Of a stretch of DNA of 64,000 bases, positions 1 through 64,000 are shown in pieces. Positions within the stretch are counted from its first letter, which is position 1. Every line of letters begins with the position of its first letter. Below the pieces are notes generated by a model. The model made no database searches and was not told where the DNA came from. It saw nothing but the letters and a program-made list of their open reading frames with translations. This DNA comes from Candidatus Heimdallarchaeum aukensis (GTDB lineage: Archaea; Asgardarchaeota; Heimdallarchaeia; Heimdallarchaeales; Heimdallarchaeaceae): positions 2,336,001-2,400,000 of the forward strand of contig CP084166.1 of assembly GCA_021513695.1 (NCBI GenBank), in the 5' to 3' direction. Both the position numbers and the translations under genes were made by a program.

Positions 1-832
1 GTCATCGATTTCTCCCATTACATTGATAAAATAACCCTCTTGTTTAGGAGGAACACTAACAGTTTCTAATAAGTCATGAGTAGTTAGAATACCTACAACA
101 TGGTTTGAATCATCAACAACAACTAATGCTTTGTGATCAGACTCGTGAAGTTTTTCTATAGCTTGTTCGACACTGTCATCTAGTTTGCAAGTTACAACAT
201 CTGTACTCATTAGATTAATTATTCTTGTGGAGTAAGGATCAATCTGTGTTTCAGATCTATCTCCAAATGTTTGTCCAGGCAAATCCGATAGAAGAATTGG
301 TTTAAGGTCATGGGGGCTAACAATACCTATAAGTTCATTTTTTTCATTTACAACTGGACATCGAGAAATGTTATTATTTCTACATATAGAAAGTAGTTGT
401 GCCGCAGTTGTTTCAGTATTACTAGTTATTGGGTTTGGTGTCATTAATTCCTTTACTTTTTTTCCTTCATAGAGTTCAAGTTCACTCTTTATAAGATCAA
501 TATCTCGAATAACACCAATTATTTCTCCATTTTCTTCGACAGGAATAGAACGAATTTTTGATTGTATGAGTATTTTTGCTATCTCGTTTATTGGAAGATT
601 TTTCTTTATTGTTGGGACTTTTTTAATAAATGTAGATACTTTAGAATCTAAATAAAGTCGAGATTGTCTAGCTAGAAATCTCTTTGTCAAATAACCTAAA
701 AACACATCTTTTTCATCAAAAACTAATATCTCTCTTGTATTTTTATCAAAAAGTTCTAATGCTTTTGCTAGCTTTTCATTTTCTACAACTGACACGTAAT
801 CTGAAATTAAAGATTCAATTTTTTCGCTCATG
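1..832 (-). CDS. CBS-domain protein (tandem CBS domains); 5' end at 832, 3' end runs off window start (partial)
   Basis: Reverse-strand translation from ATG at 830-832 gives MSEKIESLISDYVSVVENEK... with repeated CBS-like blocks (e.g. 'ILVFDEKDVFLGYLTKRF', 'IPVEENGEIIGVIRDIDL', 'CPVVNEKNELIGIVSPHDL', 'ALVVVDDSNHVVGILTTHDLL'). No stop before position 1. Absent from ORF track, probably because it is truncated. Confidence 0.6.
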
Positions 833-962
833 TTTTAACATAGAATTCTATTCCCTTAAAATTTATGGTTAAGCAACACATTCTTGGGAAAGGTTTTTTA
901 TTGCTTATTTCTCTATATTTAAATAGATTTAAATAAATTAACTATTAATAGTAGATTAAAAG

Positions 963-1235
963 GTGAACACTTTGGTCAGTATATTTCAAGCACTAAAAGT
1001 ATCTCTACTCTTCCTTATTTTCGGATTAATACCTTTTGTATTAGTCGTTATAGCAATAGTATCCTTGATTTCTATGGGCTTTGGTTTTGATTTTAAAGTT
1101 TTATATGCAAATGAAGGAGTAGATCCAGGTTCTGTTCTAGGCAATCTTGGGCTTTTAATAGTTGCATCGTTTATCTTCTTCGTTGGACTTTTCAAAGCTA
1201 TAGGAGATATTGCTGAAGCTGCTCTATTAGAATAA
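963..1235 (+). CDS. small hydrophobic membrane protein (2-3 TM), hypothetical
   Basis: 90-aa ORF made of hydrophobic stretches; AT-rich TATA-like sequence upstream; T-run terminator immediately downstream. Confidence 0.4.
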   Translation: MNTLVSIFQALKVSLLFLIFGLIPFVLVVIAIVSLISMGFGFDFKVLYANEGVDPGSVLGNLGLLIVASFIFFVGLFKAIGDIAEAALLE

Positions 1236-1239
1236 ATTC

Positions 1240-1258
1240 TTTTTTTTTCTTTTTTTTT
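1240..1258 (+). terminator. oligo-T tract (archaeal-type terminator) after small membrane gene
   Basis: tttttttttcttttttttt directly after the stop codon at 1233-1235. Confidence 0.3.
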
Positions 1259-1339
1259 ACCTTAATGTAAGGAAGCTTAATCGTAATGTTCTATTTAAGT
1301 TAAAAGGATTGTTTTTCGATTGTAAAACTATTTAAATGT

Positions 1340-2986
1340 ATGAAAAGTATTTTGGCTAAGGAAACGATTGTTATACGAATGATAACAATGAATAACTTAA
1401 GCTCAAACAGTAGTTATAGACAGAAAAAAAGTGGTTATTTAGACGTTCTTTTAATAGGTTTTTCAATAGTCTGTTTGTTACTTTATATCTTTTTTTTTAA
1501 CAAAATAGTTTTAGTTTTTGATGAATTTACAATTATTCTAAATATATTGTTCATATTTGCAATGTTTCTCCTATGGTCTTTAACTTCTAGTTTTTTTTAT
1601 TTTTTAAATAAAACAGAACATGAAGTCAAAATTTTTGTTTCAACTATTTCTCTTCTTATTGTAATGGCTATATTGTCAACTTACTTAATTTCAATAATGG
1701 AACGAATTTTTATTCTTATTACAAGCACAAAAGATAAGTTAATGATCATTATTTATACAGCTTATATAGTTCCTATTATAGAGGAAATTTCGAAAATTTT
1801 TCCGATTTTAATCCTTTTTAGACATTATATTCGTTATAAAAATAATGAGAAATTGGTTACATATCGTTTAATTGTCTCTTATAGGCAGTTTGTATTTTAT
1901 TCGGTTCTTTTTGGTTCATGTTTTGGTTTTTTTGAGCATTTCTTCTTATTCTCCTCTTTGTTTGATTATGAGAATATAGGTGATATCGCTTTTCTACGCA
2001 TCTTTTATCCTCTCCACCCTGTAACTTCTGGTTTGTTGGCGATTGGTATTGGTTATTTTTTGTTTGTTAATTCAAATGTAAAGAAACTGAAAAATTGGTT
2101 AATTGCTTTACCTCCTATTTTTTTGTCTTTAATTTTCCATATTTTATGGAATTACAATGCTTATTTTAATTCACTTACTATATTACAATATATAGGTTGG
2201 GCAGCTACTGGACTATTTTTTATCATTTGTATATCTTTACTTAAAAAACCAAAAATATGTGGCGATTGTGGGATACAGCATTCAGAAGGAGAATGCGTGA
2301 AAAACCCAACTTTTGTTCTTTCTCTTGAAAAAATTGTCAAGAAAGATACTGTGGTTGAAAAAGAATATATTGTAAAAGAAGATTATATCATGTGTCCTTT
2401 ATGTGGAGTACAAGCTTTTGATGGTGAAATCTGTCATGCTTGTAACAGCTGGGCAAAGTTCCAATGTTCTAATTGTAATCAAGTTGTACCTCCTTTTGCA
2501 AGAACATGTTGGTCATGTGGAGCATCTTTACCAACTCTACAGGAGAAAATTAGGTCTACATCCCCTTCATTATATATGACATTATCTGTTGCAATAACAC
2601 GAATTGTTTCATCTACAGTCTTAATTAGTTTAATAATTGGACTACTTAATCTGAAAAATAAATTAAGTTATTTAGGCTTCACAATTCTACTTCTTTCAAT
2701 TTTGATCGCTTTGTCTACCTCTCTAATTTGGTATCGTATAAACAATAAAAAAATTGATTCGATAATTGTGTCAATAGTTGTAACTTCATCCGTGTTCTTT
2801 ACTATAGTATCTATGAATCTACTTTTGATATTGTTAAGTATGATTCAATTGATTATTATACATAATCTTGTGTTTGGCTTTTTTGGCATAATATTCTCTT
2901 CTATCGTCCTTTATGGAATATACAGATATCTTAGGGCGATCTTTAAAGGAGATAGTTTAATTGTTGGGGGTGAAGTTCTTGGATGA
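1340..2986 (+). CDS. polytopic membrane protein with an internal cluster of four CxxC zinc-ribbon pairs; weak CPBP/Abi-like motifs (FFEH, HILWN)
   Basis: 548 aa with many hydrophobic segments. Cys cluster 'CGDCG...C..CPLCG...CHAC...CSNC...CWSCG'. 'EEISK', 'FFEH' and 'FHILWN' resemble the EExxxR/FxxxH/HxxxN motifs of CAAX-protease-like (CPBP) proteins. Confidence 0.45.
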   Translation: MKSILAKETIVIRMITMNNLSSNSSYRQKKSGYLDVLLIGFSIVCLLLYIFFFNKIVLVFDEFTIILNILFIFAMFLLWSLTSSFFYFLNKTEHEVKIFVSTISLLIVMAILSTYLISIMERIFILITSTKDKLMIIIYTAYIVPIIEEISKIFPILILFRHYIRYKNNEKLVTYRLIVSYRQFVFYSVLFGSCFGFFEHFFLFSSLFDYENIGDIAFLRIFYPLHPVTSGLLAIGIGYFLFVNSNVKKLKNWLIALPPIFLSLIFHILWNYNAYFNSLTILQYIGWAATGLFFIICISLLKKPKICGDCGIQHSEGECVKNPTFVLSLEKIVKKDTVVEKEYIVKEDYIMCPLCGVQAFDGEICHACNSWAKFQCSNCNQVVPPFARTCWSCGASLPTLQEKIRSTSPSLYMTLSVAITRIVSSTVLISLIIGLLNLKNKLSYLGFTILLLSILIALSTSLIWYRINNKKIDSIIVSIVVTSSVFFTIVSMNLLLILLSMIQLIIIHNLVFGFFGIIFSSIVLYGIYRYLRAIFKGDSLIVGGEVLG

Positions 2987-4163
2987 AGAGAAAAAATACA
3001 AAGAAAGGCAATTAAAGTTAGATGCAAAAAAACATTTCCTAGAACAATCCAAATTTACTGCAGCAGAGTTACAAGGAAGAGGATATCAGCTTTCACCTAT
3101 CTTGTTTGAAGATTCAAAAAGCAGAAGAGTATTTGATGAAGGAAAGGTTGAAAAATTTTCTTTTGTAGAGAAAACAAAAAAGGTATTTCTTACTTTATTT
3201 GGGTTTATTGTCAATCTTGTTTGGTTGGTTATTGACTATAATAATGTTAACAGTGAGAAATATTTTCTTCATAATAAAAATAGAAGTAAGAGAGAATATT
3301 ATACTGAATTAATATTACACATTTCAACATTTTATTCAATAACACTTATTGTTCTTGTTCTAATTAATTACTTTATTTTAGATTCGGCAGCTATTTCTTC
3401 TCTTTATGATATTCGTTCATTAGTTTGGTACCCGGATAGAGTATTGAGTTTAAGTTATATCTATGTTTTTTCAGCTGAAACTACTTTTGATATAATTACA
3501 AACACAATTTTAACAGTTTTAGTCCCATTTTTTATTGCTGGTGTTGTTGCTGGTATTGCATGGAAAGAAGATGCCAAAGATGTTGTCGGTCCATCTTCAT
3601 TTCTATCATTTTTACTGTTCATGGCTTTTTTCTTTAATGAAATCTTCATAACTTCATCCTTCAAAACAAATGATGTTCTTGCAGGATGGTTCTTGTCATT
3701 AATGTATGAATCTATGATGCTTATAATATTGTTTCAAGCACTTATGCTTAGTTTACTTGGTGGGGCATTGGGTGTTATGTTAGGCATTTCCTTTTCAAAT
3801 ATAGCTTCACAGAAGAATGATGAACAATCCTTTTTCTCACCTTCTATTCTCCCAGTAATACCTATTACAGTAAAAACTCTATTTGATATGGTAGATGTAT
3901 CTTCTTTAACTGGTTCTTCATTTAGCTCTAGAACAATGTTAGTTTATTTAAATAGAACTATAGAATTAAACTCAAAAAGAACAAGAACTGAACATTGTCC
4001 CTATTTTGTAGAAGGGCGTTGTGCATATTTAGGTTATAAAACCACTGCTACAAAAAAGCAAATCTGTACAACTGAATCATATAATTCTTGTAGGGTTCTC
4101 GCATTCATCTTGCAAAGTAAATTATTGATCAAAGAAATAAAAGAGGAAGAAAGAAATGGTTAA
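2961..4163 (+). CDS. polytopic membrane protein, hypothetical; C-terminal Cys-containing tail
   Basis: 400-aa ORF with multiple TM-like stretches; overlaps the upstream gene by 26 nt, so the true start may be an internal ATG. Confidence 0.45.
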   Translation: MLGVKFLDEEKKYKERQLKLDAKKHFLEQSKFTAAELQGRGYQLSPILFEDSKSRRVFDEGKVEKFSFVEKTKKVFLTLFGFIVNLVWLVIDYNNVNSEKYFLHNKNRSKREYYTELILHISTFYSITLIVLVLINYFILDSAAISSLYDIRSLVWYPDRVLSLSYIYVFSAETTFDIITNTILTVLVPFFIAGVVAGIAWKEDAKDVVGPSSFLSFLLFMAFFFNEIFITSSFKTNDVLAGWFLSLMYESMMLIILFQALMLSLLGGALGVMLGISFSNIASQKNDEQSFFSPSILPVIPITVKTLFDMVDVSSLTGSSFSSRTMLVYLNRTIELNSKRTRTEHCPYFVEGRCAYLGYKTTATKKQICTTESYNSCRVLAFILQSKLLIKEIKEEERNG

Positions 4164-4935
4164 TATCAAAGATTACATGAATCTAAAAGGTTTTGTTATT
4201 TTATTAGCTGCAATCCTGTTTATTTTACTAAATAGCACTCAAGAGTCCTATATCTCCATTGAGCAAATTGATTCTACAACTTTAGAAACAATTCAAACTG
4301 GTTCAGAAACGGGTACCGGTAGTGTCCCTCCTTCTCCTACTTCTACAAGTATACCTACATTTCCTGAAATCACGGATACTATTCCTCAACCTTCTTCTTC
4401 CAGTTTCTCACCAGCTACATTAATTGCTATTGTAACAAGTGTTATTTTCATAGGAATTATTATTCTATTAATTATGAAACGCAAAAATTTTGTCACTTAT
4501 GGTTCCTTCACTAAACCAAAAAGGATTCCTACAAAAACCATAATTGAAAAAAGAGAGATTTTTAGGACGCAAATTGTTACACTTAAAGATATCTTATTAG
4601 ATTACCTTGATAATAAAAAATATACCGAAGGTGTGATTTATGGTTTTCTTACCCTTGATAAAAATATGAAACAATTGTTAGGCTTAAAGAGAAAAAGTTC
4701 TCTAACACCTAAAGAATTCGCTGAATCCTTAGAACTTCCTGAGATCATTCAGAATCTAAAGAATATTGTTAATCAATTCTACAGAGCTAGATATAAACTT
4801 GATGAGTTAACAAAAGATGATTTGCTAGATTTTATTAATAATTTGGATATTATTAAAGAAAAAAGTAAAACTGCCAAGGAGATTGAAGTTCGTCAGGTTA
4901 TTGTAAAGGAGGAAATTACAAATGGAACGAATTAA
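4156..4935 (+). CDS. DUF4129-domain membrane protein (MoxR-module accessory) with a Thr/Ser/Pro-rich linker
   Basis: N-terminal signal/TM, then a TSP-rich segment (likely glycosylated linker), a second TM, and a C-terminal region with a DUF4129-like signature ('TPKEFAESL...FYRARYKLDELT'). Overlaps both neighbouring genes. Confidence 0.55.
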   Translation: MVNIKDYMNLKGFVILLAAILFILLNSTQESYISIEQIDSTTLETIQTGSETGTGSVPPSPTSTSIPTFPEITDTIPQPSSSSFSPATLIAIVTSVIFIGIIILLIMKRKNFVTYGSFTKPKRIPTKTIIEKREIFRTQIVTLKDILLDYLDNKKYTEGVIYGFLTLDKNMKQLLGLKRKSSLTPKEFAESLELPEIIQNLKNIVNQFYRARYKLDELTKDDLLDFINNLDIIKEKSKTAKEIEVRQVIVKEEITNGTN

Positions 4936-6220
4936 TGTCTCAAGTGTTCGTTATGAAGCTATTTTTAAACTAATCCTACAAACAATGATTTTGTTTTTAA
5001 TCTTGATTTTTCCATTTGTATTTAATTTTGTCACCACTTCCCCTCCTTATACAATAAATAACTATGGTCCTGGCGGTTATTCAATTTTTAGAGAAAAACT
5101 AGAAGATGAGGGTTTTGATGTATCTCGAATCTTGATAAGCACGGAAAATCTCTTAGATCTTCCTAAATCTTCTATTCTAGTAATTGCTGGGGGAACAAAA
5201 ACCTACAGAAATATTGAAATTCAGCGAATTACGGCCTTTTTATACAGAGGAGGAACTGTTTTCTTACTTATTGATTCTGTGACTTCACAAAATTTAGCGC
5301 TTAAACTAAATGTTAGTTCTTCAATGAGCAATATTATGGAAACAGTGAACTATTATAAAACTCCTGAGATAGTTTTGACTGAAGCTCCATTTAAAGAGGT
5401 ATTAAAACACTCTCCTATTGATAAATTGGCTTTTCTTCAACCTAAAGTGGTCTATGGCTCCACAAGTCCTTTTCTAAAAATACAAACAAATAATACTGCA
5501 TTTCTTGATTCAAATTTTGATAAAAAATGGTCTAGATATACAGAAGATTTGAGAAAATACACTCTGGTCACTGTTGAAGGTCGAGGTGCAGGAATTTTAA
5601 TTGTTGTCGGTTCTCCAAGTTTTTTAACAAATGATTTTTACACTGCTGGCTTTGCAAACATCAACACTACTATCTACCTTTTAAAACTCTACTCTAGCTA
5701 TTTGTTTGGAGAAGAGGAACGATATGTTTATTTTGATGAAAGTCATAAACGCTGGTCTATTTGGTCTAGAGATGGTCTCATAAATCAAACTTATGGGACT
5801 ATTACCCTTCTTACTCAATCTGAATCTTTTATTGTGATGATTCTTTTGTTGATTATTAGTCTATATTATCTACTACCTAACGTGCGCAAATTAAAGAAAC
5901 GATCTAAAGAAGGCTACAAAAACTTTCTAAAAAAACATATCTACAGCAAAGAACGTGAGCTTTACGATACTTTGGGGCAACCAGTAAAACCAACTGAAGA
6001 AGAAAAAATATTAACTTCTTTATATTTTCAATATGAAAACTTCCCAAATAGAGTATATAACATCTATTTACAAAGAAAGTTAAATAATATCAGTGAAAAG
6101 AAATTTACTGACCAAGAAAAAACACTGTTTAATGAAATCATTAAAAGAAAAATTGATTTCAAACTATTTATTTACTTGTTTAATAAATTAGAAGAAATAC
6201 AAAAGAGGAACTTAATATGA
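4922..6220 (+). CDS. DUF4350-like membrane protein (MoxR-module accessory)
   Basis: N-terminal TM, then 'GPGGYSIFREKLEDEGFDV...ILVIAGGTK...ITAFLYRGGTVFLLIDS', typical of DUF4350; second TM near the C-terminus. 4-nt overlap with the downstream MoxR gene. Confidence 0.55.
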   Translation: MERINVSSVRYEAIFKLILQTMILFLILIFPFVFNFVTTSPPYTINNYGPGGYSIFREKLEDEGFDVSRILISTENLLDLPKSSILVIAGGTKTYRNIEIQRITAFLYRGGTVFLLIDSVTSQNLALKLNVSSSMSNIMETVNYYKTPEIVLTEAPFKEVLKHSPIDKLAFLQPKVVYGSTSPFLKIQTNNTAFLDSNFDKKWSRYTEDLRKYTLVTVEGRGAGILIVVGSPSFLTNDFYTAGFANINTTIYLLKLYSSYLFGEEERYVYFDESHKRWSIWSRDGLINQTYGTITLLTQSESFIVMILLLIISLYYLLPNVRKLKKRSKEGYKNFLKKHIYSKERELYDTLGQPVKPTEEEKILTSLYFQYENFPNRVYNIYLQRKLNNISEKKFTDQEKTLFNEIIKRKIDFKLFIYLFNKLEEIQKRNLI

Positions 6221-7158
6221 ATGTAGAAGAAACAAAAGAAATTTTCCAAAAAGTCTTGGAACAGATGAAAAAAAGGATCGTAGGAAATGACAAAGTGATA
6301 GAATTAATTTTTGCTACGATGCTAGCCGATGGACATGTATTGTTGGAAGGAGTTCCTGGTATAGCTAAAACTTTAATGGCATCTACTTTAGCAGAAATAC
6401 TTGATCTCAATTTTAAACGAATTCAATTTACTCCCGATTTACTACCTGCTGATATTACAGGAGGAAATATATATAACAGAAAGACCAATGAGTTTGATTT
6501 TGTTAAGGGACCTGTTTTTACTAACATTCTACTAGCTGATGAAATAAATAGGAGTCCTCCCAAAACTCAATCTGCATTATTAGAAGCTATGCAAGAACAT
6601 CAAGTCTCAAGTGGAACGAAAACATATGACTTACCAGACCCATTTTTTGTTATCGCAACTCAAAATCCGATAGAGAGTACTGGTGTTTATCCCCTTCCCG
6701 AGGCACAAATTGATAGATTTTTAGTAAAAATTTTAGTTAAACCTCCAAATGTGTCTGGAGAAGTTGAAATGTTAAAAATGAAAAGAGAAAAGATGTTTGC
6801 TGATGTTGAAATAGTCGTAAAGAAGGAAACAATTTTGGCTATAAAAAGAGAAATTGAAACAAATGTTAAAATCTCTGATCAAGTACTGGAGTACATAGCA
6901 AAACTTGTTACAGCAACACGAGAGATACCTTCTTTATCATTAGGTGCAAGTCCTCGAGGATCTATCGCTTTATTAACTCTCAGTCGCTCTATTGCTGCCA
7001 TAAATGGTAGAGATTATGTTGAACCTGATGATATAAAATCTATCTTTCATGCCGTGATTAATCACCGTTTGATATTATCCCCTGAAGCAGAAATTGAACA
7101 AATAAAAGTTGAAGAGATAATTAAGAATCTCCTTTCTGAAGTTGAAGTAGTTATATAA
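6217..7158 (+). CDS. MoxR-family AAA+ ATPase (module 1)
   Basis: Walker A 'LLEGVPGIAKT'. Conserved MoxR blocks 'FKRIQFTPDLLPADITG', 'GPVFTNILLADEINRSPPKTQSALLEAMQE', 'FFVIATQNP...PLPEAQIDRF'. Confidence 0.9.
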   Translation: MNVEETKEIFQKVLEQMKKRIVGNDKVIELIFATMLADGHVLLEGVPGIAKTLMASTLAEILDLNFKRIQFTPDLLPADITGGNIYNRKTNEFDFVKGPVFTNILLADEINRSPPKTQSALLEAMQEHQVSSGTKTYDLPDPFFVIATQNPIESTGVYPLPEAQIDRFLVKILVKPPNVSGEVEMLKMKREKMFADVEIVVKKETILAIKREIETNVKISDQVLEYIAKLVTATREIPSLSLGASPRGSIALLTLSRSIAAINGRDYVEPDDIKSIFHAVINHRLILSPEAEIEQIKVEEIIKNLLSEVEVVI

Positions 7159-7177
7159 TTCAAACAGTGGTGAAATT

Positions 7178-8557
7178 TTGTCCTTAGAAACAAGAACTGA
7201 ATTAACTAACTCAGGAAGATTTCTTATACTAATCGGTTCCATCATGCTTGTTTTAGGGATTGCTATCGAAAATTATTTGTTTATTATCCCTGGATTATTT
7301 GTACTCTTGGTTATTATTTCAATTCTTGCTAATTTTTTCCTTTTCCAAAGTTTCCCAGAGGCTTCTATAACAGTTTCAAAAGACCATGTACGTAATAGGG
7401 GACTTGTGGCAGTTGTAGGTAATATTCGAAATAATAGCAAAAAAACGCTAATTTGCCGTATAACCCTAAACTATTCTTATCACTTTCATACAGTTGAAAA
7501 GCCCGAATCTTACCTTGTTCAAATAAAACCGGATTCCGAAATTAAACTAGATTGGTATTTATTAGCTATTAGAAGAGGAAATGGAACAATTGGACCAATT
7601 TCAATTTCTCTTAGATTTTTTCAGCAACTTCTTGTCAATCAAATAACTTGTCCAGAGAAAATACAAGTAAAAATTCTTCCTCAAAGACCAAAAATCCAAA
7701 TTCCGTGGAAAACGAAGAAGGATCTCTTGATGCAACTAGTAAACCAATTTGCACAAAGGGTTAAAGGACAAGGAACAGAATTTTTTGCTCTACGAGATTA
7801 TTTACCTGGAGATGAAATGAAGCATATAGATTGGAGAGCTACAGCTAGACATGATAAGCTCATAACGAGAGAATTTGAAGACGAAAAGCAGCTACACTTT
7901 CTCATTTTCCTTGATTTAGGAAGTACAATGTTTGGACCAAAATTTGATTATGCTTTGTCCAGTGTTGTTTCACTTTGTAGTTTGATAAAGGGGACCAATC
8001 ATGATTTGACTGTTATAGCTTATTCTCATGTAGTAGAGAAGTTTATTGTACCTCAAATTGGTATCCACGAATTAAAATTAATGCTTAATTTATATGATTT
8101 AGAAGCTACTGGAGTTCAAAGTGACTTTGTAGAAGCTGCAAAATTTGCTAGAACACAAAAATTTCATCATAGTATAGCAATCATCTTTTCTGACCTAGAT
8201 GGAGATATTAATCAAAAACTTCGTGGATTAGATATTCTTAAACTGATGGGGTCTAAGATTATATTTGTTAATTTTTCTACTCCAAGTTTTAACATTCTTG
8301 CATCCAAAGAATGGTTGATTGAAAAATCTCCAACGATATCTTATTCTACTATTTTAGATAAGGTTTTTTCAAGTTTAGCAATGGATGAATACAAAAATAG
8401 AGAATTAAAAGTAAGAAGAATATTACATGCTTTCGATGGAGATTTTGTTTCTATATATGGTTATGATGATGATATTATTTTAGCTCTCTATCGCCTTATG
8501 AAGAAATATAGCATTAAGCGAAAATTAGATGTTTTTTATAACAGAGGGGAAACTTAA
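7178..8557 (+). CDS. DUF58 protein (vWA-like; MoxR partner), module 1
   Basis: N-terminal TM helices plus the DUF58 signature 'FFALRDYLPGDEMKHIDWRATARHDKLITREFEDEKQ', followed by a vWA-like segment 'FLIFLDLGSTM'. Probable TTG start. Confidence 0.85.
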   Translation: MSLETRTELTNSGRFLILIGSIMLVLGIAIENYLFIIPGLFVLLVIISILANFFLFQSFPEASITVSKDHVRNRGLVAVVGNIRNNSKKTLICRITLNYSYHFHTVEKPESYLVQIKPDSEIKLDWYLLAIRRGNGTIGPISISLRFFQQLLVNQITCPEKIQVKILPQRPKIQIPWKTKKDLLMQLVNQFAQRVKGQGTEFFALRDYLPGDEMKHIDWRATARHDKLITREFEDEKQLHFLIFLDLGSTMFGPKFDYALSSVVSLCSLIKGTNHDLTVIAYSHVVEKFIVPQIGIHELKLMLNLYDLEATGVQSDFVEAAKFARTQKFHHSIAIIFSDLDGDINQKLRGLDILKLMGSKIIFVNFSTPSFNILASKEWLIEKSPTISYSTILDKVFSSLAMDEYKNRELKVRRILHAFDGDFVSIYGYDDDIILALYRLMKKYSIKRKLDVFYNRGET

Positions 8558-9339
8558 TGGTACGAATACGTGATGCAGATTTTGATGCAAATTGGAACTT
8601 AGAAATAAAAAAAACAAAAGGATTTCAGATTATACAAATTCTTCATCTACTATTTGGATTTATGGCACTATTACTTATTCTTGTTCAATCTATTCTGAGT
8701 GATAATATTATTATTTTTACAGTTTGGATGTCATTCACAATAATAATCCTGTTGATAGACATTTCTCGTGGAAGCAACATTAAGATACAAGATGAAATGG
8801 CTTTCTTTGGTTTAATGCTTCTAGGAACATTATTTTCTATGTATTTAGCTAATATTAAATCAATGTTCTTTATTGATAACTTCAACAGGGTGAATATAAT
8901 TTTATATCAAATCTTTGTTGGAGTATTTATATCTCTACGTTTTTTCTTTGCGATATACTTTGAATCAGTGTATAATAAAGAGTTCAAAGTTTTACATCCA
9001 AAAACAAGTTATTCTTCAGAACAATTAAAAATGTATAAAAATAACTTACTAAAAACTGACTTCTCTGTAAAGCAAGTTAAACAATTAGCCTTCAAAAATC
9101 AATTCTTTTATCTTTTATCTACAATCTTCATTCCAATAATCATAATTGGGATATTTGTGTTATTATCTTATGCTTATGCCTTTTTTATCTACTTACTTTT
9201 ACCCAATGATGTGCTTAAAGATTTCATAATTAAACCTGCATTTATAGTTTTTTCATTATTATTTAGTTTCATACTGGTAAGACTAGTTAATTCCTTACCA
9301 GAACTTCTTGGAAAAAAAATATCTGATAAAACAAATTGA
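8557..9339 (+). CDS. polytopic membrane protein, hypothetical (end of MoxR module 1)
   Basis: 260-aa hydrophobic ORF whose start overlaps the DUF58 stop (ATG/TAA overlap). Confidence 0.45.
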   Translation: MVRIRDADFDANWNLEIKKTKGFQIIQILHLLFGFMALLLILVQSILSDNIIIFTVWMSFTIIILLIDISRGSNIKIQDEMAFFGLMLLGTLFSMYLANIKSMFFIDNFNRVNIILYQIFVGVFISLRFFFAIYFESVYNKEFKVLHPKTSYSSEQLKMYKNNLLKTDFSVKQVKQLAFKNQFFYLLSTIFIPIIIIGIFVLLSYAYAFFIYLLLPNDVLKDFIIKPAFIVFSLLFSFILVRLVNSLPELLGKKISDKTN

Positions 9340-9436
9340 CAACAGAGCCGTTTATATTCAATTAATAAAATAATTAACTATAATAATACATTCACATATT
9401 AATAAGGAAAAGTAAAAAATGTTCTCTTTGTTTTTC

Positions 9437-10147
9437 CTACTTAGAATTGCTTTTCCAATTCTGTTTCAACTGTTCTAATGTTGGGGCTCTTCCACAGCTT
9501 TTCTCAATTTCAGGGCAATATCCATAAAAATCACAGAAAGCACCCGCTTTTTTAAACAATACTGGTGCTACCTTTTTTACTTCATTTAACATTTTGTTAG
9601 CAAGTTCTCTTATTTCCCATTGAGCTCTAACACAGCATCGTGAAGAAAAAAAGTCTATTAACGCATGTGCATTCATTGAAACAACTAATTGAGTGCTTGT
9701 TGCATTTGGAAGAATATATCTTGCATCTTCTTTTGGTACTCCTTTCTCTATCAAATCAGTATAAAAGGCAAATAATTCTTTGATTTTATTTTCATATTCC
9801 TCTTTCATTCCTAATTCATCTATAGTTTTAGGAGTAATAAAACTAAAAGAGGCTGCATTGACATATCTCTGTGATTGTTGTGAGTAACTTGCTATTCTTT
9901 TTCTTACTAATTGATGAGATAATACTCTACTCACACCAGATACATGAAATACAAAAATATTATGTTCAATAATTGAAAGATGACCTGATTCGATGATCTT
10001 GCTCAAATATTCCTCTTTTTTTAGTATAGCTTTCTGTTTGACTTTCTCTAGTTCTGACTCTTTACTATAACAAATTACGGCGGCAATGTTTGCAATTAAT
10101 TCAGCTTCTTCAGGATAACTAATTAGACTAACTTCGATAATGTTCAC
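9437..10147 (-). CDS. thyX: flavin-dependent thymidylate synthase ThyX-like
   Basis: 'HLSIIEHNIFVFHVSGVSRVLSHQLVRKRIASYSQQSQRYV', 'ARYILPNATST', 'FFSSRCCVRAQWEIR' match the ThyX fold and motifs. Typical length (236 aa). The canonical RHR reads RKR here. Confidence 0.75.
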   Translation of the reverse strand: MNIIEVSLISYPEEAELIANIAAVICYSKESELEKVKQKAILKKEEYLSKIIESGHLSIIEHNIFVFHVSGVSRVLSHQLVRKRIASYSQQSQRYVNAASFSFITPKTIDELGMKEEYENKIKELFAFYTDLIEKGVPKEDARYILPNATSTQLVVSMNAHALIDFFSSRCCVRAQWEIRELANKMLNEVKKVAPVLFKKAGAFCDFYGYCPEIEKSCGRAPTLEQLKQNWKSNSK

Positions 10148-10338
10148 TTCCTTCCATTATTTGCTCTTTATAGTTCATTATTTTACCTATTTCAAATTTG
10201 TTTCTATCGTTTTTTTATGAACTATTAATACTCTCTTTATTAAGCAAAATGAAATCAGAAACCTTTTTGAATTAAAAAGTATAATAATAAAAATAGGGTG
10301 TTATAATACATTATTCTAAGATAGATAGAGGATTCTTT
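10148..10338. promoter_or_regulatory. divergent AT-rich intergenic region (promoters for thyX and MoxR module 2)
   Basis: 191-bp non-coding gap between divergently oriented genes; TATA-like 'aaagtataataataaaaa' about 45 nt upstream of the 10339 start. Confidence 0.25.
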
Positions 10339-13300
10339 ATGGCAACGAAAGTAAAAAAACTAAAAACTACAAAAAGGTTAAAGCACAAACCTGCTGTTGT
10401 TCCTAAAAAAACAAGAAAAATTAAAACAAAAAAAAGTAAGCTCCCAATTACTACTGTAGAAGAAAAAAAATTGAAGGTAAAAAATATAATTTTCACAATC
10501 ATCTTTGGAGCTTTAACAGTTGCAGCATTTTTCTTTAGAAAAATTATTAGTAATCTAAATCCTCCATCAGATCCAGTTACAGAACTTATTATCACAGTTG
10601 TTCGTCTATTTTTAATTGGGTTGTTTACATATATCACCCTCTTATCTTTTGAAACTTATAAGGTAAAATTCCATCCTAAACCATTAAGGATACTATTAAC
10701 GGTTATAACATTAATTGTATTCTTTCCCCTAACATTGTTTAAGTATTATACAAGACACAATGTTTGGCGAATTATATTTGTAGGAATGACTATTATATCT
10801 CTGTTTATGACCTTTTTTGGGTCGTATCTTACAGGGGTCCTCTATCGAGATAGTTTAAATGGAGCAGAACCCGATAAAAATCCTATAGATACAAGTTTCC
10901 TATCCTCTCCTTTTATTATTAATCTCCCTGTGGATATAGAATCTTTTTTGGATCTATTAAATAATTTAGGTGATCTTGATGATCTTACTTTAGAAACAAG
11001 CGTTGCTAATATTACGGCTCAAAATGGTTTTTTGGGTAATTTTCTCTATCGCTGGGATGTATACGATGAATACAATCCTGATGGCTGGGAATTTGAAAAA
11101 TCAAATGAAGCAACTTTGTATAATATTCCTCAAGATGAGAGGGGAGAACCTAGTGATTTTGATAGTGCTACAGATGTAAGAATGTCTATTCAGCAATCAA
11201 TTTATACTGCTACAAGTGGTGTAGATATTAGTTTACTTTCAACTTGGAATTCCATTTATCGTCCTCATATTGATTGGGAAAGCGATTGGAGTGATAATGT
11301 AAGAGATCTTCAAGGTAATTCAGTAGGCTCTAGTGATACAAGTATTTACTATGATACTCAAGATCAGCTTCATCTAAAAACAAAAGCAGATAAATCTGAT
11401 CCACTAACTCCTTTTCAAGGTACATTTGAGTATACGACATATTTCATGTATGAGGATGATATAGATTTTATAATGCAAAATTCTCTCGATTATGAGGACC
11501 TAGATAGTAATTATATTCAATCAGAATATTCTGCATTTTTACAAGCTCCCAATGGATATTATGATACTATCTCAACAGCCGTTACAAACTTTGCTGATAA
11601 TGAGATAGGTAGCACAATAGATTCTTCCACTTCCGTTTATGATGTAGTAAGCAGTGTAATACAAAATGTGTTAAACAAAGGTAATTTAGAGAATATCTTT
11701 GGGGCAACTAATGTAGATACAGGTGGTGAAGATCCTGCAAATGTTTTAGCTAGAAATGAAGATGCTCCATCTTCTGCTTACATTTCTTTAACAGTTATGG
11801 CTTTACGTAGATTAGGCATTCCTGCTCGCCCTGTGATGGGTTTTGCTGTAGGAAGTGGAACTGATAGTTACAGAGAAATAAAATTGGCTAATTTATATTA
11901 TTGGGTAGAAGTTCTGATGCCACTGGACACGGATAATGATGGTTCAGCAGATGAATATAGATGGGGACAATTTCAGATAGGACCATATCCTGTTGATGAA
12001 ACAACATTTGTTTTCTGCGACAATAGCCTTAATGCTCAGTATGATCTGAACCTAGAAATTTTCGAACAAACCACAGGGGATGTTAGAACCATGTCCTCTG
12101 GTGAAGGAGAAATCTATCTTGTAGATCACGGAGTAACATATACCATTCAGGTAAGTGCAACTAGAAGTGGGAACCCTTCAGAAAATGTTCCTATAACCTT
12201 AAAATCCTATTCTGCAAGTGAATTACAAGGTGGTTTTAGTACCTCTATTTTATCTGGTGGAATAGAGATATCTCAGCAACCCATTGTAACTGATGCTTCG
12301 GGTGTAGCTACATTAACTTATGAATTTACTCCTGAAAATTATTCTACTTTCGATCTTGCAGATCAAACTGGTACTACATATTTCATTGTAGCTCTTAATG
12401 GATTAAACAGTTATTCAGCAAAAGGTATAGCAATATTTCCATCAGGGTATTTAACCGATGTTGTACTAAATGCTTCAAAACAAACAATACCTAATCCCCA
12501 GAATCTGGCAGAAACGAAGACCTATTACTTGATTCAGCAAGGTTGGAAATATGAAATGTTTTCTTATCTTTATAAAGAGGGGCCACCTGGAACTGACCCT
12601 CTAGAAAATCGAACAGTAAACTATTATCTTCTAACCCCTGAGCAGTTACAAGATATAATCAACGGAGCTTCAATTGATCCTACACAGTTTACTCTAATAG
12701 GGAGCGCTACAACAGATCCAGATGGTAATTCATCTGTCTTCTCTGTAAATGAGACTACTCAAGTTGATTACTTTACTTCATTAACTGTTAACACAACATA
12801 CGCGATTTTGGCTGTATATGGTTTTAATTATTCTTATGCTCCAATAGTTATTATTGATGGATTAATAGCTTCTGTAAAAGTCAACGATACGTTATTAGAT
12901 ACTGGAACAGATGGATATACAATGTGGGAAGAAATAAATGTAACTCTTTCCATGCAACCACCTAATGGTTATGCTGAACCTCTTGCGGATGAAGATGTCT
13001 GGTTATGGGTTGTTTATGAAACTGATTGGCAAGAATATGATGGTTCAATCGATGGAACAACCTATAATTCTACATTAAATTCTTCAACAAGAAGTTATTA
13101 CATTGGACATAGAAAAACAAATTCCAACGGGCAGATTATTGAGAACTACTTAATAGATGCTACTCAACTTGGAGCAGGAAAATTCAAGATTGTTGCAATA
13201 TACTCAGAAAGATGGGAAGGTTCTGAAGACATTTTCATAGTTGTTGGACCTGCATTAAGTGTTATAATAAACACAAAAAATACAGTTATTTTAGATAGCT

Positions 13301-13449
13301 ATAGCATAGATAATGGTTCGTTTGATTTTATTAGGGGTATAAACACTTACCTTCTTGCTATTTCAGCTACAATTGCACTCGTTACTGCAAAAAAACTTCT
13401 TTTTCCTAATAAAAAGAGGTGTACCCAAAAAAAAAGAAATAAATGGTGA
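10339..13449 (+). CDS. large membrane protein with Lys-rich cytoplasmic N-terminus, TM bundle, transglutaminase-like core and C-terminal TM (probably catalytically inactive)
   Basis: TGase-like core 'AYISLTVMALRRLGIPARPVMGF...LYYWVEVLMPLD' (around nt 11750-11930). Compared with the consensus 'G.C....RxLGIPAR.V.G...HAWvEv', Cys appears replaced by Ser and His by Tyr. About 5 N-terminal TMs and a final TM 'YLLAISATIALVTA'. Confidence 0.55.
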   Translation: MATKVKKLKTTKRLKHKPAVVPKKTRKIKTKKSKLPITTVEEKKLKVKNIIFTIIFGALTVAAFFFRKIISNLNPPSDPVTELIITVVRLFLIGLFTYITLLSFETYKVKFHPKPLRILLTVITLIVFFPLTLFKYYTRHNVWRIIFVGMTIISLFMTFFGSYLTGVLYRDSLNGAEPDKNPIDTSFLSSPFIINLPVDIESFLDLLNNLGDLDDLTLETSVANITAQNGFLGNFLYRWDVYDEYNPDGWEFEKSNEATLYNIPQDERGEPSDFDSATDVRMSIQQSIYTATSGVDISLLSTWNSIYRPHIDWESDWSDNVRDLQGNSVGSSDTSIYYDTQDQLHLKTKADKSDPLTPFQGTFEYTTYFMYEDDIDFIMQNSLDYEDLDSNYIQSEYSAFLQAPNGYYDTISTAVTNFADNEIGSTIDSSTSVYDVVSSVIQNVLNKGNLENIFGATNVDTGGEDPANVLARNEDAPSSAYISLTVMALRRLGIPARPVMGFAVGSGTDSYREIKLANLYYWVEVLMPLDTDNDGSADEYRWGQFQIGPYPVDETTFVFCDNSLNAQYDLNLEIFEQTTGDVRTMSSGEGEIYLVDHGVTYTIQVSATRSGNPSENVPITLKSYSASELQGGFSTSILSGGIEISQQPIVTDASGVATLTYEFTPENYSTFDLADQTGTTYFIVALNGLNSYSAKGIAIFPSGYLTDVVLNASKQTIPNPQNLAETKTYYLIQQGWKYEMFSYLYKEGPPGTDPLENRTVNYYLLTPEQLQDIINGASIDPTQFTLIGSATTDPDGNSSVFSVNETTQVDYFTSLTVNTTYAILAVYGFNYSYAPIVIIDGLIASVKVNDTLLDTGTDGYTMWEEINVTLSMQPPNGYAEPLADEDVWLWVVYETDWQEYDGSIDGTTYNSTLNSSTRSYYIGHRKTNSNGQIIENYLIDATQLGAGKFKIVAIYSERWEGSEDIFIVVGPALSVIINTKNTVILDSYSIDNGSFDFIRGINTYLLAISATIALVTAKKLLFPNKKRCTQKKRNKW

Positions 13450-16400
13450 GAACTATGAAGTACTATAATCACATAAAAATTTTTACGGTTTTCATTTCTT
13501 TAATTATATTCTTGTCGAGTTTGCCAGTTTATTCATTTAATTATGAAAAGTTAGTTACTAAAAGTGATCTTGATCCTACAATAGAGAATAATTTAATTAA
13601 TTATGAAAATAAGAATAGAGAGTTAAATGTCTATTCTAATTTTAAGCATAGTTCTCATTTTACTAAGAGAGAGAAAAAAACACCTGGTAATTATGAATAT
13701 TATCGTTCTCCATTAAACATCGGGTTATATGTTAGTATTCCTGGGACATCTTCTCTCTCTTCTGATTCTTCAAGGTTAAAATTGAGTATTAGCAGCCCTA
13801 CAGAGGGAACAAAACTATTTCGAGGAAATACAATTACAGTTAGTGGTGTTCTCCGTTCAGCAGCCCCAAACGATTTCTGGGATGGAGAAACAGTAGAAAT
13901 ATACTATAATTTAACTGAAGCAGAGTTTAAGGTGGATCCTGATTCTTATCGTAGTTCTAACTATTATGTTACTTCCGTGGTTACAAATAGTCAAGGAGAA
14001 TTCACTGCAACAATCAGTACATCCACGCTTTCTGCTGATTTTCGCTCAAAAGTAGGAAATATTACAATTTTTACGTGGTTTGACGGGAATCCTGACAAAG
14101 GACGTGGGTCTGGTTCACCAGGAAGTTCTTATGTGTTTGTTTATGGTGGGCTGAAAACAGATGTGAGTTATTCTGTAACAAATCCCAACCAACCTTATTC
14201 ATTTACAACACGGATATTGTTTGATAATAATACTGAAGTTACAACTAGTGGAACTCAGTATCACATTCAAGTAACTTGGCTAACAGATAACAGAGTAGAC
14301 ATAAATGGTAATTTTACTTTTACAACTAACTCTCACACTTATTCAAATACAAGCCCCTCTACAATTCAAACAGTAAAATATGAATCATATTATGATAGTT
14401 CACAGCTTTCCTTAAATTTCTTCGTAACTACAGGAGATACTTCTTTCAGCAATAAACTTCTTCATGCAGTAAAGCAAGCAACTACAAGCGAACAAGTAGT
14501 TGTTTCTTCTTATTATGTTACAGGAACAGGATTGACTGATGCAGATATTGCAATACCTCTTGATTCATACATAACAGTTTATGCAAATGTATCTGATTCA
14601 TCTGGATTGGTAGGAGCTGGTTACAACGTTACTTTAGAATTCTATCATGGGACAACTAGATATAATCTAACTACGATTCAGACTAACTCTTCAGGTGCTA
14701 TCCAGACAAAACACTTCGTTGATCATAATAACATCGCTGATATAACAATTAACAATGCTTTTTATATAACAATGACAGTAAGCTCTTCAGAGTTTGGAGG
14801 TGCAGATGTTACTCCTGATTCTCTTGGATCAGTTTTAGAATCAATAATTAATTCTATTAGCATTTCAATATCTAATACAACAATTTTCTATACTTCTGGT
14901 AAATCAATTTCATATACTGTAACAGTTACAGATAATTTTGGAAGAGTTGCTCCACTTGCTCAGTTCCAAGTGGACTTTCCTGGATTAAGTGTAATTACTT
15001 CTTCAACTGGTTCTTCTGGAACAAAGACATTATCATCTGTCATTCCTTCTTATACAATTCATACTCAAACAAAAACAATAAACGTTACAGCATTATTTAC
15101 TGATGGAGGTACCTACAGATATTTCCTTAATGGTACTCCTCAAAATAATGATACATTCAATATTTATTTTGACTTAACTTTAACACTTCAAGGTCCCTAC
15201 GACTCAAATATTGTTGACGGTGAGAGTACCTCTTACTTTAATAATACTTATTATTCGTTTTTCCAAACTGGAAATATATATAACCTCACTGTAGTTGATG
15301 AATGGGGAAGAAATCCCGTAGGCGCACCTTTCTCACTAAATTTTGAAGGACAAACCGTTTCTGGTGTTGTAACATCTGGAAATAACTTTATTGAATTAGA
15401 TCCTGATTTTAACCCTACTACTGGGGTAGATATTAATGTTCCCACAACAATCTCCTTAGTTGCGGAAGCCGGTGAAGCTAATTATCAATCTTCGATTTCC
15501 CATACTGTTAGCATATATGGCCCTGATCTTGATGCTCCTGTTATAAATGGAGAAACTTTATCCCCCAATCCATTTACAACTGCTTCACATGAACCATTCT
15601 TTAATGTTAGTTTTAGTATAAGTGTTTCTGATGTAGGTAGTGGTGTTAGAAGTGTAATTATTTATTATCAAGTAATCGAATCTAATGATAGTAGTTTACT
15701 TAACCCCGCAAATTGGATTACTTTGAACCTTACTGACTTAGGTGGGGGTATATGGTTTGGTTATATAAATACCACAATTGATTTTGCCTTACAATATGTT
15801 CATTATTATATTGAAGTGAAAGATTATGCAGGTTACGGGTTGCAAGAAAATGGAACAAGGCAACCAACTGCACAATATGATGAGAATTTTGGGTTAACAG
15901 GTTACCTATACAATGAAACACATACAAACTATTATCAACTTGGAGATTATGAACCTCCAGTAGAGGTCGCAGTTCCTACTACTGTAGACTCTCCAGACCC
16001 TAAAAGTCCTTATCTTAATATTACTGTTTATGTAAATGATAGTCTTATCTATACTGGTGTATCTCAAGTTCTTATTTATATTAATAGAACTGCAGTGGGT
16101 GGTACTACAGAAATAAATTGGGTAAATGGAGTTCAGATGACTAACATTCCAGGAACAAACGCATGGTTTTACCAATTGTTAGCAGAATATAATTACCAAT
16201 ATAGTTGGTACTACGTAGCTTACGACAATGCTGAACCATCTCCAAGAACTTTCAAGAGTCAGACATATACATACGAGGCAATTGATGATACTCCTCCGAT
16301 TATTTATAATATCGATGTTGTTCCTTCTACTGGTCTCCTGTGGAACAGTACTATGAACTTCACTATAAGAGTTGATGATGTTCAAAATGAAGTAGAAAAT

Positions 16401-17147
16401 GTTACGCTGTTCATTACTCTGACAGATCCAAACGGTGTTGAAGTGGAAAATGAAGCAATAGCTTTAACAGCTCAAGCTGGTACAATTATTTATAGTTACA
16501 CCCTAGATCTGAGTGTTTTTAATTATTCAGTATATGGAGGATATTTATTAGAATATCATTTCTACGTGGAAGATACTATAGGTAATAATATTAGTACGAC
16601 TTCTGTTCAATTAGCTATTAGTAATCCTGCGCCACCCAATCGTCCTCCTGTTGGAGATCCAGCTGATCCAAGTAGTGAGACCCCTATAGGTGGTATTGTT
16701 GGAGGAGCAATTGGTGGTATTGTTGCTCTTATAGTAATTCTTTTCCTATGGTTCAATAGACACTCTCTCCGAAGTTATGCTCAGCAACAAACATTGAGAA
16801 AGAGACTAAGAGACTATCTTCGCGAAATACTAGAAGACATCAAACGTTTGGGTTCAGAAAGCCGTTACAAAGAAGCTGTTCTAAAAACCTGGCAAGTAAT
16901 TGAGGGTGTAGGAAGAGAATTTTTTGATACTCCTAGGTTTAGACATCAAACACCTATGGAGTATGCTACTGTTCTTTCCAGAAGAGGAAAGATAGATATG
17001 GCGATACTCAATACTCTTTCGGAGTATTTTGAAAAAGCAAGATATGGCGCTGAAGTGATAACTGAAACAGACTTCAATGCAACCATATCTGCATTAATGA
17101 AAATAATTAACCAGTTAGAAGCTGGTGAAATGGAAATAGAAACATAA
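13443..17147 (+). CDS. giant secreted multi-beta-sandwich (Ig-like) surface protein with C-terminal TM and cytoplasmic DUF4129 domain
   Basis: Signal peptide 'IFTVFISLIIFLSSLPVYS'. About 1000 aa of Thr/Ser/Asn-rich beta-rich repeats. TM 'IGGIVGGAIGGIVALIVILFLWF', then 'TPRFRHQTPMEYATVL...YFEKARYGAEV' (DUF4129 signature). Confidence 0.55.
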   Translation: MVRTMKYYNHIKIFTVFISLIIFLSSLPVYSFNYEKLVTKSDLDPTIENNLINYENKNRELNVYSNFKHSSHFTKREKKTPGNYEYYRSPLNIGLYVSIPGTSSLSSDSSRLKLSISSPTEGTKLFRGNTITVSGVLRSAAPNDFWDGETVEIYYNLTEAEFKVDPDSYRSSNYYVTSVVTNSQGEFTATISTSTLSADFRSKVGNITIFTWFDGNPDKGRGSGSPGSSYVFVYGGLKTDVSYSVTNPNQPYSFTTRILFDNNTEVTTSGTQYHIQVTWLTDNRVDINGNFTFTTNSHTYSNTSPSTIQTVKYESYYDSSQLSLNFFVTTGDTSFSNKLLHAVKQATTSEQVVVSSYYVTGTGLTDADIAIPLDSYITVYANVSDSSGLVGAGYNVTLEFYHGTTRYNLTTIQTNSSGAIQTKHFVDHNNIADITINNAFYITMTVSSSEFGGADVTPDSLGSVLESIINSISISISNTTIFYTSGKSISYTVTVTDNFGRVAPLAQFQVDFPGLSVITSSTGSSGTKTLSSVIPSYTIHTQTKTINVTALFTDGGTYRYFLNGTPQNNDTFNIYFDLTLTLQGPYDSNIVDGESTSYFNNTYYSFFQTGNIYNLTVVDEWGRNPVGAPFSLNFEGQTVSGVVTSGNNFIELDPDFNPTTGVDINVPTTISLVAEAGEANYQSSISHTVSIYGPDLDAPVINGETLSPNPFTTASHEPFFNVSFSISVSDVGSGVRSVIIYYQVIESNDSSLLNPANWITLNLTDLGGGIWFGYINTTIDFALQYVHYYIEVKDYAGYGLQENGTRQPTAQYDENFGLTGYLYNETHTNYYQLGDYEPPVEVAVPTTVDSPDPKSPYLNITVYVNDSLIYTGVSQVLIYINRTAVGGTTEINWVNGVQMTNIPGTNAWFYQLLAEYNYQYSWYYVAYDNAEPSPRTFKSQTYTYEAIDDTPPIIYNIDVVPSTGLLWNSTMNFTIRVDDVQNEVENVTLFITLTDPNGVEVENEAIALTAQAGTIIYSYTLDLSVFNYSVYGGYLLEYHFYVEDTIGNNISTTSVQLAISNPAPPNRPPVGDPADPSSETPIGGIVGGAIGGIVALIVILFLWFNRHSLRSYAQQQTLRKRLRDYLREILEDIKRLGSESRYKEAVLKTWQVIEGVGREFFDTPRFRHQTPMEYATVLSRRGKIDMAILNTLSEYFEKARYGAEVITETDFNATISALMKIINQLEAGEMEIET

Positions 17148-17148
17148 G

Positions 17149-17655
17149 GTGAATAAAATGTTCGGATGGGCAAAAAAGAGAAAAAGGTTAAAAAAATTAG
17201 ATCAACTGTTTAATGCTGCTATGGCTGATGTAAGAATATTTGAGCAAAGGCAAGACTATAGAGGAGCAGTTATTGCTTCATTTGGAGGTCTTGCAAGCAT
17301 TGCAGAGAACTTGATAAATCTTACAAGAGCTCCACATCAGACAGGTAGAGAATTTGGCATGCAAGTTGCAGAACAAGCAAACATCTCTACAGAAGTCATG
17401 GATGAGTTTCTTACATCTTTTGAAATAGCTAGATACACAGAAAGAGAAATAGGTTATGATGATTATCAAGAGGCCGTACAACGATTAGATGTTTGCTTTA
17501 GAGGAATACGAGAGCAAGGTATTCAAGAAATAACTGAAGTAACATCTTCAAAGAAAGAAAAGAAACCAAAAGTGAAAACAGCTAAAGCAGCAAAAACTGA
17601 AGTTAAAACTACTAAACAGTTAAAAACTCGAAAACAGTTGAAAACTAGAAGATAA
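17149..17655 (+). CDS. stand-alone DUF4129-like protein with highly basic Lys-rich C-terminal tail
   Basis: 'APHQTGREFGMQVAEQ...FEIARYTEREIGYDDYQEAV' resembles the DUF4129 core. C-terminus 'KKEKKPKVKTAKAAKTEVKTTKQLKTRKQLKTRR'. Confidence 0.4.
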   Translation: MNKMFGWAKKRKRLKKLDQLFNAAMADVRIFEQRQDYRGAVIASFGGLASIAENLINLTRAPHQTGREFGMQVAEQANISTEVMDEFLTSFEIARYTEREIGYDDYQEAVQRLDVCFRGIREQGIQEITEVTSSKKEKKPKVKTAKAAKTEVKTTKQLKTRKQLKTRR

Positions 17656-17703
17656 TGGTTTGGTTCTAAAAAAAGATAAATGAAAAAAAATGGTGTGTAA
17701 TGT

Positions 17704-19488
17704 ATGTCCGAAAAAGAAAATCAAGAAATAGTGGACGAATATGAACAAGAACTTGTGAAAAAAGAAGATGATTCATCAAAAAAGAAAAAAGTAAAGAAGG
17801 CTAAAGTTAAAAGAAAAAGTAAAAAACCAAAGAAAAAATTCAAACTTAGAAAAGTAAGGTTTACAAAGTATTCTTTAGCTATGACCTTGCTATTTCTCAT
17901 AGTTATCGTTCCACTGTTTATTGGTTTAGTTGGATTAGGTGGAAGAAGTGTAAAATTTTCCATCTACAACACCGGTTGGGATGGTCTTTCCACTGTATAT
18001 AATACATTACAAGCTGAAAACAAATATGAAATATCAAACGGAATGTCAAGTTTAACTATTTTAAATAGATTGAATAGCAGTGGAGTTCTCGTAGTTATCG
18101 GACCAACAACAAGTTACAACTTTGCTGAGACAATTAGTCTCGTAACCTTTCTGGTAAGAGGAGGAAGTTTGATAGTTGCTGACGACTTTGGTTCAGGAAA
18201 TAAAATATTCGAACCGCTTTGGAACGTTATTGCAACCTATGACTCTCTTGTATCTTTAGGACTTGTTCCTTCTTTAACAGATATATTCTTCGGAAATCAA
18301 AGTGCACCATCAAATGTTACATCAGTTGAAGATTTAGCTGGTGCAGCAATTTTTGAGATGCTAGCAGGAATGTTAAAAGCAATAGGTTTTAATCAAACGG
18401 TATTAATGGATGCAGGAAGTAATTATGGTGGAGTAAGTTCTCAACCGTTGTTAAAGGATACAAATCCAGATAACCCCTTAACTGCTGGAATTACAAAGGG
18501 AGTTCAAATGGAATTTGGTACGGTATTAAGTGTTAAAATCAATAACTCTCGATATAATCCATCCACAGGACGTTATGAGTGGTATACAGATTGGGTTCCC
18601 TTGCAGCCTTTGTCTATAAATGTCACAATTGAAGGGGGAGAGTATGGAAATCTTGAGCCAATTTTCATTGAAGATGTGATGTTACCTTTTCTCTCGTTTT
18701 TCACAACTACGACATCGTGGATGGAGTCGAATTTTAGAGATGCACTTACTGGAGAAGCAGTTCCCAATGAAGGAGAATGGGGAAACACTGCCTTTGCCCC
18801 TATTTTGTCAATACCAATAGGTAGGGGAAAAATAGTTATGATTGGAGACCCTGATATATTCATAAATAAATGGATAGAAGATACAGAAAATAATGATAAC
18901 TTGCAATTTTGTCAGAATTTGTTCAATTATGTAACCGAAAATATGGTTGCAAATACAACAAGTGGAAAAATACCTATAATATTTGATGAAGGACATACAC
19001 AATATAAATTCTATAGTCCTGCTCTGGTATCAACCATTTTAATGAGGTTGATTACTGAAATGTCCATGTATCCACTTTATTCACCTTTTGTTCCTATCAT
19101 GTTTGCTGTTATAGCATATCCCCTTATCCCAAAAGCTAGACGATTGGCCCCTGTATTATGGACTAGATACAGAGGAGAAAGAGGAAGGTCACGATTTGAA
19201 CGCGAAATAAAAAGAATATTAGAAACTGGAAGTTACAGTGAAGCAGTAGGTTTACTTTATAGGTCCATGTTACGGGGAGTAAGAAAAGTAGATACCTCTG
19301 CCGCAAGTTCACCTAAATCTTTGGCAGATTTCTTTATTTCAAGGGGATACCCCCTAAAAAGAGGAGCGTTGGTAAGTGAATTCGAGCGAATTGATCGCTA
19401 TTTACAGAGACCAAAGTTGCTCCCACAATCTGAATTTGAAAAAATGTTGCAGTTTATCAAGAATTTAATTGATACTCTGCCTAAATAG
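17704..19488 (+). CDS. DUF4350-like membrane protein (module 2) with Lys-rich N-terminus
   Basis: N-terminal poly-K segment, TM, then 'TGWDGLSTVYNTLQAENKYEIS...GVLVVIGPTTSY...FLVRGGSLIVADDFGSGN' (DUF4350-like); second TM near the C-terminus. Confidence 0.55.
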   Translation: MSEKENQEIVDEYEQELVKKEDDSSKKKKVKKAKVKRKSKKPKKKFKLRKVRFTKYSLAMTLLFLIVIVPLFIGLVGLGGRSVKFSIYNTGWDGLSTVYNTLQAENKYEISNGMSSLTILNRLNSSGVLVVIGPTTSYNFAETISLVTFLVRGGSLIVADDFGSGNKIFEPLWNVIATYDSLVSLGLVPSLTDIFFGNQSAPSNVTSVEDLAGAAIFEMLAGMLKAIGFNQTVLMDAGSNYGGVSSQPLLKDTNPDNPLTAGITKGVQMEFGTVLSVKINNSRYNPSTGRYEWYTDWVPLQPLSINVTIEGGEYGNLEPIFIEDVMLPFLSFFTTTTSWMESNFRDALTGEAVPNEGEWGNTAFAPILSIPIGRGKIVMIGDPDIFINKWIEDTENNDNLQFCQNLFNYVTENMVANTTSGKIPIIFDEGHTQYKFYSPALVSTILMRLITEMSMYPLYSPFVPIMFAVIAYPLIPKARRLAPVLWTRYRGERGRSRFEREIKRILETGSYSEAVGLLYRSMLRGVRKVDTSAASSPKSLADFFISRGYPLKRGALVSEFERIDRYLQRPKLLPQSEFEKMLQFIKNLIDTLPK

Positions 19489-19539
19489 AATAATGTTTCA
19501 AAAAATAAAAACAAAAAAAGAAAAGGAAAGTGAAAAAAA

Positions 19540-20541
19540 ATGAGTGAAGAAGAAAAACCGGCAAAACCGGCTAAAGGAAAAGCACAAACCGAAGCAGTGG
19601 TAACTCCAAAAGATATCAAGAGAGTTTGGTCTGAGATCTATGCTGAATTAAAACGTGTAATTATAGGTAAACTAGACGTACTGGAAGATCTCTTTATTGC
19701 TCTTCTAGCAAGAGGACATGTGCTGCTTGAAGGTGTACCTGGTGTTGCAAAAACCGTCATGGCTAAAAATTTTGCTGCTACCCTTGGAGCTGAATTCAAA
19801 AGAGGACAATTTACCCCAGATTTACTTCCAAGTGACGTTGTAGGTACTACAATATATGATCCTAAAGCAGGAACATTCAAAATGAGAAAAGGACCTATAT
19901 TTACAAACATCTTCTTGGCTGACGAAATTAACAGAAGTCCTCCAAAAACCCAAGCTGCATTACTTGAAGCAATGGCTGAAAAACAAGTCACAGTGGAAGG
20001 AACTACATTCAAGCTTGAGCCACCTTTTTTGGTAATTGCAACTCAAAACCCTGTAGAACAAGAGGGAACTTACCCATTACCAGAAGCACAAGTAGATCGT
20101 TTTATGTTTAAACTGATAGTTGACCTACCTTCGCCAGAAGAAGAAATAGAGATAATTGATCTTTCACACAAGCATGCTTTTCGCACAGTTCGCAGAATAA
20201 CTACTCCTATGACCATCATCAGAATGATAGAAACTGTGGAGAAAAGAATCTATGTACATGAAGATATTATGGCTTATATCAGAGATATTACTGTCGCAAC
20301 TCGTACTGATCCACGATTATTACTTGGTGGTTCTCCAAGATGTAGTATCGCGCTGTTAAATGCTTCAAAAGCTGTAGCTGCAATGAACGGTAGAGATTAC
20401 GTAATTCCTGATGATGTTAAACGAATAGCAAAAATAGGCGCAGCTCATCGATTGCAGATGAAACCGGAAGCAGAATTGGAAGGTACCACTGGAAGTATGG
20501 TTATGGACGACATCTTGCGCAATTTACCAGTACCAGTATAA
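19540..20541 (+). CDS. MoxR-family AAA+ ATPase (module 2; paralog of 6217..7158)
   Basis: 'LLEGVPGVAKT', 'FKRGQFTPDLLPSDVVG', 'GPIFTNIFLADEINRSPPKTQAALLEAMAE', 'LVIATQNP...PLPEAQVDRF'. About 60-65% identical by eye to the module 1 MoxR. Confidence 0.9.
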   Translation: MSEEEKPAKPAKGKAQTEAVVTPKDIKRVWSEIYAELKRVIIGKLDVLEDLFIALLARGHVLLEGVPGVAKTVMAKNFAATLGAEFKRGQFTPDLLPSDVVGTTIYDPKAGTFKMRKGPIFTNIFLADEINRSPPKTQAALLEAMAEKQVTVEGTTFKLEPPFLVIATQNPVEQEGTYPLPEAQVDRFMFKLIVDLPSPEEEIEIIDLSHKHAFRTVRRITTPMTIIRMIETVEKRIYVHEDIMAYIRDITVATRTDPRLLLGGSPRCSIALLNASKAVAAMNGRDYVIPDDVKRIAKIGAAHRLQMKPEAELEGTTGSMVMDDILRNLPVPV

Positions 20542-20551
20542 AGTTAATTAG

Positions 20552-22000
20552 GTGATTACAATCTTTACACGAAGAGGAGGATACCTGATATTCTTTGGTA
20601 TTGTAATGATTAGCGTAGGCTTTGCACTTGCAGGTTTCCTAGCTCTAAATAATATACTTGAATCATTTGGAGCACATCCAGTGCCTGAAACATCAACAGA
20701 AGGCCCTCAAGGAACAGGTTTAATGGATCTTTTACATTTCTACCTTTTAGATTCGACTCTAATATGGTATTTCATCATTTTAGGTGTTATGCTAATATTT
20801 TCCGTTATGCTTGGTTTACCTTTCTATAGACTCGGTGCAAACCCTGAATCTATAGAAATAAAAAGAAAAGTAGCTAAAGCAAAAGCTTTTGCAGGAGATT
20901 ATGTGTATATAGAAGTGACAGTAAGAAACAGATCTGTAAACCAGCTTCCCCACGTAGAAATTTACGATGCAATTCCAGAAGTCTTTGACTTAGTGTTAGG
21001 CGAAAATTTCATTATTACACAGCTGAATCCAAAGGAAACAGTTACATTTGGATATGTAGTTCGGATACCAATTAGAGGATTGTTCAATATTGGACCAACT
21101 AAAGTTATAATCAAAGATAGAATGGGATTCTACGCTACAGAAGGAGAAATTAAAACAAAGACGGAGATATTAGTTTATCCAAGCTATGAAGATATTAGAA
21201 AAATGGAAATGATAGGCAAAAAACGTCGTCTAGGTGTAATTTTTGGAATGCATAGAACTAAAGTTAAAGGAATGGGAGACGATTTCGCTGGAATTAGACA
21301 GTATCAAACAGGAGATCCATTTAAATTTATTGACTGGAAAAGCGTTGCACGTTCTGGGAAAATGATGGTTCGTGAATTCGAAGCAGAGCAAAATATTCGA
21401 GTAATTATCATGATCGATGCCTCTGCAAGTATGGGTGCTGGGCTACCTAGAAACACTAAGTTAGAATATGCTATTCGAAGTGCAGTGTTACTAATGCATC
21501 TTGCTTTCGAAAAACACGATATGGTTGGTTTGTGTGTTTATGATGATGAAGTTAGAACATGGATTGATCTAACCAGTTCTAGAAATAGACTCTTTGCGTT
21601 TTTGGAGGCTTTAGCCTTAGTAAAACCAAAAGGGGAATCAGATCTAGAAAAAGCTATGGATTATGCAATAAAGAGAGTACGAAGAGCATCCTATATAGTT
21701 ATTTTGTCTGATTTAGAGTCTAATCCACAAAAAATAGTTTCAGCAATTAGGCAAGCGCGGGGACGGAAACACCAAGTAACAGTTATAAGTCCATTTGGAC
21801 CTTGGTTTGAGATTGTATCTCAGCAATTGAGCCCCATAGAGCAACTAATTGGTTATGCTATGGTTGAAAAACAGATGGGTGAAAGATATAGAATGTTTAA
21901 GGCTATAAGAAAATTCGATGCTACCACTGTTAATGTTGGACCAGATGATTTCTTACCTACAATTATGGCTCAGTTCAGAAGGATACAAAGGAGGGGATGA
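20552..22000 (+). CDS. DUF58 protein (vWA-like), module 2
   Basis: N-terminal TMs, 'FAGIRQYQTGDPFKFIDWKSVARSGKMMVREFEAEQN', then 'VIIMIDASASMG' (vWA MIDAS-like DxSxS). Confidence 0.85.
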   Translation: MITIFTRRGGYLIFFGIVMISVGFALAGFLALNNILESFGAHPVPETSTEGPQGTGLMDLLHFYLLDSTLIWYFIILGVMLIFSVMLGLPFYRLGANPESIEIKRKVAKAKAFAGDYVYIEVTVRNRSVNQLPHVEIYDAIPEVFDLVLGENFIITQLNPKETVTFGYVVRIPIRGLFNIGPTKVIIKDRMGFYATEGEIKTKTEILVYPSYEDIRKMEMIGKKRRLGVIFGMHRTKVKGMGDDFAGIRQYQTGDPFKFIDWKSVARSGKMMVREFEAEQNIRVIIMIDASASMGAGLPRNTKLEYAIRSAVLLMHLAFEKHDMVGLCVYDDEVRTWIDLTSSRNRLFAFLEALALVKPKGESDLEKAMDYAIKRVRRASYIVILSDLESNPQKIVSAIRQARGRKHQVTVISPFGPWFEIVSQQLSPIEQLIGYAMVEKQMGERYRMFKAIRKFDATTVNVGPDDFLPTIMAQFRRIQRRG

Positions 22001-22003
22001 AAA

Positions 22004-23515
22004 ATGGAATCATTATCAGAAACAAGAATGATTGATCTTGGAATTAGAGGAGTAGAACGAAGGCTTAAAGGGGCAAGAACACAGACTATTATTACCAACG
22101 TAATTTCTAGATTAATTGCTATAGGTGTTATATTATGGCTATTTCTTCAATTATGGACTAATATTGATAAAACAAAATTACCTCCTGGCCATTTAATTGA
22201 TTCACTTACTATCTTCTTTCTCTATTTTGAGAATTTTGCGGTATTATTCTTTCTTATACCAATATTCTTGATATCTTTAATTTTCGGAGCAATGGGTAGT
22301 GGCGCAGATGGGAGCGCTATATTACTTACGGCAAGAGCATTTTTTACTGTAGACATTTTCAATAATGTTTCTCCTCCAGAACCGATGACTTCATCTGAAC
22401 TTTATGGAAGTGAAAGCACAAACATGTTTTCAGTCTTTACCAGTGCTTTTGGTTATCTGTGGCGAAATCGTATTTACTTCAAAGATACTAATCGAGCAAC
22501 AATTCTCATTTTAGCTGTAATTATTTTCTGGTTAGGTGTAACTGCCTTTCTGATGAGGTCTGATATGAGGACAGCAGCAACCGTCTTTGCTTCTTCTCAA
22601 TTCATTGTACTATATGCTCAAACCCAATTGTTATTTAAAAATCAGTTATATTATGCTCCAACAGAAAATATAGTTGTGCTCTTTTCTTATGATGCAGTAA
22701 TTACAGCTTTAGCATCATATCTGTTCCTAGAGATAGCGTTGCAAACATCTTATATCTCTAAAATACTTAATCCAACGCAAGATAGACAAAAAAGAGTTTT
22801 ACAAGCTCTTGATAGACTAAAAGAATTTAGATTAGGAATAACCCCTGTAACAACAGAAGTGAGTAAACCTGAAACTGAGGAGACTAAAAAGGAAGCCTCA
22901 AAAACAATTGCAGGAGCAGGAAGCAGTTTGGTCAAAAAGTACGGTGCTACAGCAGTGGCGTTTTTAGCAGAAAAAACTAAAGATTCGCTTTTTGCTAAAC
23001 CTGGAGGACGACAAGCTAAATTGACAGGGAGACTGCAACGATATCATGATAGTTTGGTGCATAGTGATACAGAGGTTGATCAAAAACTAGTAGGGGCATC
23101 AGTAGCTGTCTCACCAATGATGACGATAGTATATATTACCATTTCAATAATCTTTAGATTAATAATAATGATGCTCGGACTATTTTTAGTCTTAAATCCT
23201 GATATTCTGTTATTCATTCTTCGTTATCCTCCTTCAATTTATTATAGTCTAGAAATGTTAGAACCAGAAGGAGTAGTTCTACTTTTAATACCAATAGTAG
23301 TAATGATATTATTGTTAACAGAGCTAATAGGTTATATACAGAAGAGATTAGCTGAAAGAATAACCCAAGAAAAAACAGAAGAAGAATTAATGGAAGAAAT
23401 TCAATATGAAGAAGAAGAGGGCACAGGAGTAGTAACAGAAGGACCGATAAGTGATATATCAGAAGAAGAATTATTCTATAAACAATTAGAAGAAGAATTC
23501 TCTGATGAAGAATAA
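22004..23515 (+). CDS. polytopic membrane protein with strongly acidic C-terminal tail, hypothetical (end of module 2)
   Basis: 503 aa with many hydrophobic segments. C-terminus 'EEELMEEIQYEEEEGTG...EEELFYKQLEEEFSDEE'. Same position as the membrane protein ending module 1. Confidence 0.45.
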   Translation: MESLSETRMIDLGIRGVERRLKGARTQTIITNVISRLIAIGVILWLFLQLWTNIDKTKLPPGHLIDSLTIFFLYFENFAVLFFLIPIFLISLIFGAMGSGADGSAILLTARAFFTVDIFNNVSPPEPMTSSELYGSESTNMFSVFTSAFGYLWRNRIYFKDTNRATILILAVIIFWLGVTAFLMRSDMRTAATVFASSQFIVLYAQTQLLFKNQLYYAPTENIVVLFSYDAVITALASYLFLEIALQTSYISKILNPTQDRQKRVLQALDRLKEFRLGITPVTTEVSKPETEETKKEASKTIAGAGSSLVKKYGATAVAFLAEKTKDSLFAKPGGRQAKLTGRLQRYHDSLVHSDTEVDQKLVGASVAVSPMMTIVYITISIIFRLIIMMLGLFLVLNPDILLFILRYPPSIYYSLEMLEPEGVVLLLIPIVVMILLLTELIGYIQKRLAERITQEKTEEELMEEIQYEEEEGTGVVTEGPISDISEEELFYKQLEEEFSDEE

Positions 23516-23528
23516 GAACAGAATAACT

Positions 23529-23584
23529 TTCCTTTTCTTTTTATTTTTTAAAAATATTGACTTATTTCAGCTTTTTTTATTTGT
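23529..23584. terminator. T/A-rich region between convergent genes (putative bidirectional terminator)
   Basis: Runs 'cttttctttttattttttaaaaat' and 'gctttttttatttg' between the 22004..23515 (+) stop and the 23649..25880 (-) stop. Confidence 0.25.
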
Positions 23585-23648
23585 CTAAAGAATACAGAAA
23601 AAATAGAAATTAATGACAAAAATGAAATAAAAATAAAAAAGTAAAGGA

Positions 23649-25880
23649 TTATGTACGTTTGTACATGAATCTTTCCCAATTGCTGGCTGTTGGGATTTCT
23701 GGAGGTAATCCTTTTCTTTCTCTGATACTGGCAATGACTTGTTCCTCAAGGTTGGAAGGAACAGGCTCGAAACCTAAAAATTGATAACCAAAGAAGGCTT
23801 TTCCTGAGCTCTCACTGCGGATTTCATCTGCTAAGTGAATTGTCTCTGCAGTGGGTACTTTACCTTTGAGTTTTGTATTTTCACCTTCTGTTGTCATGTC
23901 AAGTATCATTCCCCTATGTTGGGTGAGTAATGCGGTTATATTTCCTATGAAGTCATTTGGAACTTTGATGTCGATTTGTAGTATAGGCTCTAAGAGTTGA
24001 GGGTTAGCAGAAATGAAAGTAGTGTGAAAACCAGCTAAACTCATCTGGAAGATTTCGCTAAAACCAGTATGAGCAGGATCAACGTGAACTACGGCATCAG
24101 TTATTACAAATTTAGCACCCATTAAAGGTTCTTTTGCTAGTGTGGCTCCATGTGCAAAATCATGAAAGACTTGAATGATATATTGCTGAATGTTTTCTAA
24201 ACGCTGAACACCTTTGGTGTTATCCACTAAAATATTAGTGTCAGCAATAGCCCAAATTCTTCTTGCTTCTCTAGCATCCCAACCAGCTTCTTCGTGAAGA
24301 ATGGCTGCACGCTCTTTTCTATCTTGATCCATATTCACTTTACCAGATTTAATAAGTTCGATTGTTTTTTCATCCAAAGGTTCAACATGAACTTCAAATC
24401 TGTTATGACCATTTGGTGATTTAGCAAAGACATCAGGACCACGAGTAGTTGGTTTTTCTCTGTAGACGATAATAGGATCACTTACCTCAATGTCAACTTG
24501 CTCTCTGATTCTAGTAACTAGAATTTCAATCTGTAAGGGGTCAATTCCCGAGAGAACATAGGTTTTAGACTCTTCATCATGACGAAAAGCAGCGGTAGGA
24601 TCCGCCATAATCCACTTAGATACGACTTCACCTAGTTTAGCAATATCTTGTGGATCTTTTGGTTTGATAGTACGACTAACAACAGGTTCAGCAACATAGG
24701 ATATTTCTTCAAATGGATGAACTTTGCCAATGTCTTTAGCGTTAATGAAAGTCTCACCAGCAGGACAAATAAAACCGAATATAGCAAAAAGATTTCCTGC
24801 AGGAATTTCATCTACATCAAGGATATCAGTAATCTCCATAACACCTAAACGTTTAATGTTAGTTTTGTCTTTCTTACCAACTAAATAAAGGGTGTCTGAT
24901 TTACGAAGTGTACCACTATAAACACGGCCGATTAAAGTAGGACGTTTAGATTTTGGTTCAATGAAAATCTTGGTAATCATACCCATTAAAGGACCATTGG
25001 GGTCAGCATTAAGTAATGCTTTTCCTTGGGGACTTTCAAGATCTCCAGACCAAATGCGTGGGATCTTAACTCTTTGTCCTTCTTCAGGGTTGGGTAAGTG
25101 CTTAATAACCATCTCAAGTAAAGGTTCCTCCAAAGGAAGATTTTTACGTAACCAGTCTTTATCATTTTGATTATACTTTTCAAAGATATCTTGAGGTTTG
25201 ATCTTTAAGCGTTTTAAAGTGGACATGTTGAAAGCCCAGCCATCTTTGGCTGAACCAATTGCTACAGAGTCATCAGTGAACCTAACACGCCACTGTTTAG
25301 CTAACTCTTTAGGTGCATTTGCCTCAATAAGTTTGTTTACTTCTGTAATAATAGCATCAATTCTGCTAAAAACTTGATCAGGTTTCAAACGAAGTTCAGA
25401 AATAAGACGGTCTACTTTATTAATGTATAAAACAGGTTTACACATTTCACCAATAGACAAACGAATATTAGTTTCAGTTTGAGTCATAACTCCCTCAAGA
25501 GCATCCACTAAAAGAATAACACCATCAGAACCTCGAAGAGCTCGACTAACCTCACCAGTAAAACTAATGTGACCAGGAGTGTCGTTAATTTCCATCAAAT
25601 AACGTTTAGTCTCACCATTTTCGTCGGTATACTCGTAGTCAAGAAGAACGACAGAAGTAAAAATAGTAATACCACGTTCTTGTTCCTCTTGATCTGAATC
25701 CATCATGACTTTTTTACCTGCATCTGCGTCAGACATAAGTCCAGCTTTTCTTAATAGATAGTCGCTTGTTGTTGTTTTTCCATGATCTATGTGAGCTGCG
25801 ATACTGAACACTCTTCTTAGTTCATTGGGGTGCTCTTTGATCATTTGTCTAATATCGTCAGCATTTTTTACTTTAACCAT
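23649..25880 (-). CDS. translation elongation factor 2 family GTPase (aEF-2 or EF-2 paralog)
   Basis: G1 'AHIDHGKTT', G3 'DTPGH', G4 'NKVDR'; five-domain EF-2 length (743 aa). Domain IV loop reads 'HVDPAHTGFSE' rather than the canonical 'HxDAIHRGxxQ'. Confidence 0.85.
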   Translation of the reverse strand: MVKVKNADDIRQMIKEHPNELRRVFSIAAHIDHGKTTTSDYLLRKAGLMSDADAGKKVMMDSDQEEQERGITIFTSVVLLDYEYTDENGETKRYLMEINDTPGHISFTGEVSRALRGSDGVILLVDALEGVMTQTETNIRLSIGEMCKPVLYINKVDRLISELRLKPDQVFSRIDAIITEVNKLIEANAPKELAKQWRVRFTDDSVAIGSAKDGWAFNMSTLKRLKIKPQDIFEKYNQNDKDWLRKNLPLEEPLLEMVIKHLPNPEEGQRVKIPRIWSGDLESPQGKALLNADPNGPLMGMITKIFIEPKSKRPTLIGRVYSGTLRKSDTLYLVGKKDKTNIKRLGVMEITDILDVDEIPAGNLFAIFGFICPAGETFINAKDIGKVHPFEEISYVAEPVVSRTIKPKDPQDIAKLGEVVSKWIMADPTAAFRHDEESKTYVLSGIDPLQIEILVTRIREQVDIEVSDPIIVYREKPTTRGPDVFAKSPNGHNRFEVHVEPLDEKTIELIKSGKVNMDQDRKERAAILHEEAGWDAREARRIWAIADTNILVDNTKGVQRLENIQQYIIQVFHDFAHGATLAKEPLMGAKFVITDAVVHVDPAHTGFSEIFQMSLAGFHTTFISANPQLLEPILQIDIKVPNDFIGNITALLTQHRGMILDMTTEGENTKLKGKVPTAETIHLADEIRSESSGKAFFGYQFLGFEPVPSNLEEQVIASIRERKGLPPEIPTASNWERFMYKRT

Positions 25881-26126
25881 AATTTTTCACCATTATTTAA
25901 CACTAGTACTGAGCATCATGTACTAATTGCTTTTCATTAAGTTGTGCGAACTTTCAAAATTTGAATTATAAAGTTAATGATTATATAGTTCTTTCCTTTA
26001 GTATACTAGAGGGCATCAATATTTAAACGTTCAAATTATGTTTCTCCTCTTATAAATCAAGAATTGATTTTTATTATTTTTCTTCCTTAACAATAAGAGT
26101 TAAGAATCTTTTTTTTATTTTAACTT
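25881..26126. promoter_or_regulatory. divergent AT-rich intergenic region (promoters for the EF-2-like gene and the deaminase-arfC-cofGH operon)
   Basis: 246-bp non-coding gap between divergent genes with several TATA-like boxes (e.g. 'tttatataa', 'ttttattttaac'). Confidence 0.25.
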
Positions 26127-27281
26127 GTGCAGACTCTATATGCTCCTAAAGCTCTAATTGGTGAAAATTTAGAACTAAAAAATCATGTTCTAATCACTAT
26201 CTCTGAGGATGGTATTATTCATTCTTTAGACACTGAAGTAGATGATTATTCTGCAGATACAGTTTTGTCTCAAGACACTTTAGTTCTTCCCAGTTTTATT
26301 AATATGCATACTCATATTGGTGATTTTTTACTCAAAGATCAAGGTTTTGGATTATCTTTAAGAGAAGTTGTTGGAAGAAATGGAGTTAAACACTCCTTTC
26401 TCAATAAACTGAGTGATGAAAGACTACAATTTTCCTTAGAACACGCTCTCTCTCTTCTTATTTCAAATGGTTATTCTACCTTTGTAGACTTTAGAGAAGG
26501 GGGAATTAAAGGTGTTTCAATGCTCGGGAAAGTTTTAGAATCTTTTCTTATTCGAGGAATTGTTCTTGGTCGTCCTTCAGCTGATGATGATATAGATAGT
26601 TTAGTTGAATATGTGGATGGTTTTGGGTTCTCTGATGTTTTTTCAGTATATGAAAAAGAAGAATTAATTGAAAACTTAGAAAAAGCTCTTTCTTCGAATT
26701 CTGAACTTTTGTTATCAATTCATGTTGCTGAAACAAAGGAATTAGTGGAAAAGTCTATAGCGGAAATAGGAAAAACAGACTTAAATTACGTAATAGAAAA
26801 TCTCTCACCTTCTTTTATTGTTCATTGCAATTATGTTACAGAGGACAATCAATTTCTTAAAATTAAAGAATGTGGAATAGGTGTTGTTTGTTGTCCTTTG
26901 ACAGCGTCATATTTTGGTCTTCAGTTTCCACCGATTGTTAAATGCTTGGAATATAATATTCCTCTCGCCTTGGGAACAGATAACATAATGATTGCTGATG
27001 TTAATCCTTTTTTCCTTATGCGTTTTACTCTACTAACTCTATCATCTAAAGGAGTTTTTCTGTCTCCTCAAACTATTTTAAAAACACTAACCGTTAACCC
27101 AGGGTTAATGCTTAATCAGAAAATAGGTCAAATTTTTCCAGGTTATAAAGCTGATTTCATAGGCGTAAACCTATCATCACCCAATCTTATCCATTCAAAT
27201 GATGTCTATAAAACTCTAGTTTTTAGAACTTCAGTTAAAGATATAAACTTCCAAATGTTTGAAGGGAGAAGAATAAAATGA
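26127..27281 (+). CDS. metal-dependent amidohydrolase of the nucleobase/nucleoside deaminase subfamily (MtaD/guanine-deaminase/chlorohydrolase-like)
   Basis: 'LVLPSFINMHTHIGD' (HxH), 'LSIHVAETKELVE' (HxAE), 'IVHCNYV', 'LALGTDN'. Together these are the metal-ligand set of amidohydrolase deaminases. Confidence 0.75.
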   Translation: MQTLYAPKALIGENLELKNHVLITISEDGIIHSLDTEVDDYSADTVLSQDTLVLPSFINMHTHIGDFLLKDQGFGLSLREVVGRNGVKHSFLNKLSDERLQFSLEHALSLLISNGYSTFVDFREGGIKGVSMLGKVLESFLIRGIVLGRPSADDDIDSLVEYVDGFGFSDVFSVYEKEELIENLEKALSSNSELLLSIHVAETKELVEKSIAEIGKTDLNYVIENLSPSFIVHCNYVTEDNQFLKIKECGIGVVCCPLTASYFGLQFPPIVKCLEYNIPLALGTDNIMIADVNPFFLMRFTLLTLSSKGVFLSPQTILKTLTVNPGLMLNQKIGQIFPGYKADFIGVNLSSPNLIHSNDVYKTLVFRTSVKDINFQMFEGRRIK

Positions 27282-27970
27282 ATAAGGAGCTTTTAAAACC
27301 TAAAGTAACAATTAATGTTGCTTGTTCGCTCGATGGGATAATAGCTACAAATAAAGGTCCTTTGGATCTATCTAATGAAGAAGATTGGTTACGTGTTCAT
27401 GATTTAAGAAATAATTCTGATGCCATTTTAGTAGGTATAAACACAATAATTAATGATAACCCTGGGCTGAAGATTAAAAGAGTTGATTTAACTCCTCCGC
27501 ATCCCTACAGAGTTGTTCTTGATAGCAATGCTAGAATACCTTTAGATGCTAAAGTTTTAAGAGAACAAGAAGTTTTTCCTACTATCTTATTTGTATCTAA
27601 TATCACTGAATCAAAATTTCTTGAACTTAAAGAAAAAGGAGTATCAGTTGAAGTTGTAAAAGAAATAGAAAAAGGTTTTCTAGATCTTGAGATGGTACTA
27701 GACATCCTATACAGAAAATATAATGTTAGAAATCTGATGGTTGAAGGTGGAGGAAAAATAATTACCAGTTTTGTAATCCATAAACTTGTCGACGAAATGA
27801 TTATTTTTTATGCACCAATTTTAGTAGGTTCTATAGATGGAGTTCCACTATTTCCAAAAAAAGCAAAAGAAAAAATATTAGAGCATGATAGAATTAAAAA
27901 TATCATTCACGAAAGAATAGGAGATGGCTTTCTCATCAAAATTCAGTATGGAGAAAACAAATGTCAATAG
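27278..27970 (+). CDS. arfC: 2,5-diamino-6-ribosylamino-4(3H)-pyrimidinone 5'-phosphate reductase (archaeal ArfC / RibD C-terminal domain type)
   Basis: 'VTINVACSLDGIIA', 'DAILVGINTIINDNPGLKIKR', 'RVVLDSNARIP', 'LMVEGGGKIITSFVIHKLVDEMIIFYAPILVG' are a classic RibD_C reductase pattern; 230 aa, like archaeal ArfC. ATGA overlap with the upstream gene. Confidence 0.75.
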   Translation: MNKELLKPKVTINVACSLDGIIATNKGPLDLSNEEDWLRVHDLRNNSDAILVGINTIINDNPGLKIKRVDLTPPHPYRVVLDSNARIPLDAKVLREQEVFPTILFVSNITESKFLELKEKGVSVEVVKEIEKGFLDLEMVLDILYRKYNVRNLMVEGGGKIITSFVIHKLVDEMIIFYAPILVGSIDGVPLFPKKAKEKILEHDRIKNIIHERIGDGFLIKIQYGENKCQ

Positions 27971-29019
27971 AAGAATATCTCAACTTTATAGAAAATGAAC
28001 AGTGTGATCTTCTTGTTAAAGCAAATGAAATAAGGTCTAAAAATTATTCAAATCAAGTAACTTTTTCAAGAAATTACTTTGTTCCTGTAACTCGACAGTG
28101 TAGAAACAATTGTAGATACTGCAGTTTTTCAAATTCAGATGTCTCAAGTTGGGTGAATCTCTCACAGTTTCAACTACACCTTGAAACAGCTAAAAAAAAC
28201 AATTGTTTAGAACTTTTACTAACAATGGGCGAAAAGCCAGAAGAGCGCTACGAAAGCGCTAGAAATTTTCTCGAATCTAATAATTTTAGTTCTTCTGCTG
28301 AGTATGTTGCTCGCTTGTGTGAATTAGCAATAGAAAGAAAACTTCTTCCTCATTCAAATTTAGGAGTATTAAACTACGAAGAATTATCCTTGTTAAAACC
28401 AGTTAATGCAAGTATGGGTCTTATGTTGGAAAGTTCAAGTACTCGATTATTACAGAAAGATATGCCTCATTTCAACTCTGTTGGAAAAGATCCTGAAAAA
28501 CGATTAAAAACTATTGAAAATGCAGGTAAATTGAAGATACCTTTTACTACTGGCATTCTTGTTGGTATTGGAGAAACATGGGAAGAACGTGTTCAGAGTC
28601 TTCTAGATATCGCCTACTTAAGCAAAAAATATGACCATATCCAAGAAGTAATAGTTCAAAACTTTAATCCTCAAAGTAACACATTAATGAAGAATCATCC
28701 TCCTCCAACTGAAGAAGACTTTTTACTAACTGTCGCTTTAGCACGACTTATACTCCCTTCACATGTTAGTATTCAAGTTCCACCAAATCTAAATAAACAG
28801 AGAATAGTGAAAGCTTTAACCTACGGTGCTAATGACTTAGGAGGAATGTCTCCTGTAACATCAGATTATATTAACCCTGATGAACCTTGGCCCAACGAAT
28901 ATGAACTTAACCAATACTTAAAACAAGAAAATTTTACTCTAATTCAAAGACTCCCTGTATACGCACGATACATCAAGTATTTAAGTAGTGAGTTGAAAAA
29001 CATCATTAATCAATTGTAA
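27961..29019 (+). CDS. cofG: radical SAM FO synthase subunit CofG-like (7,8-didemethyl-8-hydroxy-5-deazariboflavin synthase subunit 1); alternative MqnC
   Basis: 'VTFSRNYFVPVTRQCRNNCRYCSFS' closely resembles the CofG signature (TxxCRNxCxYCxF); followed by a TIM-barrel-like radical SAM body. Overlaps the arfC stop. Confidence 0.65.
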   Translation: MSIEEYLNFIENEQCDLLVKANEIRSKNYSNQVTFSRNYFVPVTRQCRNNCRYCSFSNSDVSSWVNLSQFQLHLETAKKNNCLELLLTMGEKPEERYESARNFLESNNFSSSAEYVARLCELAIERKLLPHSNLGVLNYEELSLLKPVNASMGLMLESSSTRLLQKDMPHFNSVGKDPEKRLKTIENAGKLKIPFTTGILVGIGETWEERVQSLLDIAYLSKKYDHIQEVIVQNFNPQSNTLMKNHPPPTEEDFLLTVALARLILPSHVSIQVPPNLNKQRIVKALTYGANDLGGMSPVTSDYINPDEPWPNEYELNQYLKQENFTLIQRLPVYARYIKYLSSELKNIINQL

Positions 29020-29025
29020 GGAGAA

Positions 29026-30153
29026 TTGATAAAAATAAAACTGACTCCCAAGGTTGATACTTTTTTAACATTAGAAGAAATTATTTCCAAATCTTCAGCT
29101 GAAATAGAATATGTTTACTCCCTTCTTAAAAAAAGAGGAAAAAATCTTTTTAATCTAATAAAAGAAGCAGATGAAATACGCTTTAAATTAGTTGGAGATA
29201 AAGTGAGTTTTGTTGTTAATTACAACATAAACTTCACAAATTACTGTGTTGGTTCATGTAAATTTTGTTCGTTCAAAAATAGTAACAACTCGCTAATAAA
29301 AGGATACAGAATGGATACTGATAAATTCAAAGAATCAGTAGAAGATGCTATTAAGAAAGGAGTAAGTGAAATTTGTATCCAAGGGGGGTTGGATCCTACT
29401 TTTACGTATGAGAATTATTTAGAACTAATAAAAATCATACGAAGAATTTCTCCTACTGTCCATATTCATGCATTTTCACCTTCTGAAATAGCGTATATGT
29501 CACACATTAGTGAAGAAAATGTTGAAGATGTATTTAGAGAGTTAAAGTCTAAAGGACTGAATTCATTTCCTGGTACTGCAGCAGAAATATTAAATGATGA
29601 GGTTAGAAAAGTTATTTGCCCAGAAAAAATAACAACACAAGAATGGATAGACATTGTTATTACAGGGCATAACCTCGGAATACATTCCTCTTCAACTATG
29701 ATGTATGGTCACATAGAATCTTTACTAGATGAAGCAAAACACTTGGTTATCCTAAAGAAAATTCAAGAAGAAACAGGAATGTTTACAGAGTTTGTACCAT
29801 TGCCTTTTATTCATCATTATACTCTACTCTACAATAAATACGGTGCCCAACCAGGAAGTACGGGATTACATGACTTAACTATATTTAGTTCAGCAAGAGT
29901 ATATTTTGATAGTAGTATTCCTAATATTCAAGTATCTTGGCCTAAACTTGGCCTAAAATTTGCTCAATTTTCCTTGTATGCTGGTGTCAATGATTTAGGG
30001 GGAACACTTTTCCATGAGAATATTTCTAAAAGTGCTGGAGCAAGATACGGAGAATTCACATCTGTTGATGATTTTGTTAGAATAATCGCAGATGCTGGAA
30101 GAATTCCTGTTCAAAGAAATACGATATATAAGGAAATACTATCTTATGAGTAA
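29026..30153 (+). CDS. cofH: radical SAM FO synthase subunit CofH-like (subunit 2); alternative MqnE
   Basis: 'NYNINFTNYCVGSCKFCSF' (CxxxCxxC) with a C-terminal 'GVNDLGGT' block shared with CofG; paralogous to the preceding gene. Confidence 0.65.
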   Translation: MIKIKLTPKVDTFLTLEEIISKSSAEIEYVYSLLKKRGKNLFNLIKEADEIRFKLVGDKVSFVVNYNINFTNYCVGSCKFCSFKNSNNSLIKGYRMDTDKFKESVEDAIKKGVSEICIQGGLDPTFTYENYLELIKIIRRISPTVHIHAFSPSEIAYMSHISEENVEDVFRELKSKGLNSFPGTAAEILNDEVRKVICPEKITTQEWIDIVITGHNLGIHSSSTMMYGHIESLLDEAKHLVILKKIQEETGMFTEFVPLPFIHHYTLLYNKYGAQPGSTGLHDLTIFSSARVYFDSSIPNIQVSWPKLGLKFAQFSLYAGVNDLGGTLFHENISKSAGARYGEFTSVDDFVRIIADAGRIPVQRNTIYKEILSYE

Positions 30154-30262
30154 GAAAACCTATTTTGTTTTTCTTCTTATTGTATATTTTCTTTCTACTA
30201 TCAACGTTCAAAGAGTAAAATAACCTTTTTATGTAATGATTTCCACTTTAGAATAGAAGTCG

Positions 30263-31123
30263 ATGTCACCTAGCAAAACAAAAGAGCCTATAAATATATT
30301 TAAAGCGCTTTCTAATCCAATTAGAAGAAACCTAGTTAGTTTTATAGGTGACAAAACAAGATATGGCGATTCTGTTTCTTTTACTCAAATTCAACAAGAA
30401 TTTAATATGAAAGTAGGAACTCTATACCACCATCTTGACTCATTAGGGGACTTGATTACACAAGATGAGAAGAAAAAGTATTTACTTACTCCCAAAGGAG
30501 TTCAAGCTTATAATTTAATAGAAGATAAGATCGATGCATTTGCAAAGGAAATGCCCACATTTGGACCTTTTTCTTTTTTACATAGAGTTTTTTTACGTAA
30601 TTACTTCGAAAAAATTCAGTCTGATCCCTTACGCTTTTTAGGTATTTCACTATTTATTTTTTCTGGGTTGGTGACTGGTTCGTATTTCTTATCTTATGGG
30701 CCAATCTTCATATTTCCCACTTTAATAAGTCCACAATTCTTAACCCCTGTTCTATTTGTTCTATCGGCATTAGTTATTTATTTACTCATAGAGCTTTTTA
30801 CTTCTCTTTTTTTTAGGAAAACAACAGACAAACTAGCCTTATTTCAAGCTGTTCTCTATTCTCAAATCCCTTTGTTTATCTTTTCAATTATTGAGTATTT
30901 TGTTATGGATGTAGACTACTCTGTTTCACCTTTAGACATCTCTATTTGGCTTTTCTTGCTCTTAATTTTCATTCAGCTATTATTCTTAGGAGTAATTATT
31001 GAAGCACTGATTGTTATTAAAGGATTAAGAATGGAGAAAGCAGGTTTGATAGCACTATTGGTAATCTATTTGCTTAATCTTTTCTCATTTTTATTATTAA
31101 GGGGGTTGGTGGTGAGCATATGA
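30263..31123 (+). CDS. membrane-tethered winged-helix (ArsR-like) transcription regulator
   Basis: N-terminus 'IFKALSNPIRRNLVSFIGDKTRYGDSVSFTQIQQEFNMKVGTLYHHLDSL' (ArsR-type HTH), followed by about 5 TM segments. Confidence 0.5.
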   Translation: MSPSKTKEPINIFKALSNPIRRNLVSFIGDKTRYGDSVSFTQIQQEFNMKVGTLYHHLDSLGDLITQDEKKKYLLTPKGVQAYNLIEDKIDAFAKEMPTFGPFSFLHRVFLRNYFEKIQSDPLRFLGISLFIFSGLVTGSYFLSYGPIFIFPTLISPQFLTPVLFVLSALVIYLLIELFTSLFFRKTTDKLALFQAVLYSQIPLFIFSIIEYFVMDVDYSVSPLDISIWLFLLLIFIQLLFLGVIIEALIVIKGLRMEKAGLIALLVIYLLNLFSFLLLRGLVVSI

Positions 31124-34100
31124 AAAAGTTACAAAATTTTCGAATTAAGTTCACTAACCTAGTATTCGAAAAAATTCGAAATAAAGCTTTTTCAAGAGAG
31201 AAAAGTATACTCTTTTTGAGAGCGAGTAAGTTGAAAAGTGCATTATATTCTAATCAGATTCCAATAGCCCCATCATCTCTGAAACGATACATTGCACTTT
31301 TACTCCTCTCACTTATGCTTTTCTCTTCTCCTCTTCTAGCTCGTGGATTGACCTATGATGGTAGTCCACGAGCTCTTTCTTCCATAAATGTTTCTTCAAC
31401 ATTATACCAAGAAAAATTGAGTTTTATAACAGGAAAAAATGATAGTTTATTGGCTAGTTTGTCATTAAAAGGAGGAAACATGGATTTTGATATGGAAATC
31501 CCATCATCAATTTTATACAAAATAAAAGATCTCTCCCTTATTGTTTCAAACCAAACTTTCTTTCAAGATGTTTGGACTAATCCTTTATGGAGATATCCAA
31601 CTGGGCTGAATATATTGTTTACAATTAATTCACAAAATCCAACTGTTGTAGAAAATGCTATTCATGATATAATGACAATCATAAACAATCAATATAATGT
31701 AAGCTCAATTGTTTATTCTATTAATTCTTTTAATGAAGGAGAAACTAAAGTTTCGATCTTTTCATTCATTGACTTCTTTTTACAGAAAGAAATATTTACT
31801 GATATTTTTGGAATTAATGAGACTGTAAGTAATGGAAATTTTGTTTCTCTTTTTCATTCTCAATTATTAAAACGTCCATCTGTTTATGCCTTTGGTTTTT
31901 ATCTATTTCTAAGAAATGGTGAGATTCAATATCTTACTCGAAAAGCGTTTGTGTCCATAAAAGAGAAAATTCCTGTGGTGAACAATGAACGATTGCTTGA
32001 ATTAAGCTCTATACTCGGAACTTCACTTATGCCAAATACTAATGCATTGTATTCTAATATCGATATTAGATTCCCATTTTTAGCTAATTTTACATTAGTA
32101 AGACCCTTTCCAACAAATGTTGCCCCCAAATTGTCTGGGCTCTTTCAATGGGTGCTAAAAACTCCCTTATTTGTAATTTTTCCCACCTTTAATGCTTGTT
32201 TGCATTATTACTTATCCGTTGAAGATAGTGCAAAATTTCCAAGAGTTATCATAACTAACTCTTATTCTGATACTTTAATTGAAGAAAATGGTATCTTCAA
32301 AATGAATTATGAAGTAGAAAATATAGGGAACACTATCGCTTATAACACTACCTTGTTCTTTCCAATTCCTCGTGAACTTGAGTTCTATTCAAAAGAAAAC
32401 CTTTCTGTTCCCGTTCTAAAGGACGAAATCGAAATAAATTCGAGTTTTAGTAATGAAATTAAATTGAAAATTGATATTCCTTATCTATTAAAAGAGACAG
32501 ACTTACTTCTGCGAATATTAGGTTGGTATCAAAATGTTTCAACTAACGCATTAGAAAGATGGAATGATACTACTCAGATTCCACTATATGGAACTGAATT
32601 AACACTGATCTCAGAATATGGGTTTCCATCTGATCTTGTTGACTTATTAGTAAATTTCATTATTCCATATCTTATGAAAAACTATGATACAGTTCTAGAG
32701 CTATATAATGATCTAGATACTGTGGTCGAGATATTATATCTGTCACTTATTTCTACTTATAATACAACTTTCCACGCTTTCTATGATATGAAACCAATAT
32801 TTAATTACATATCAGATGATTTTCAAATAATTCACACTTCTTTTGGAAGCTTTCTTTATTGTGTAATTCCAGAAATTGGTGTAAATGAAACTATTAGAGT
32901 AAATTGGTCAATTGAAAATATTCCAACAAAATATGATCGAGTAGGAATATTTAACCTAACATCTGAAACCAATGATGATCAGGTTATAAAGAAATATGCG
33001 ATATTTCAAACAAAGAATACAGATTATCATACTCTTCTCATATCTAAATATTCAGAAACTGACAGTACAGGACGGATATTGAGTGATTACGATGAAATAA
33101 CGAATTCATTCATTAATATTGGTACCCGATTTAAGTATTCGAACATAAATGGGGATGAATATTATGGTTTGACAAACGGTATAAATATTCAAATTGGGGA
33201 TGATGAGGCCATCATAGAAAGTAAATTGACTACATCTAGTTCTGTATATTCTGTTGGGGATAATATATTTTTAACATTAAATATAACTAATAGAGGACAA
33301 ATACCTGCATATGATATTAATATTGAAATTGCCAACATCAAACTAGATTTCCTATGGCAACCTAGCGACATTATAAAATTAAAGAGTTTAACGATTGATT
33401 CGATTGCTCCTAACGAAAGTTTTGTGAGGGTAATTCAATTAAGAGCAAACAGCTATATAGGTTTTAATACTTATATTGCGTTTATTAGTTTTGTTTCTGA
33501 CAAAGATCAACATGGTGTTGAAGTAACTAATCCTTGGACAAATCAAACTTCAGTGTGGACATACGGTGGTGAAACAAAGAATATTGTTACTTCTACATTA
33601 GTTTCTGGATTGCTTATTCCTTCTCAGTCATTTGTGAATAAATCCAGACCTAGTTTTCCTTTACCTGAGATAGTGTCAAATGTTAGTTATTCACTCTCTC
33701 CCGCCAATTCTACTGTAACTGTACAATATGAAATAAGCAATACTGGCTTATCAGAAGCAAACGTTTCCATCACACAATTTCTCGATAATTCCACCTATTC
33801 TTCCCTAGAATCGGTCGAAATTAGAAAAAGTGAAGTCAGTTATAATTATGTAGCTAGTAGTTACCTAACTTATATTAAATTAAATCTGATAGAGCAAGTT
33901 ACTCTTCTTCCTGGAGAAAAAGTAACAATAACAGAGACTTATTCTGTTAAAAACACTAAATTAGTTCTTTCACCTTTACAAATAGAGTATTATTCACTTT
34001 ATGAGATAATGACAACTGACTTCCAATCCGACTACACTGATTTTGGTGAAGAAAGCACAGTTTTTGTTAGCGAGTATTTACACTTCAGCCCACTAACCGC

Positions 34101-34320
34101 AACCGAAAGCGATCAAGCCAAATTCAAATGGTCTTCGTATTCTGACAACATTGATATTGATTTACCACCAATAGAAGAGGAACAAACAACGAAATTTGTA
34201 GTTACTTTTCCTGAAATCCACTTTATGTTTATACTCGTGAGCGTTGGCACAGCAACAGTTGTAGTAAGTATATTTTCGATTATAAGTGCAATATTAAGAA
34301 AAAGAAGAGGATATATGTAA
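31120..34320 (+). CDS. large (1066 aa) secreted/surface protein with N-terminal signal anchor and C-terminal TM plus basic tail
   Basis: ATGA overlap with the upstream regulator. Hydrophobic 'YIALLLLSLMLFSSPLLA' near the N-terminus. C-terminal 'FMFILVSVGTATVVVSIFSIISAILRKRRGYM'. No recognised catalytic motifs. Confidence 0.5.
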   Translation: MKKLQNFRIKFTNLVFEKIRNKAFSREKSILFLRASKLKSALYSNQIPIAPSSLKRYIALLLLSLMLFSSPLLARGLTYDGSPRALSSINVSSTLYQEKLSFITGKNDSLLASLSLKGGNMDFDMEIPSSILYKIKDLSLIVSNQTFFQDVWTNPLWRYPTGLNILFTINSQNPTVVENAIHDIMTIINNQYNVSSIVYSINSFNEGETKVSIFSFIDFFLQKEIFTDIFGINETVSNGNFVSLFHSQLLKRPSVYAFGFYLFLRNGEIQYLTRKAFVSIKEKIPVVNNERLLELSSILGTSLMPNTNALYSNIDIRFPFLANFTLVRPFPTNVAPKLSGLFQWVLKTPLFVIFPTFNACLHYYLSVEDSAKFPRVIITNSYSDTLIEENGIFKMNYEVENIGNTIAYNTTLFFPIPRELEFYSKENLSVPVLKDEIEINSSFSNEIKLKIDIPYLLKETDLLLRILGWYQNVSTNALERWNDTTQIPLYGTELTLISEYGFPSDLVDLLVNFIIPYLMKNYDTVLELYNDLDTVVEILYLSLISTYNTTFHAFYDMKPIFNYISDDFQIIHTSFGSFLYCVIPEIGVNETIRVNWSIENIPTKYDRVGIFNLTSETNDDQVIKKYAIFQTKNTDYHTLLISKYSETDSTGRILSDYDEITNSFINIGTRFKYSNINGDEYYGLTNGINIQIGDDEAIIESKLTTSSSVYSVGDNIFLTLNITNRGQIPAYDINIEIANIKLDFLWQPSDIIKLKSLTIDSIAPNESFVRVIQLRANSYIGFNTYIAFISFVSDKDQHGVEVTNPWTNQTSVWTYGGETKNIVTSTLVSGLLIPSQSFVNKSRPSFPLPEIVSNVSYSLSPANSTVTVQYEISNTGLSEANVSITQFLDNSTYSSLESVEIRKSEVSYNYVASSYLTYIKLNLIEQVTLLPGEKVTITETYSVKNTKLVLSPLQIEYYSLYEIMTTDFQSDYTDFGEESTVFVSEYLHFSPLTATESDQAKFKWSSYSDNIDIDLPPIEEEQTTKFVVTFPEIHFMFILVSVGTATVVVSIFSIISAILRKRRGYM

Positions 34321-34578
34321 TTACCTTAAATCAAAATCATCTGAAGTTAGATTCTTCAGAAAAGCCATCATTTCTTCTTGCATATCTTGACTTTGTTTCA
34401 TGCTCATTGTCTGTGCATAAAACATTGTAAACAATTCTCCTAGTAAGCATTGTGTGCATAGTTCTGTAGTAAGCTCCTCATTTGGAAATCTACAAGGAAA
34501 ATCAAGTTTTTTTACGTTACCATTTGGATCTCTTGCATTAATACTTGGCTTCCATTTACATTTTCTCGTTGACTGCAT
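34321..34578 (-). CDS. small Cys-containing hypothetical protein
   Basis: 85-aa ORF convergent with the upstream gene; four Cys residues (CKWKP...CRF...CTQC). No recognisable family. Confidence 0.3.
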   Translation of the reverse strand: MQSTRKCKWKPSINARDPNGNVKKLDFPCRFPNEELTTELCTQCLLGELFTMFYAQTMSMKQSQDMQEEMMAFLKNLTSDDFDLR

Positions 34579-34746
34579 TTTAATTCACCAAAAAGAAAAA
34601 ACTTTCTGATTTCCTTTTTCTTATTGGATTAAAAGCTTTATTGTAAAAACCTTTTCAGTTTCAAGATTTAAATGATATTACTTTTTATAATAACTGCTTG
34701 AGGTTAAAAGTGACATGTTTAAAAAGAAAAAACTTCTTTTTCGTTT

Positions 34747-37293
34747 GTGAAATGTCCCGATTGTAGTAAAACCTTAACGATTGAAGAAAAAAGTCACACA
34801 TTTACTTTTCGTTGTCAATTTTGTGGATACTACTCAAAAATTGTTGGTGCTAAAAATGTTGAAGAAGCTTATAAGAAGACTGTGGAGAGGGCTATAGCTC
34901 AAAACAATATAATCCAAATATCAAAAAAAGAATCAGAACAACTAGTTAAAAGATTAACTCTTCAAGAGAAAATTAATCTGATTAAAAAAGGGAATGGTGA
35001 TCCTTCTAATCTCCCAAATCCCTTAGTTAAATTGTTAAGACATCCTGACTTAGAACCAGTTTACTATTTATTCTTGGAGCAAAAGTCTCCAGCTTTAGCT
35101 AAAGATTCCCTTTTTCTTCCATCTGAATTAAGTTCCTTTCTTAAGAAAAAGGGTTTTGTTCAATTATATGAATTTCAAAAACAATCGTTCAAAAAGATAA
35201 CAGAAGGAAAAAATGTAGTTATTGTAGCCCCAACTGGAACAGGTAAAACCGAGGCTTTCCTTTTTGCTATATTAACAGAAATTTGGGAATCTCATCCTCA
35301 TCCTCTATTACGAAATGGTCCTTATGCAATCTTTATCTATCCAAATAAAGCTTTAGCTAGAGATCAACAAAAGAAGATAAGCGAATATAGTTCAAAATTG
35401 GGAATAACCTGTGAAATTTTTGATGGCGATACTTCACAATCCAAAAGAAAAAAGATTTTGGAAAATCCTCCTGATATTTTAATAACAAATCCTGATATGC
35501 TACACTATCATATGCGAAAACCTAGTTTTAGGAGTCTGCTTTATCCGGTAAAGTTTGTAGTTATAGATGAAGTTCATGTGGCCGTAGGAGCATTTGGAAC
35601 AAATCTTTATTTTATAATTAGGCGATTAAGTCGATTGACAAAAAATAAATTACAATTTATTGCTGTTTCTGCCACAATAGGTAATGCCGTTGAGTTTACT
35701 TCTAAATTATTTAACAGCCCTTCTATGGATATAGTAGAAGTAACAGATGCACGAAAAGCACCTACTCATCTTATGATTGTGTATCCATATGGAACAAGCC
35801 AGTATACACTTACAGGAGACATTACTCGATTACTTGCTTCATCTGGTAGAAAAATCTTAGTTTTCCAGAATAGTCATAAAAATGCAGAAATTATTAATCT
35901 CCTTCTCAGCCAGAGAATGAAAATTGACAGCGCAGTGCATAGAGCGGGTCTCACAAAGAAATATAGAGCACAGGTAGAAAAAAGATTTAGAGATAATGAA
36001 CTAGATGTGTTAGTTTCAACGCCTACTTTAGAATTAGGAATAGATATTGGCAGTGTAGATTCTGTTGTATCTTCAATTGTTGACTTTACAAGGTTTACTC
36101 AACGATTAGGTAGAGCAGGAAGAAAAGGACAAGAATCAATAGGTATTCTTATTCTTAGGGACAATGACCCGATCTCTACCTATTATGCTTTTTACCCTGA
36201 AGACTATTTTGAAGACATAAGAAAAGGATTTATTGAACCTAAAAATGAACTCATTGCCTACTACCAAATATTATCCGCTGTGATGGATAAACCTCTAAAA
36301 GAAAATGAATTTCAAGAGTTTAAACACATTATTTTGAATCTTGTAAATGATGGTTTAGTTAAATTAGCACCAAAAGGAGAATTTCAAATAGCTGATTATT
36401 CAAAGGTTAGAAAAGTTTTGTCAGTATTTAACTTAAGAGGAATCGGTGATACTATCGTAATTGAAGATATCAATGGCAAAGAACTAGGTAGTCGTTCAAT
36501 GCCAATGGCTGCAAGAGAGTTACATCCGGGGGCAATATATTTACTAGGCGGAAAATATTATCGCTCTCTGTCCTTTCAGTATGATCCGAGATTAGGTCGT
36601 GGAAGAGTTAAAGTTCAAAATATTCCGCCGCTTAATAAAAAAACTACTGCTTTACGTTTTGCAATGCCTGAGATTATTAAAATTCATGAATTAAAGAAAA
36701 TTACTGGAACAGAAGCAATTTACTGTGATCTACGAATAACAGAAAATGTAATTGGTTATTCACTTTCTGATATCTTTACTGATGAGAATGTTGAAAACAT
36801 CCCGTTAAAAGAACCTATTCAGTATTCTTTTGTAACTAAAGGATTTATGTTTGTGATGCCAAAACCTCAAAAAATCTTCAGAAATTACCCCGATAAGCAT
36901 GAAGATGAACTAGCCACTGGCACATTTCACGCAATTGAACATGTTTTAATCGAATCAAGCGAAATGATAACTGGTGGAGGAAGTAATGAAATAGGAGGTA
37001 TTTCAATGGGACATTCTGGAGCAATTTTTGTGTATGATGGAGCTAAAGGAGGTTCTGGTCTTTCAAAGCTACTTTTTGACCGATTAGATGAAGCGCTTGA
37101 TCGTTCATTAAATATCCTTAAGAAATGTACATGTAAAACAATGGACGGTTGTCCTAGATGTACCTATAGCTATCAATGTGGAAACAATAATTTCCCACTG
37201 AACAAGTATGGTGCTATTGAATCTCTGACACTTGTTAAAAAATCTAAATTAAAAATCATTGAAGATGTGAGCGGTTATAATCCTCTGATCTAG
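34747..37293 (+). CDS. DEXH-box helicase with N-terminal zinc ribbon and C-terminal DUF1998/MZB domain (YprA/MrfA-DrmA-like)
   Basis: Motif I 'VAPTGTGKTEAF', II 'VIDEVHV', III 'SAT', VI 'QRLGRAGRKGQ'. C-terminal 'CTCKTMDGCPRCTYSYQCGNNN' (DUF1998 four-Cys knuckle). N-terminal 'CPDCS...CQFCGY'. GTG start. Confidence 0.8.
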   Translation: MKCPDCSKTLTIEEKSHTFTFRCQFCGYYSKIVGAKNVEEAYKKTVERAIAQNNIIQISKKESEQLVKRLTLQEKINLIKKGNGDPSNLPNPLVKLLRHPDLEPVYYLFLEQKSPALAKDSLFLPSELSSFLKKKGFVQLYEFQKQSFKKITEGKNVVIVAPTGTGKTEAFLFAILTEIWESHPHPLLRNGPYAIFIYPNKALARDQQKKISEYSSKLGITCEIFDGDTSQSKRKKILENPPDILITNPDMLHYHMRKPSFRSLLYPVKFVVIDEVHVAVGAFGTNLYFIIRRLSRLTKNKLQFIAVSATIGNAVEFTSKLFNSPSMDIVEVTDARKAPTHLMIVYPYGTSQYTLTGDITRLLASSGRKILVFQNSHKNAEIINLLLSQRMKIDSAVHRAGLTKKYRAQVEKRFRDNELDVLVSTPTLELGIDIGSVDSVVSSIVDFTRFTQRLGRAGRKGQESIGILILRDNDPISTYYAFYPEDYFEDIRKGFIEPKNELIAYYQILSAVMDKPLKENEFQEFKHIILNLVNDGLVKLAPKGEFQIADYSKVRKVLSVFNLRGIGDTIVIEDINGKELGSRSMPMAARELHPGAIYLLGGKYYRSLSFQYDPRLGRGRVKVQNIPPLNKKTTALRFAMPEIIKIHELKKITGTEAIYCDLRITENVIGYSLSDIFTDENVENIPLKEPIQYSFVTKGFMFVMPKPQKIFRNYPDKHEDELATGTFHAIEHVLIESSEMITGGGSNEIGGISMGHSGAIFVYDGAKGGSGLSKLLFDRLDEALDRSLNILKKCTCKTMDGCPRCTYSYQCGNNNFPLNKYGAIESLTLVKKSKLKIIEDVSGYNPLI

Positions 37294-37367
37294 TTGTAAT
37301 ACCCTAGTAATGTTCACATCATGTGCCCATGTTATATCATTTTTTTAGGTAAACCAAGAATTGGTTC

Positions 37368-37787
37368 TTGATCAACATGCTATCGTCATCAAATCTTAAT
37401 GTGAAAGAGATGCTTAATATTGCTCTCGACTGTATTTTCCCAACTAGTGAATCAATAGAACCTGAAATATTAAAAGAAATCACAAAATTCTTAGAACAAC
37501 AAGAACCTCAAGCTCCAACAGAAGATGCTGAAATTGTTAGAGGTGAAATAAGGAAAGCATTAATCCACTTTAAAAATCGTCCTTATTTGTATAATTCTAG
37601 AAAGAAAATTGAGAGTCTATTACTTAAGAACGAAAATTGGAAAAAATTCATTATTGCTCCTCATTCATTTAAAGATGAACTTATTGAAGCAGGGTTATCA
37701 TCAAAAGAGATAGCATTGTTGAAATCATCTCTTGAGAATGCAGAAAACACATTAAACCTCCTAAAACATATTCCCCAACCTCACTAA
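37368..37787 (+). CDS. hypothetical small protein downstream of helicase
   Basis: 139-aa ORF, predicted helical, no recognisable motifs. Confidence 0.35.
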   Translation: MINMLSSSNLNVKEMLNIALDCIFPTSESIEPEILKEITKFLEQQEPQAPTEDAEIVRGEIRKALIHFKNRPYLYNSRKKIESLLLKNENWKKFIIAPHSFKDELIEAGLSSKEIALLKSSLENAENTLNLLKHIPQPH

Positions 37788-37912
37788 TCTTTTTGCATTC
37801 TCCTTTTTTTAAATCCTATTCTTTTTTCTTGTTAATTTCATTCTCCTTTTTACTCTCAATTACATGAAAAAAAAAGATAATGTTTTAAATTATTGATTTT
37901 TTCTTAATTTTA

Positions 37913-39433
37913 ATGGCAGATTTAAGACTTAAATACGGTACATCGCTAAATAAACAAAAAATGATGGAAATAACTATTGTAAGTATTATTGCACTATTTC
38001 TCTTTGTTTTGTCATTATATGTTAAAGATGCTTTTTGTTCTTGGTTCAATATGCAGAAGGGTGCAGGTTTTTACTGGTATTATGACCCCTCTAACCCTGA
38101 AGCTGTTTGGTACATAGAAGGATACGTTGATGCCTCATATTATTATCAACCTTATTTGTATGCATTTAGATATCAGAATTGGAATCCTTACTTGGGTGGA
38201 GAAGGACCATTGAATGGTTATGCTTATGGCCCCCTTTTTATATATGGTCTTTATTTTATTTCTCTTTTTGTTTCTATTGCAAATCCTTCTCTAACGAATT
38301 TTCAAGTGGTAATTGAATCAGTAAAATGGACACATATTGTTTTTGACTCATTATCGGTTGTTATGCTTTTTTTTATTGTTATCAATTTAGAAATAATGAA
38401 GTCAAAGAAATTTTCTAAATATTTAACTGGTGTTATAGCATCTGTTGTATATATTTTCATGCCCTTTAATCTGCTATACATTGATGCTTTAAGTCTTAAT
38501 ATTCCTCAAATGACTTTCTTTGTTCTTCTTGGAACATTTTTATTTAGAAAAGAAAAATATATTTTATCTTCATTTGCCATGACTTTGGGTTGGTTATCGA
38601 AACAGATGCCACTATTTATTGTTGTTCCTTGGTTTATAATACTCTGGAAAAAAGATGAAGACTTGAAAAAAGCACTTGTAGATTTCTTATTCCCTTTCTT
38701 TATTTTCACTTTGATATTCTCAATTCCTTGGTTAATATTGTCACCGGGAGGATATTTATTTAGAATATTTGGACCTGGAAAACCATTATCTATCGTTTCT
38801 TTGTCTTCCAAATATAATGGATATACTGTCACCTTGGCACATAGTTTTCTGAAATTAGGAAGCGAAACTTTAGCAAACATATATTTGTTTCTAAATAAGT
38901 ATATGATACCTTTTTTTGTTTTTTATATACTTACGTTATTAATTTGCTATTTTAATGCTTTAGATATATTTAATGACGAAAAACAATTTTACATTTATAA
39001 CACAGTAGTAATTCTTGTGTCTCATATATTCATTTCTAGAGGAATTTACAAATATTATGATGCATTTTTTTCTCCTTTCTTCATTCTTTTTCTTGTTTTA
39101 CTACTTTGGTCTTATTTTGACTTATGTAGATTCAACAATAGAACTTTATTGTATTCTTATTTTTTCGTTTCAATAATTTCCAGTTCAATTATTTTGTACT
39201 ATATTAATTGGGTAATAATCATCAAATCTAGATTCCTTCATCCTCTCTACTTGTTATTAATTTTTATTTTCATTTCTAGCTTTTTAGAAAGTAATTTTTA
39301 CTCGAGTCTAACCAAGTTTGAAAGCTACAGAATGATAATATTAGATATCAAAAAGATTTACTCTGATATAAAAAACTCTCTTCGAATACACAAAAAGGAA
39401 AAAGATCCGAAAATAAATCCGAATTTAGAATAA
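37913..39433 (+). CDS. polytopic membrane protein, possible GT-C-fold glycosyltransferase-like
   Basis: About 12 hydrophobic segments and an aromatic-rich first loop ('YYYQPYLYAFRYQNWNPY'). Topology resembles GT-C/DUF2029-type enzymes; weak call. Confidence 0.35.
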   Translation: MADLRLKYGTSLNKQKMMEITIVSIIALFLFVLSLYVKDAFCSWFNMQKGAGFYWYYDPSNPEAVWYIEGYVDASYYYQPYLYAFRYQNWNPYLGGEGPLNGYAYGPLFIYGLYFISLFVSIANPSLTNFQVVIESVKWTHIVFDSLSVVMLFFIVINLEIMKSKKFSKYLTGVIASVVYIFMPFNLLYIDALSLNIPQMTFFVLLGTFLFRKEKYILSSFAMTLGWLSKQMPLFIVVPWFIILWKKDEDLKKALVDFLFPFFIFTLIFSIPWLILSPGGYLFRIFGPGKPLSIVSLSSKYNGYTVTLAHSFLKLGSETLANIYLFLNKYMIPFFVFYILTLLICYFNALDIFNDEKQFYIYNTVVILVSHIFISRGIYKYYDAFFSPFFILFLVLLLWSYFDLCRFNNRTLLYSYFFVSIISSSIILYYINWVIIIKSRFLHPLYLLLIFIFISSFLESNFYSSLTKFESYRMIILDIKKIYSDIKNSLRIHKKEKDPKINPNLE

Positions 39434-39577
39434 AAATATGATTTTTCAATTATCATTTCTTAACTTTATACTTTCCCTTTTTTAAGAAATCTTCTATAAT
39501 AGCAATGTTTGACCTATATCAAAAAGAATTATAAAGTATAAAATTTCATTATTAGTAGTAAATAGTAAGGTATTCAA

Positions 39578-40138
39578 ATGAAGGAAACAAAAAATCGTGC
39601 TGTTTCTCCAGTTATAGGAACAATGCTAATGATTAGTTTAGTTATTGCGGCGAGTGTATTTGTGGCAATTTTTATTGGCAATATTAGAGTTCCTGCAATT
39701 GAAATTGGAGAAGAGACTCCCTCTCTTTATTCAGTAAACATTGATGTTATTTATTTTAACATAACTGATACTAATTCTAATGGACTAAATGATACACTTG
39801 TAGTAAAGTTTAATCTGGATTTAGATTCCCCAACAATTTATGTACAAGATATTGACATTTTGTTGCCTACAGGAAACTTACTTGATGATATAGTTCCATG
39901 GGTTATTATTGATTCAAATAGCTCTTGGAATTCAGACTTCTATGGATATTCTGTTTTGAATGGTAGTTTGAATGCTACATTTACTGTACAATGTTATGAC
40001 CTATCTAAGTCTGTAGGTGAAATTGCTCCAGGATATTCATTTTATTATTTAATTAAATATAACTATGTTTCTGTCAAAGGAAACCAATTGACTCTTATTT
40101 CTGATGTTTATCAATCAGAGTTAATAGAGACAAAATAA
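39578..40138 (+). CDS. archaeal type IV pilin-like protein (class III signal peptide, DUF361-type)
   Basis: N-terminus 'MKETKNRAVSPVIGTMLMISLVIAASVFVAIFIG' carries the archaeal prepilin peptidase motif (basic residue, then A/G followed by VSPVIGT and a hydrophobic helix); beta-rich remainder. Confidence 0.6.
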   Translation: MKETKNRAVSPVIGTMLMISLVIAASVFVAIFIGNIRVPAIEIGEETPSLYSVNIDVIYFNITDTNSNGLNDTLVVKFNLDLDSPTIYVQDIDILLPTGNLLDDIVPWVIIDSNSSWNSDFYGYSVLNGSLNATFTVQCYDLSKSVGEIAPGYSFYYLIKYNYVSVKGNQLTLISDVYQSELIETK

Positions 40139-40193
40139 TATACAACATAATAATACATTTTTTTCTTTTTTCAAAACATTTTTTTAGATATTT

Positions 40194-40949
40194 GTGCTTA
40201 CTAATTTGAACATAATGTCCCTTGAACCAAAACGAGCTTATAAAATAGTTTTAATTGGAGACCCAGAAGTAGGAAAAACTTCCATAAGAAGAAGATATAT
40301 GGGAAAAACGTTTAAAGGAGAATATTTGAAAACAATAGGTGCTGACTTTGCAGCACAAAAAGTAGAAATTGAAGATGAGGTCGTTTTATTAACAATATGG
40401 GATCTAGCTGGGCAAACTATCTTTCATGGAATGCGTTCTTCCTTTTACCAAGGATGTAAGTCTGCGTTAGTTGTTTTTGATGTAACAAATGTTGAAAGTT
40501 TGAACAATGTAGAAAAATGGACAGAAGAAGCTGTAACCTATGCAAAAAGTTCATTACAAGAGATTTATTTAATAGGCAATAAAATAGATTTGAAGAAAGA
40601 GAGAGTAGTTACAAAAGAACAAATAGACAAAAAAGTAAAACAATTGGAATCTTTAGTTAACTTTCCTATTAGAGTTTATGAAACATCTGCTCTTACAGGA
40701 GAAAATATCCAATCTTTATTTATGGATCTAAGTAGACGATTAATTATTAGTGATAACGTTAAATTTGAAGAAGAAATAGAAGCTAAACGTGCTCATGATG
40801 TTAAGAAAGAAAAAAGAAAAGAACCAGGTAAAGATGTTGATTATAAATCTAAAGATGACTTGAAAGAGATAATAAACCATATCGAGCTTCATGTTGAGAA
40901 AATAAATGACTTTATCAAATTATTGAAAAAACGATTAGATAAACTGTAA
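40194..40949 (+). CDS. Rab/Ras-like small GTPase (Asgard-type eukaryotic signature protein)
   Basis: G1 'GDPEVGKTS', switch I 'KTIGADF' (RabF1-like IGxDF), G3 'WDLAGQ', G4 'GNKIDL', G5 'ETSALTG'. C-terminal 60-aa K/E-rich extension without a CAAX box. Probable true start is the ATG at 40215. Confidence 0.85.
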   Translation: MLTNLNIMSLEPKRAYKIVLIGDPEVGKTSIRRRYMGKTFKGEYLKTIGADFAAQKVEIEDEVVLLTIWDLAGQTIFHGMRSSFYQGCKSALVVFDVTNVESLNNVEKWTEEAVTYAKSSLQEIYLIGNKIDLKKERVVTKEQIDKKVKQLESLVNFPIRVYETSALTGENIQSLFMDLSRRLIISDNVKFEEEIEAKRAHDVKKEKRKEPGKDVDYKSKDDLKEIINHIELHVEKINDFIKLLKKRLDKL

Positions 40950-41030
40950 TTTTAAATCTCTTTACTTTGTAATAATCTTCAACAGTCATTCTTTTTTTAG
41001 AAAAAAGAAAAGATTTTGGATAAATTATTC

Positions 41031-42347
41031 TCATTCATCTAATTCTGTTAGTTTGACATATAGTCTCTTATAAAAATCTTGTACAGTTTGTAGAGATTTT
41101 AACTCAATATATTCATTTGCTCCATGAACATTTCCGCCAATTCCTCCAAATTCGATAGCAGGGATGTTCCTAGCGCTAAACCATCTTGAATCTGTAGCTC
41201 CTCCCATCTCAATTGTTTTTGTAGGTAATTCCAGTTCCTTAGCTACTTCAAGAGCTTTTTGAACTAATATTGAGGATTCAGACGTATTAACAGGTCCAAT
41301 ACTTCCTTCTGCTTTTATCTCTGCTTCAACATTGTGGTCTTTAAAGAAATCTTCAAAATATTTTTGAATTAAAGTATGATTATTACTCATAATTCTCAAG
41401 TCTAGTTGTACAAAGTAATGACCTTCTTTTTCAATAAAATAGTTGAAAGTAAGATTTATTCCATAATCACTATAATCTGATTCAATATCAACATTATCAA
41501 AGTCTCTTATAGAACGAAGAAATAAAGTTAAGTTTTTATCAATCTCAAAAGCTTCTCCTTCTTCATTTATCTTAACATAATCAATTGTAATTTCTGGTGG
41601 AATAACATTATTTTTTATGAAAACTCCGCTAATTGTTTGAACCAAGTCATCTTCTGAAAGTTTCTTAGATGCTGCAACAGCACAATGGATATCTAATTCC
41701 TTATTAAAGTATGCAGCATGCATAGTTCTATTTCCAGCTATTTCTGTTGTAAACTTCTCCGTATATAACTTCCCTTTTACTGTTTTCTTCTTTTTTGGAA
41801 TTTTTAAGTTTATAATGTACGGATTTCTACGTCTATTAATTATTTGTAAACCATTAGCATCACCATTTACTACATAATCTGGAACTAAATCATGTTTTTC
41901 TAATTGAGGAAGAAGTTCTCCTGCTCCAAAAGCTCCTCCTGATTCTTCGTCTAAATTAAAAGCAAAAATGATTGTGCCTTTCTCTTCTTTTGCAAAAAAT
42001 TCAGCCAGACTTAGCATTACAGCTACAGAACCCTTCATGTCTGCACTCCCTCGCCCATATCCTTTTTCGTCCCTTATTATAAAGGTAAATGGATCAGTTT
42101 CCCAATTTGGCCCCGGTGGTACAACATCACAGTGCCCTAAATATAACATCTTAGGGCTATCTCTTTTGATATAGGAAATAAGAGTCCAATAACCTTCTTT
42201 TACGTACATAACATTTTCGTATCCATATTCAGATAAGTAATTTCTTATAAAAATGAGTATGTCTTTACTAGGTTTGATTTTTTTTACAGGATTATTTATC
42301 GTATTGAATGAAACAAGTTTTTCAAGAATGGTTAAGTATGATTTCAT
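41031..42347 (-). CDS. M20-family metallopeptidase (ArgE/DapE-like deacylase)
   Basis: 'LGHCDVVPPGPNWETDPF', 'GRGSADMKGSVAVML', 'NLDEESGG' are the M20 metal-binding and catalytic motifs. Confidence 0.75.
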   Translation of the reverse strand: MKSYLTILEKLVSFNTINNPVKKIKPSKDILIFIRNYLSEYGYENVMYVKEGYWTLISYIKRDSPKMLYLGHCDVVPPGPNWETDPFTFIIRDEKGYGRGSADMKGSVAVMLSLAEFFAKEEKGTIIFAFNLDEESGGAFGAGELLPQLEKHDLVPDYVVNGDANGLQIINRRRNPYIINLKIPKKKKTVKGKLYTEKFTTEIAGNRTMHAAYFNKELDIHCAVAASKKLSEDDLVQTISGVFIKNNVIPPEITIDYVKINEEGEAFEIDKNLTLFLRSIRDFDNVDIESDYSDYGINLTFNYFIEKEGHYFVQLDLRIMSNNHTLIQKYFEDFFKDHNVEAEIKAEGSIGPVNTSESSILVQKALEVAKELELPTKTIEMGGATDSRWFSARNIPAIEFGGIGGNVHGANEYIELKSLQTVQDFYKRLYVKLTELDE

Positions 42348-42565
42348 AAATGGAACTTATTATGTAAATTTATTAGTTTTCTCCATCTTCTTGTGAACTT
42401 TTTAAACTACTCAAAATAATTTTCTCTAAAACCGGCAAAATATTAATTTCGGGAACATTGACTTATCTCTGGATAAAGTGAGAAAAAATGCGCATTTCGG
42501 ACTTTTCAGCACAATATTTTTATACTACTTTTTTTATCAATGAATTGCATACTACACGTGTGTAG
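42348..42565. promoter_or_regulatory. divergent intergenic region (promoters for M20 peptidase and secreted-protein pair)
   Basis: 218-bp non-coding gap between divergently transcribed genes. Confidence 0.2.
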
Positions 42566-43702
42566 GTGTTAAAAAAAATGAATAAAAAAGGAATCTTTTT
42601 AATGGCATTGTTCTTACTTTCATTCCTTAGTGTAATGCCAACTAAGGCCGTAGTGGAAGATAAGAACACTGTTACCATTACATTGGGAACAGATGTCGCT
42701 GGTTATGTTGACAAAGGTGAACTCTATGTCGAAATTGACCGCGACGTCCTTCCAGATGGAAAAATCTTCTACACTGGAGATGAGCTATGGTTACACTTCT
42801 TCTATGATGTAGCCTATACAAACTTCTTCGGTGCAGCAGCTCCAAATGGAGGTTTCCAATGTGATGCATGGTTCTATGAAGAACCAGATGAAAACGGACT
42901 ATATAATGAAACAAGATTCAGTGGTATGCTAAACGGATATCTAGACGACTACGATTTAGGTCTAACAGATTTCGATCCTTACGACGGTAATACAACCCAA
43001 GAAATAACAATTACCTTAGAGGAAGGATGGCACACCTTTACTATTGTAGCTGCTGAATACATTTCAGACAACACTCATACCGAATTCCACTGGGAATGGG
43101 TAAAAGATCAAGTAAGCTTCTACGTTACTTCTGATACAACCTTAACAGAAGCTCCTGCAGTCGAATCATCCGGTAAGAAAGTCAAATTCGAATCAATCGC
43201 TAAAAACTCTGAAAACATGACCAACGGATTTGATTGGACAGATCCATGGACTGTTCGTCCAGTAGCTGAACCAGCTGCTTATTCAGACCTAGAAATATCA
43301 ACAAAGAAACTAGTAACCAAACTAACTGCTTATTACAACACTACATGGCAAGAATTAAACTTGACTGACTACGTTTGGGATACAGGTTTTGTTGATGAGT
43401 ATTCAATGGGTTATGGTGATGTTGCATGGTTCAATGCTGCTATAAACAACAGTTTAGTACAAGCAACTGAAGGAACTATTCCTTTGAACCTTGGAGTAAA
43501 CTACGTTGTATTTGCAGTAGTTGGATTCCACGCAGCTGATTTTGCAGCACTTTATGGAATACCCTTCCCAACAGTGCAATTCTCAAGCGTAATCTACAAG
43601 ATTGATGTAGTACCAGGACTAGGACCATCATACGGTATCCTTATAAGTGTCTCAATCTTTGGTCTAGTGGCTGCTTTAGGATTAAAGCGCTTCAGAAAAT
43701 AA
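42566..43702 (+). CDS. secreted protein with signal peptide and C-terminal TM anchor plus basic tail, hypothetical
   Basis: 'KKGIFLMALFLLSFLSVMPTKA' signal; acidic/aromatic ectodomain; C-terminus 'VPGLGPSYGILISVSIFGLVAALGLKRFRK'. Confidence 0.45.
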   Translation: MLKKMNKKGIFLMALFLLSFLSVMPTKAVVEDKNTVTITLGTDVAGYVDKGELYVEIDRDVLPDGKIFYTGDELWLHFFYDVAYTNFFGAAAPNGGFQCDAWFYEEPDENGLYNETRFSGMLNGYLDDYDLGLTDFDPYDGNTTQEITITLEEGWHTFTIVAAEYISDNTHTEFHWEWVKDQVSFYVTSDTTLTEAPAVESSGKKVKFESIAKNSENMTNGFDWTDPWTVRPVAEPAAYSDLEISTKKLVTKLTAYYNTTWQELNLTDYVWDTGFVDEYSMGYGDVAWFNAAINNSLVQATEGTIPLNLGVNYVVFAVVGFHAADFAALYGIPFPTVQFSSVIYKIDVVPGLGPSYGILISVSIFGLVAALGLKRFRK

Positions 43703-43717
43703 TAAAGGTGAAAAAAA

Positions 43718-45667
43718 ATGAACAAGAAACTATTTATTGCCCTTTTTGTAGTCTCTACAATGTTGGTGTCTAGTGTATATTCTGCTTCAACAAGTAAGGC
43801 TGCAGTAGAACCAATCGCCACTTTAACCTATAAAACAAACGGTGGAGGCTTCCGTCCCGATTATGGTCTTTACATTGCTCAATACTTAAGTGAATTAGGT
43901 ATTAAAGTTAATGTAAAGGTTGAGGAATGGATAGTCTTCGTAGGTACACTGTTAGTTACCTACGACTTTGACCTCGCTTTTGTAGGTTTAGTAGGTGGTG
44001 GTGCAGACCCTGATCTAACAGGTGTATACAACGAAAATGGTTCTCTAAACATGTTTGGTATAAACACCAAAATGCCTTATGGAGCAGAAAATGAAGAAAT
44101 GATGAAGGAAGGAGTCCTCATCATGGATCTTGAAGAAAGACAACAACACTATTATGAATGGCAACAATTAATCATGGACAAAATCTTGCCAATGTTACCA
44201 TTCTTCAGTCCTCGTTCATATGTTGCTAATTGGGCTACATTAGACGGATATGACAATCGTTGGGGTATAATTGACTCCTTACCATACATGGAGTTCACAG
44301 AATTACACGAAGGTCAAACATCCACTGAAGAATTCTATGATTCTGACGCTAAATGGAAAGAATTGAACCCATTGTTGCAAGATGATGCATCAAGTTCTTA
44401 CATTTCATCCTTAGTCATGGAACCATTAATGCAAATGACTCCTGACTTTGAACCAGTCAAAACTGGTATAGTTATCGATTGGGAACAAGATGAAACCAAT
44501 GAACTCTTATACAAATTCACTCTACGTGATGATGTCTACTGGAACCCATCCTTCAACATCACAGGCAGAGATAGTAGCTCTGATCCATTAGTTGATGAAG
44601 ATGGAAACATCGTAGATCCCAGCATCTTAATGGTTGGTGATAAAGGAGAGTTCAGTGATGGAACAAACCAACAAGTAACTGCTAAAGACGCAGTATTCAC
44701 ATTACTTGCTTGGGCAAACCCAATCACCAGTGAAGACGCTGATGTATACAAATGGATTCATGACATATGGGTTGATCCTGAAGATGAATTATCCTTCTGG
44801 ATAGAAATCGATGGTGATCCTGACACTCCTGAACCAGAAAATTATGCACCCTTCTGGTCAGCAATGACTCCAAGATTACTACCAGAATTCTTCTTAAACA
44901 CAACCAACACAACTGTTACATACTCCTCTGGTGGAGTACCAATGGTTGGTTTAGGAGAAGGTATTCTTGATACTCCTCAATGGAAGACCTACAGTACTTC
45001 CGCATTTGGTTGTGGTAAGTACATGTTAGACTACTACGTTGAGAACTCAATTACAGTCTTACAAGCTTCTCCATTCTGGTTTGGTGTAGGAGCCATTGAC
45101 GGAACAGAACAAGATCTAGATATCAAAACCTTCAACATTCGTGTTATTCCAGATCAAACATCTGCATTAGCAGAATTCAAAGCTGGAAAACTCGATATCA
45201 TGGGTATGACTGCCTTCCCAGAGGAAAGAAAGGAGATGGAAACCGATCCTAGATTCGAAGTTCAATCAGCTCTAAGAAGCTATGTTAACTTCATGGGATT
45301 CAACCTCAGAAGACCATTCATCGGTGGAGACGACAACTATGTCTTCTTAACTGAACCTGGTTATGAGGAATATACCAAAGCTCTCGCTGTCAGAAAAGCT
45401 ATTGCATACGCAATCGACAGAGAAGAAATCAACAACGTTCTTCATGATGGTGAATACTTGATCTCTCACAGCGTTATTTATCCAGTACAAGCATTCTGGT
45501 ATTATAACGACATTATCAAGTACAACCATGATCTCGATACAGCTATTGCATGGCTTAAGAGAGCAGGAGTATATAAGGAAGCTGAAGTTACAACAACTCC
45601 ATTACCAATAATTGGTGTTGTTGCAGCAATCATGTCCTTTGTTTTACTCAGAAGGAAGAGAAACTAA
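43718..45667 (+). CDS. extracellular solute-binding protein family 5-like (OppA/DppA-type), C-terminally TM-anchored
   Basis: Signal peptide. 'KFTLRDDVYWNPSF' and especially 'ALAVRKAIAYAIDREEINNVLHDGE' match SBP_bac_5 conserved blocks. C-terminal 'IIGVVAAIMSFVLLRRKRN'. No ABC permease or ATPase genes adjacent. Confidence 0.5.
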   Translation: MNKKLFIALFVVSTMLVSSVYSASTSKAAVEPIATLTYKTNGGGFRPDYGLYIAQYLSELGIKVNVKVEEWIVFVGTLLVTYDFDLAFVGLVGGGADPDLTGVYNENGSLNMFGINTKMPYGAENEEMMKEGVLIMDLEERQQHYYEWQQLIMDKILPMLPFFSPRSYVANWATLDGYDNRWGIIDSLPYMEFTELHEGQTSTEEFYDSDAKWKELNPLLQDDASSSYISSLVMEPLMQMTPDFEPVKTGIVIDWEQDETNELLYKFTLRDDVYWNPSFNITGRDSSSDPLVDEDGNIVDPSILMVGDKGEFSDGTNQQVTAKDAVFTLLAWANPITSEDADVYKWIHDIWVDPEDELSFWIEIDGDPDTPEPENYAPFWSAMTPRLLPEFFLNTTNTTVTYSSGGVPMVGLGEGILDTPQWKTYSTSAFGCGKYMLDYYVENSITVLQASPFWFGVGAIDGTEQDLDIKTFNIRVIPDQTSALAEFKAGKLDIMGMTAFPEERKEMETDPRFEVQSALRSYVNFMGFNLRRPFIGGDDNYVFLTEPGYEEYTKALAVRKAIAYAIDREEINNVLHDGEYLISHSVIYPVQAFWYYNDIIKYNHDLDTAIAWLKRAGVYKEAEVTTTPLPIIGVVAAIMSFVLLRRKRN

Positions 45668-45743
45668 ATTTTCAAACATTTTCTTTTTTTCTATTTTTTT
45701 TTGAATTCAGTTCAGTTTTGACGATTGTTAAAATTTTTAACTG

Positions 45744-46214
45744 TTGCTGATTTTTGTTTCACATAAAAGGTCAAGTGTTTGTCTTATGCGTTGCCCCTAC
45801 TGTGGTTATCATAAAATAGTTAAGAAAGCAGATAAAAGATTAATCCATGAGTGTCCTAGATGTAAGTATCAATTTGAAGTCAGTTTTTCTAAAATGATGT
45901 TTGAGAAAATTTTTTCTATACCTTTTTCTTCAGTCATTGTCTTCTCGGTTATCCAAGTGATGTGTTTTTCTCTGTCACTTATTTCAAATGAATTTTTATC
46001 TAAATCTTTTTGGAATAGTTTCACTGTATTTAACGCTCTCTTTCTTGTAGTGCAGCTCTTTTTATATTTCATTTACGTAGAACCCAAACAGATTTTCCTA
46101 ATAAAAGATAAAGTGAGTTTTATACGTAAAATTGTCTATCTTTCCCCTTTCTTAAAAATCTCAATGTTAATAGTTGTCACAATAATTACTATTCAAATTA
46201 TAGTCATTAAATAA
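45744..46214 (+). CDS. small zinc-ribbon plus membrane protein, hypothetical
   Basis: 'CPYCGYHKIV...CPRCKYQF' followed by 3 hydrophobic helices; likely real start at the ATG around 45787. Confidence 0.35.
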   Translation: MLIFVSHKRSSVCLMRCPYCGYHKIVKKADKRLIHECPRCKYQFEVSFSKMMFEKIFSIPFSSVIVFSVIQVMCFSLSLISNEFLSKSFWNSFTVFNALFLVVQLFLYFIYVEPKQIFLIKDKVSFIRKIVYLSPFLKISMLIVVTIITIQIIVIK

Positions 46215-46299
46215 AGAAATGGTGAAATGATTTTTTCATTTCTTACTTCTTGGAAAAAAAAGATTCAAAGTCCTTTAGAATTTGAGTTAGTAGTGACAC

Positions 46300-47067
46300 T
46301 TAACTCTTTATTCTTATTTTTATCCTCTTAGAGCACCAATTTATTATGCTTTTTGCAATAATAAACTTCTGAAATTTTTTGCCAATCTTCTCTTTCGTGA
46401 GAGTGTTTACTTTTGAGTATTTTCCTATTTTTTCTCCAAAGTCATACCCAAAAAGGATAACTTTTTTTATTTCTGAATTTACGGCAAAACAAACAGCTCT
46501 ATCACCATCTGTAAAACCTAAAAAATTTCTAAAATTTCCTAATTCTTCTGTTTGTGTTGAAAATAACACGTTTCCTGCCTTTATTAGTTTGGGTAGATAT
46601 TTCTTTGCTTGTTCAAGATTATCCCCGTGAATATGAACAATCATAGTAGAACCGAGTCTTTGGGCTTCTATTTGATCTTCTACGCAACCGTCTAAATCAG
46701 AAATAATAACTTCAGGAATCAGGTTCTGTTCTAATAAAAATGTTGTAGCCCCATCAACTGAAATAAGAACGGTGTTAGTAACATTTTTTGATTTTATTTC
46801 TTTAATTTTTTTTGCTGTTTCATTTGATAAACTATTTCCAGGGGCTATAATTATTGCTGTTTTTCTTTTTAATTCATTTACTAACTCTTCAACCCTTAAA
46901 TTAGGTTTGAATAAGTTATCAATATCCTTCACAGCATTTAAGTCGCTTTGTGGAGAAATATTTAGAAAATCACATATCGCAGGATACCAATGTTCTAGCC
47001 AAGTGGAAAGAGAAAAATCTAGTTTCTCAAGTTGAAGAAACAATGTATTTTCAGTCTTAAAAATCAT
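46300..47067 (-). CDS. 6-hydroxymethylpterin diphosphokinase MptE-like (DUF115) protein
   Basis: 'RKTAIIIAPGNSLSNE' (GxGPSL-like) and 'PEVIISDLDG' (DxDG) are in the order and spacing typical of the MptE/DUF115 family. Confidence 0.5.
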   Translation of the reverse strand: MIFKTENTLFLQLEKLDFSLSTWLEHWYPAICDFLNISPQSDLNAVKDIDNLFKPNLRVEELVNELKRKTAIIIAPGNSLSNETAKKIKEIKSKNVTNTVLISVDGATTFLLEQNLIPEVIISDLDGCVEDQIEAQRLGSTMIVHIHGDNLEQAKKYLPKLIKAGNVLFSTQTEELGNFRNFLGFTDGDRAVCFAVNSEIKKVILFGYDFGEKIGKYSKVNTLTKEKIGKKFQKFIIAKSIINWCSKRIKIRIKS

Positions 47068-48832
47068 CTAAATCTTCCTTTGTTATCTTTCTTTTGCTCT
47101 CTAGCTTAAGAAGAGCAGTGTTATATCTACTAACTACATCATTGAAGTTTATAAAACCAATGACTTTCTTATCATTTTTTAAGGATACTACTGGCATCCC
47201 TTCAATATTATTGTCTTTTAACTTTGCGATGACTACTCTTAATGTATCACTTGGTTTAACGGTTATTACGTTTTCAGTCATTACTTCGTGAACATACTTT
47301 TTATTAGAAGAAAAACCTCTTGAGAAATCTGAACTCGCAATAATTCCAACAAGATTATCTTCTTCGTCAAAAACAGATATGGCTGAAACTTTGTGCAGAT
47401 ATAGTAGTGAAATTGTATTCTTAAGTAGGTCATTCTTTTTTACTTTGGGAAAAACAGTATCCATTGCTTCAGAAACTTTTATTCCTTCCAAGATGTCAGT
47501 ATTGCTTATTTTTTTCCTTAATATGACTTCTTTGCTTTGTACTTGTCCAGTATATAGACTGAAATCCATGGAAACTACAAAAGCTGCAGCATTTGATAGA
47601 ATTATTGGAATAACAAGAGAAGGAAATCCTAACATTTCTAAAACAATAAGCATAGATGCAATCGGAGTTTTTGTAGTGGCTGCATGCATTGCAGACATTC
47701 CTACTATAATAAATGCAATATAATTGACGCCAGGAAAGATCTTAGAATAAACAGCCCCCAAAACAGCTCCTGTTACTAGCGATGGACCCATGACTCCTCC
47801 AGATGCACCCATTCCAACACATGTGGAAGTAACAATAATTTTACCAAGAAAAAGAAGAAGTAGAATAGAAAAACCTATATTTTCACCTTTCTCTAAAAGA
47901 AAATTTATCGCTTGAAAACCTGTTCCTTGTAAAGATAGACCTTCTGGTAATCCTAAACTGAACAAAAAGACGATAAGAGCTGTAATTGTCATTCCAATAA
48001 AAGGGAGAATATATGACCATTTTATGTATCTATTAACTAAATTTGTAAGGGATTTATATAGTAATGAAAAACCTATTCCTGAAATTCCAGAAATAACTCC
48101 TAATAATAAGAACAAAAGAGAATTAACAATTGTAAGCTGTACTGGAGCTGTTTCAATATCTAAATAAACAGGGTGGGAGTTTAGTGCTGTCAAAATTGCC
48201 ATTGAAACTAAAAGAGAAATTGCACTTCCCAAAAGAGCAGGAAGAAATACTGTTTCATCAAGATCGTGTTTGTATGGAACTTCAGAAGCAAAAACTGTTC
48301 CACCTAAAGGAGAACGAAAAACTGCTGCAGTGCAAGCTGCTGCTCCTATTGTTATAGCATGTGTAGCATCATCTTGGTTGAATTTCATTTTTTCTCCTAA
48401 AGAATAAGCCATCGCTGCTCCTATTGTAACAGATGGTCCTTCTCTTCCTGCAGGAGCATTTACTCCCAAAGTGAGAAAACTTGCTACAAACTTTGACCAA
48501 ATAACTCGAATAGGAATTTTCTTTCCCGTGTTTTTATGTTCTAAAATATAGGAAATTCCTGCTCCTCGCACTTCATCAAACCCAAAATAAAGGAAGAGTG
48601 ATATTAATGCTCCAGTTAATGGAAAAGAAATCAAAATAGAAATTTGAGACAACCATTTTTGAGTATTAACTACAAGGCTTGCAAACAAACCCATTACAAC
48701 TCCACTTATAATACCAGTAATGATTGCAAAGGGAAACCATTTTTTGCTATATTTCCAATATTTGATAAAAACCTCTTTAAAATTCCTAAAAAATCTCTTA
48801 TTTTCTTTATCATTTATTGCTTTTTTTTTCAC
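47057..48832 (-). CDS. ClC-family chloride channel/transporter with C-terminal CBS pair
   Basis: 'GVNAPAGREGPSVTIGAA' (GREGP selectivity motif), 'GASGGVMGPSL'; about 10 TM helices; C-terminal CBS-like 'VSAISVFDEEDNLVGIIASSD' and 'MPVVSLKNDKKVIGFINFNDV'. Confidence 0.85.
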   Translation of the reverse strand: MKKKAINDKENKRFFRNFKEVFIKYWKYSKKWFPFAIITGIISGVVMGLFASLVVNTQKWLSQISILISFPLTGALISLFLYFGFDEVRGAGISYILEHKNTGKKIPIRVIWSKFVASFLTLGVNAPAGREGPSVTIGAAMAYSLGEKMKFNQDDATHAITIGAAACTAAVFRSPLGGTVFASEVPYKHDLDETVFLPALLGSAISLLVSMAILTALNSHPVYLDIETAPVQLTIVNSLLFLLLGVISGISGIGFSLLYKSLTNLVNRYIKWSYILPFIGMTITALIVFLFSLGLPEGLSLQGTGFQAINFLLEKGENIGFSILLLLFLGKIIVTSTCVGMGASGGVMGPSLVTGAVLGAVYSKIFPGVNYIAFIIVGMSAMHAATTKTPIASMLIVLEMLGFPSLVIPIILSNAAAFVVSMDFSLYTGQVQSKEVILRKKISNTDILEGIKVSEAMDTVFPKVKKNDLLKNTISLLYLHKVSAISVFDEEDNLVGIIASSDFSRGFSSNKKYVHEVMTENVITVKPSDTLRVVIAKLKDNNIEGMPVVSLKNDKKVIGFINFNDVVSRYNTALLKLESKRKITKEDLDDF

Positions 48833-48998
48833 ACTTCTAACTTGAAAAGAACTCTTTTATTTTTTTCTCCATCTTATAGTTGAGAAAAATTTCTTCTTAA
48901 ATTCCTTTAGTTAGGAAAACAAATGTAAAATTGATAAACTATTATTATAAATATTTAATTATATATAACGATTAATAGTTATCTAAAATTTAATATAT
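48833..48998. promoter_or_regulatory. divergent intergenic region between the two ClC genes
   Basis: 166-bp AT-rich gap ('ttataaatatttaattatatata' TATA-like) between head-to-head ClC genes. Confidence 0.25.
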
Positions 48999-50804
48999 TT
49001 GCTTAAAATCGAGAGTTATAGGGGATTAGTGATGAAATTGCGATTGCCACATGTGAATTTTAAGTTACCGAGTTATACAAAAAAATGGTTGCTATTAGAT
49101 GTATTAGGAATAATTATTGGTATTATTGGAGGGTTAGGAGCAGTATTCTTTCGTTTTATTTTAAAGTACCTCAAGATCTTCTTTTTTGATATCTTGTTAC
49201 CATTAGTTACAATAAATGTTGGTGGATTTAATTTAGGTTATATATTTCTTCCAATAATTGGGGCTTTAATTGTAGGGCCTGTTGTTATGTTTTTTGCTCC
49301 TGAAACTAAAGGACATGGTGTTCCTGAAGTGATGGAATCTGTAGCATTAAAAGGAGGGGAGATAAGAAAAAGAGTTGCTTTTCTAAAAGTGGCTGTTTCT
49401 TCTATAACTATCGGTTCTGGAGGCAGTGCGGGAAGAGAAGGACCAATTGCCCAAATAGGTGCAACACTTGGCTCATTCTTTGGAGGACTATTCAAACTTG
49501 ATCCACAACATAAAAAGCTGATGGTTGTTTGCGGTCTATCTGCTGGTATAGCTGGGACATTTAATGCTCCACTTGGCGGAGCGTTATTTGGAATGGAAGT
49601 GCTGTTGAGAGGAATAGGATTATTTAACGCAATGCCAGTAATTTTGTCTTCTGTAGTTTCTGTAGGTGTAGCTTCAGTGTTGATTCCGATAGCATTAGGT
49701 GAAGAAGTAGGACCTGCTTTTATTATAGATATAGCAACATCATGGAATCCTGCAGAACTGCCTTTATATATTGTTTTAGGAATAGTATTTGGATTATTGT
49801 CAATATTATGGGTAAAAGGATTCTACTTTATAGAGGATATTTTTGACAAACTAAAAATTTATCCTCATCTAAAACCAGCAATTGGAGCCTTTTTTACAGG
49901 ATTAATTATTGTCTTCTTCCCAACATATGGTATCGCTGGAGTTGGTTATGAAGGGATAGAACTTGCTCTTGTTGGAGAAATAACTTTGGGTTTATTAATA
50001 GCTCTAGGTTTTCTCAAAATTCTAGCAACAGGATTCTCAATTGGTTCGGGAGGAAGTGGAGGAATCTTTGCTCCTAGTTTATATATAGGCGCTATGTTTG
50101 GAACTGCAATAGGCATGGTTTTTAAATTAATTTTTCCAGGAACTGTGTCTAATTGGACAACATATTCATTAGCTGGTATGGGCGCTTTATTTGCAGGTGC
50201 AGCACAAGCTCCAATAAATGTAATAATAATGATTCCAGAGATGACCAACGATTATTTATTGATACCACCAATTGCTATTGCTTCATTCATCAGTTTTTTC
50301 ATTAATTGGATATTCATGAAAGGGACTTCAATTTACACAATAAAATTAGAAAGAAGAGGAGTTAAAATTAGAATGGGTAGTCCTTTCATTTTAGAATTAG
50401 TGAAAAACGAAGAAATAATGACAAAAGATGTGGTTACTCTCCAAGAAAAGTTTCCTGTTTCAATCCTAGAGCTATACTTTGAAGAACATCAACACCATGG
50501 ATATCCAGTGCTAAATGAAGAAAAGAAACTTGTGGGAGTTGTAACCTTGGGAGACTTGCAAAAGTTAGAAGAGGAAGAAAGAAAAAACAAAATCATTGGA
50601 GATATTTGTTCAAGAGAGCTTGTGACCGTTAAAGCAGAAGAAACAGTCTCTGAAGCTTTAAGAAAAATGAATGAGTTTGATATTGGTAGAGTAATTGTTG
50701 TAGATAGTGAAGACCCTAATAAAATAAAAGGAATAGTTACGAGAACTGATATAATGAATGCTTATCGTATTGCTTCACAAAACCCGGCACTTACAACACT
50801 TTAA
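48999..50804 (+). CDS. ClC-family chloride channel/transporter with C-terminal CBS pair (second paralog)
   Basis: 'GSGGSAGREGPIAQIGA', 'GSGGSGGIFAPSLYIGA'; C-terminal CBS-like 'GYPVLNEEKKLVGVVTLGDL' and 'RVIVVDSEDPNKIKGIVTRTDI'. Confidence 0.85.
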   Translation: MLKIESYRGLVMKLRLPHVNFKLPSYTKKWLLLDVLGIIIGIIGGLGAVFFRFILKYLKIFFFDILLPLVTINVGGFNLGYIFLPIIGALIVGPVVMFFAPETKGHGVPEVMESVALKGGEIRKRVAFLKVAVSSITIGSGGSAGREGPIAQIGATLGSFFGGLFKLDPQHKKLMVVCGLSAGIAGTFNAPLGGALFGMEVLLRGIGLFNAMPVILSSVVSVGVASVLIPIALGEEVGPAFIIDIATSWNPAELPLYIVLGIVFGLLSILWVKGFYFIEDIFDKLKIYPHLKPAIGAFFTGLIIVFFPTYGIAGVGYEGIELALVGEITLGLLIALGFLKILATGFSIGSGGSGGIFAPSLYIGAMFGTAIGMVFKLIFPGTVSNWTTYSLAGMGALFAGAAQAPINVIIMIPEMTNDYLLIPPIAIASFISFFINWIFMKGTSIYTIKLERRGVKIRMGSPFILELVKNEEIMTKDVVTLQEKFPVSILELYFEEHQHHGYPVLNEEKKLVGVVTLGDLQKLEEEERKNKIIGDICSRELVTVKAEETVSEALRKMNEFDIGRVIVVDSEDPNKIKGIVTRTDIMNAYRIASQNPALTTL

Positions 50805-50874
50805 TAACTTTTTTCTCTTTTTTCTTGAAAAAGCATAATCTTGAAAAGGTAAAAAAAGAAAAGAATAATAGGCA

Positions 50875-53037
50875 ATGCAGTATAAGAAAAAAACTTTCTA
50901 TTGTTTGTTATTTATTGGGGTTATATTTACAACTTTGTTCTTGTATCTATACCCATTCAATTCTAAAATAACTTTTGTAAGTGATTATAAAGATTATACA
51001 TATTCATCTAATATTGAGATAGTAAAACAAGATTACACAGAGGATTTTGATAGAGAAATAAGTTTATCAGATTTTCTTACTTATTCAATTGAACCTTATG
51101 TTCTTGATTTTGAAAAAGATCAATCATTCGAATTTTTTGTTATCTCAAATCGTTATAATGAAACTGAAGGAAATAAATTATTTTTACTAAAAGATGCTAG
51201 TATTATGCCTAACTGGCCAATTCAACTAGATGTGGATATTGAGGATGTAGTAGGTCAAGAGACTTATGATAACGAACAAATTGTAATAGTAAGAGCTAAA
51301 GATAAGAATAGTATCAATCAAACCTTATTTTATGGCATAAATAAAAATGGAGACGTGATCAGTTCATTTACAAAAGTAGTAGGAGAAACATTTAGTGGAG
51401 ATACTTTATTTGGTGACATTGATGAGGACGGTCTAAATGAATTTGTGATACATAGTAACTATCAGGTCTTTGTGTATGAAGATGATTTTACATTAAAAGA
51501 GAATTGGCCAAAAGAAACAAATGAGACAATCTTTTCAGAAATTGTTGTGGAAGATGTAAATTTAGATGGAAGAAAGGATATTGTAACCCTAACTGAGCAA
51601 GGACTAATCTTTGTATGGGATTGGAATGGAACATTGTTAAGTCACTTTACTAAAAGGATTGATCTTCTATATTACAAAAATGGGGAAGGATTTAGAGTCA
51701 TGCCCATAGTGACAGACAGTAATAAGGATGGAGTAGTAGAGATTTTCGCTTCATCAACCTTTGGTTATCTCTATTGTCTAGAACTATCTAAAGCAAAAAC
51801 AAGCACTTATTATCAAAAATTACCTAATGCTATTTATAGTTTAAATCAAGCTACTGCTAGCGATATAAACAAGGATGGACTAATTGATATCATACAACCT
51901 TTCTCCGATGGTTTTTATATTTTTAATTTTAATAAAAGCTTGGAAGTTAAGACAAAAGTAGAAGGGTCTTATTCTTTCACGGGAGCTCCTGTACTAGCAG
52001 ATATAAACAAAGATAATACACTGGAACTAATTTTTGTTTCCGACTATCGTTTACTAGTTTTCAATTATACTGGGGTTGAAAATCAAAATTATGAAAGATC
52101 AATCCCCTATGCTTATAGTAATGGAATTTCACCTATTGTATTTGATAGTGATAGTGATAGTGAGATTGAGATAGTCTATTTAAATAATTATGGAAAAATA
52201 AAAATATTCGAAACAAATGATTTTGGATTGCTTCCATGGTTGTTCAAGTATTCTTCTCCTCTACATTCTGTTAATAATGACTATGATAGTGATGGATTGT
52301 TAAATTATGAAGAAGAAATAGTAGGCAGCGACCCTCTAAACTCTGACAGCGATTCTGATACAGTTTATGATGGAGAAGAAGTTAATCAATATGTGATGAA
52401 TCCTATTATTGCTGATTTATCTTTAGATAGTGATGAAGACAATTTAACTAATATTGAAGAAGTAGACATTTATTTAACAAATCCGTTAAATCCAGACAGT
52501 GATTTTGACGGGTTAAAAGATGGAGAGGAAGTACTTATTTATTCAACGAACCCATTATCTATTGATTCAGACGAAGATGGGTTGCCAGATTCTTTTGAAG
52601 TAGAATATACTTTTTTAGATCCAAATGATGCTGATGATGCTCAGTTAGATTATGATGGAGATAATTTGTCAAATTTAGAAGAATACCTTTATGGAACTGA
52701 TCCAAGTAATCCTGATACTGATTCCGATACTCTTTCTGATGGAGATGAAATTTATAGATACTTTACGAATCCTATAGTTCCTGATGCTGATGCTGATTAT
52801 GATGGAGATGGCTTAACCAATGTTGAAGAAGTAGATATTTATCATACTGACCCATCTTCAGCAGATAGCGATGGTGATGGAATAAATGATGGTGAAGAAA
52901 TAGAAAAGGGGTCAGACCCTAATGATCCACAAAGTATACCTAAAACATCAAAAATTCATTTTGATACATTTTTCATGGTAATTTCACTTTTTTCTCTAAT
53001 CTTTGTAATTACTTTAGTAAAAAGGGCAAGGAATTAA
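50875..53037 (+). CDS. secreted FG-GAP/integrin-alpha-like beta-propeller protein with C-terminal thrombospondin-type-3-like DxDxDG repeat array and TM anchor
   Basis: Signal anchor. At least 6 FG-GAP-like blades ('FGDIDEDGLNEFVI', 'VEDVNLDGRKDIV', 'VTDSNKDGVVEIF', 'SDINKDGLIDII', 'LADINKDNTLELIF', 'FDSDSDSEIEIVY'). Then about 8 acidic repeats 'NPxxxDSDxDGLxDGEEV' (nt ~52280-52930). C-terminal TM 'FFMVISLFSLIFVITLVKRARN'. Confidence 0.6.
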   Translation: MQYKKKTFYCLLFIGVIFTTLFLYLYPFNSKITFVSDYKDYTYSSNIEIVKQDYTEDFDREISLSDFLTYSIEPYVLDFEKDQSFEFFVISNRYNETEGNKLFLLKDASIMPNWPIQLDVDIEDVVGQETYDNEQIVIVRAKDKNSINQTLFYGINKNGDVISSFTKVVGETFSGDTLFGDIDEDGLNEFVIHSNYQVFVYEDDFTLKENWPKETNETIFSEIVVEDVNLDGRKDIVTLTEQGLIFVWDWNGTLLSHFTKRIDLLYYKNGEGFRVMPIVTDSNKDGVVEIFASSTFGYLYCLELSKAKTSTYYQKLPNAIYSLNQATASDINKDGLIDIIQPFSDGFYIFNFNKSLEVKTKVEGSYSFTGAPVLADINKDNTLELIFVSDYRLLVFNYTGVENQNYERSIPYAYSNGISPIVFDSDSDSEIEIVYLNNYGKIKIFETNDFGLLPWLFKYSSPLHSVNNDYDSDGLLNYEEEIVGSDPLNSDSDSDTVYDGEEVNQYVMNPIIADLSLDSDEDNLTNIEEVDIYLTNPLNPDSDFDGLKDGEEVLIYSTNPLSIDSDEDGLPDSFEVEYTFLDPNDADDAQLDYDGDNLSNLEEYLYGTDPSNPDTDSDTLSDGDEIYRYFTNPIVPDADADYDGDGLTNVEEVDIYHTDPSSADSDGDGINDGEEIEKGSDPNDPQSIPKTSKIHFDTFFMVISLFSLIFVITLVKRARN

Positions 53038-53047
53038 AAAAATCAAC

Positions 53048-53530
53048 TTAAAATTCCCAAATGTAAGTAACTCCTTGTCCATCATCTTCACAAACAGAAA
53101 CCTTTAAGCTTTTAATGTTTTTTTCGTTGAATTTTTTTTCTTTTATCAATAACTCTGTAAAATATCTACTTAGTTCTTCAACTGTAGTATTTTCAATAGG
53201 TAAAATTTTAACATCCTCTTTTGGGATTTCATATTCTTTATCTAATCTAGGCACTTTAATGATTACTTGTTTATCTGTTTCAATAATCTCTAGATGTTTA
53301 TTATACCTCGGTAAAATGAGGTGATGATCAAGTGAATCAACAACGGGTTGAACTATTCTCTTTATATCATAAAAATTGACCACCATATTGTCTTTAGATT
53401 GCTGTCCAACAATATTTACTTGAACAGTATAATTGTGTCCATGTAATTTTTCAAAAAAGCTTTCTCCAATAACAATATGAGAGCAAGAAAATATGAAATA
53501 CTCCCTGGATAAAAACAAATCATAGCTCAT
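53048..53530 (-). CDS. 6-pyruvoyl-tetrahydropterin synthase family protein (PTPS/QueD-like)
   Basis: 'FSCSHIVIGESFFEKLHGHNYTVQV' is the Cys...His-Gly-His Zn/catalytic motif of PTPS; 160 aa. Confidence 0.7.
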   Translation of the reverse strand: MSYDLFLSREYFIFSCSHIVIGESFFEKLHGHNYTVQVNIVGQQSKDNMVVNFYDIKRIVQPVVDSLDHHLILPRYNKHLEIIETDKQVIIKVPRLDKEYEIPKEDVKILPIENTTVEELSRYFTELLIKEKKFNEKNIKSLKVSVCEDDGQGVTYIWEF

Positions 53531-53612
53531 TTTGTTATAAGTATCCTTCTATTAATTGAATTTTGCTATTGAATACCTTGCTTAATCTTTTCGAATGGGA
53601 GCATATTAGTTT

Positions 53613-54554
53613 TTATAATTCTGCAGATGATAATATTATATTTTCAAGTTCTTGGATTTCTAAGTCAATATCAACTAAAAAAACTAAAAATTCTGACATT
53701 ATTGATGCTAGTTCATTTCTCAACTCTTTTCCAAGTTTTATTAGTTCTTCAACAGAGGAAATATCATCTAAACCCCATGAAAGAACATCACATAATCTTC
53801 CAAGTTGTTCGTCAGGTATTTTCTCTTCTTCTTTTGCTTTACTGTTAGTTGAAATTTGAGAAAGAATTTTTTCTGCAGTATTAATTTCATCTTCAAAAAC
53901 AGTGGTCAATGGATTTATACTCATATCTAACAATTCACGCAAAATCATCTGGGCTTTATCCCCAAGTTCAGCAGCCTGAAAGGAAAGATCTGTTATTTCT
54001 TCTACTTGCTCCTTTTGGAGTTGCACAATTTCATTAGGTTCTGCAAAAAATTTCTGAATATATTCTCTGTTCTTTTCATTAACTAATGATATTTGTTGTC
54101 TAAAACTGGAAGATTCTTCAGACTCTGAAGAGAGGAGAAAATAAATTTCTTGCCATTTACTGTTTAACTTTTCCTTGGTTAAAAACAAGTCCTTTGCTTT
54201 TTCCAAAACATTAATTATTTTCTCTATGATAGCTTCTTTTTCTATCAAACCTTTTGTACGTGCACGAGAAACTTCCTCATTAAATTCTCTGGAAACACTT
54301 TCATTTCCTCGAAGATTCTCTATAAGAGAACTCTGATAATATGTTCTCGCGAGAGAAGCCATAAGTGAAAGAAGCGATGAGCGCAAAGAAAAAAGTGATC
54401 CTTCATCTGAACTCAAAAAAATATCTATATGCTCAAATAAAGAACCCATTTTTTTATATAGTTTACGTATTGGCCTGTAGTTTAAATTGTCGAGAAATTT
54501 ACCTAGTAAGGTCTGTCTCTCTAGAACAGTATCAGTATAATTATGCATTGTCAT
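53613..54554 (-). CDS. hypothetical acidic alpha-helical (coiled-coil-like) protein
   Basis: 313 aa, E/K/L-rich, no recognisable catalytic motifs. Confidence 0.35.
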   Translation of the reverse strand: MTMHNYTDTVLERQTLLGKFLDNLNYRPIRKLYKKMGSLFEHIDIFLSSDEGSLFSLRSSLLSLMASLARTYYQSSLIENLRGNESVSREFNEEVSRARTKGLIEKEAIIEKIINVLEKAKDLFLTKEKLNSKWQEIYFLLSSESEESSSFRQQISLVNEKNREYIQKFFAEPNEIVQLQKEQVEEITDLSFQAAELGDKAQMILRELLDMSINPLTTVFEDEINTAEKILSQISTNSKAKEEEKIPDEQLGRLCDVLSWGLDDISSVEELIKLGKELRNELASIMSEFLVFLVDIDLEIQELENIILSSAEL

Positions 54555-54690
54555 GAGTCCCCAGAAACAATTTTCTCCAGTAGACGATAATATCTACATA
54601 GTCTAATATATTATTTTCCCTACTACAAGTCACTTAATTGTGAAAAGTTTAAATATTTTAAAGAGAAAAAAAAAATTTTAAAAAATAAAG

Positions 54691-55236
54691 TTAGAGTAAT
54701 TTTTTTGTTTTCGCTACATACCAACCTAAAATAGTTGCTCCGTGAATAATCACATTTCTCTGTATCATCTTTTCAACTTCACTTTTTGACAATTCTAAAA
54801 CTTCAATAAACTCATTTTCGTCTAGTTTCTGATTCCCTTCTTTTTCTACGATTGCAAAGTAAAGGTGTCCCCAACTACTACTAAAAGCTACAGGATGCCA
54901 AGTTAATAAAGGTTCAATAGAAAGCACTTTATAACCCGTTTCTTCCCTTACTTCTCTTTTAGCCGAAAGAGTTGGATCTTCTTCTGGTTCTATAAGACCA
55001 GCAGGAATCTCAATACTAACGCTACTCCACGGATATCTGTATTGTTTTATCATAACTATTTTTTCGTCTTTTGTCATGCATATTGTGGCTGTGAAGTTTT
55101 TACTCTCAACAACAGAAAATTCTACTTCTTTGCCTTTTGGATTCTGCACTTTATCATTTCTTACTCTGAGATAATTGTTGGAAAAAACTTCATTTTTATT
55201 TATACATATCCAGTTGCTTATATCCATTAAAATCAC
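54691..55236 (-). CDS. NUDIX hydrolase
   Basis: Nudix box 'GLIEPEEDPTLSAKREVREETGYKV' (GX5EX7REUXEEXGU). Confidence 0.8.
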   Translation of the reverse strand: MILMDISNWICINKNEVFSNNYLRVRNDKVQNPKGKEVEFSVVESKNFTATICMTKDEKIVMIKQYRYPWSSVSIEIPAGLIEPEEDPTLSAKREVREETGYKVLSIEPLLTWHPVAFSSSWGHLYFAIVEKEGNQKLDENEFIEVLELSKSEVEKMIQRNVIIHGATILGWYVAKTKKLL

Positions 55237-55272
55237 AATTCCTTAAAAATAAAAAGAAAAAGAAATTTAATT

Positions 55273-56490
55273 TTATTCACTTTCTTTTTTTTGGTTGTGC
55301 TCTTTAATTAGTTTTGTTAATTCTGGAATAATTTTTAGTACATCTCCAATAACTGACAAATTCGCTACTTTAAATATAGGTGCTTCGGGGTCATTGTTTA
55401 CTGCAATTATAACATCAGAGCTTTTCATTCCTACTAGGTGTTGTACTGCTCCAGAAATTCCAAAAGCTAAGTAGAGATTAGGAGAAACGGTTTTTCCTGA
55501 TTGACCAACTTGTCTAGCATGAGGTAACCAACCTATATCCACCAAAGCTCTTGATCCAGATAAAGTCGCACCCATTGCTTCAGCTAGTTCTTGAGCAATT
55601 TTTATATTTTCTTTGCTTTCTATTCCTCTACCGACGGATACAAGTTTATCTGCCTCTTCTATATTTACAACTTCATCTAAAACGTGTATCTCTTCAAGTA
55701 TTTTTGTTCTGATAGAAGAACGTTTAAGGGTCACTTCAAAAATCTCAGTCTCACCTTCTCTTGTTTGATCTTCTTTGGGTTTCTTGAACACATTAGGTCT
55801 TACAGTAGACATCTGAGGACGGGTATATGGAGATAAGATAGATGCCATGATGTTTCCACCAAAGGCAGGTCTTGTTTGAACTAATTGGTTCTCTTCATCA
55901 ATATCTAATCCTGTACAATCAGCTGTTAGACCTAATCCTAATCTCGCAGCTATTCTAGGCGCAAGATCTCTTCCATTGGGTGTTGCTCCATAAAGAACAA
56001 TTGAAGGTTTTTTTGCAGCAATTATGCTTGAGATTACTGTAGCATAACCATCAGTAGTATAAGCACCTAATAATTCATGTTCTGCTAAGATAACTTTATC
56101 TGCACCATGATGGAATAATGTAGGAATTAGTTCTTTAACTTTATATCCGGCTAAAACAACGGTTAATTCTTCATTTAATCTATCTGCAAGTTCTCTTCCT
56201 TTTCCTAATAGTTCCAAGACGACATTCTTGATATGTGGAACGTTTTCTCTTTTCTCCCATTCTCCCCATATGAAAACACCAGTGTATTGAGACAATTGTT
56301 CTTTTGAAATTGTTTTTCTTTCAATAGTTAGTGCTCCATAGGGACAAGCATTAACACATGTTCCACATAAAGTACAATTTTCTAGAACTTTAGCCTTTTT
56401 TGTGTCTGCTGGAACAATTATTGCTCCGAAAGGACAAACTTTTTCGCAAATTCCACAACCAATGCATTTTTCTATATCAACGATTAACAT
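55273..56490 (-). CDS. etfA: electron transfer flavoprotein alpha subunit with N-terminal 2x[4Fe-4S] ferredoxin domain (EtfA/FixB, LctC-like)
   Basis: 'CIGCGICEKVCPFGAI' and 'CTLCGTCVNACPYGAL' ferredoxin motifs, then the EtfA FAD-binding C-terminal domain 'PNLYLAFGISGAVQHLVGM'. Confidence 0.85.
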   Translation of the reverse strand: MLIVDIEKCIGCGICEKVCPFGAIIVPADTKKAKVLENCTLCGTCVNACPYGALTIERKTISKEQLSQYTGVFIWGEWEKRENVPHIKNVVLELLGKGRELADRLNEELTVVLAGYKVKELIPTLFHHGADKVILAEHELLGAYTTDGYATVISSIIAAKKPSIVLYGATPNGRDLAPRIAARLGLGLTADCTGLDIDEENQLVQTRPAFGGNIMASILSPYTRPQMSTVRPNVFKKPKEDQTREGETEIFEVTLKRSSIRTKILEEIHVLDEVVNIEEADKLVSVGRGIESKENIKIAQELAEAMGATLSGSRALVDIGWLPHARQVGQSGKTVSPNLYLAFGISGAVQHLVGMKSSDVIIAVNNDPEAPIFKVANLSVIGDVLKIIPELTKLIKEHNQKKESE

Positions 56491-56503
56491 TTTTCATCCT
56501 CCT

Positions 56504-57304
56504 TTAAATAAAATTATTAGCTACCAAGAATTCAAAGATCTTCTTTGCTGCAAGTTTAGGTTCCTCTCTTCCATCGATTATTTCTCCTCCACCTTTTTCT
56601 GGAGGGGCAAAAACTTTTGCGACTTGAGTAGGTGAAGCATTTAATCCTACTTTTGTGTCATCTGCTCCAATTTCATCTGCAGACACAATCTCCAAGGGCT
56701 TCTTTCTTGCTTCTAACACTTGTTTCATAGAAGGCATACGGCGAATATTAGATCCTTTACTCATAGTTACCAAAGCAGGCAACCTTGTGGAAACAATTTG
56801 GTATCCTTCTTCAGTCTCACGTTTGACAATTATTTTCTTGTTTTCTAACTTTGTGTTTACTCCATAAGTGATTTGAGGGATAGCAAGATGTTCTGCTGTT
56901 TCAGGTGGTACTTGAGCGGTGTCACCATCAATTGCTTGTTTTCCAGCAAAAATTAAATCAAAGTCAGGAACAAGTTTTTTCACACCTAAAGACAAAGCAT
57001 TTGAAGTTGCCCAAACGTCAGAACCTGCAAATTTTCTGTCAGAGAGTAAATAAGCTTTATCTGCTCCCAGTTCTAAACAACGCATAAGAGCATTTTTGGC
57101 TTGTGGTGGGCCCATGCTTATTGCTATTACTTCTATTTCTTTTTCTGGATATTCTTGTTTGAGTCTAACAGCTTCATCAAGAGCATACTCACAAAAAGGA
57201 TTGAGGATTGAAGCCACTCCTTCTCGAATTAAAGTACCTGTTTCTGGGTTAACAGCGACTTTATCAGCTTCAGGTACTTGTTTAACTAATACAACAATTT
57301 TCAT
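56504..57304 (-). CDS. etfB: electron transfer flavoprotein beta subunit (EtfB/FixA, LctB-like)
   Basis: 'MKIVVLVKQVPE...' N-terminus typical of EtfB; 'NPFCEYALDEAVRLKQ'; 266 aa. Confidence 0.8.
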   Translation of the reverse strand: MKIVVLVKQVPEADKVAVNPETGTLIREGVASILNPFCEYALDEAVRLKQEYPEKEIEVIAISMGPPQAKNALMRCLELGADKAYLLSDRKFAGSDVWATSNALSLGVKKLVPDFDLIFAGKQAIDGDTAQVPPETAEHLAIPQITYGVNTKLENKKIIVKRETEEGYQIVSTRLPALVTMSKGSNIRRMPSMKQVLEARKKPLEIVSADEIGADDTKVGLNASPTQVAKVFAPPEKGGGEIIDGREEPKLAAKKIFEFLVANNFI

Positions 57305-58944
57305 TATTTTTTCACCTCTATATCAAAAATGTTTCCTGGATTAAGGATACAGTTGGGGTCAATGCTCAATTTTACATGTCGCATTTGATCTACGTTTTCT
57401 TCTCCATACATTATTATCAAGTACTCATGCTTAATTTTACCTATTCCATGCTCTGCAGAAACAGAACCCCCAAACTCTACAGCTTTCTTCGCGAATTTTT
57501 TGTAAAGAAGTTTTCCTTGCTCTAGATCTTCCATGTTCCTTGGGAGAATATTAACATGAACATGATTGTCACCTATATGTCCCCAAATTACATATTCTAA
57601 ACCTGCTTCTTCAAGTGATTCATGATAAAATTTCATCATATCAACTAAGTGTTCATCAGTAACAGACATGTCAGTTCCAAGTTTATGAATCTCAGGGTAG
57701 GTCTTCTTCCTTTCGGCAATTAAGTTATTGACTATTTCTGGTACAGCATGTCTAAAATGCTTGAATCTAGCTCTTTCTCGCTCTTCATAACCACACCAAG
57801 TGTTCTCTAATGAGGAGTTACATTGTTCAAGGAAATCACCAACTTCAGAAATAATAGTTTCTATAGTCTCCTCGTCAAAGGGTAAATCAAAAGATATTGC
57901 TGCTTCTGCAGTTTTAGATATTGTAGGCATATCGACAAATTTTGGATCTTCCTCTTGTTTATTTCTTAACAAAGTTAAAGCGTTTTTATCAAAGTATTCA
58001 ATGAATTCTGGTTTGAAAGTTGATTTTTTACGAAGCAAATCAACAAAATGTAGTGCGTCTATTTCTTTATCAAAAAATGCCACATTAGACATATGACTTT
58101 CATATTCCTTAATCCACAATTCTGCTTCTGTGATTACTCCCAAAATTCCTTCAGAGCCAATAAACAAGTCAATAAGATCCATATCTGGCTTTGCATAAAG
58201 TCCTGCAGCATTTTTTGCCTTAGGCATTTCGTAAGTTGGAATAGTTAACTTGATTTCTCCTTCTTTTGTTTTAATGATAAAATAGCCATCTTTAGCCAAA
58301 TATTTACCTCTTGGAATGTCGAGAACCTCTCCTGTTGGAATGACAACACGAATTCTTCTGACCCACTCTCTTGTAGCTCCATACCTAAAAGAACGGGCAC
58401 CAGAAGCATTAGCAGCGATAGTTCCTCCTACAGCTGCACTAGTTTCTGTTGGATCAATTGGATAGTAATAAGTGTTCAATTCTTTAAATTTCTCAACCCA
58501 ATTCTTTTCGGGAGGAATACTCTGATTTTCTTCGAACTTTTTTAATTTAACAATGTCATTTAGTTCAGATAAGGTAACATTTGGTTCAAGGCGTACAAAC
58601 CATCGTTTTTCCTCTTCATCGTACCCAATTCCTTTTACTGAATTTAACTGTTCGAAGGAAATGATAACTCCACCATAAAGAGGTACAGCTGAACCAACTA
58701 TTCCAGTTCTAGCTGCAGAAATGGTTACTGGTATTTTTTCTTCGTTAAGTTTTTTAATAATTGTAGCTACTTCTTGCTCATTTTTAGGGAAAAAAATCTT
58801 TTCCGCATGTCCTCCGCTTATTTTTGATTCGTCAAATAAATAACCAGGATGAGAAATTCTTATTTCTTCCTCTCCTTCAATGACCCTAATAGTTTCAAGG
58901 GGTACTTCTTCTACTGTTTCAGGGATAACTATATTATTAGTCAT
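57304..58944 (-). CDS. FAD-linked oxidase (GlcD/D-lactate dehydrogenase-like, PCMH-type FAD-binding)
   Basis: 'FPKNEQEVATIIKKLNEEKIPVTISAARTGIVGSAVPLYGGVIISF' FAD-binding domain; C-terminal '4 oxidase-like' region; stop overlaps the etfB start. Confidence 0.8.
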   Translation of the reverse strand: MTNNIVIPETVEEVPLETIRVIEGEEEIRISHPGYLFDESKISGGHAEKIFFPKNEQEVATIIKKLNEEKIPVTISAARTGIVGSAVPLYGGVIISFEQLNSVKGIGYDEEEKRWFVRLEPNVTLSELNDIVKLKKFEENQSIPPEKNWVEKFKELNTYYYPIDPTETSAAVGGTIAANASGARSFRYGATREWVRRIRVVIPTGEVLDIPRGKYLAKDGYFIIKTKEGEIKLTIPTYEMPKAKNAAGLYAKPDMDLIDLFIGSEGILGVITEAELWIKEYESHMSNVAFFDKEIDALHFVDLLRKKSTFKPEFIEYFDKNALTLLRNKQEEDPKFVDMPTISKTAEAAISFDLPFDEETIETIISEVGDFLEQCNSSLENTWCGYEERERARFKHFRHAVPEIVNNLIAERKKTYPEIHKLGTDMSVTDEHLVDMMKFYHESLEEAGLEYVIWGHIGDNHVHVNILPRNMEDLEQGKLLYKKFAKKAVEFGGSVSAEHGIGKIKHEYLIIMYGEENVDQMRHVKLSIDPNCILNPGNIFDIEVKK

Positions 58945-59050
58945 ACAGAACTCTCCTTAATAAGCTTAAGTAGGAGTGAAACATTCAGTTTAAAAAATTA
59001 ACTCATATCTACGAACAAAAAAATATAAGTTCTAATTTTAATAGACAGAT

Positions 59051-59374
59051 ATGAGCTACTATAAAATAATTACTTTAGTTCCAGAAGAAGTCATCGGGGA
59101 TTTAATGGATGAACTGAATAAAGTGGTAAAGCCCATTTATCCAAATTATGATTATGTTTTTACATATTCAAAAGTAATTAGTACTTGGAGACCACTATCA
59201 GGTTCTAACCCTTTTAAAGGAAAAATAAATCAAATAGAACATTCTTCAGAGATAAAACTAGAAATAAATGTGCATAAAGAAAATATTGATGATGTAATTA
59301 GTACGATTAAAAAAATTCATCCATATGAATGTCCTGTCATTGAGTATTTCGAAATAAGAATTCCAGGTTTCTAA
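59051..59374 (+). CDS. small hypothetical protein, possibly CutA/PII-like fold
   Basis: 107 aa. 'KIITLVPEE...DLMDEL' and C-terminal 'HPYECPVIEYFEI' resemble CutA1-like 'HPYExPE'. Weak. Confidence 0.3.
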   Translation: MSYYKIITLVPEEVIGDLMDELNKVVKPIYPNYDYVFTYSKVISTWRPLSGSNPFKGKINQIEHSSEIKLEINVHKENIDDVISTIKKIHPYECPVIEYFEIRIPGF

Positions 59375-59411
59375 CATTTATTATTGAGTTAAAAAAAGAA
59401 TCAAGATGCGA

Positions 59412-61229
59412 CTATGTTTTTTCAAAAAATGTACTCATTTCAGCAATCCATTCAGCAGATTGATGTTTAAAGTATGTGTTGTATAGTTCAGCATAAAATC
59501 CTCCTTTGCTAAGCAGAGTTTCGTGGGTTCCTTCTTCTATTATTTTTCCATGGTCTAATACTATAATTCTATCTGCATTTTGAATAGTAGTTAATCTGTG
59601 AGCAATAACAATAGAAGTTCTATTCTGTAGAAGTTTATCTAAAGCTTCTTGAATTTTCCACTCAGTATAAGCGTCAACAGCAGCTGTAGCTTCATCTAAA
59701 ATAACGATTTTTGGATTAGTTATCAGAGTTCGAGCAAAAGATATCATTTGTCTTTGTCCTAATGATAAACCTTTTCCTCTTTCTCCGATTTCAGTGTTTA
59801 AACCATCGGGGAGTGCATCAATAAATTCTTGTGCTGCAACGATTTCTATTACTCGTTTAACTTCTTCTAGAGTCGCATTTGGATTACCAAAACGGATATT
59901 ATCCAATACCGTACCACTGAAAAGAAAAACATCTTGGCTAACCAACCCAATATTCTTTCGTAAATGTTTAATGTCATAGTCTCTTATGTCAATGTCATCA
60001 ATTTTGATTGAACCTTTACTAATGTCATAGAAACGCATTAACAATGATGCAATGGTGGTTTTTCCTGCACCAGTATGCCCTACAATCGCAATAGTCTCAC
60101 CGGGCTCAATTTTAAGATTTATGTCTTCAAGGACGGGAGAATTAGGCTCATATTCGTGGTATACGTGTTCAAAAGTTACCTTTCCCACTATCTCTTTTTG
60201 GACTGGATTCTCTTTATTTACAACTGTTCTCTCATGATCAATAATACTAAATATTCTCTCCATAGCAGCAAAACCGCTCTGAATAATTGAGATTTGAGAA
60301 GCCACTCTCATTAAAGGATAGAGAAAACGATTTAGTAGTAAAATGAATAACAAAATGGTTGAAGCTGTCCCAAGACCTTCAAATATGAGCCAGCTACCAA
60401 AAAGTGTTATTCCAAAGACCCCCAAAATACTAATTCCATCCATAACAGGCCAAATTCCAGTTATCGCAAAAGCTCTTCTTTTTGCGTATTGAAACGTCTT
60501 TTCATTAATAACATTAAATTCTTCCTTAGATTTCTTTTCTCTACCAAAAGCTTTTGCTATAGCAATCCCAGCAACACTTTCTTGAAAAGCCGCATTTACC
60601 TCGCCTATAGCTGCCCTCCAACTCCCGCTAGTTTTTCTTATGATCTTTCTGAATAATACTCCTGTTGCTATAACCACTGGACCCATTGCAAGTGTGACCA
60701 AAGTAAGTCTCCAATTAACGGCAAACATAATTGCTAAAACTGCAAAAAGAATAACAAAATTAGAAATAAATTGTCCTATAAGACCAATCATTTGATTTAA
60801 TTCTTGTGCGTCATTTGTTATTCTACTCATAATTTTTCCTGTTGACTGTTTGTCATAAAAAACTAAATCATGCTCTTGTAAACTAACAAAAGTATCAACT
60901 TGAATATCTTTTATTATTTTTTGAGTTGTTTTAATTAACAATATTCCATTAACTACTTGAATAAACCACAGTATAAAGGATAAAATAACATAAGCAAGTG
61001 CATAAGGAAAGACTACAGTCCACTGCTGCTTTGCTTCTAAAACGTCAAAAGCTTTTTGCACCATGAGGGGAGGAACAATGTTTAATCCGGCGCCTACTAA
61101 AATCAAAATAACTATTGCTACAAGTTTAATCTTGTGTTTTCTCAAATAATTCCAAAACTTGCTTAATAATTCTTTATCCGAGTAATCCTTGTCGTAGTCT
61201 TCTTTATAGTTATACTGCATAATAATCAC
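59412..61229 (-). CDS. ABC exporter, fused permease/ATPase half-transporter (MsbA/Sav1866-like), subunit B
   Basis: 6 N-terminal TMs; Walker A 'GHTGAGKTT', signature 'LSLGQRQ', Walker B 'ILDEATAAVD'. Confidence 0.9.
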   Translation of the reverse strand: MIIMQYNYKEDYDKDYSDKELLSKFWNYLRKHKIKLVAIVILILVGAGLNIVPPLMVQKAFDVLEAKQQWTVVFPYALAYVILSFILWFIQVVNGILLIKTTQKIIKDIQVDTFVSLQEHDLVFYDKQSTGKIMSRITNDAQELNQMIGLIGQFISNFVILFAVLAIMFAVNWRLTLVTLAMGPVVIATGVLFRKIIRKTSGSWRAAIGEVNAAFQESVAGIAIAKAFGREKKSKEEFNVINEKTFQYAKRRAFAITGIWPVMDGISILGVFGITLFGSWLIFEGLGTASTILLFILLLNRFLYPLMRVASQISIIQSGFAAMERIFSIIDHERTVVNKENPVQKEIVGKVTFEHVYHEYEPNSPVLEDINLKIEPGETIAIVGHTGAGKTTIASLLMRFYDISKGSIKIDDIDIRDYDIKHLRKNIGLVSQDVFLFSGTVLDNIRFGNPNATLEEVKRVIEIVAAQEFIDALPDGLNTEIGERGKGLSLGQRQMISFARTLITNPKIVILDEATAAVDAYTEWKIQEALDKLLQNRTSIVIAHRLTTIQNADRIIVLDHGKIIEEGTHETLLSKGGFYAELYNTYFKHQSAEWIAEMSTFFEKT

Positions 61230-62990
61230 CTATTCTTTCACTCCAGCTTTCAAAGGAGGAAGCTCAGAAAAACGTTCAAATAGCCGCCTATAGTCAATAC
61301 TTGATTGAATTAGTTCAATATGCGTTCCGTGGGCAACAAGTTTTCCTTTTTTCAAAATAATAATCTGATCTGCATTTTTTATAGTAGCTAAACGATGAGT
61401 AATAATGAAAGTTGTTCTCTCTTTTAATACATTGGCAATAGCAATCTGTATCTCTCTTTCTGTTTCAGCGTCAATAGCACTACTCGCATCATCAAAAATT
61501 AAGATTTTTGGATTTCCCAATAAAGCACGAGCAATAGCAATTCTTTGTTTTTGCCCTCCAGAAAGCTTAACTCCTCTTTCTCCAACAATCGTATCATATC
61601 CTTCTTCAAATGACATAATAAAATCATGTGCTTGAGCCAACTTTGCAGCGTGTTCAATTTCTTCTTGACTGGCTTGTGGTTTTCCATAAGCAATATTTTC
61701 TCTTATTGTCTTGCTAAAAAGAAAAATATCTTGTTCTATAGCTCCTATATTTTTCCTCAGACTAGACAAACTCATTTCTCTTAGGTCAATACCATCAATG
61801 GTTATTCTACCCTCTGTAGGGTCATAAAAACGCATCATTAGCTTAATCAATGTAGATTTTCCTGATCCAGGAGCACCAATAATGGCTATAGTAGAACCTG
61901 CAGGAACATGAAGGTTAATGCCATCAAGAGTTTTCTCGTTGGTATTGGTTCCATTATAAGAAAAAGACACGTTTTCAAAAACAATTTCACCTTTCGGCTC
62001 TAACCATTCTATAGGTTTTTTGGCTTCTGGAACATATTCTTGTCTAGTTTTCATATTGTATATCCTTTTTGCAGCAGCCATCCCAATTTGAAATTGAGTA
62101 CTAGCCCAACCTAATTGCCATGTGGGAGAGTTCAAAGTCATTGCTAACATTACAAAAGAAACTAGTTGAGAAAGTGAAATGCTCCCCTTTGTTACTTCAA
62201 AGCTACCCCATAGAAAACTAAAAGCTATAACTAGAATGGTAATCAGAATAGGATAATACTTTGTGCTTAATATCCCTCTTTGTGTGTTAATCTCTCGAAG
62301 CTTATCAGCTTGTGTGTCAAAATAATTAATCTCTTCATCCTCTTTCACAAAACTTCTGATTATTCTAATACCTGTTACACTCTCTTGTAAGAATTCATTA
62401 AGCCTACTATTCTGTTCAACTTGAGCTTTAGAGATTGGCTGTAATTTCTTGTTAAAATCATAAATTGTTATAATATAAAATGGTAATGCAAAAACAAGAA
62501 TTAATGTGAGCTTTGGGCTAATATAAATCATAAGAGAAACAGAAAATAGTATTGTAAAAAAACCTTCAAGTAAAAACTTTAATCCTGGAGAAATAAAGAT
62601 ATTCATCTGACGGGTATCATAAGTGGCACGAGCCATGATATCTCCAATACGGACACGATCATGAAACTCATGGCTCTTTTTTAGCATATCGTCATAAAAT
62701 TCTTCTGTGACATTTTTTGTAACTTTGTGTGCTATAACCTCATTTGTATAACTCTGGGTAAAATCAGCTAAAGTGCGAATAATTCCCGCTAAAGCAATTA
62801 GTAGAGCAGTTTTTATAATTTCTAGAAACGAACTATTTTCTTTTGCTAACTCATCAAAAATATCTCCAATTAACATAGGTGTAAAAGATACAGTAGCAAT
62901 AAAGAAAATAAGGAAAAAAATCATAATAGTTACTAGTTTCTTTTCTCTCAATATATGCTTAAATAACCAACTTTTATACCCCATAGACAA
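61230..62990 (-). CDS. ABC exporter, fused permease/ATPase half-transporter, subunit A (forms heterodimer with downstream gene)
   Basis: Walker A 'GAPGSGKST', signature 'LSGGQKQR', Walker B 'IFDDASSAID'; stop abuts the start of the paralog. Confidence 0.9.
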   Translation of the reverse strand: MSMGYKSWLFKHILREKKLVTIMIFFLIFFIATVSFTPMLIGDIFDELAKENSSFLEIIKTALLIALAGIIRTLADFTQSYTNEVIAHKVTKNVTEEFYDDMLKKSHEFHDRVRIGDIMARATYDTRQMNIFISPGLKFLLEGFFTILFSVSLMIYISPKLTLILVFALPFYIITIYDFNKKLQPISKAQVEQNSRLNEFLQESVTGIRIIRSFVKEDEEINYFDTQADKLREINTQRGILSTKYYPILITILVIAFSFLWGSFEVTKGSISLSQLVSFVMLAMTLNSPTWQLGWASTQFQIGMAAAKRIYNMKTRQEYVPEAKKPIEWLEPKGEIVFENVSFSYNGTNTNEKTLDGINLHVPAGSTIAIIGAPGSGKSTLIKLMMRFYDPTEGRITIDGIDLREMSLSSLRKNIGAIEQDIFLFSKTIRENIAYGKPQASQEEIEHAAKLAQAHDFIMSFEEGYDTIVGERGVKLSGGQKQRIAIARALLGNPKILIFDDASSAIDAETEREIQIAIANVLKERTTFIITHRLATIKNADQIIILKKGKLVAHGTHIELIQSSIDYRRLFERFSELPPLKAGVKE

Positions 62991-63088
62991 ACCTGCAATT
63001 TAATCTTATTCAAATACCTTTGATTAATCTTCTTTAAAACTTTTTTTTTAATGTATTTTCTTACAATTAATGATAGTTTGATGAGTTT

Positions 63089-64000
63089 TCAAAGCAATAG
63101 ATGTTTATTTCCGATATTAACCATCTTCAGATGTTTTTTTGCTGCACGTTCGCAGCTTTCAGCTAGTTCTCTAGAAGTAACAGGTAGATCTTTAAACATA
63201 TGTTGTGGGTAAAAAGCCAATAGAGAGTAAGGAATATTTTCATTCAGGTCAGCAATAAAAGAAGCAATATTCTCAACTTCTTCTTCATCAATATAACCAG
63301 GAACAAGAAGAGTGGTAGCATTTAAAACTGGAAGTTCTGGCCTTTGTTCAAAAAATTTTCTAGCTACAAATTTGAAATTTTCTAGCACTTTTTCATTAGT
63401 GACTCCTGTCAAAGCTTTATGTATTTGAGGATTCCAAGCTTTTAAATCAAATTTAATGTTTCCTCCAGAAATTAAAGAAAACTCTGCTGCTTTTGAAATA
63501 TATTTTTGATTACCAAATCCATTCCACTCCCAACAAATACGAGCAATCCTTTTTTCTTCTTTAGAGATTTGCAAAATCCTTTTTGATAAATTGAGAGCAA
63601 AAGGAAAGTGAGGTTCTGGGGAACCTCCAAAAAAACAGATACACGTGATTCTTTTATTAGCTCTAAAAGTATCAAGAAGTTTGTTTAGATTTACTTCTGG
63701 TCCTAATTTAATGTTTTTATGATGCTGGTTTTGGCAATACAAACAATCAAAGGAACAACCATAAAAGAAAATGGATAAGTTATAGAACCCATATTCTTTA
63801 CCTTCTTTCATTGCAAATTCTGGAAAACCAGAACCCGTGCCTGCAGGACAAAACCAGGCTGCACAACAATTGCAAGGTAAAGGGTCTAAATAATAATCAA
63901 GAACACCTACATTTGAATTTGTAAGAGAAATAACTTTTCCTTCTTTATTATACTTTAGCCCACAGTAACTTACCTCGTTTTTATCTAATCCGCATTTATG
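63089..64000 (-). CDS. radical SAM enzyme, pyruvate formate-lyase activase/AmrS-like (partial; N-terminus lies beyond window end)
   Basis: The reverse-strand reading frame remains open to the window end ('...KCGLDKNEVSYCGLKYNKEGKVISL...PLPCNCCAAWFCPAGTGSG...'). Radical SAM cluster motif 'YGCSFDCLYCQN' (CxxxCxxC) in a PFL-AE-like context; downstream 'ICFFGGSPEP'. Confidence 0.55.
   Translation of the reverse strand, partial: HKCGLDKNEVSYCGLKYNKEGKVISLTNSNVGVLDYYLDPLPCNCCAAWFCPAGTGSGFPEFAMKEGKEYGFYNLSIFFYGCSFDCLYCQNQHHKNIKLGPEVNLNKLLDTFRANKRITCICFFGGSPEPHFPFALNLSKRILQISKEEKRIARICWEWNGFGNQKYISKAAEFSLISGGNIKFDLKAWNPQIHKALTGVTNEKVLENFKFVARKFFEQRPELPVLNATTLLVPGYIDEEEVENIASFIADLNENIPYSLLAFYPQHMFKDLPVTSRELAESCERAAKKHLKMVNIGNKHLLL

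Follow-up and report, generated by a model that had tools for sequence, protein, structure and literature searches.

Two subtypes of a DUF4129/DUF4350/MoxR/DUF58 membrane-complex cassette side by side in the Asgard archaeon Candidatus Heimdallarchaeum aukensis

The 64,000-nucleotide stretch of DNA analysed here (the window) comes from Candidatus Heimdallarchaeum aukensis (100% match), an Asgard archaeon, which is the type of host that the first-pass annotation of the sequence had proposed. It contains two separate operons, and it is well supported that these are two old, distinct subtypes of a DUF4129/DUF4350/MoxR/DUF58 membrane-complex cassette. The cassette is widespread, and its archaeal form is the arCOG01314 neighbourhood. 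An operon of the arCOG01314/MoxR/vWA type was predicted earlier for archaea; the occurrence of two subtypes side by side is not described in Makarova et al. 2015 (PMC5898192). The best explanation, which we hold to be fairly probable, is that of two old operon subtypes whose products would carry out ATP-driven remodelling of a surface complex, by a mechanism that we infer.

Gene content and boundaries of the two modules

The genes of module 1 (M1) and module 2 (M2), with the gene between them, are as follows (TM, transmembrane segment).

963-1235, plus strand: small 90-aa ORF with two hydrophobic segments (translation)
1340-2986, plus strand: PrsW-like polytopic membrane protease with four CxxC zinc-ribbon pairs (~10 TM; weak DZR match)
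2961-4163, plus strand: membrane protein with 6 TM and a Cys-rich C-terminus, assigned to no known family (Pfam search, TM prediction)
4156-4935, plus strand: DUF4129 protein (Pfam 23.8 bits, gathering score 24.8)
4922-6220, plus strand: DUF4350 (arCOG01314/GldG-like) protein (Pfam DUF4350, 49 bits)
6217-7158, plus strand: MoxR AAA+ ATPase, MRP type (AAA_3 217.7 bits, plus AAA_lid_2)
7178-8557, plus strand: DUF58 protein, N-terminal TM hairpin then vWA-like domain (Pfam DUF58, 58 bits)
8557-9339, plus strand: terminal polytopic membrane protein of an orphan family (positional conservation)
9437-10147, minus strand: thyX (Thy1 218.6 bits), a conserved separator of the modules, not a component
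10339-13449, plus strand: transglutaminase-like membrane protein (Transglut_core 32.9 bits)
13443-17147, plus strand: giant surface protein with a C-terminal DUF4129 tail (DUF4129 26.8 bits)
17149-17655, plus strand: small soluble DUF4129 protein with a Lys-rich tail (Pfam 28.1 bits)
17704-19488, plus strand: DUF4350 protein (Pfam 47.6 bits)
19540-20541, plus strand: MoxR AAA+ ATPase (AAA_3 215.2 bits, plus AAA_lid_2)
20552-22000, plus strand: DUF58/vWA protein (DUF58 124 bits, VWA_2 56 bits)
22004-23515, plus strand: terminal polytopic membrane protein of an orphan family (charged loop, strongly acidic C-terminal tail)

Across both modules, 14 ORFs are co-directional on the plus strand. Pfam HMM searches assigned DUF58, DUF4350, DUF4129 and Transglut_core to module proteins and recovered the core order DUF4129, DUF4350, MoxR (AAA_3), DUF58 in both modules, in agreement with the gene order proposed at first pass; DUF3488 had no match in the transglutaminase-like protein at E<0.01. 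Module 1 had been taken to begin at 4156, but the genes at 1340-2986 and 2961-4163 run into it with overlaps, and every relative examined keeps them in synteny. Its span is 1340-9339, possibly from 963, where the 90-aa ORF may be its first gene; an ORF of 84-87 aa lies at the matching position upstream of the PrsW-like gene in relatives L006, L008 and L009, a likeness of position. Module 2 spans 10339-23515. The modules had also been called tandem, yet they are not strictly adjacent: thyX intervenes, and because it lies on the minus strand the modules are regarded as separate transcription units. It sits between them in relatives L006, L008, L009 and L010 as well. Start/stop overlaps, described earlier for each module throughout, are a feature of module 1, where consecutive genes overlap by 26, 8, 14, 4 and 1 nt with one 19-nt gap, but not of module 2, which has at most one overlap (7 nt; a 5-nt gap according to other gene callers) and gaps of 1, 48, 51, 10 and 3 nt. 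The locus lies beside EF-2, thyX and F420 genes, with core-genome synteny in 24 species.

Ancestry and distribution

Pairwise alignment gives 48% identity between the two MoxR proteins, in place of the 60-65% estimated at first pass, and 22% between the two DUF58 proteins. The DUF4350 proteins are 32% identical over 107 residues only, and DUF4129 identity is ~23%; DUF4129 is homologous among four proteins of the window (hhalign, domain alignment). The terminal proteins at 8557-9339 and 22004-23515, once listed as a shared component, correspond in position only, with no homology by BLAST and an hhalign probability of 0.2%.

The first-pass annotation explained the two modules by a local, lineage-specific tandem duplication after which only the surface-exposed parts diverged, giving two machines for two surface clients. 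The shared strand, core order and adjacent position are consistent with this, as are the homologous MoxR, DUF58, DUF4350 and DUF4129 proteins and the finding that, among the loci examined, M1 and M2 lie side by side only in those of Heimdallarchaeaceae type. However, each module is closer to orthologues outside the family than to its sister. M1-type MoxR orthologues from Hodarchaeales, Kariarchaeaceae and MAGs labelled Thor- and Promethearchaeota are 55-63% identical, and M2-type orthologues in 21 Hod-like genomes are 52-60% (MoxR) and 41-44% (DUF58) identical, values that exceed the identity between the modules; in other Heimdallarchaeia the MoxR orthologues of either module lie at 52-62%. 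A neighbour-joining (NJ) tree separates M1-type from M2-type MoxRs with 100% bootstrap, and both clades span several lineages. With the M2 DUF58 as reference, the M1 DUF58 scores 66 bits only, far behind 113 cluster representatives at E<=1e-30. Nor is divergence confined to surface-exposed parts: DUF58, at 22% identity, is predicted to be cytoplasmic, all accessory proteins are near or beyond the detection limit, and the terminal membrane proteins are unrelated. The tandem-duplication reading is thus largely refuted by the orthologue identities, the MoxR split and the DUF58 ranking, and we regard it as very improbable. Because outside orthologues are closer than the sister module and the NJ split has full bootstrap support, M1 and M2 are, on the sequence evidence, old paralogous operon types and not a recent duplication. 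Common descent of the two MoxR/DUF58 operons, with partners that are nearly all membrane or surface proteins, stands as first proposed.

The M2 DUF58 orthologue is carried by 45 species-level genomes. The order transglutaminase-like protein, giant protein, small DUF4129 protein, DUF4350, MoxR, DUF58, membrane protein and EF-2, followed as far as each contig reaches, is found in 24 Heimdallarchaeaceae-type species genomes, and the complete two-module layout is kept in H. endolithica and three more Heimdallarchaeaceae lineages. The transglutaminase-like insert is limited to the Heimdallarchaeaceae version of module 2 and absent from the M2-type operons of the 21 Hod-like genomes. L014, L013 and L015 have M1-type operons that include PrsW, the protein being recognised in the latter two by similarity to the window protein; L061 has a minimal M1-type core without PrsW.

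Predicted architecture and a possible mechanism

All topologies given here derive from hydropathy and the positive-inside rule, the orientation of membrane proteins being based on the Lys/Arg distribution read straight from the sequences. The PrsW-like protein of module 1 has invariant EExxK, E, H and HxxWN motifs, as well as invariant Cys pairs, across 8 orthologues. The orthologues in L008 and L014 match PF13367 (PrsW-protease), and that in L006 does so weakly. The next protein (2961-4163) has orthologues 35-47% identical at the matching position in L008 and L009, and the terminal protein, which matches no family in Pfam or NCBIfam, is kept in position at 21-43% identity in L008, L009 and L014. 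The DUF4129 protein has TM segments at 7-25 and 89-107, and its predicted layout is an N-terminal signal/TM, a short Ser/Thr/Pro-rich ectodomain, a TM and a cytoplasmic DUF4129. Its sub-threshold DUF4129 call was accepted because profile-profile comparison (hhalign) with the TM and tail of the giant protein gives 97% probability. The DUF4350 protein has predicted TM segments at 17-35 and 294-312 bracketing an ectodomain, with a basic cytoplasmic tail; 14 homologues were found, and every named one belongs to Heimdallarchaeia. Direct reading of MoxR reveals Walker A (GVPGIAKT), Walker B (LLADE), ATQNP, an Arg finger and GASPR. The DUF58 protein is not matched by VWA_2 in Pfam, and in alignment its MIDAS is non-canonical (DLGST), with Gly replacing the first MIDAS serine in H. 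aukensis. This glycine counts against the mechanism proposed below.

In module 2, the transglutaminase-like protein has four N-terminal TM segments, a large ectodomain and one C-terminal TM by TM prediction, although four such segments and a basic N-terminus would formally place that ectodomain in the cytoplasm. The transglutaminase-like assignment made at first pass holds at the level of the domain match. At the Cys-His-Asp triad positions 5 orthologues have S/I/A/L, Y/G and Q, and because the triad is absent the protein is very probably non-enzymatic. The giant protein consists of a signal/TM, a ~1050-aa ectodomain with 30 NxS/T sequons and zero Cys, a TM and a predicted cytoplasmic DUF4129 tail, and is probably glycosylated. 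Its full-length Heimdallarchaeaceae orthologues are 35-46% identical, against 72-76% for DUF58, and its N-terminal half is a hotspot of strain-level divergence. The small DUF4129 protein has no TM segment by TM prediction and is 65-73% conserved within the family; its AF2 model (pLDDT 78.9) is a five-helix bundle with HEPN domains as top structural matches. The DUF4350 protein is predicted to comprise a Lys-rich N-terminus, a TM, an alpha/beta ectodomain, a TM and a helical cytoplasmic tail. Its AF2 model (pLDDT 66.9) gives weak fold matches to IFT-B1 chain 8bd7_B, GATase1-like proteins and beta-galactosidases. Comparison of the tail, possibly DUF4129-like, with the profile of the M1 DUF4129 gives only 80% probability, and this in module 2 only. 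The closest solved structure to MoxR is 2r44 (E 6e-78), and alignment of the DUF58 protein reveals a TM hairpin whose outer loop is acidic, followed by an Ig-like region and by a vWA domain in which the DxSxS MIDAS is intact. The terminal protein has no credible family match in Pfam, and every complete M2-type locus has an orthologue of it, with identities of 25-54%.

In the surface proteins that carry it, DUF4129 forms a HEPN-like helical tail predicted to lie in the cytoplasm, and the Ig-like and vWA/MIDAS domains of DUF58 are likewise predicted to be cytoplasmic by the positive-inside rule. Between species, the predicted cytoplasmic parts (MoxR 76-79% identical, M2 DUF58 74%, small DUF4129 72%) evolve as slowly as EF-2 (75%), and the ectodomain proteins are 34-42% identical. 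Makarova et al. 2015 took the neighbourhood's vWA protein to be probably secreted (PMC5898192), whereas the window sequences suggest a cytoplasmic one; a secreted vWA would break the proposed MoxR-vWA contact.

A cell-surface role for the modules is plausible and matches the published prediction for the arCOG01314 neighbourhood (PMC5898192). The MoxR hexamer would lie in the cytoplasm, with DUF58, tethered to the membrane by its N-terminal TM hairpin, acting as its adaptor by analogy with NorQ/NorD, RavA/ViaA and CbbQ/CbbO. The working principle of MoxR-vWA pairs is probably an adaptor-mediated pull on a client (PMC9976466 and PMC13036017). Here, the clients would be the cytoplasmic parts of co-encoded bitopic surface proteins. 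Candidates are the HEPN-like DUF4129 tails carried by the giant protein and by the small stalk protein rich in Ser, Thr and Pro, together with the DUF4350 tail; the terminal membrane protein may contribute its acidic tail. Through intracellular ATP hydrolysis an extracellular complex would be assembled, taken apart or remodelled in conformation, and its scaffold would be the DUF4350 (GATase1/GIFT-like) ectodomain. Module 2 would add an inactive transglutaminase-like ectodomain, and in module 1 the PrsW-like protease may add proteolytic control.

Alternatively, the modules could export large surface proteins, as in the model of Makarova et al. 2015, with DUF4350, membrane and vWA proteins forming a conduit or outer scaffold that MoxR assembles or regulates. 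This published prediction draws on DUF4350-GldG similarity and on parts that are mostly membrane-bound or extracellular (PMC5898192); the giant surface protein of module 2 could be a cargo of this kind, and MoxR1 is reported to aid Tat export of RipA in M. tuberculosis, as cited in PMC12067865. However, Pfam searches of both modules recognised neither a channel-forming nor a translocase component, and the GldG-like protein has no ABC transporter partner there. The surface proteins have ordinary N-terminal signal/TM segments, which suggest Sec insertion, a large secreted client is missing from module 1, and DUF58 is predicted to face the cytoplasm. We think export unlikely.

PrsW of B. subtilis is the site-1 protease for the anti-sigma factor RsiW, an established precedent for a role in transmembrane signalling by regulated proteolysis. 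An envelope cue would be sensed by the PrsW-like site-1 protease of module 1 or, in module 2, by a ligand-binding pseudo-transglutaminase. Cleavage or rearrangement of the bitopic DUF4129 protein would follow, and MoxR-DUF58 would then extract or remodel its cytoplasmic DUF4129, relaying the signal. The catalytic-type motifs of PrsW are invariant, the gene is co-operonic wherever M1-type loci carry it, and the bitopic layout of the DUF4129 protein in module 1 is anti-sigma-like. The bifidobacterial PFNA cluster (FN3, MoxR, DUF58, TGase) has been discussed as a signalling device (PMC8430577). In domain searches neither module yielded a transcription factor, a sigma factor, a kinase or a DNA-binding domain, and the M1-type core of L061 dispenses with PrsW. 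We consider this role quite unlikely. It is extremely improbable that the modules are a MoxR-vWA system for conflict or defence against viruses, or a chaperone for metal-cofactor insertion like NorQD/CoxDEF. Such a role could be suggested by the Pfam bpMoxR model (MoxR of ternary conflict systems), which scores 39-47 bits, by strain-level variation in the giant gene, and by MoxR-vWA pairs known as cofactor-insertion chaperones (PMC9976466 and PMC13036017). The bpMoxR match is generic, because AAA_3 scores ~215 bits, far above it. Beta-propeller and effector genes are absent, PADLOC gives no match, the flanking core-genome synteny is unlike that of a defence island, and no metalloenzyme client is encoded nearby.

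Comparison with known systems

Among the systems closest to the window modules is the arCOG01314 (DUF4350)/MoxR (COG0714)/vWA neighbourhood, a predicted secretion or membrane-remodelling complex (Makarova, Galperin and Koonin 2015, PMC5898192). Shared with the window are a DUF4350 protein with an N-terminal signal/TM and a C-terminal TM, co-operonic with MoxR and an Ig-like plus vWA (DUF58) protein, and variable membrane and surface proteins alongside; the GldG/flavodoxin-like ectodomain appears weakly reproduced in the AF2 model of the window DUF4350. Unlike the window, the published component table holds no DUF4129, PrsW-like or transglutaminase-like protein (PMC5898192). Mycobacterial Rv3689-Rv3695 encodes a membrane protein, DUF4350 (Rv3691), MoxR (Rv3692), DUF58 (Rv3693), a SpoIIM-like protein (Rv3694c) and an RDD protein (Rv3695), and genes of this type are co-regulated in M. 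chelonae (PMC8191103). The window shares this DUF4350-MoxR-DUF58 core and the polytopic membrane proteins annotated with it, but its terminal membrane proteins match neither SpoIIM nor RDD, its host is archaeal, and it adds PrsW-like, giant and transglutaminase-like proteins.

In TgpA-like proteins DUF4129 typically forms the C-terminal domain, whereas in module 2 it is carried by the next two gene products. Unlike the TgpA and PFNA clusters, the window modules have no Ser/Thr kinase and do have DUF4350. In the P. aeruginosa tgpA cluster (PA2875-PA2873), the two genes co-transcribed with tgpA are presumably MoxR and DUF58. In TgpA itself the Cys-His-Asp triad is intact and transglutaminase activity is measurable (PMC3507681), whereas the Heimdall protein lacks the triad. 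The bifidobacterial PFNA cluster (pkb2-fn3-aaa-duf58-tgm; PMC8430577) resembles module 2: beside MoxR and DUF58 it encodes a polytopic membrane protein whose transglutaminase-like domain faces outward and a large FN3 surface glycoprotein. NorQ/NorD, RavA/ViaA and CbbQ/CbbO likewise set an AAA+ MoxR beside a vWA/MIDAS partner; those pairs are soluble, with metallo- or respiratory enzymes as their targets, whereas the vWA partner in the window is membrane-anchored and the candidate clients are all membrane or surface proteins.

Layout of the locus and its surroundings

Between positions 963 and 23515, the plus strand carries 15 closely packed ORFs; the only break in the series is minus-strand thyX (9437-10147), and a convergent EF-2 gene (23649-25880) closes it. 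The initial guess of an Asgard-type archaeon was right, the source being Candidatus Heimdallarchaeum aukensis, with whose protein the module 1 DUF4350 sequence agrees at 100% identity, and a Logan contig matches the window at 100% identity over 21 kb. Because thyX and a 192-nt AT-rich divergent spacer stand between the two gene sets, module 2 is read as a separate transcription unit.

Genes of the two modules (window positions, with Pfam scores)
1340-2986, then 2961-4163, plus strand: PrsW-like gene, then a second gene, overlapping into module 1
4156-4935, plus strand: module 1 DUF4129 protein, 23.8 bits (gathering score 24.8)
4922-6220, plus strand: module 1 DUF4350 protein, 49 bits
6217-7158, plus strand: module 1 MoxR, AAA_3 217.7 bits
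7178-8557, plus strand: module 1 DUF58 protein, 58.4 bits
8557-9339, plus strand: module 1 terminal membrane protein, matching no family
10339-13449, plus strand: module 2 transglutaminase-like (TG-like) protein, Transglut_core 32.9 bits
13443-17147, plus strand: module 2 giant protein, 1234 residues, C-terminal DUF4129
17149-17655, plus strand: module 2 soluble DUF4129 protein, 168 residues
17704-19488, plus strand: module 2 DUF4350 protein, 47.6 bits
19540-20541, plus strand: module 2 MoxR, AAA_3 215.2 bits
20552-22000, plus strand: module 2 DUF58 protein, DUF58 124.3 bits, with VWA_2
22004-23515, plus strand: module 2 terminal membrane protein, matching no family

Pfam agrees with the domain assignments of the first-pass annotation, only the module 1 DUF4129 protein falling just under its gathering score; an NCBIfam search with ten module proteins matched nothing meaningful. 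Module 1 had been started at 4156, but its true start lies further upstream: the genes at 1340-2986 and 2961-4163 are joined to it by overlaps, and their synteny holds in all relatives examined. Overlapping starts and stops, described for both modules, prevail in module 1 only; the junctions of module 2 are mostly gaps of 1-51 nt.

At 963-1235 lies a 90-codon ORF with two hydrophobic segments, perhaps a first gene of module 1 that annotation has missed; three relatives (L006, L008 and L009) have ORFs of 84-87 aa in the corresponding place ahead of the PrsW-like gene. In a fourth relative (L010:607-2400, minus strand), the ThyX encoded between the modules has 597 aa versus 236 in the window, with a faint LAGLIDADG_3 match, which suggests an intein or homing-endonuclease insertion. 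Downstream of EF-2, the genes at 26127-30153 (Amidohydro_1, RibD_C and two radical-SAM genes, one with CofH_C) resemble an F420 (FO synthase) biosynthesis cluster and are followed on the plus strand by large ORFs at 31120-34320 (1066 aa) and 34747-37293 (848 aa). In L008 and L009, module 1 has F420-ligase (cofE-like) and TPR-like genes beside it, as does the single M2-type module of two Hod-like genomes (L011 and L012). An Arf/Ras/Roc-type small GTPase gene is also found 4-8 kb from an M1-type module in four different lineages.

Small GTPase genes near M1-type modules
L008:1346-1933, Heimdallarchaeaceae-type relative
L013:17798-18334, M1-type locus with a PrsW-like gene
L014:16506-17039, M1-type locus with a PrsW-like gene
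L061:5001-5525, minimal M1-type locus

In L013 and L014 the GTPase gene adjoins a GH57 gene and a gene for a 262-263 aa protein without a Pfam match. Such GTPases are numerous in Asgard genomes, and their proximity to the module may be chance.

Components and their predicted sides of the membrane

Both MoxR proteins lie over the Pfam gathering scores for AAA_3 and AAA_lid_2 (the latter at 76.6 bits in module 1 and 76.4 in module 2), and PDB entry 2r44 matches the module 2 protein with an E value of 6e-78. By direct reading, GVPG(I/V)AKT, L(L/F)ADEINR, ATQNP, PEAQ(I/V)DRF and G(A/G)SPR are intact in both; we take these to be Walker A, Walker B, sensor 1, the Arg finger and sensor 2. Such features identify both as MRP-subfamily AAA+ ATPases, with putative hexameric ATPase/chaperone activity. 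An estimate by eye had put the pair at 60-65% identity, which pairwise BLASTP lowers to 48%.

Directly downstream of each MoxR gene is a DUF58/vWA gene. The two DUF58 proteins score over the gathering threshold of 23.4 bits and are 22% identical (pairwise BLASTP). The MIDAS of the module 2 protein is canonical (DASAS, with D387 invariant); that of the window's module 1 protein is degenerate (DLGST), its orthologues having DxSx(T/S), and no VWA_2 match was found in it. A PDB sequence search with DUF58 gave no match. Hydropathy and the distribution of Lys and Arg predict an N-terminal TM hairpin with a basic N-terminus, a basic stretch past TM2 and, in module 2, an acidic loop; given this charge pattern, the Ig-like and vWA domains should lie in the cytoplasm.

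The same type of reading gives the DUF4350 proteins two TM segments (residues 17-35 and 294-312 for module 1, 62-80 and 457-475 for module 2) with an ectodomain between them, a basic N-terminus ahead and a basic, predicted-cytoplasmic tail behind. They are 32% identical, and this only over 107 N-terminal residues (pairwise BLASTP). Fold searching with a DUF4350 model (pLDDT 66.9) returned zero matches at E<=0.001; the weak ones, to IFT-B1 chain 8bd7_B (E 0.013), a GATase1-like protein and beta-galactosidases, agree with the published GldG/flavodoxin-like assignment (PMC5898192). A role as accessory to a GldG-type gliding ABC transporter was rejected: GldG/ABC_transp_aux (PF09822) reaches 33.6 bits in module 1 and 21.7 in module 2, both under the gathering score of 34.7, and Pfam finds no adjacent ABC ATPase or permease gene in either module.

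A recurring feature is the DUF4129 domain (PF13559), which scores 26.8 bits at the C-terminus of the giant protein and 28.1 in the small soluble protein. By hhalign, these two and the module 1 DUF4129 protein are mutually 93-98% probable homologues; profile comparison pairs the module 1 protein with the TM-plus-tail of the giant protein at 97%, and the small soluble protein with the giant tail at 97.6%. Common motifs are Y.EAV, TP.E(F/Y) and ARY, and the module 1 and module 2 domains are about 23% identical (pairwise BLASTP). In module 2, the helical DUF4350 tail also matches the DUF4129 profile, at 80% probability; the module 1 DUF4350 tail was negative by hhalign. The HEPN RNase motif Rx4-6H is absent: in four of four window domains no His lies 4-6 residues past the conserved Arg of ARY. 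The module 1 DUF4129 protein is predicted to have a signal/TM segment, then some 60 outer residues rich in Ser/Thr/Pro, and a TM segment leading to DUF4129 on the inner side. The giant protein has the same predicted order, with about 1050 residues in the outer part that carry 30 NxS/T sequons and no Cys.

The giant gene also varies among close and distant relatives. In L003, a contig from a co-occurring strain whose MoxR protein is identical to the window's, the N-terminal half of the gene (L003:4110-5988 versus window 13528-15527) is 91.8% identical, the flanks being 98.7-99.4% identical; deletions of 77 and 43 nt lie at the segment borders and two ORFs are called (569 and 547 aa). Either a local hotspot of surface-protein variation or an assembly problem could account for this. 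In the Hod-like loci L011 (4224-9326) and L012 (4127-9256), the TG-like and giant genes are replaced by one for a 1700-aa protein without detectable similarity to either and without a Pfam match, so the large upstream protein of the cassette appears freely exchangeable.

The TG-like protein exceeds the Transglut_core gathering score of 23, and the match is weak or missing in the orthologues from L008, L009 and L010. Its TG-like domain retains the GIPAR...WVE framework. The triad was checked on an orthologue alignment, in a register set by eye, against the consensus G-x-C...GIPAR...H-x-W-x-E...D. Across five orthologues, Cys is replaced by S, I, A or L, His by Y or G, and Asp by Q, and no Cys lies near the triad positions. 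With the Cys-His-Asp triad missing, an active TgpA-like transglutaminase was rejected, and the protein is best read, from its sequence, as a conserved pseudoenzyme. A PDB sequence search with the transglutaminase-like region gave chance tubulin matches only (E>=0.16). DUF3488, a family proposed earlier as a further check, does not match 10339-13449, and neither does DUF4129; four N-terminal TM segments are present, and DUF4129 sits on the two gene products that follow.

In module 1, the protein encoded at 1340-2986 gives no PF13367 match at E<0.01 in the window; the family is found in the orthologues from L008 and L014, to which the window protein is 34% and 29% identical, and weakly in that from L006. 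Invariant in eight orthologues are EExxK, a Glu, P(l)H, HxxWN and four CxxC pairs. EExxK/R, an FxxxH-type motif and HxxxN in TM helices are what we take to be the PrsW/CPBP protease motifs, and this correspondence, with the orthologue matches, marks the product as a predicted PrsW-like membrane protease. Our literature search found no paper linking PrsW with MoxR. The invariance of this gene suggests, as a rival to the function favoured below, regulated proteolysis or signalling for module 1, but no output domain is encoded.

Each module was also thought to end in a shared membrane protein. In fact the two (8557-9339 and 22004-23515) have nothing detectable in common (hhalign probability 0.2%), and Pfam at E<=1 gave scattered chance matches only for both families and their orthologues, neither SpoIIM nor RDD among them. 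The protein labelled A2 was negative by hhalign against either. The C-terminus of the module 2 protein (window 23380-23515) is a strongly acidic tail, EEELMEEIQYEEEEG...EEEFSDEE, and the orthologue consensus is acidic there too; this tail is a candidate ligand for the DUF58 MIDAS site. Loci of this kind have been predicted to form an export conduit (Makarova et al., PMC5898192), a rival reading that may also apply here, but a channel or transporter component is not visible.

Age and conservation of the modules

The full layout (PrsW-like, 6-TM, DUF4129, DUF4350, MoxR, DUF58, membrane protein, thyX on the minus strand, TG-like, giant and onward) is repeated in H. endolithica and, at greater distance, in three MAG lineages of Heimdallarchaeaceae. 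An alignment of M2-type DUF58 proteins, scanned against one genome per GTDB species, found 45 genomes. In 24 of them (DUF58 identity 72-97%), the order TG/giant/small DUF4129/DUF4350/MoxR/DUF58/membrane protein/EF-2 is kept as far as the contigs extend. The other 21 (41-44%), mostly labelled Hodarchaeota, keep the genes from small DUF4129 to membrane protein and lack the TG-like gene and the neighbouring EF-2. The 10-kb flanks of the scan stop short of module 1, and adjacency of the modules is seen directly in the window, L006/L007, L008, L009 and L010. Defence and cofactor insertion, for which MoxR systems might also be considered, are disfavoured: the locus is syntenic in the core genome, a PADLOC search gave no match, Pfam finds no beta-propeller or effector component among the module proteins, and there is no metalloenzyme.

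M1-type MoxR homologues (55-63% identity) occur in Kariarchaeaceae, Hodarchaeales and MAGs labelled Thor- or Promethearchaeota. In three of these loci the PrsW-like, DUF4129, DUF4350, MoxR, DUF58 and small membrane protein genes are all present, each best matching module 1 rather than module 2; the fourth, L061, has the core only. In a neighbour-joining tree built on 25 MoxR sequences, four of which are duplicate entries, the split between M1-type and M2-type has 100% bootstrap support, and both clades include Heimdallarchaeaceae and Hod-like members. Against 1.8 billion cluster representatives, the module 2 DUF58 protein has 113 matches at E<=1e-30 and 8184 at E<=1e-10; the nearest beyond the Hod type are Loki/Promethearchaeota (36%), and one representative at 29% is from Thermoplasmata. 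In this ranking the module 1 DUF58 protein would reach only 66 bits (E 2e-13). The closer relatives outside, the tree and the DUF58 ranking together indicate that, as judged by comparison of their proteins, modules 1 and 2 are old distinct subtypes of one cassette, brought or kept together in one family; they were not seen as neighbours in the Hod-like loci inspected. Of the earlier description as tandem paralogous modules, the paralogy and the shared core order stand, with thyX between; a recent tandem duplication does not.

Rates of change differ within the modules. Between species, MoxR is 76-79% identical, module 2 DUF58 74% and small DUF4129 72%, with EF-2 at 75%; identity falls to 34-53% for the TG-like, giant, PrsW-like and DUF4350 proteins. 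This contrast is consistent with slow-evolving, presumably cytoplasmic machinery and fast-evolving exposed parts.

Proposed function and known systems

We favour a membrane-spanning MoxR-DUF58 complex that would remodel a surface assembly, each step of which we infer from topology and from the working mode of other MoxR-vWA pairs. The membrane-tethered DUF58 vWA adaptor would recruit cytoplasmic MoxR, which would act on the cytoplasmic tails of the DUF4129 and DUF4350 proteins; the acidic tail that ends the module 2 terminal protein is perhaps a further target. The outcome would be the assembly or remodelling of an extracellular assembly of DUF4350, giant and TG-like proteins. Little is known about the surface of those archaea that stand closest to eukaryotes, and this core-genome operon encodes a 1234-residue sequon-rich protein, which makes the giant protein a reasonable candidate envelope component.

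A bolder version, which we consider unlikely, would make the modules ATP-driven 'inside-out' machines. In it, a MoxR hexamer and its tethered vWA adaptor would take hold of bitopic envelope glycoproteins by their HEPN-like DUF4129 tails and so, from the cytoplasm, control assembly, turnover or conformation of the Heimdallarchaeial surface, with the PrsW-like protease (module 1) and a ligand-binding pseudo-transglutaminase (module 2) as sensors. If true, the lineage closest to eukaryotes would have a new class of archaeal device for remodelling the envelope. Still more speculative is the idea that the DUF4350 ectodomain might mark a prokaryotic root of the eukaryotic GIFT domain, the best solved structural match of its model being the IFT-B1 chain.

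The DUF4350/MoxR/DUF58 cassette is common across prokaryotes; the DUF58 family by itself has >25,000 clusters at 50% identity. The H. aukensis locus, which the genome paper does not discuss (PMC8813620), shows the defining features of the arCOG01314/MoxR/vWA neighbourhood (PMC5898192). A DUF4350 protein with an N-terminal signal/TM, large ectodomain and C-terminal TM is present in both modules, and its gene is co-operonic with those for a COG0714 ATPase, vWA and membrane/surface proteins, the M2 type being conserved in 45 genomes. Secretion or membrane remodelling by the arCOG01314 complex is a prediction in that source too. The DUF4350/MoxR/DUF58 core is also common to mycobacterial Rv3689-3695 (PMC8191103). 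Module 2 parallels the TgpA and PFNA clusters but fails as an active transglutaminase, in contrast to P. aeruginosa TgpA, an active enzyme with the triad in place (PMC3507681). The structure described here is real and conserved, but belongs to a type already in the literature: an ordinary operon type, predicted earlier, and not a new system. What the Heimdallarchaeial anatomy adds is a predicted-cytoplasmic DUF4129 tail common to surface proteins that are otherwise unrelated, a PrsW-like partner that is constant in one subtype, a conserved and apparently dead TG-like partner in the other, and the ancient paralogy of the two neighbours, features that restrict the candidate clients and offer testable contacts.

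Follow-up and report, generated by a model that had tools for sequence, protein, structure and literature searches.

A gene in the 64,000-nucleotide window that we analysed (the whole stretch of Candidatus Heimdallarchaeum aukensis DNA) encodes a 1036-residue membrane protein with a transglutaminase-like core in which all three positions of the catalytic triad are substituted. We consider it most likely that this pseudo-transglutaminase is a subunit of a MoxR/vWA cell-envelope machine, to which it would contribute a TgpA-like ectodomain without catalytic activity; we infer that its part there is binding or scaffolding. Our analysis defines a conserved and duplicated seven-gene envelope module in Heimdallarchaeia, whose lead subunit would be a TgpA-like fold turned non-enzyme.

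Fold and domain architecture

The first-pass annotation had proposed a transglutaminase-like core in the protein encoded at 10339-13449, and profile searches bear this out. Pfam PF01841 matches residues 430-542 (E 8.2e-8; score 32.9 bits, gathering threshold 23), and an HMM built from 60-odd remote relatives matches the reading frame at 2.3e-27. No second, active transglutaminase was found among the 247 six-frame ORFs of the window, this HMM matching the pseudo-transglutaminase frame only. Sequence searches of the PDB, with the single sequence and with a profile, gave marginal matches only. The usable AF2 model (full length, 28-sequence alignment, pLDDT 72.9) has a core that superposes on solved transglutaminase-superfamily structures; an earlier model of residues 170-690, made from 8 sequences (pLDDT 53.6), matched transglutaminases in Foldseek at TM < 0.45. 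The structural motifs of the family are present, namely RxxG(I/L)PxR, xWxE and the Trp before the third strand, and R490, I494, P495, R497, W522, E524 and W542 do not vary among orthologues and recur in about 79-80 of the 82 remote relatives. The protein is laid out as follows:

10339..13449, + strand: whole gene, 1036-aa TgpA-like pseudo-transglutaminase membrane protein (ORF list, translation)
10339..10476, + strand: Lys-rich N-terminal tail, aa 1-46, presumed cytoplasmic (sequence)
10477..10848, + strand: membrane region, aa 47-170, four hydrophobic helices (hydropathy scan, AF2 helices, invariant residues)
10999..11448, + strand: N-terminal beta-rich ectodomain subdomain, aa 221-370 (AF2 strands, pLDDT about 80-90)
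11461..12033, + strand: transglutaminase-like (papain-fold) core, catalytically degenerate, aa 375-565
12043..13242, + strand: beta-sandwich (macroglobulin/Ig-like) stalk domains, aa 569-968
13330..13398, + strand: C-terminal transmembrane helix, aa 998-1020, followed by a basic tail (hydropathy, AF2 helix 998-1020)

The Lys-rich tail and the C-terminal transmembrane segment had been recognized at first pass, but the four hydrophobic helices that follow the tail had been missed. AF2 places these helices, at low pLDDT, at residues 47-72, 79-105, 115-134 and 141-170. The tail, presumed cytoplasmic from the positive-inside rule, is kept in the orthologues, with K9, K17, P18, A19, K29 and P36 invariant in A1, and the basic loops of the membrane region are likewise invariant (FETYK; K135, T138, R139, H140 and R144). 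No PF11992 (DUF3488) match was obtained in the protein even at E ≤ 10, the four helices filling the equivalent position, and Pfam places no DUF4129 within this frame, finding it in the next two genes instead.

The subdomain at residues 221-370 is read, from the model, as part of the region superposing on the TgpA periplasmic domain, and the transglutaminase domain, which has the TgpA fold, is assigned an outward-facing position. The protein looks surface-exposed, given its 13 N-x-S/T sequons (most of them within the stalk), the single Cys of its ectodomain, its MG/Ig-like domains, and the C-terminal transmembrane helix with its basic tail. However, an even number of hydrophobic helices after a cytoplasmic N-terminus would leave the large domain in the cytoplasm, and an outside location needs the segment 115-134 to be re-entrant.

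Substitution and conservation of the catalytic positions

Translated in the frame of the gene, positions 11750-11930 read RNEDAPSSAYISLTVMALRRLGIPARPVMGFAVGSGTDSYREIKLANLYYWVEVLMPLD, which corresponds to residues 471-530. The triad positions map as follows, the third lying just outside this range:

11770..11772, + strand: S478, nucleophilic Cys position, first residue of helix 478-491
11896..11898, + strand: Y520, catalytic His position, start of strand 519-529, in 'YYWVEV'
11974..11976, + strand: Q546, catalytic Asp position, in 'WGQFQ', which replaces 'WxxFDP'

This placement is backed independently by a TgpA profile alignment, by hmmalign columns and by positions in the AF2 model. In a weak profile match to PDB 6g49 (TgpA; E 0.6), the Cys of 'GFCAHY' falls on S478 and the His of 'DAHAWVE' on Y520. 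An hmmalign alignment of 115 relatives, 82 of them remote, gives the family consensus at the same columns: among the remote relatives, Gly occupies column 476 in 75 (A476 in our protein), Cys column 478 in 32, His column 520 in 57, and Asp or Glu column 546 in 67 (Asp in 45, Glu in 22). The papain-like fold places Cys, His and Asp at a helix start, at a strand start and after the next strand, respectively; in the model, S478 begins helix 478-491, Y520 opens strand 519-529, and Q546 follows strand 539-545. The first-pass assignment of Ser to the Cys position and Tyr to the His position is thus upheld, while the loss of the Asp had gone unnoticed.

The substitutions extend to the orthologues, although these are few (about 20-30, derived from MAGs) and the GTDB scan, made with an 8-sequence alignment, took 'WGQFQ' as one of its two search patterns, which biases the set that it yielded. 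Neither Cys, His nor Asp/Glu occurs at the triad columns in any of 14 orthologue cluster representatives or 17 translated Heimdallarchaeota loci. It had been asked whether the Ser and Tyr themselves are conserved: column 520 holds only Tyr or Phe, but Ser478 is not kept, the column varying among A/S/F/I/L/V and never being Cys. The Gly two residues before the Cys position is also gone from the orthologue group (A/K/R), and column 546 is Gln in all 14 representatives and Asn in most of an intermediate clade. A search for an intact Cys-His-Asp triad elsewhere in the domain found none, nor is there any alternative invariant Cys or His in the ectodomain; the one invariant His of the protein, H140, belongs to the membrane region. 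With Cys replaced by Ser, Ala or a hydrophobic residue, His by Tyr or Phe, and Asp by Gln, the protein would be unable to perform the acyl transfer or proteolysis that its family carries out by Cys-His-Asp chemistry. A Heimdallarchaeaceae MAG protein at NCBI with 3 residue differences is labelled 'transglutaminase domain-containing protein', a label that could suggest cross-linking activity on the Asgard surface and would be misleading for the whole clade.

Loss of the triad has not been accompanied by decay. Compared with an 89%-identical orthologue, the whole gene gives a dN/dS of 0.07 and the core one of 0.034, which rejects a pseudogene or decaying relic. Within the ectodomain, conservation is highest in the core motifs, and the 30-residue blocks 481-510 and 541-570 rank among the most conserved. 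As judged from these sequences, Heimdallarchaeia have fixed the dead domain and keep it under strong constraint. RxxGIPAR, W522, E524 and W542 are also fold-determining in active transglutaminases, and their conservation may reflect stability only. The loss of the triad looks stepwise, because more distant Asgard relatives in the same type of module lack the Cys and keep the His (and Asp or Asn).

The MoxR/vWA gene cluster and the proposed role

The pseudo-transglutaminase gene is the first of seven on one strand, overlapping or near-abutting, and the module is duplicated in tandem. The other six are:

13443..17147, + strand: partner gene, type-I membrane protein of 1234 aa; large ectodomain rich in sequons, DUF4129 at the C-terminus (Pfam, hydropathy)
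17149..17655, + strand: 168-aa soluble DUF4129 protein (Pfam; no TM segment)
17704..19488, + strand: DUF4350 (GldG/IFT52-GIFT-like) membrane-anchored protein (Pfam)
19540..20541, + strand: MoxR-type AAA+ ATPase, AAA_3 + AAA_lid_2 (Pfam E 3e-64)
20552..22000, + strand: DUF58/vWA protein with an N-terminal TM hairpin (Pfam DUF58 5e-36, VWA_2 6e-15)
22004..23515, + strand: 503-aa polytopic membrane protein, last gene of the module (hydropathy)

The partner gene overlaps the pseudo-transglutaminase gene by 7 nt. Its product carries 30 sequons and TM-like segments at residues 9-34 and 1080-1109; the Pfam search found DUF4129 only, at residues 1163-1213, a position after the last TM segment that suggests a cytoplasmic domain. 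The 503-residue protein has no Pfam match reaching the gathering score, and its gene keeps its position in L002, L006 and L008. Gene order is kept in loci where the pseudo-transglutaminase is 41%, 37% and 30% identical and in the intermediate clade, its gene always standing in first place, the linkage of MoxR and DUF58 is kept in L001, L002, L006 and L008, and a remote Cys-less Asgard relative also lies upstream of DUF4350-MoxR-DUF58. The adjacency of DUF4350, MoxR and vWA genes to an MG/Ig-like surface protein is, on Pfam assignments, the layout of the archaeal DUF4350-MoxR-vWA module. A reading of the module as a defence system was dropped, none of the seven proteins matching PADLOC-DB at E ≤ 1e-3.

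The initial proposal of an inactive transglutaminase scaffold inside a MoxR/vWA module is supported by the triad substitutions in all orthologues found and by this co-directional DUF4129/DUF4350/MoxR/DUF58-vWA cluster. In such an arrangement, the former substrate cleft and the MG/Ig-like stalk would keep an extracellular partner or ligand in place. The pseudo-transglutaminase would be coupled, through the DUF4129 proteins and its own conserved basic membrane loops, to the cytoplasmic MoxR/vWA pair, and this pair would assemble or remodel the envelope complex. A structural or adhesive role is plausible in view of the purifying selection, the stalk architecture and the precedents for non-catalytic transglutaminase domains.

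The dead cleft and stalk could instead form a surface adhesin that binds an external ligand (a cell, partner organism, mineral or polymer) rather than subunits of its own complex. The beta-sandwich stalk of the AF2 model resembles those of invasin, intimin, large adhesins and the MG domains of alpha-2-macroglobulin, the protein looks exposed and is rich in sequons, and changes accumulate faster in its C-terminal ectodomain than in the core (dN 0.070 vs 0.033 against the same 89%-identical orthologue). We nevertheless regard this as unlikely: strict co-linearity with six genes, including a cytoplasmic ATPase, from 30 to 100% identity argues for a fixed multi-subunit machine, and the low dN/dS throughout (0.03-0.07) shows nothing of the diversifying selection that adhesins often display. 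The adhesin explanation is compatible with binding or scaffolding, and present evidence does not separate an adhesin from an internal scaffold of the complex.

A bolder version, which we advance as a long shot, is that the protein is the ligand-holding ectodomain of an undescribed, Asgard-wide, ATP-driven surface machine, in which a cytoplasmic MoxR/vWA motor would be coupled via DUF4129 to giant surface glycoproteins, and that an enzyme was turned stepwise into a receptor, beginning with loss of the Cys, followed by an Asp-to-Asn change and finally by His-to-Tyr and Asn-to-Gln changes. Its most daring element would be an internal thioester 'warhead' of C560 and Q544/Q546 for covalent attachment, beside the MG-like domains and akin to thioester-domain adhesins and complement.

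That the protein is still an enzyme, using a non-canonical or relocated site with Ser/Thr479 or Cys560 as nucleophile, for example an internal Cys560-Gln544/546 thioester, seems very improbable. The residue concerned in the latter case is:

12016..12018, + strand: C560, sole ectodomain Cys

Vasohibins (PMC4866520) offer a precedent of transglutaminase-like folds with variant triads. Within the orthologues, position 479 is Ser or Thr in about 12 of 14 representatives (two alignments differ slightly), the Cys at 560 is shared by 12 of 13 full-length orthologues and every one of the 17 translated genome loci, and Q544 and Q546 are invariant. However, the core holds no invariant His, Asp, Glu or Lys to activate a nucleophile, residue 479 is Pro in P0007, and Ser or Thr often caps the N-terminus of a helix. 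C560 lay in a loop of low confidence in the first AF2 model. Gly takes its place in P0012 and all through the intermediate clade, and it has no conserved His partner, so that we rejected a relocated nucleophile at C560 as the main reading; the protein shows no sequence similarity to known thioester domains. Finally, an alignment artefact hiding an intact triad, or a drifting relic, might be suspected from the modest single-sequence Pfam match (E 8e-8) and the weak PDB match (E 0.6), but was tested and rejected, and we give it almost no credence.

Comparison with known systems

Heimdallarchaeia are the archaea closest to eukaryotes in many analyses, and the module around the non-catalytic subunit offers a concrete, testable entry into Asgard surface biology. 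The apparent graded series of triad loss across Asgard relatives with the same type of operon could help to study how pseudoenzymes originate; beyond this use, the finding is incremental, within a well-known superfamily in which pseudo-transglutaminases are already known. Among open-access papers on Asgard archaea and transglutaminases, we found none treating this protein.

One of the closest known systems is TgpA of Pseudomonas aeruginosa (PA2873; PDB 6g49/6g4h), an inner-membrane transglutaminase co-transcribed with PA2875-PA2874. The linkage of TgpA-type proteins to a MoxR ATPase and DUF58 is also present for the pseudo-transglutaminase, on the same strand. However, TgpA has an intact Cys-His-Asp triad and measurable transglutaminase activity, whereas all three residues are replaced in the Heimdallarchaeum protein. 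The TgpA type is built as DUF3488-TGase-DUF4129, in contrast to a protein without a PF11992 match whose DUF4129 domains reside in two downstream genes. About 400 extra MG/Ig-like residues after the core, an identity of about 12-14% and an archaeal host further distinguish it.

In archaea, the DUF4350 family (arCOG01314) has been described within a DUF4350-MoxR-vWA neighbourhood predicted to encode a complex for secretion or membrane remodelling (Makarova, Galperin, Koonin 2015, PMC5898192), where the same three core genes stand beside membrane or surface proteins with Ig-like domains. Neither 'transglutaminase' nor 'DUF4129' turned up in a text search of that paper; the Heimdallarchaeum module differs in being headed by a pseudo-transglutaminase and two DUF4129 proteins and in its tandem duplication. 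The bifidobacterial PFNA cluster (pkb2, fn3, aaa-atp, duf58, tgm; PMC8430577, PMC6803598) likewise combines a MoxR-type ATPase, DUF58 and a transglutaminase-like gene with an Ig-like (FN3) surface protein. The PFNA cluster differs in being bacterial and in its gene set, which includes a kinase and lacks DUF4350 and DUF4129.

Functional non-catalytic transglutaminase domains have been reported in Cyk3 (PMC3386208) and in protein 4.2/EPB42, Rad4 and FBXO21 (PMC10318531). EPB42, yeast Cyk3, Rad4/XPC, FBXO21 and CC2D2A keep the transglutaminase or papain-like fold, have lost the catalytic residues and serve in non-enzymatic scaffolding or binding. Protein 4.2 structures (7uzs, 8cs9_X) are among the Foldseek matches of the pseudo-transglutaminase, no better than active animal transglutaminases. 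These eukaryotic proteins are cytoplasmic or nuclear and not specifically related to the clade described here; they include no polytopic surface protein and no component of a MoxR/vWA operon. The pseudo-transglutaminase would provide a prokaryotic counterpart to eukaryotic protein 4.2, Cyk3 and Rad4, for which conversion of an enzyme to a scaffold is already known.

Mapping of the catalytic triad

ORF 10339-13449 (+) encodes a 1036-aa protein, here called the pseudo-TGase, which matches Transglut_core PF01841 over aa 430-542 (32.9 bits, with the cut-off at 23; E 8.2e-8) and whose aa 471-530 (RNEDAPSSAYISLTVMALRRLGIPARPVMGFAVGSGTDSYREIKLANLYYWVEVLMPLD) are encoded by 11750-11930 of the window. 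An NCBI protein that differs from it at 3 residues carries the annotation 'transglutaminase domain-containing protein' and comes from the MAG of a 'Candidatus Heimdallarchaeaceae archaeon', and the closest complete genome, that of Ca. Heimdallarchaeum endolithica PR6, shows 90% identity to it.

Searching 1.84 billion representative proteins exhaustively with a profile yielded 118 matches; for 115 of these relatives, the best-matching domain was aligned with the help of an HMM built for the core, and the catalytic columns were read from the alignment. The 82 remote relatives follow the textbook transglutaminase pattern, with Gly at column 476 in 75, Cys at 478 in 32, R490 and R497 (RxxGIPAR) in 80, His at 520 in 57, W522 and E524 in 79, and Asp (45) or Glu (22) at 546. 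At these columns the pseudo-TGase has A476, S478, Y520 and Q546. An independent profile search of PDB sequences placed 'GFCAHY' and 'DAHAWVE' of TgpA, the Pseudomonas aeruginosa membrane transglutaminase, on the same triad positions, at a weak E of 0.6. In the structure that AlphaFold2 predicts for the full-length protein from an alignment of 28 sequences (mean pLDDT 72.9; about 80-90 over aa 220-970), S478 opens helix 478-491, Y520 lies at the beginning of strand 519-529 and Q546 comes immediately after strand 539-545, predicted places that correspond to the geometry carrying Cys, His and Asp in papain-like enzymes. The first-pass annotation's claim that the core has lost its Cys and His is thus borne out by the profile alignment, and the third triad residue, Asp, is likewise replaced.

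Clustered at 50%, the orthologue group has 14 representatives. A relative is encoded in 21 GTDB species genomes, nearly all labelled Heimdallarchaeota; the triad columns were readable in 17 of these, not counting the window's own protein. All orthologues read have [S/A/F/I/L/V]-[Y/F]-Q; Q546 is partly circular in the GTDB set, where WGQFQ was one of two search patterns, and not in the HMMER set. A second clade of 19 representatives, including a Kariarchaeaceae MAG protein, has no Cys at the nucleophile column (I/V/M/T/P and others), keeps His in 15 and carries Asn instead of Asp ('WGxFNPIP'). More distant 'AHD' and 'SHD' proteins, such as P0047 from an Asgardarchaeia MAG, lack the Cys alone, and the C-H-D/E triad is intact in only 31 of the 115 relatives. 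The members of each tier whose gene neighbourhood was read are all located in the same kind of module, which suggests that the nucleophile was lost early in this operon-associated lineage and that the other triad residues decayed later, an order taken from alignment tiers and not from a tree.

The triad columns read Ser-His-Asp in nine and Ala-His-Asp in eight remote relatives (P0049, P0053, P0062 and P0087 among them), within a motif 'G-x-[SA]-x-H-F'. Because Ser and Ala alternate at the nucleophile column, the sequences suggest that most of these proteins lack catalytic activity too, although they may include a variant enzyme with Ser-His-Asp.

Architecture and gene neighbourhood

Segments of the pseudo-TGase
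aa 1-46: conserved Lys-rich tail
aa 47-170 (window 10477-10848): four hydrophobic helices
aa 221-565: TgpA-like domain (beta-rich part and core)
aa 569-968 (window 12043-13242): several beta-sandwich domains, macroglobulin/Ig-like
aa 998-1020: TM helix, then a basic tail

The beta-sandwiches resemble macroglobulin/Ig-like domains of alpha-2-macroglobulin, complement, CD109, invasin and intimin. By analogy with TgpA, whose large domain lies outside (PMC3507681), that of the pseudo-TGase most probably lies outside the cell as well, although four crossings from a cytoplasmic N-terminus would place it inside. We suspect that segment 115-134 is re-entrant, because loops 106-114 and 135-144 are both basic with invariant residues (FETYK; K135, T138, R139, H140, R144) and orthologue P0004 carries a 22-residue hydrophobic insertion exactly in this segment.

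Genes adjoining the pseudo-TGase
9437-10147, minus strand: thyX, separating module 1 from module 2
13443-17147, plus strand: type-I membrane protein of 1234 aa, 30 sequons, DUF4129 at the C-terminus beyond the last TM segment
Second gene downstream: 168-aa soluble DUF4129 protein
Third: DUF4350 protein
Fourth: MoxR AAA+ ATPase
Fifth: DUF58-vWA protein with an N-terminal TM hairpin
Sixth: 503-aa polytopic protein

The pseudo-TGase gene overlaps the next by 7 nt, and the genes downstream nearly abut on the same strand. With its 13 N-x-S/T sequons, the pseudo-TGase looks, like its 1234-aa neighbour, to be a large surface glycoprotein; the neighbour also has weak Big_1 and MG2 Pfam matches. None of the seven module proteins matched a PADLOC defence profile. 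Two tandem paralogous MoxR modules occupy 1340-23515 (+), with thyX between them. Upstream module 1 encodes, in order, PrsW-like polytopic, polytopic, DUF4129, DUF4350, MoxR, DUF58 and polytopic proteins, the PrsW-like protein standing at the place of module 2's pseudo-TGase. The entire order of 16 genes, thyX and the EF-2 flank included, persists on three Heimdallarchaeial contigs (L001, L002, L006) at a pseudo-TGase identity of only 30-41%.

The first gene of module 1 (1340-2986, +) encodes a polytopic protein of 548 aa that contains 14 Cys; a weak match to a double zinc ribbon (aa 352-397) interrupts its series of membrane segments. Homologues of this protein from related loci match PF13367 (PrsW-protease), and by eye its 'IIEEISK' and 'HILWN' resemble the PrsW EExxK and HxxxN signatures. 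The sister module may thus be headed by an active membrane protease. On JGI contig L005, module-1 MoxR and DUF58 are called as one 666-aa product (4596-6596), which could be a gene fusion, frameshift or assembly artefact; in Asgardarchaeia MAG locus L007 (14808-16736), the MoxR ATPase in the corresponding module is 642 aa long and contains an intein (PF14890 Intein_splicing).

Possible role and alternatives

From the loss of the catalytic residues, together with the retained fold, selection and operon, we infer that the pseudo-TGase would act in an envelope complex driven by MoxR/vWA, as a subunit that binds or scaffolds and does not catalyse. The proposal of an inactive core inside a MoxR/vWA module is therefore supported in its inactivity and its context, and the structural or adhesive role that it assigns is plausible: the partner may be an operon-encoded subunit or, as for an adhesin, an external ligand.

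An intact triad elsewhere in the domain was looked for and not found, and the reading of inactivity stands: an alignment of 13 orthologues (30-89% identity) has no Cys among its 93 invariant columns and a single invariant His, H140 in a membrane-region loop, and the window's ORFs include no second TGase-like one. No Cys-less relative aligned has a Cys within three columns of the nucleophile column. Ser478 is not a conserved substitute nucleophile, since the position varies (A/S/F/I/L/V); position 520 is Y or F in all orthologues read. Unconventional chemistry via S/T479 or C560 is unlikely. Of the 14 orthologue representatives, about 12 (two alignments differ slightly) have Ser/Thr and one has Pro at position 479, the expected helix N-cap; C560, the single ectodomain Cys, is kept in 12/13 orthologues and 17/17 translated genome loci, and is Gly in orthologue P0012 and throughout the second clade.

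That the gene is a relic is ruled out by Nei-Gojobori dN/dS values of 0.07 (whole gene) and 0.034 (aa 421-565) against the 89%-identical orthologue on L005. The best-conserved 30-residue blocks of the orthologue alignment are 481-510 (core helix plus RxxGIPARPVxGFAxG), 121-150 (membrane loop) and 541-570 (WGQFQ...C.N). In an orthologue subgroup (GTDB loci L017, L020, L023, L026, L028), 'RLNNIPCRPV' replaces RxxGIPAR and brings a Cys into the core helix-strand turn.

Comparison with known systems

In archaea, DUF4350-MoxR-vWA neighbourhoods have been predicted to encode a complex for secretion or membrane remodelling that includes surface proteins of Ig-like type (Makarova et al., PMC5898192); searching the paper's text turned up neither 'transglutaminase' nor DUF4129. 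Among solved relatives the closest is TgpA (PDB 6g49/6g4h), a membrane transglutaminase that is active, essential and co-transcribed with two upstream genes. We take these to be MoxR-like and DUF58-like. Non-catalytic transglutaminase domains with essential scaffolding roles are known in eukaryotes from Cyk3 (PMC3386208) and from EPB42, Rad4, FBXO21 and CC2D2A (PMC10318531). The pseudo-TGase belongs to the established class of pseudo-transglutaminases, as a new archaeal variant of the TgpA-type membrane transglutaminase that is fully degenerate and clade-wide.

Follow-up and report, generated by a model that had tools for sequence, protein, structure and literature searches.

A four-gene operon of a Heimdall archaeon joins ArfC-type reductase and FO synthase genes to an amidohydrolase predicted to be the archaeal pyrimidine deaminase

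Does the amidohydrolase gene that stands beside an ArfC-type reductase gene and cofGH in this Heimdall archaeon encode the pyrimidine deaminase of archaeal riboflavin and F420 synthesis? Within the window (the whole 64-kb stretch of DNA that was analysed), four co-directional genes for an amidohydrolase, an ArfC-type reductase, CofG and CofH occupy 26127-30153 of the + strand, with ends that abut or overlap:

25881..26126, + strand: AT-rich intergenic stretch between a divergent EF-2-like gene and the operon; presumed promoter region, from sequence and ORF map
26127..27281, + strand: amidohydrolase gene, 384 aa, GTG start; NF005552/PRK07213 family ('PyrD' candidate)
27278..27970, + strand: arfC-type gene, 230 aa; RibD_C domain alone, without a CDA deaminase domain
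27961..29019, + strand: cofG, 352 aa; radical SAM subunit of FO synthase
29026..30153, + strand: cofH, 375 aa, TTG start; radical SAM subunit of FO synthase
30154..30200, + strand: T-rich tract after the cofH stop, read from the sequence

The gene boundaries given by an earlier sequence-only reading were borne out by the ORFs and the junction sequences. At the amidohydrolase/arfC junction (ATGA, 27278-27281) the arfC start overlaps the upstream stop. arfC and cofG overlap by 10 nt (ATG at 27961, arfC TAG at 27968-27970). cofG ends in a stop at 29017-29019, and a 6-nt spacer with GGAG in it separates this stop from the cofH TTG at 29026. The GTG start of the amidohydrolase gene is consistent with the N-termini of homologs. 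HMM E-values of the four ORFs ranged from 1e-43 to 1e-134 (genome approximately 31% G+C), so the ORFs are far beyond chance. Judging from the overlaps, the genes would be translationally coupled; they are presumably also co-transcribed, and the T-rich tract likely marks the end of the transcription unit. None of arfA, ribB, ribH, ribC/E or a creatininase-type deformylase gene was found in the 64-kb window, and cofC/D/E gave no match in Pfam scans of the window's other ORFs.

We consider it probable (approximately 0.78) that this operon both supplies and uses the pyrimidine precursor of FO, with the amidohydrolase as the predicted archaeal non-CDA pyrimidine deaminase. The FO synthase subunits were assigned with curated models. 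CofG scored 425.9 bits with NF004884 (cut-off 209) and 403.5 with TIGR03550 (cut-off 213); CofH scored 446.4 with TIGR03551 (cut-off 374.1) and 429.8 with NF005609 (cut-off 426), and contains Pfam PF19288 (CofH_C). The CxxxCxxC motifs lie where they had been placed before, at C47/C51/C54 of CofG (nt 28099-28122) and C74/C78/C81 of CofH (nt 29245-29268). An identity as MqnC/MqnE was not supported for CofH (MqnC 318 vs 428.1, MqnE 306.8 vs 434.55) and for CofG (MqnC 69 and MqnE 48 bits, far under the cut-offs). Deazaflavin genes in an Asgard genome had been called noteworthy in themselves; the presence of cofG and cofH holds by these models, but F420/FO biosynthesis genes were already documented in Asgard archaea, Heimdallarchaeota included.

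The product of 27278..27970 best matched TIGR01508 (archaeal ArfC), at 162.4 bits and under the cut-off of 186.45, and passed TIGR00227 (ribD_Cterm; 153.3 vs 150.15). Pfam gave PF01872 alone at 148 bits, and the eubacterial RibD model matched the reductase part alone (model positions 143-338). With 198.7 bits, a Hermod ortholog belonging to the same gene cluster clears the TIGR01508 cut-off. The initial naming of a RibD_C/ArfC-type reductase next to the amidohydrolase agrees with TIGR00227 and PF01872.

For the amidohydrolase, NF005552/PRK07213 was the best model (240.3 bits, residues 3-377 vs model positions 3-376 of 382), and the second-best followed by a wide margin at 74 bits. Because 240 bits is under the curated cut-off of 294, the protein appears to be a divergent member of this family, and drift of specificity could in principle have occurred. 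Its Heimdall relatives also fall below the cut-off (225-242 bits). NF005552 was the clear best model for members of every lineage tested, the Methanotorris igneus member scoring highest (Methanotorris 583 bits, Methanobacteriaceae 443, Bathyarchaeia 348, Nitrososphaerota 333, haloarchaea 286-297). Identity of the Heimdall protein to a methanogen member is 32%.

The catalytic set of HxH, HxxE, H and D is complete, with H61-T-H63, H199-V-A-E202, H233 and D285 accounting for the HxH...HxAE...H...D pattern first read from the translation. These six catalytic residues and the family-specific D66, K88, R123, E124, N286 and R367 are invariant in 80/80 full-length relatives. An AlphaFold model (pLDDT 93.8) was searched with Foldseek; the top structural matches were all COG0402 deaminases/chlorohydrolases (TM 0.83-0.88), including guanine deaminase and isocytosine deaminase Vcz, and identity to solved deaminases is 15-22%. 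On the basis of this model, the protein is confidently predicted to be a TIM-barrel, deaminase-type (COG0402) protein. Since Pfam finds Amidohydro_1 (PF01979, 83.8 bits) alone, it is unrelated to the CDA-fold RibD deaminase, as had been suggested; no CDA-family Pfam domain was matched in any of the four operon proteins.

Gene linkage was surveyed at 81 amidohydrolase-family loci from many archaeal lineages. arfC is located downstream on the same strand in 55/81 and is adjacent in 51/81 (median gap -14 nt), and arfA is immediately upstream in 28/81 (median gap -4 nt), which confirms the expected conservation of linkage to riboflavin genes in other archaea. Upstream genes also include ribH (26 loci), ribB (25), ribE (18) and ribC (8), and cofG together with cofH occurs in the flanks of 30 loci, nearly always downstream of arfC. 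Three operon layouts were distinguished, all of which keep the amidohydrolase gene beside arfC: one in Nitrososphaerota (ribE-ribB-ribH-arfA-X-arfC, where X is the amidohydrolase gene), one in Bathyarchaeia, Jord and Hod, and one in Loki, Thor, Hermod, Hod and Heimdall. The Asgard layout is amidohydrolase-arfC-cofG-cofH, without arfA nearby. No neighbouring reductase has a CDA domain, and all are <=255 aa. The gene has no riboflavin genes beside it in Methanobacteriaceae, haloarchaea, Hadarchaeales or Methanotorris, and the linkage evidence therefore comes mainly from Asgard and TACK lineages. Asgard and TACK lineages are related to each other and to the query.

A gene standing alone in several euryarchaeal lineages would suit a general nucleobase or pterin deaminase (guanine, isocytosine, cytosine, pterin) whose linkage is a historical accident, and such enzymes are similar to the window protein in fold and chemistry. 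This is extremely improbable, as the models for guanine deaminase, 8-oxoguanine deaminase and SsnA gave 29-42 bits vs cut-offs of 351-532, and a tight, overlapping arfC linkage that recurs in the three layouts is hard to call accident.

The location of the Asgard gene, with one gene between it and a downstream pair of radical SAM genes, could also indicate a DadD/MtaD-type 5'-deoxyadenosine/MTA/SAH deaminase, clearing inhibitory 5'-deoxyadenosine made by CofG/CofH. SAH/MTA/adenosine deaminases (e.g. TM0936, 4gbd, 4f0r) are indeed the best solved relatives in both sequence and fold, but identity to solved deaminases reaches 22% at most, and scores were 52.8 bits vs 522 with NF005557 (DadD) and 34.8 vs 779 with NF012037 (MtaD), while members of every lineage prefer NF005552 by a wide margin. 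Moreover, the Nitrososphaerota gene sits in riboflavin operons with cofGH near in a single locus (L054). We regard this role as highly improbable.

In eight clusters, the amidohydrolase gene is accompanied by a creatininase-family gene that matches the ArfB model NF033501 weakly; the creatininase family includes the proven AFRPP formamidase/deformylase BrbF. With a separate deformylase candidate at hand, deamination is left as the chemical step without an assigned gene, and in one locus (L032) every step but deamination and dephosphorylation thus has its own gene. The same clusters argue against the amidohydrolase being itself the pathway deformylase, i.e. an ArfB analogue hydrolysing the 5-formylamino group of the GTP cyclohydrolase III product. 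That function would explain why 28 loci have the gene precisely flanked by arfA and arfC, as in the order ArfA, ArfB, ArfC, and why recognisable arfB is absent from most clusters; HutF, which hydrolyses a formimino group, is among the structural relatives. It is very unlikely, however, since in the Asgard layout arfC and cofGH accompany the gene but no arfA is near, ring-amine deaminases have the same HxxE-type active site and are the nearest by fold, and M. jannaschii has, according to the literature, its own ArfB besides the MJ0699 candidate.

As pathway deaminase, the amidohydrolase would act after ArfC. ArfC would reduce 2,5-diamino-6-ribosylamino-4(3H)-pyrimidinone 5'-phosphate to the ribityl form, and the predicted amidohydrolase substrate is this product, 2,5-diamino-6-ribitylamino-4(3H)-pyrimidinone 5'-phosphate. 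Its 2-amino group would be hydrolysed with the help of one metal ion in the active site and a Glu acting as proton shuttle, yielding 5-amino-6-ribitylaminouracil 5'-phosphate. After dephosphorylation by an enzyme that the operon does not encode, CofH and CofG would condense the product with tyrosine to FO; the 5-amino-6-ribitylaminouracil intermediate would also feed riboflavin synthesis. The order of steps, reduction and then deamination, is taken by analogy from published work on M. jannaschii. Deamination at another point, either ahead of reduction on the ribosyl compound (the bacterial order) or on the dephosphorylated ribityl compound, is unlikely in the light of that work. The side-chain state of the substrate is not fixed by anything in the sequence, and K88, R123 and R367, all invariant, might bind phosphate. 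The gene precedes arfC in every operon, but gene order is weak evidence on reaction order.

The sequence-only reading had presented the amidohydrolase as the missing archaeal deaminase. Its candidacy is well supported by linkage, residues and fold, but the proposal is not novel. An archaeal 'PyrD' candidate (MJ0699, HVO_2483) was proposed from 2010 onward on the basis of gene clustering and co-occurrence (Osterman, Overbeek and Rodionov, 2010; Rodionova et al., 2017; Pfeiffer and Dyall-Smith, 2021). The SEED role is 'Pyrimidine deaminase archaeal predicted', NF005552/PRK07213 is named 'chlorohydrolase' in NCBIfam, and the literature still lists 'PyrD' as predicted only; in the literature searchable here, no enzymology or genetics was found for any member of the amidohydrolase family. 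In H. volcanii, HVO_2479 is cofD, HVO_2483 the candidate, HVO_2486 pccA and HVO_2487 asd. The order in Halogeometricum is cofD ... X-Usp-BirA ... pccA-asd, X being the amidohydrolase-family gene, and Haloferacaceae gene order thus puts the family at the HVO_2483 position. Identity between a haloarchaeal and a methanogen member is 36% (published figure 34%), and the top NF005552 score of the Methanotorris igneus member points the same way. From synteny and matching identity levels, and not from the MJ0699 or HVO_2483 sequences, we infer that the two families are the same.

The Heimdall protein, for which gene identity, catalytic residues, fold and conserved linkage are documented above, is a divergent new member of this predicted family, and the functional idea itself is not new. 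There is a good chance that the family is the real archaeal riboflavin/F420 deaminase, replacing CDA-fold RibD/Rib2, and in Asgard archaea part of a module with ArfC and FO synthase. If so, the Heimdall protein or an easier relative would supply the only chemical step of the archaeal pathway still lacking an assigned enzyme, the phosphatase aside, and the Asgard genes would constitute a dedicated deazaflavin-precursor module.

Among known systems, 'PyrD' is the closest, with the family as argued above, the predicted role and the type of evidence (clustering with riboflavin genes) all in common. The Heimdall copies differ in their divergence (225-242 bits vs the 294 cut-off), and the Asgard arrangement ties the gene to FO synthase, not to ribB/ribH. 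The window amidohydrolase has its (beta/alpha)8 fold and HxH/HxxE/H/D residues in common with guanine deaminase, isocytosine deaminase Vcz and 8-oxoguanine deaminase, which hydrolytically release the 2-amino group from a 2-amino-4-oxopyrimidine ring, the chemistry needed here. Their identity to the amidohydrolase is 15-20%, however, with curated models far below cut-offs, and they act on the free base, whereas the predicted substrate of the amidohydrolase is a ribityl phosphate. Unlike guanine deaminases, the family has its own invariants (HTHIGD, K88, R123-E124, R367); guanine deaminases have HxHxxQ in place of HTHIGD. Among solved structures, TM0936, MtaD and DadD rank first in sequence similarity (E = 6.6e-10) and near the top in fold, but model scores of 35-53 bits vs cut-offs of 522-779 and a different genomic context set the amidohydrolase apart from these MtaD/SAH/5'-deoxyadenosine deaminases, in line with the initial interpretation. 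The reaction predicted for the amidohydrolase is the one carried out, exactly or nearly so, by the RibD N-terminal domain and fungal Rib2, and Rib2 likewise acts on the reduced substrate. Theirs is a cytidine deaminase fold, unrelated to the TIM-barrel of the amidohydrolase, and the archaeal enzyme would therefore represent a non-orthologous replacement, if the deaminase prediction holds.

The amidohydrolase encoded by the first gene of the window operon is predicted, with a probability of roughly 0.78, to be the pyrimidine deaminase of the pathway, which removes the 2-amino group of 2,5-diamino-6-ribitylamino-4(3H)-pyrimidinone 5'-phosphate. Among the steps of archaeal riboflavin and F420 synthesis, this deamination is one of the last still lacking a proven enzyme. 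The operon consists of four ORFs:

26127-27281, plus strand, amidohydrolase, 384 aa, GTG start
27278-27970, plus strand, ArfC-type reductase (arfC), 230 aa
27961-29019, plus strand, cofG, 352 aa
29026-30153, plus strand, cofH, 375 aa, TTG start

This map agrees exactly with the four co-directional ORFs of the sequence-only reading. The sequence at each junction was likewise as described there, with an ATGA stop/start overlap between amidohydrolase and arfC (27278-27281) and 10 nt shared by arfC and cofG, and both CxxxCxxC triads, counted on the ORF translations, lie at the nucleotides named. The GTG start of the amidohydrolase agrees with the N-termini of its homologs. The TTG start of cofH is preceded by a 6-nt spacer containing a GGAG motif, and its stop codon is followed by a T-rich tract. 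The window is AT-rich (G+C about 31%). On the 5' side, a 246-nt AT-rich spacer separates the operon from a divergent EF-2-like gene (23649-25880, minus strand). Its product belongs to the EF-2/EF-G family and has the domain IV loop HVDPAHTG; the canonical archaeal EF-2 diphthamide site is H-x-D-x-x-H-R-G. The protein may belong to the EF-2 paralogs known from Asgard archaea.

The third and fourth proteins were assigned with NCBIfam models as CofG (NF004884, 425.9 bits, cut-off 209) and CofH (TIGR03551, 446.4 bits, cut-off 374.1; NF005609, 429.8 bits, cut-off 426). For the fourth protein, MqnC (318 bits, cut-off 428) and MqnE (307 bits, cut-off 435) were rejected. An MqnC/MqnE pair would have been the main ground for giving up the deaminase inference; as these scores stay under their cut-offs, the CofG/CofH assignment holds. 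The second protein is a reductase of the RibD_C type that stands alone, without a CDA domain. The model it matches best, TIGR01508 for the archaeal reductase, gives 162 bits, slightly short of the cut-off of 186; the domain model TIGR00227 is passed. Taken by itself, the window gives an ordinary result, a cofactor operon of the kind expected in Asgard genomes. F420 biosynthesis genes have already been reported in Asgard archaea, Heimdallarchaeota explicitly included.

Apart from those of the operon, the window was found to contain no riboflavin or F420 genes. Pterin-branch cofactor genes are present, as judged from the MptE-like and PTPS genes heading the following observations:

46300-47067 and 53048-53530, minus strand, MptE-like 6-hydroxymethylpterin diphosphokinase and PTPS (COG0720) protein
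4156-9339 and 17149-22000, plus strand, two similar modules of MoxR AAA_3 ATPase, DUF58 and DUF4129, the first also with DUF4350; very large ORFs (1036 and 1234 aa) lie between them
9437-10147, minus strand, ThyX
34747-37293, plus strand, DEAD-box helicase with MrfA zinc-binding domain
40194-40949, plus strand, Ras-family small GTPase (PF00071, 148 bits; also Roc, Arf), a typical Asgard "eukaryotic signature" protein, preceded by an archaeal pilin-like gene (39578-40138)
47057-48832, minus strand, and 48999-50804, plus strand, two divergent CLC chloride channels with CBS domains
55273-57304, minus strand, EtfB, and EtfA fused to a 2x[4Fe-4S] ferredoxin domain

The amidohydrolase is an Amidohydro_1 protein (Pfam). 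By far its best model is NF005552/PRK07213 "chlorohydrolase", matched over the full length with 240 bits (cut-off 294). Named deaminase models gave 27-74 bits against cut-offs of 300-780, and DadD/MtaD, guanine deaminase, SsnA and HutF identities, all far under their cut-offs, were rejected. Among solved structures TM0936 comes closest in sequence, with an E-value of only 6.6e-10. A protein with 97% identity is encoded in a metagenome-assembled genome of Candidatus Heimdallarchaeaceae; remoter relatives occur in Hel-, Loki- and Bathyarchaeota, Methanomethylicia and Nitrososphaerota. A genome scan with a nine-sequence alignment, using one genome per species, yielded 545 relatives, from which 80 loci (L numbers below) were kept. 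Seven Asgard lineages are represented (Heimdall, Jord, Hod, Hel, Loki, Thor and Hermod), together with Nitrososphaerota, Bathyarchaeia, Methanobacteriaceae, Hadarchaeales, Altiarchaeota and haloarchaea. NF005552 was the best model for members of every lineage tested, with 583 bits for Methanotorris igneus, 443 for Methanobacteriaceae, 348 for Bathyarchaeia, 333 for Nitrososphaerota, 318 for Jord, 286-297 for haloarchaea, 267 for Loki and 225-242 for Heimdall. Among 1.84 billion cluster representatives searched by profile, the best 150 matches all exceeded 260 bits. The relatives belong to a single family, with the Heimdall copies at its divergent margin.

This family has probably been proposed before. 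According to Rodionova et al. (2017), Archaea have no orthologs of the deaminase domain of RibD, and a candidate, termed PyrD, had been put forward by Osterman, Overbeek and Rodionov (2010) because it often clusters and co-occurs with riboflavin genes; that prediction "remains to be tested". HVO_2483 and MJ0699 were listed as the PyrD candidate, with experimental confirmation still needed (Pfeiffer and Dyall-Smith, 2021). The SEED role name "Pyrimidine deaminase archaeal predicted" is found in the literature, and two reviews of 2026 describe the archaeal deamination step without a named enzyme. No characterisation of any family member was found in the literature searched.

The present family is probably the one of MJ0699 (Q58110) and HVO_2483, with indirect support from synteny, identity levels and the Methanocaldococcaceae member. 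In Halogeometricum rufum (Haloferacaceae) the order is cofD ... amidohydrolase-Usp-(one gene)-BirA-(one gene)-pccA-asd, and in Halogranum cofD ... amidohydrolase-Usp-BirA; the trio is also kept in Natrialbaceae and Haladaptatus. The H. volcanii genes are numbered HVO_2479 (cofD), HVO_2483 (the candidate), HVO_2486 (pccA) and HVO_2487 (asd). No Haloferax sequence was among the best 120 matches of haloarchaeal-seeded homolog searches. One haloarchaeal and one methanogen member share 36% identity; the published value for HVO_2483 and MJ0699 is 34%. The family is present in Methanocaldococcaceae, where the curated model reaches its top score, and the M. igneus gene (protein WP_013798840.1) is neighboured by RtcB, split transketolase, rpe and CTP synthase, a setting that offers no usable synteny with the MJ069x region. 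The candidate itself was not discovered here, and the sequence-only reading repeated a published prediction. The window protein is a new, divergent member of the predicted family. Added here are the breadth of the linkage, the Asgard-wide amidohydrolase-arfC-cofG-cofH module and an elimination argument from co-resident deformylase candidates.

For neighbourhood analysis, ORFs of the 80 loci and the window were clustered without prior labels, and recurrent clusters were annotated afterwards. The resulting counts refer to phylogenetically non-independent loci, skewed to relatives of the query. ArfC was found in 55 of the 81 loci, in each case co-directional with the amidohydrolase gene and downstream of it; the two adjoin in 51 (median gap -14 nt). 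ArfA (GTP cyclohydrolase IIa/III) occurs in 28/81, always directly upstream (median gap -4 nt). Farther upstream on the same strand are RibH (26 loci), RibB (25) and either bacterial-type RibE (18) or archaeal RibC (8). In 30 loci the flanks include CofG and CofH, which with few exceptions are downstream of arfC. There are three recurrent layouts: ribE-ribB-ribH-arfA-amidohydrolase-arfC in Nitrososphaerota; (ribB-ribC)-ribH-arfA-amidohydrolase-arfC in Jord, Hod, Bathyarchaeia and others; and amidohydrolase-arfC-cofG-cofH, which the window shares with loci of Loki, Thor, Hermod, Hod and Heimdall. Retention of the same partner through three layouts is strong evidence for a shared pathway. No linkage to riboflavin genes was found in Methanobacteriaceae, haloarchaea, Hadarchaeales and Methanotorris.

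L001, the Heimdall locus closest to the window, has even the two genes after cofH in common with it. These are 30263-31123 (plus strand), a membrane protein with N-terminal HTH_20/DUF7347, and 31120-34320 (plus strand), a 1066-aa protein without family match; their counterparts at L001:12058-16066 are in conserved synteny. Riboflavin synthase in Nitrososphaerota operons (L008, L028, L033, L041 and others) is bacterial-type RibE (NF006767, 213 bits). Archaeal RibC (TIGR01506, 222 bits) takes the equivalent place in Jord, Altiarchaeota, some Nitrososphaerota and several unclassified loci (RibC-type: L002, L010, L021, L032, L054, L073). About 20 Loki/Thor/Hermod/Hod loci (L009, L013, L014, L018, L020, L022-L026, L030, L031, L034, L036, L037, L039, L043-L045, L050) have an MptA/FolE2-type GTP cyclohydrolase gene (TIGR00294, 247.6 bits) divergent from the four-gene module, e.g. 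at L031:6925-7821 (minus strand, upstream of the amidohydrolase), and are without arfA nearby. This gene is absent from the window. The arrangement may reflect only shared regulation of GTP-derived cofactors; alternatively, the enzyme might supply the formamidopyrimidine intermediate.

The position between arfA and arfC would also fit a deformylase. This role is unlikely for the amidohydrolase, because eight clusters hold, in or beside the riboflavin genes, a creatininase-family gene:

L002:4544-5206
L003:3376-4134, minus strand
L017:5315-6235
L032:9855-10604
L054:11485-12225
L063:14091-14894
L073:8998-9675
L080:4880-5653

These genes match the ArfB model NF033501 weakly and are TIGR04448 and MftE-like. 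BrbF of Sinorhizobium meliloti, a creatininase-family protein, is a proven formamidase of AFRPP, the GTP cyclohydrolase III product. The archaeal genes are plausible counterparts of BrbF and deformylase candidates where classical ArfB is missing. In L032 the order is ribB-ribC-ribH-arfA-amidohydrolase-arfC-creatininase-like, so that, deamination and dephosphorylation excepted, every chemical step would have a gene to itself. The Asgard layout keeps arfC and the FO synthase genes and has no arfA, which is consistent with a step later than the reduction; in published work, reduction precedes deamination in archaea. Both the model scores and the Nitrososphaerota operons, of which only one (L054) has cofGH nearby, contradict the idea that the amidohydrolase removes 5'-deoxyadenosine for the radical SAM enzymes.

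The deaminase inference of the sequence-only reading is judged right as a prediction, supported by linkage, residues, fold and co-resident deformylase candidates, and wider sampling (81 loci, seven Asgard lineages, three independent layouts) has strengthened the candidate. Family members are still called "chlorohydrolase", "amidohydrolase family protein" or "nucleoside deaminase" in public annotation, and a biochemical test would therefore correct thousands of records. As a target list for mutation, the family offers its invariant residues: catalytic H61, H63, H199, E202, H233 and D285, and likewise D66, K88, R123, E124, N286 and R367, are conserved in 80/80 full-length members. The former correspond to the single-metal, Glu-shuttle machinery known from the deaminase branch of the amidohydrolase superfamily. 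AlphaFold gives a confident model (pLDDT 93.8, pTM 0.93), whose best PDB matches (TM 0.83-0.88, 15-22% identity) are all COG0402 enzymes, including MTA, SAH and adenosine deaminases, AtzA, TrzN, HutF, guanine deaminase and the isocytosine deaminase Vcz. Guanine and isocytosine deaminases remove the 2-amino group of a 2-amino-4-oxopyrimidine by hydrolysis, exactly the chemistry needed in the riboflavin step, and the proposed reaction therefore has precedent in this fold.

Follow-up and report, generated by a model that had tools for sequence, protein, structure and literature searches.

The 64-kb stretch of DNA analyzed here (the window, in whose coordinates all positions are given) encodes a small GTPase that, at a probability of roughly 60%, is a cytosolic Rab-like switch with a coiled-coil tether, expressed from its own transcript and lying beside a pilin-like gene by inherited gene order (Table 1). 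The protein is a further example of the Asgard Rab-like/RasL proteins and comes from a Heimdallarchaeum genome that has already been published and circularized (PMC8813620). Its modest interest lies in the tail, a linker followed by a predicted coiled coil that appears to be widespread and under-described.

Table 1. Features of the GTPase locus, in window coordinates
Feature	Coordinates	Strand	Basis or remarks
Multi-pass membrane protein, 506 aa, putatively of divergent GT-C type (PMT_2/GT87-like)	37913..39433	+	Transitive homology
Orphan archaeal type IV pilin/archaellin-like protein, 186 aa	39578..40138	+	Class III signal, archaellin/pilin fold
Pilin-Rab spacer	40139..40214	+	76 bp; T-run followed by TATA-like box
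Rab-like (Asgard RasL) small GTPase gene	40215..40949	+	244 aa plus stop; Pfam Ras, best PDB match 7ezb
GTPase G domain, residues 1 to 180	40215..40754	+	Canonical G1 to G5, AF2, Foldseek
Tail linker, residues ∼181 to 212	40755..40850	+	Charged, poorly conserved, predicted disordered; K/E-rich here
Tail helix, residues 213 to 244	40851..40946	+	32-residue heptad (a/d) amphipathic helix, predicted coiled coil
M20 family peptidase	41031..42347	-	Peptidase_M20, 110 bits; NCBIfam PRK08554, 367 bits

The window has a G+C content of ∼32%. Its GTPase is 100% identical to a 244-aa protein from Ca. Heimdallarchaeum aukensis (P0001), and orthologs of ∼245 aa are present throughout Heimdallarchaeaceae. 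The start was assigned to the ATG at 40215 because all orthologs (∼70 sequences) and the NCBI record begin with MSLEPKRAYK. A longer product of the ORF tool (251 aa), starting from a GTG at 40194, was dropped; this GTG falls inside the promoter-like spacer. An earlier note on this DNA had claimed all five G boxes for the GTPase, and every motif that it quoted is present in the ORF. The five boxes are GDPEVGKT (G1), the switch-I residue T40 in KTIGADF (G2), WDLAGQ (G3), NKID (G4), and ETSALTG (G5), with the catalytic Gln67 located in the DLAGQ of G3. The columns corresponding to GDPEVGKT, T40, DLAGQ, NKID, and SAL were invariant in an alignment of 60 sequences. Among Pfam models, Ras scored highest at 148 bits (cutoff, 21.6), followed by Roc (101), Arf (52), and Gtr1_RagA (29), and the TIGR00231 score was 92.6 bits (cutoff, 42.5). 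Both motif content and curated model cutoffs thus assign the protein to the Ras superfamily.

A PDB sequence search was topped by the Thorarchaeota Rab 7EZB (E value of 2.7e-33, 118 bits, residues 14 to 186), while the remaining 59 of the best 60 matches were Ypt/Rab chains, with Ypt1/Rab1 next after 7EZB. The AF2 monomer model, built on 60 sequences, had an overall pLDDT of 80.9 and a pTM of 0.70, with most of the G domain at a pLDDT of 88 to 98. The best 50 Foldseek matches of this model in the PDB were all Rabs (target-normalized TM score of 0.80 to 0.91; identity of 29 to 37%). Thor-Rab (7EZB, 7EZD, and 7EZE; Tran et al. 2024, PMC10933270) shares with the window GTPase the WDLAGQ G3, the SALTGEN G5, the lack of a C-terminal Cys, and an Asgard origin. 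However, Thor-Rab is a 182-aa protein whose truncated C terminus has no extension, whereas the window GTPase adds a linker of ∼32 residues and a heptad helix of 32 residues. The eukaryotic Rab1/Ypt1, Rab8, Rab6, and Rab7 are similar in their five G boxes, in fold, and in having a flexible region after the G domain. In contrast, their tails end in a lipid anchor, while that of the window GTPase ends in a predicted coiled-coil helix with no prenylatable Cys.

Scored by phmmer against the G domain, Thor-Rab (117 bits) and Ypt1 (112) were followed by reference sequences entered by hand, namely Rab1A (110), Rab6A (106), Rab7A (102), Rab5A (92), Rab11A (91), Ran (78), Rac1 (57), HRas (57), RhoA (53), and Arf1 (24). 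A rough neighbor-joining (NJ) tree, for which all references apart from Thor-Rab and Ypt1 were likewise entered by hand, recovered an exclusive Asgard-plus-Rab clade with 67% bootstrap support. Because most references were entered in this way, we treat the Rab placement by phmmer and NJ as weak evidence. RabF1 to RabF5 are the motifs of the Rab family. In the PDB search alignment, against which the RabF consensus was compared, the GTPase and Ypt1 were identical at 14 of 27 RabF positions. RabF1 (IGADF against IGVDF, 4/5) and RabF5 (VVFDVT against IVYDVT, 4/6) were largely kept, RabF3 (IFHGMR against RFRTIT, 1/6) and RabF4 (FYQGC against YYRGS, 2/5) have diverged, and the remaining motif agreed at 3/5 positions (LLTIW against KLQIW). 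No prenylation motif (CC, CXC, or CAAX) was found at the C terminus, and no Cys occurs beyond residue 81.

A placement among MglA/Rup-type GTPases, the competing assignment that the earlier note had raised, was rejected. Using an MglA sequence entered by hand, phmmer returned no match to the G domain at an E value of ≤10; the G3 box is a canonical DxxGQ, and no roadblock domain is encoded in window ORFs of at least 90 aa. Assignment to the Asgard Rab-like/RasL proteins follows from the Asgard genome, the best PDB match to 7EZB, a Ras score far above those for Arf and Gtr1_RagA, and the lack of an MglA match. In a large-scale published phylogeny, no Asgard sequence is sister to the Rabs, and proteins of this kind are classed as RasL. 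The earlier description of a Rab-like Asgard GTPase stands in that both sequence and fold are closest to Thor-Rab and the Rabs. Membership in the Rab family in the strict sense is contradicted by the missing prenylation motif and only partly borne out by the RabF positions. The defensible name is "Rab-like Asgard RasL GTPase."

The tail, which includes EEEIEAKRAHDVKKEKRKEPGKDVDYKSKDDLKE and ends in KKRLDKL, lacks both Cys residues and a CAAX box. The earlier note had read it as charged and coiled-coil-like, in agreement with the charged linker and predicted heptad helix seen here. The linker drops below a pLDDT of 50 at residues 188 to 212 of the AF2 model and shows low column conservation among 53 orthologs; the window's own linker is K/E balanced, and the median net charge across orthologs is −7. 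AF2 predicts a helix at residues 213 to 243 with a pLDDT of ∼73 to 81. Hydrophobic residues at positions 216, 220, 223, 227, 230, 234, 237, and 241 are kept in 92 to 100% of the 53 orthologs (69% at position 244), which gives a strict 4-3-4-3 spacing and a heptad pattern running for 4.5 repeats. The same architecture, consisting of a G domain, a low-complexity linker, and a terminal heptad helix, recurs in Helarchaeota, Thorarchaeota, Kariarchaeaceae, and Heimdall paralogs. Among the 120 nearest Asgard relatives, 117 carry at least 40 residues past the G domain, and a heptad segment was detected in 112/120, compared with 1/117 shuffled tails. Papers on archaeal Rab-like proteins state that an extended C-terminal region is missing from them, and no description of a tail made of a linker and heptad helix was found in the literature covered, which was incomplete.

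In its predicted properties, the tail helix fits a coiled-coil seam rather than a lipid-inserting amphipathic helix. This distinction bears on an alternative in which the C-terminal helix would bind the membrane directly, replacing the prenyl anchor and holding the GTPase on the cytoplasmic membrane unaided. Such binding would be consistent with the high hydrophobic moment of the helix (median μH of 0.61) and with the Lys-rich end of the window's own helix (KLLKKRLDKL; net charge of +3 for the best 18-mer), and a Rab-like switch would be expected to need membrane association. However, across orthologs the helix is weakly hydrophobic (mean, 0.17), carries a median net charge of ∼−1, and contains few aromatic residues (∼1%). 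Its hydrophobic positions form a narrow a/d stripe, with the hydrophobic moment peaking at 102.9° (3.5 residues per turn), and the linker preceding it is strongly acidic in most orthologs, as judged by the median given above. We consider direct membrane binding unlikely. A transmembrane tail anchor was rejected in view of the high charge and amphipathic character of the C-terminal helix.

C-terminal elements regulate other small GTPases. The tail helix could likewise fold back onto the G domain and impose a nucleotide-state-dependent autoinhibition that involves no intermolecular contacts, as the long flexible linker would permit and for which the conserved helix pattern can be cited. The AF2 model nevertheless gives no sign of confident packing between the two parts, given its overall pTM, the pLDDT of the helix, and the stretch below 50 that precedes it. 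Moreover, a strict a/d heptad of this length is more typical of helix-helix bundles. Fold-back is, in our estimate, less probable still than direct membrane binding. From the sequence periodicity and the monomer AF2 model, we propose a coiled-coil role for the tail.

The gene directly upstream of the GTPase was described in the earlier note as a class-III-signal pilin. This description was borne out by scores above the cutoffs for both Pilin_N (31.3 bits; cutoff, 25.2) and TIGR02537 (27.5 bits; cutoff, 20). The protein has NRAVSPVIGTMLMISLVIAASVFVAI at its N terminus and carries the class III signal motif KNRA|VSPVIG; across its orthologs, the motif is conserved as [KR][AG]|[VI]S[PE]. A hydrophobic helix (residues 11 to 35) is followed by a linker and a β-sandwich (residues 55 to 182), which is the arrangement of N-terminal helix and β-sandwich that characterizes the pilin/archaellin fold, and five N-glycosylation sequons are present. 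The family is tiny, with 28 clusters found in Heimdallarchaeaceae only. We regard this neighbor as a genuine class-III-signal, archaellin-fold surface protein. It differs from archaeal type IV pilins, archaellins, and FlaF/FlaG in being an orphan whose surroundings contain no gene for an ATPase, a platform protein, or a peptidase; a search for T2SSE/FlaI, T2SSF/FlaJ, and A24 peptidase domains found none in the 64-kb window. Standalone pilins have been reported in a survey of Asgard genomes, in agreement with the lack of pilus machinery in the window.

The pilin-like and GTPase genes are separated by 76 bp, counted from the pilin stop codon (40136 to 40138) to the Rab ATG. Just after the stop codon lies a T7-C-T6 run (40158 to 40171) that resembles an archaeal terminator, and an A/T-rich TATA-like box at ∼40175 to 40193, a putative promoter, lies ∼30 nucleotides before the Rab ATG. 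The 50 nucleotides upstream of the Rab orthologs are conserved and include a box of the form CAAAAGAATTAAAA or GCAAAAGAAATAAAAC, irrespective of whether the preceding gene is the pilin-like gene or the M20 peptidase gene. Because no enrichment of the box AAAGAATTAWAA was seen across the window (11 matches against 9.85 expected), the argument for a promoter is one of conservation across loci. We infer terminator and promoter roles for the respective spacer elements from sequence features of this kind.

The other flanking genes are a multi-pass membrane protein upstream of the pilin-like gene and an M20 peptidase downstream of the GTPase. The membrane protein yielded no direct Pfam match, even at an E value of ≤10, and chance-level matches to WRB/CAMLG only in a PDB sequence search; a PMT_2 tag precomputed for P0222 was not reproduced. 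An exhaustive profile search reached 434 relatives, and distant members among them match PMT_2 (34.0 and 29.3 bits; cutoff, 26.1) and GT87 (27.6 bits; cutoff, 25). Residues E69, Y71, and D73, in the first loop, are invariant; an acidic motif in the first extracytoplasmic loop is expected of GT-C enzymes. A GT-C-like identity is thus supported by transitive homology only; the GT-C-like reading in the earlier note gains support from the distant relatives, with no direct Pfam or PDB match. The M20 gene is inverted and downstream of Rab in the window; in most relatives, it lies on the plus strand between the pilin-like gene and Rab. The earlier note had reported no roadblock or longin partner adjacent to the GTPase. 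Our domain search extends this to the entire 64-kb window, in which no gene was found to encode a roadblock, longin, TRAPP, TBC, or DENN domain. According to published work, genes for Asgard GTPases do not generally share operons with their regulators (PMC10933270). Scans of the window for tRNAs and Rfam families found nothing.

Conservation of the pilin-GTPase linkage was surveyed at 26 loci of orthologs, drawn from species-representative genomes, and at several metagenome loci, with neighbors mapped by profiles and tblastn. The pilin-like gene lies no more than one gene from Rab in all ∼24 informative Heimdallarchaeaceae loci. Direct same-strand adjacency is limited to the window, L009 (Ca. 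H. endolithica), L010, L011, L014, and L030. M20 sits between the two genes in ∼15 loci and is absent from L010, L011, L014, and L030. In L032 and L034, only Rab has been inverted, and a helicase is interposed between the GT-C and pilin-like genes in L001. The conserved order runs CARDB-1066, helicase, p140, GT-C, pilin-like, (M20), and Rab, continuing after Rab with p400, SBP5, p156, FG-GAP, CLC, MptE, PTPS, and p312. By tblastn, this collinearity spans ∼25 to 30 kb of genes with unrelated functions and is as strong there as around the pilin-like gene and Rab. No pilin, GT-C, or p140 neighbors were found at 43 paralogous Rab-like loci, and no pilin or GTPase neighbors were found at four paralogous or distant GT-C loci. 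Because the Rab ortholog, the pilin-like gene, and the GT-C gene all occur in one and the same lineage only, the comparison lacks an outgroup in which synteny is scrambled. The simplest reading of the pilin-Rab adjacency is inherited family-level synteny combined with relocation of M20 in the genus Heimdallarchaeum. The adjacency thus looks like inherited gene order and not like a working partnership.

A more ambitious interpretation would make the Rab-like and pilin-like proteins and the GT-C protein (joined in relatives by a 301-aa Ras-like protein and p140) a module specific to Heimdallarchaeaceae, in which small GTPases would control how a surface filament is assembled, glycosylated, or placed, by analogy with the control of type IV pili by MglA in Myxococcus. 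Proximity of the pilin-like gene to Rab at every informative locus is compatible with such a module, as are the single order, single strand, and short spacers of p140, (Ras301), GT-C, and pilin in most loci, the restriction of the member families to one lineage, and the sequons on the pilin-like protein. However, the helicase, SBP5, CLC channels, and pterin enzymes are equally collinear over the same ∼25 to 30 kb. M20 usually parts the pilin-like gene from Rab, Rab flips on its own, and the box upstream of Rab is unchanged whichever gene precedes it. The helicase of L001 parts the GT-C gene from the pilin-like gene, paralogs of Rab and GT-C occur without such neighbors, and no pilus ATPase, platform protein, or prepilin peptidase is encoded in the 64 kb. 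We therefore judge such a module highly improbable. The earlier note had taken the position of the GTPase as a possible hint at regulation of a surface structure, and this suggestion is disfavored for the same reasons: unrelated genes are as collinear, M20 intervenes, Rab flips alone, and paralogs lack the neighbors.

A further version of the idea, likewise highly improbable, treats the conserved block p140-(301-aa Ras-like)-GT-C-pilin-like-(M20)-Rab-like as a functional unit whose eukaryote-like small GTPases would regulate the biogenesis, glycosylation, or positioning of a surface protein of the type IV filament type. If true, this would give MglA-controlled pili a counterpart in archaea and, for the first time, assign a concrete role in the cell to an Asgard Rab-like protein. 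With the MglA/MglB switch of Myxococcus type IV pili, the locus has in common only the idea of a small GTPase gene near a type IV filament gene. It differs in that the window GTPase has no similarity to MglA by phmmer and has a canonical DxxGQ G3, and in that neither roadblock/MglB nor pilus machinery is encoded in the 64 kb. There is no evidence that the Rab-like GTPase regulates a pilus, and the pilin adjacency currently adds nothing to such a case.

The preferred reading remains that of a cytosolic switch with a coiled-coil tether and an independent transcript. The GTPase retains all of the residues for nucleotide binding and Gln-dependent hydrolysis and would act as a cytosolic GTP/GDP switch. 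GTPase activity has been published for Thor-Rab; because of this activity and the conserved residues, the protein most likely cycles like Rab and Ras. The tail would do the localization job that eukaryotic Rabs assign to the hypervariable region and prenyl group, with the flexible, charged linker (∼32 residues) acting as the tether. The heptad helix would pair in a coiled coil, whether through self-association or with a partner, encoded elsewhere in the genome, that binds helices. The gene is probably transcribed alone, since the spacer holds a T-run and a TATA-like box and the orthologs retain the same upstream box whatever gene precedes them. The pilin-like gene would adjoin Rab here through relocation of M20 inside an otherwise inherited gene block.

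Debates over the origin of eukaryotic membrane traffic give Asgard Rab-like GTPases a central place. The tail described here suggests that a protein-protein tether may have been a pre-eukaryotic counterpart of the hypervariable region and lipid anchor.

In the loci mapped, the gene for p140, a conserved helical protein of ~140 aa with no known family, always follows a DEAD/DEAH helicase gene whose product carries a C-terminal MZB (MrfA Zn-binding) domain. The top NCBIfam match of the helicase in the window, at 323 bits and under the cutoff of that model, was TIGR03817, which is named "helicase/secretion neighborhood putative DEAH-box helicase." The syntenic block is bounded upstream by a conserved 1066-aa protein, whose only matches, to CARDB and TRAP_beta (translocon-associated protein beta), were weak and sub-threshold. 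Elsewhere in the window, two tandem clusters of like organization both encode MoxR-type AAA_3 ATPase, DUF58/VWA, transglutaminase-like, DUF4129, and DUF4350 proteins; members of the second cluster are far bigger (1036 and 1234 aa).

Neighbor mapping of the ortholog loci revealed single-gene rearrangements in the otherwise collinear block. The Rab-like GTPase gene is inverted, alone, in two lineages; in Heimdallarchaeum the M20 peptidase gene is both inverted and shifted downstream. The M20 gene is not found at the locus in four relatives (L010, L011, L014, and L030). Separately, a protein of ~485 aa with a match to the Actin family (PF00022) is encoded near the paralogous copy of the GT-C membrane protein gene in L079 and L081.

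Coordinates of features in the window and in loci of relatives (L handles, own coordinates)
Feature	Source	Coordinates
First MoxR cluster	Window	1340-9339
Second MoxR cluster	Window	10339-23515
1066-aa protein	Window	31120-34320
DEAD/DEAH helicase	Window	34747-37293
p140	Window	37368-37787
GTPase P-loop	Window	40257-40280
M20 peptidase	Window	41031-42347
378-aa secreted protein	Window	42566-43702
SBP_bac_5 protein	Window	43718-45667
Divergent Ras-like gene	L003	1129-2043
Divergent Ras-like gene	L005	1230-2135
Divergent Ras-like gene	L007	9156-10061
Inverted Rab-like gene	L032	6108-6899
Inverted Rab-like gene	L034	9977-10741
PF00022-match protein	L079	506-1957
PF00022-match protein	L081	1189-2652

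Two further proteins of the window, a 378-aa secreted protein of unassigned family (…GILISVSIFGLVAALGLKRFRK) and an SBP_bac_5 solute-binding protein (…IIGVVAAIMSFVLLRRKRN), have a C terminus made up of a hydrophobic helix and then a basic tail, and orthologs of the former keep its C terminus. This arrangement could constitute a C-terminal sorting or anchor signal, for which an NCBIfam search matched nothing.

The P-loop of the Rab-like GTPase, GDPEVGKT (residues 15 to 22), has Pro and Glu at the positions equivalent to Gly12 and Gly13 of Ras, respectively, a pair that the alignment shows to be nearly invariant among orthologs; GDPAVGKT is common to some Thor/Heimdall paralogs. Most relatives also carry a divergent Ras-like gene (301 to 304 aa) between the p140 and GT-C genes, which is absent from the window (interval 37787-37913) and from L009, L017, L028, L032, and L033. 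Its product has an N-terminal extension of ~115 aa, a P-loop of the form GxxxxGKQS, and a degenerate G3 motif ("DIP"), and it scores only 37 to 50 bits against Pfam Ras. This protein may be a pseudo-GTPase.
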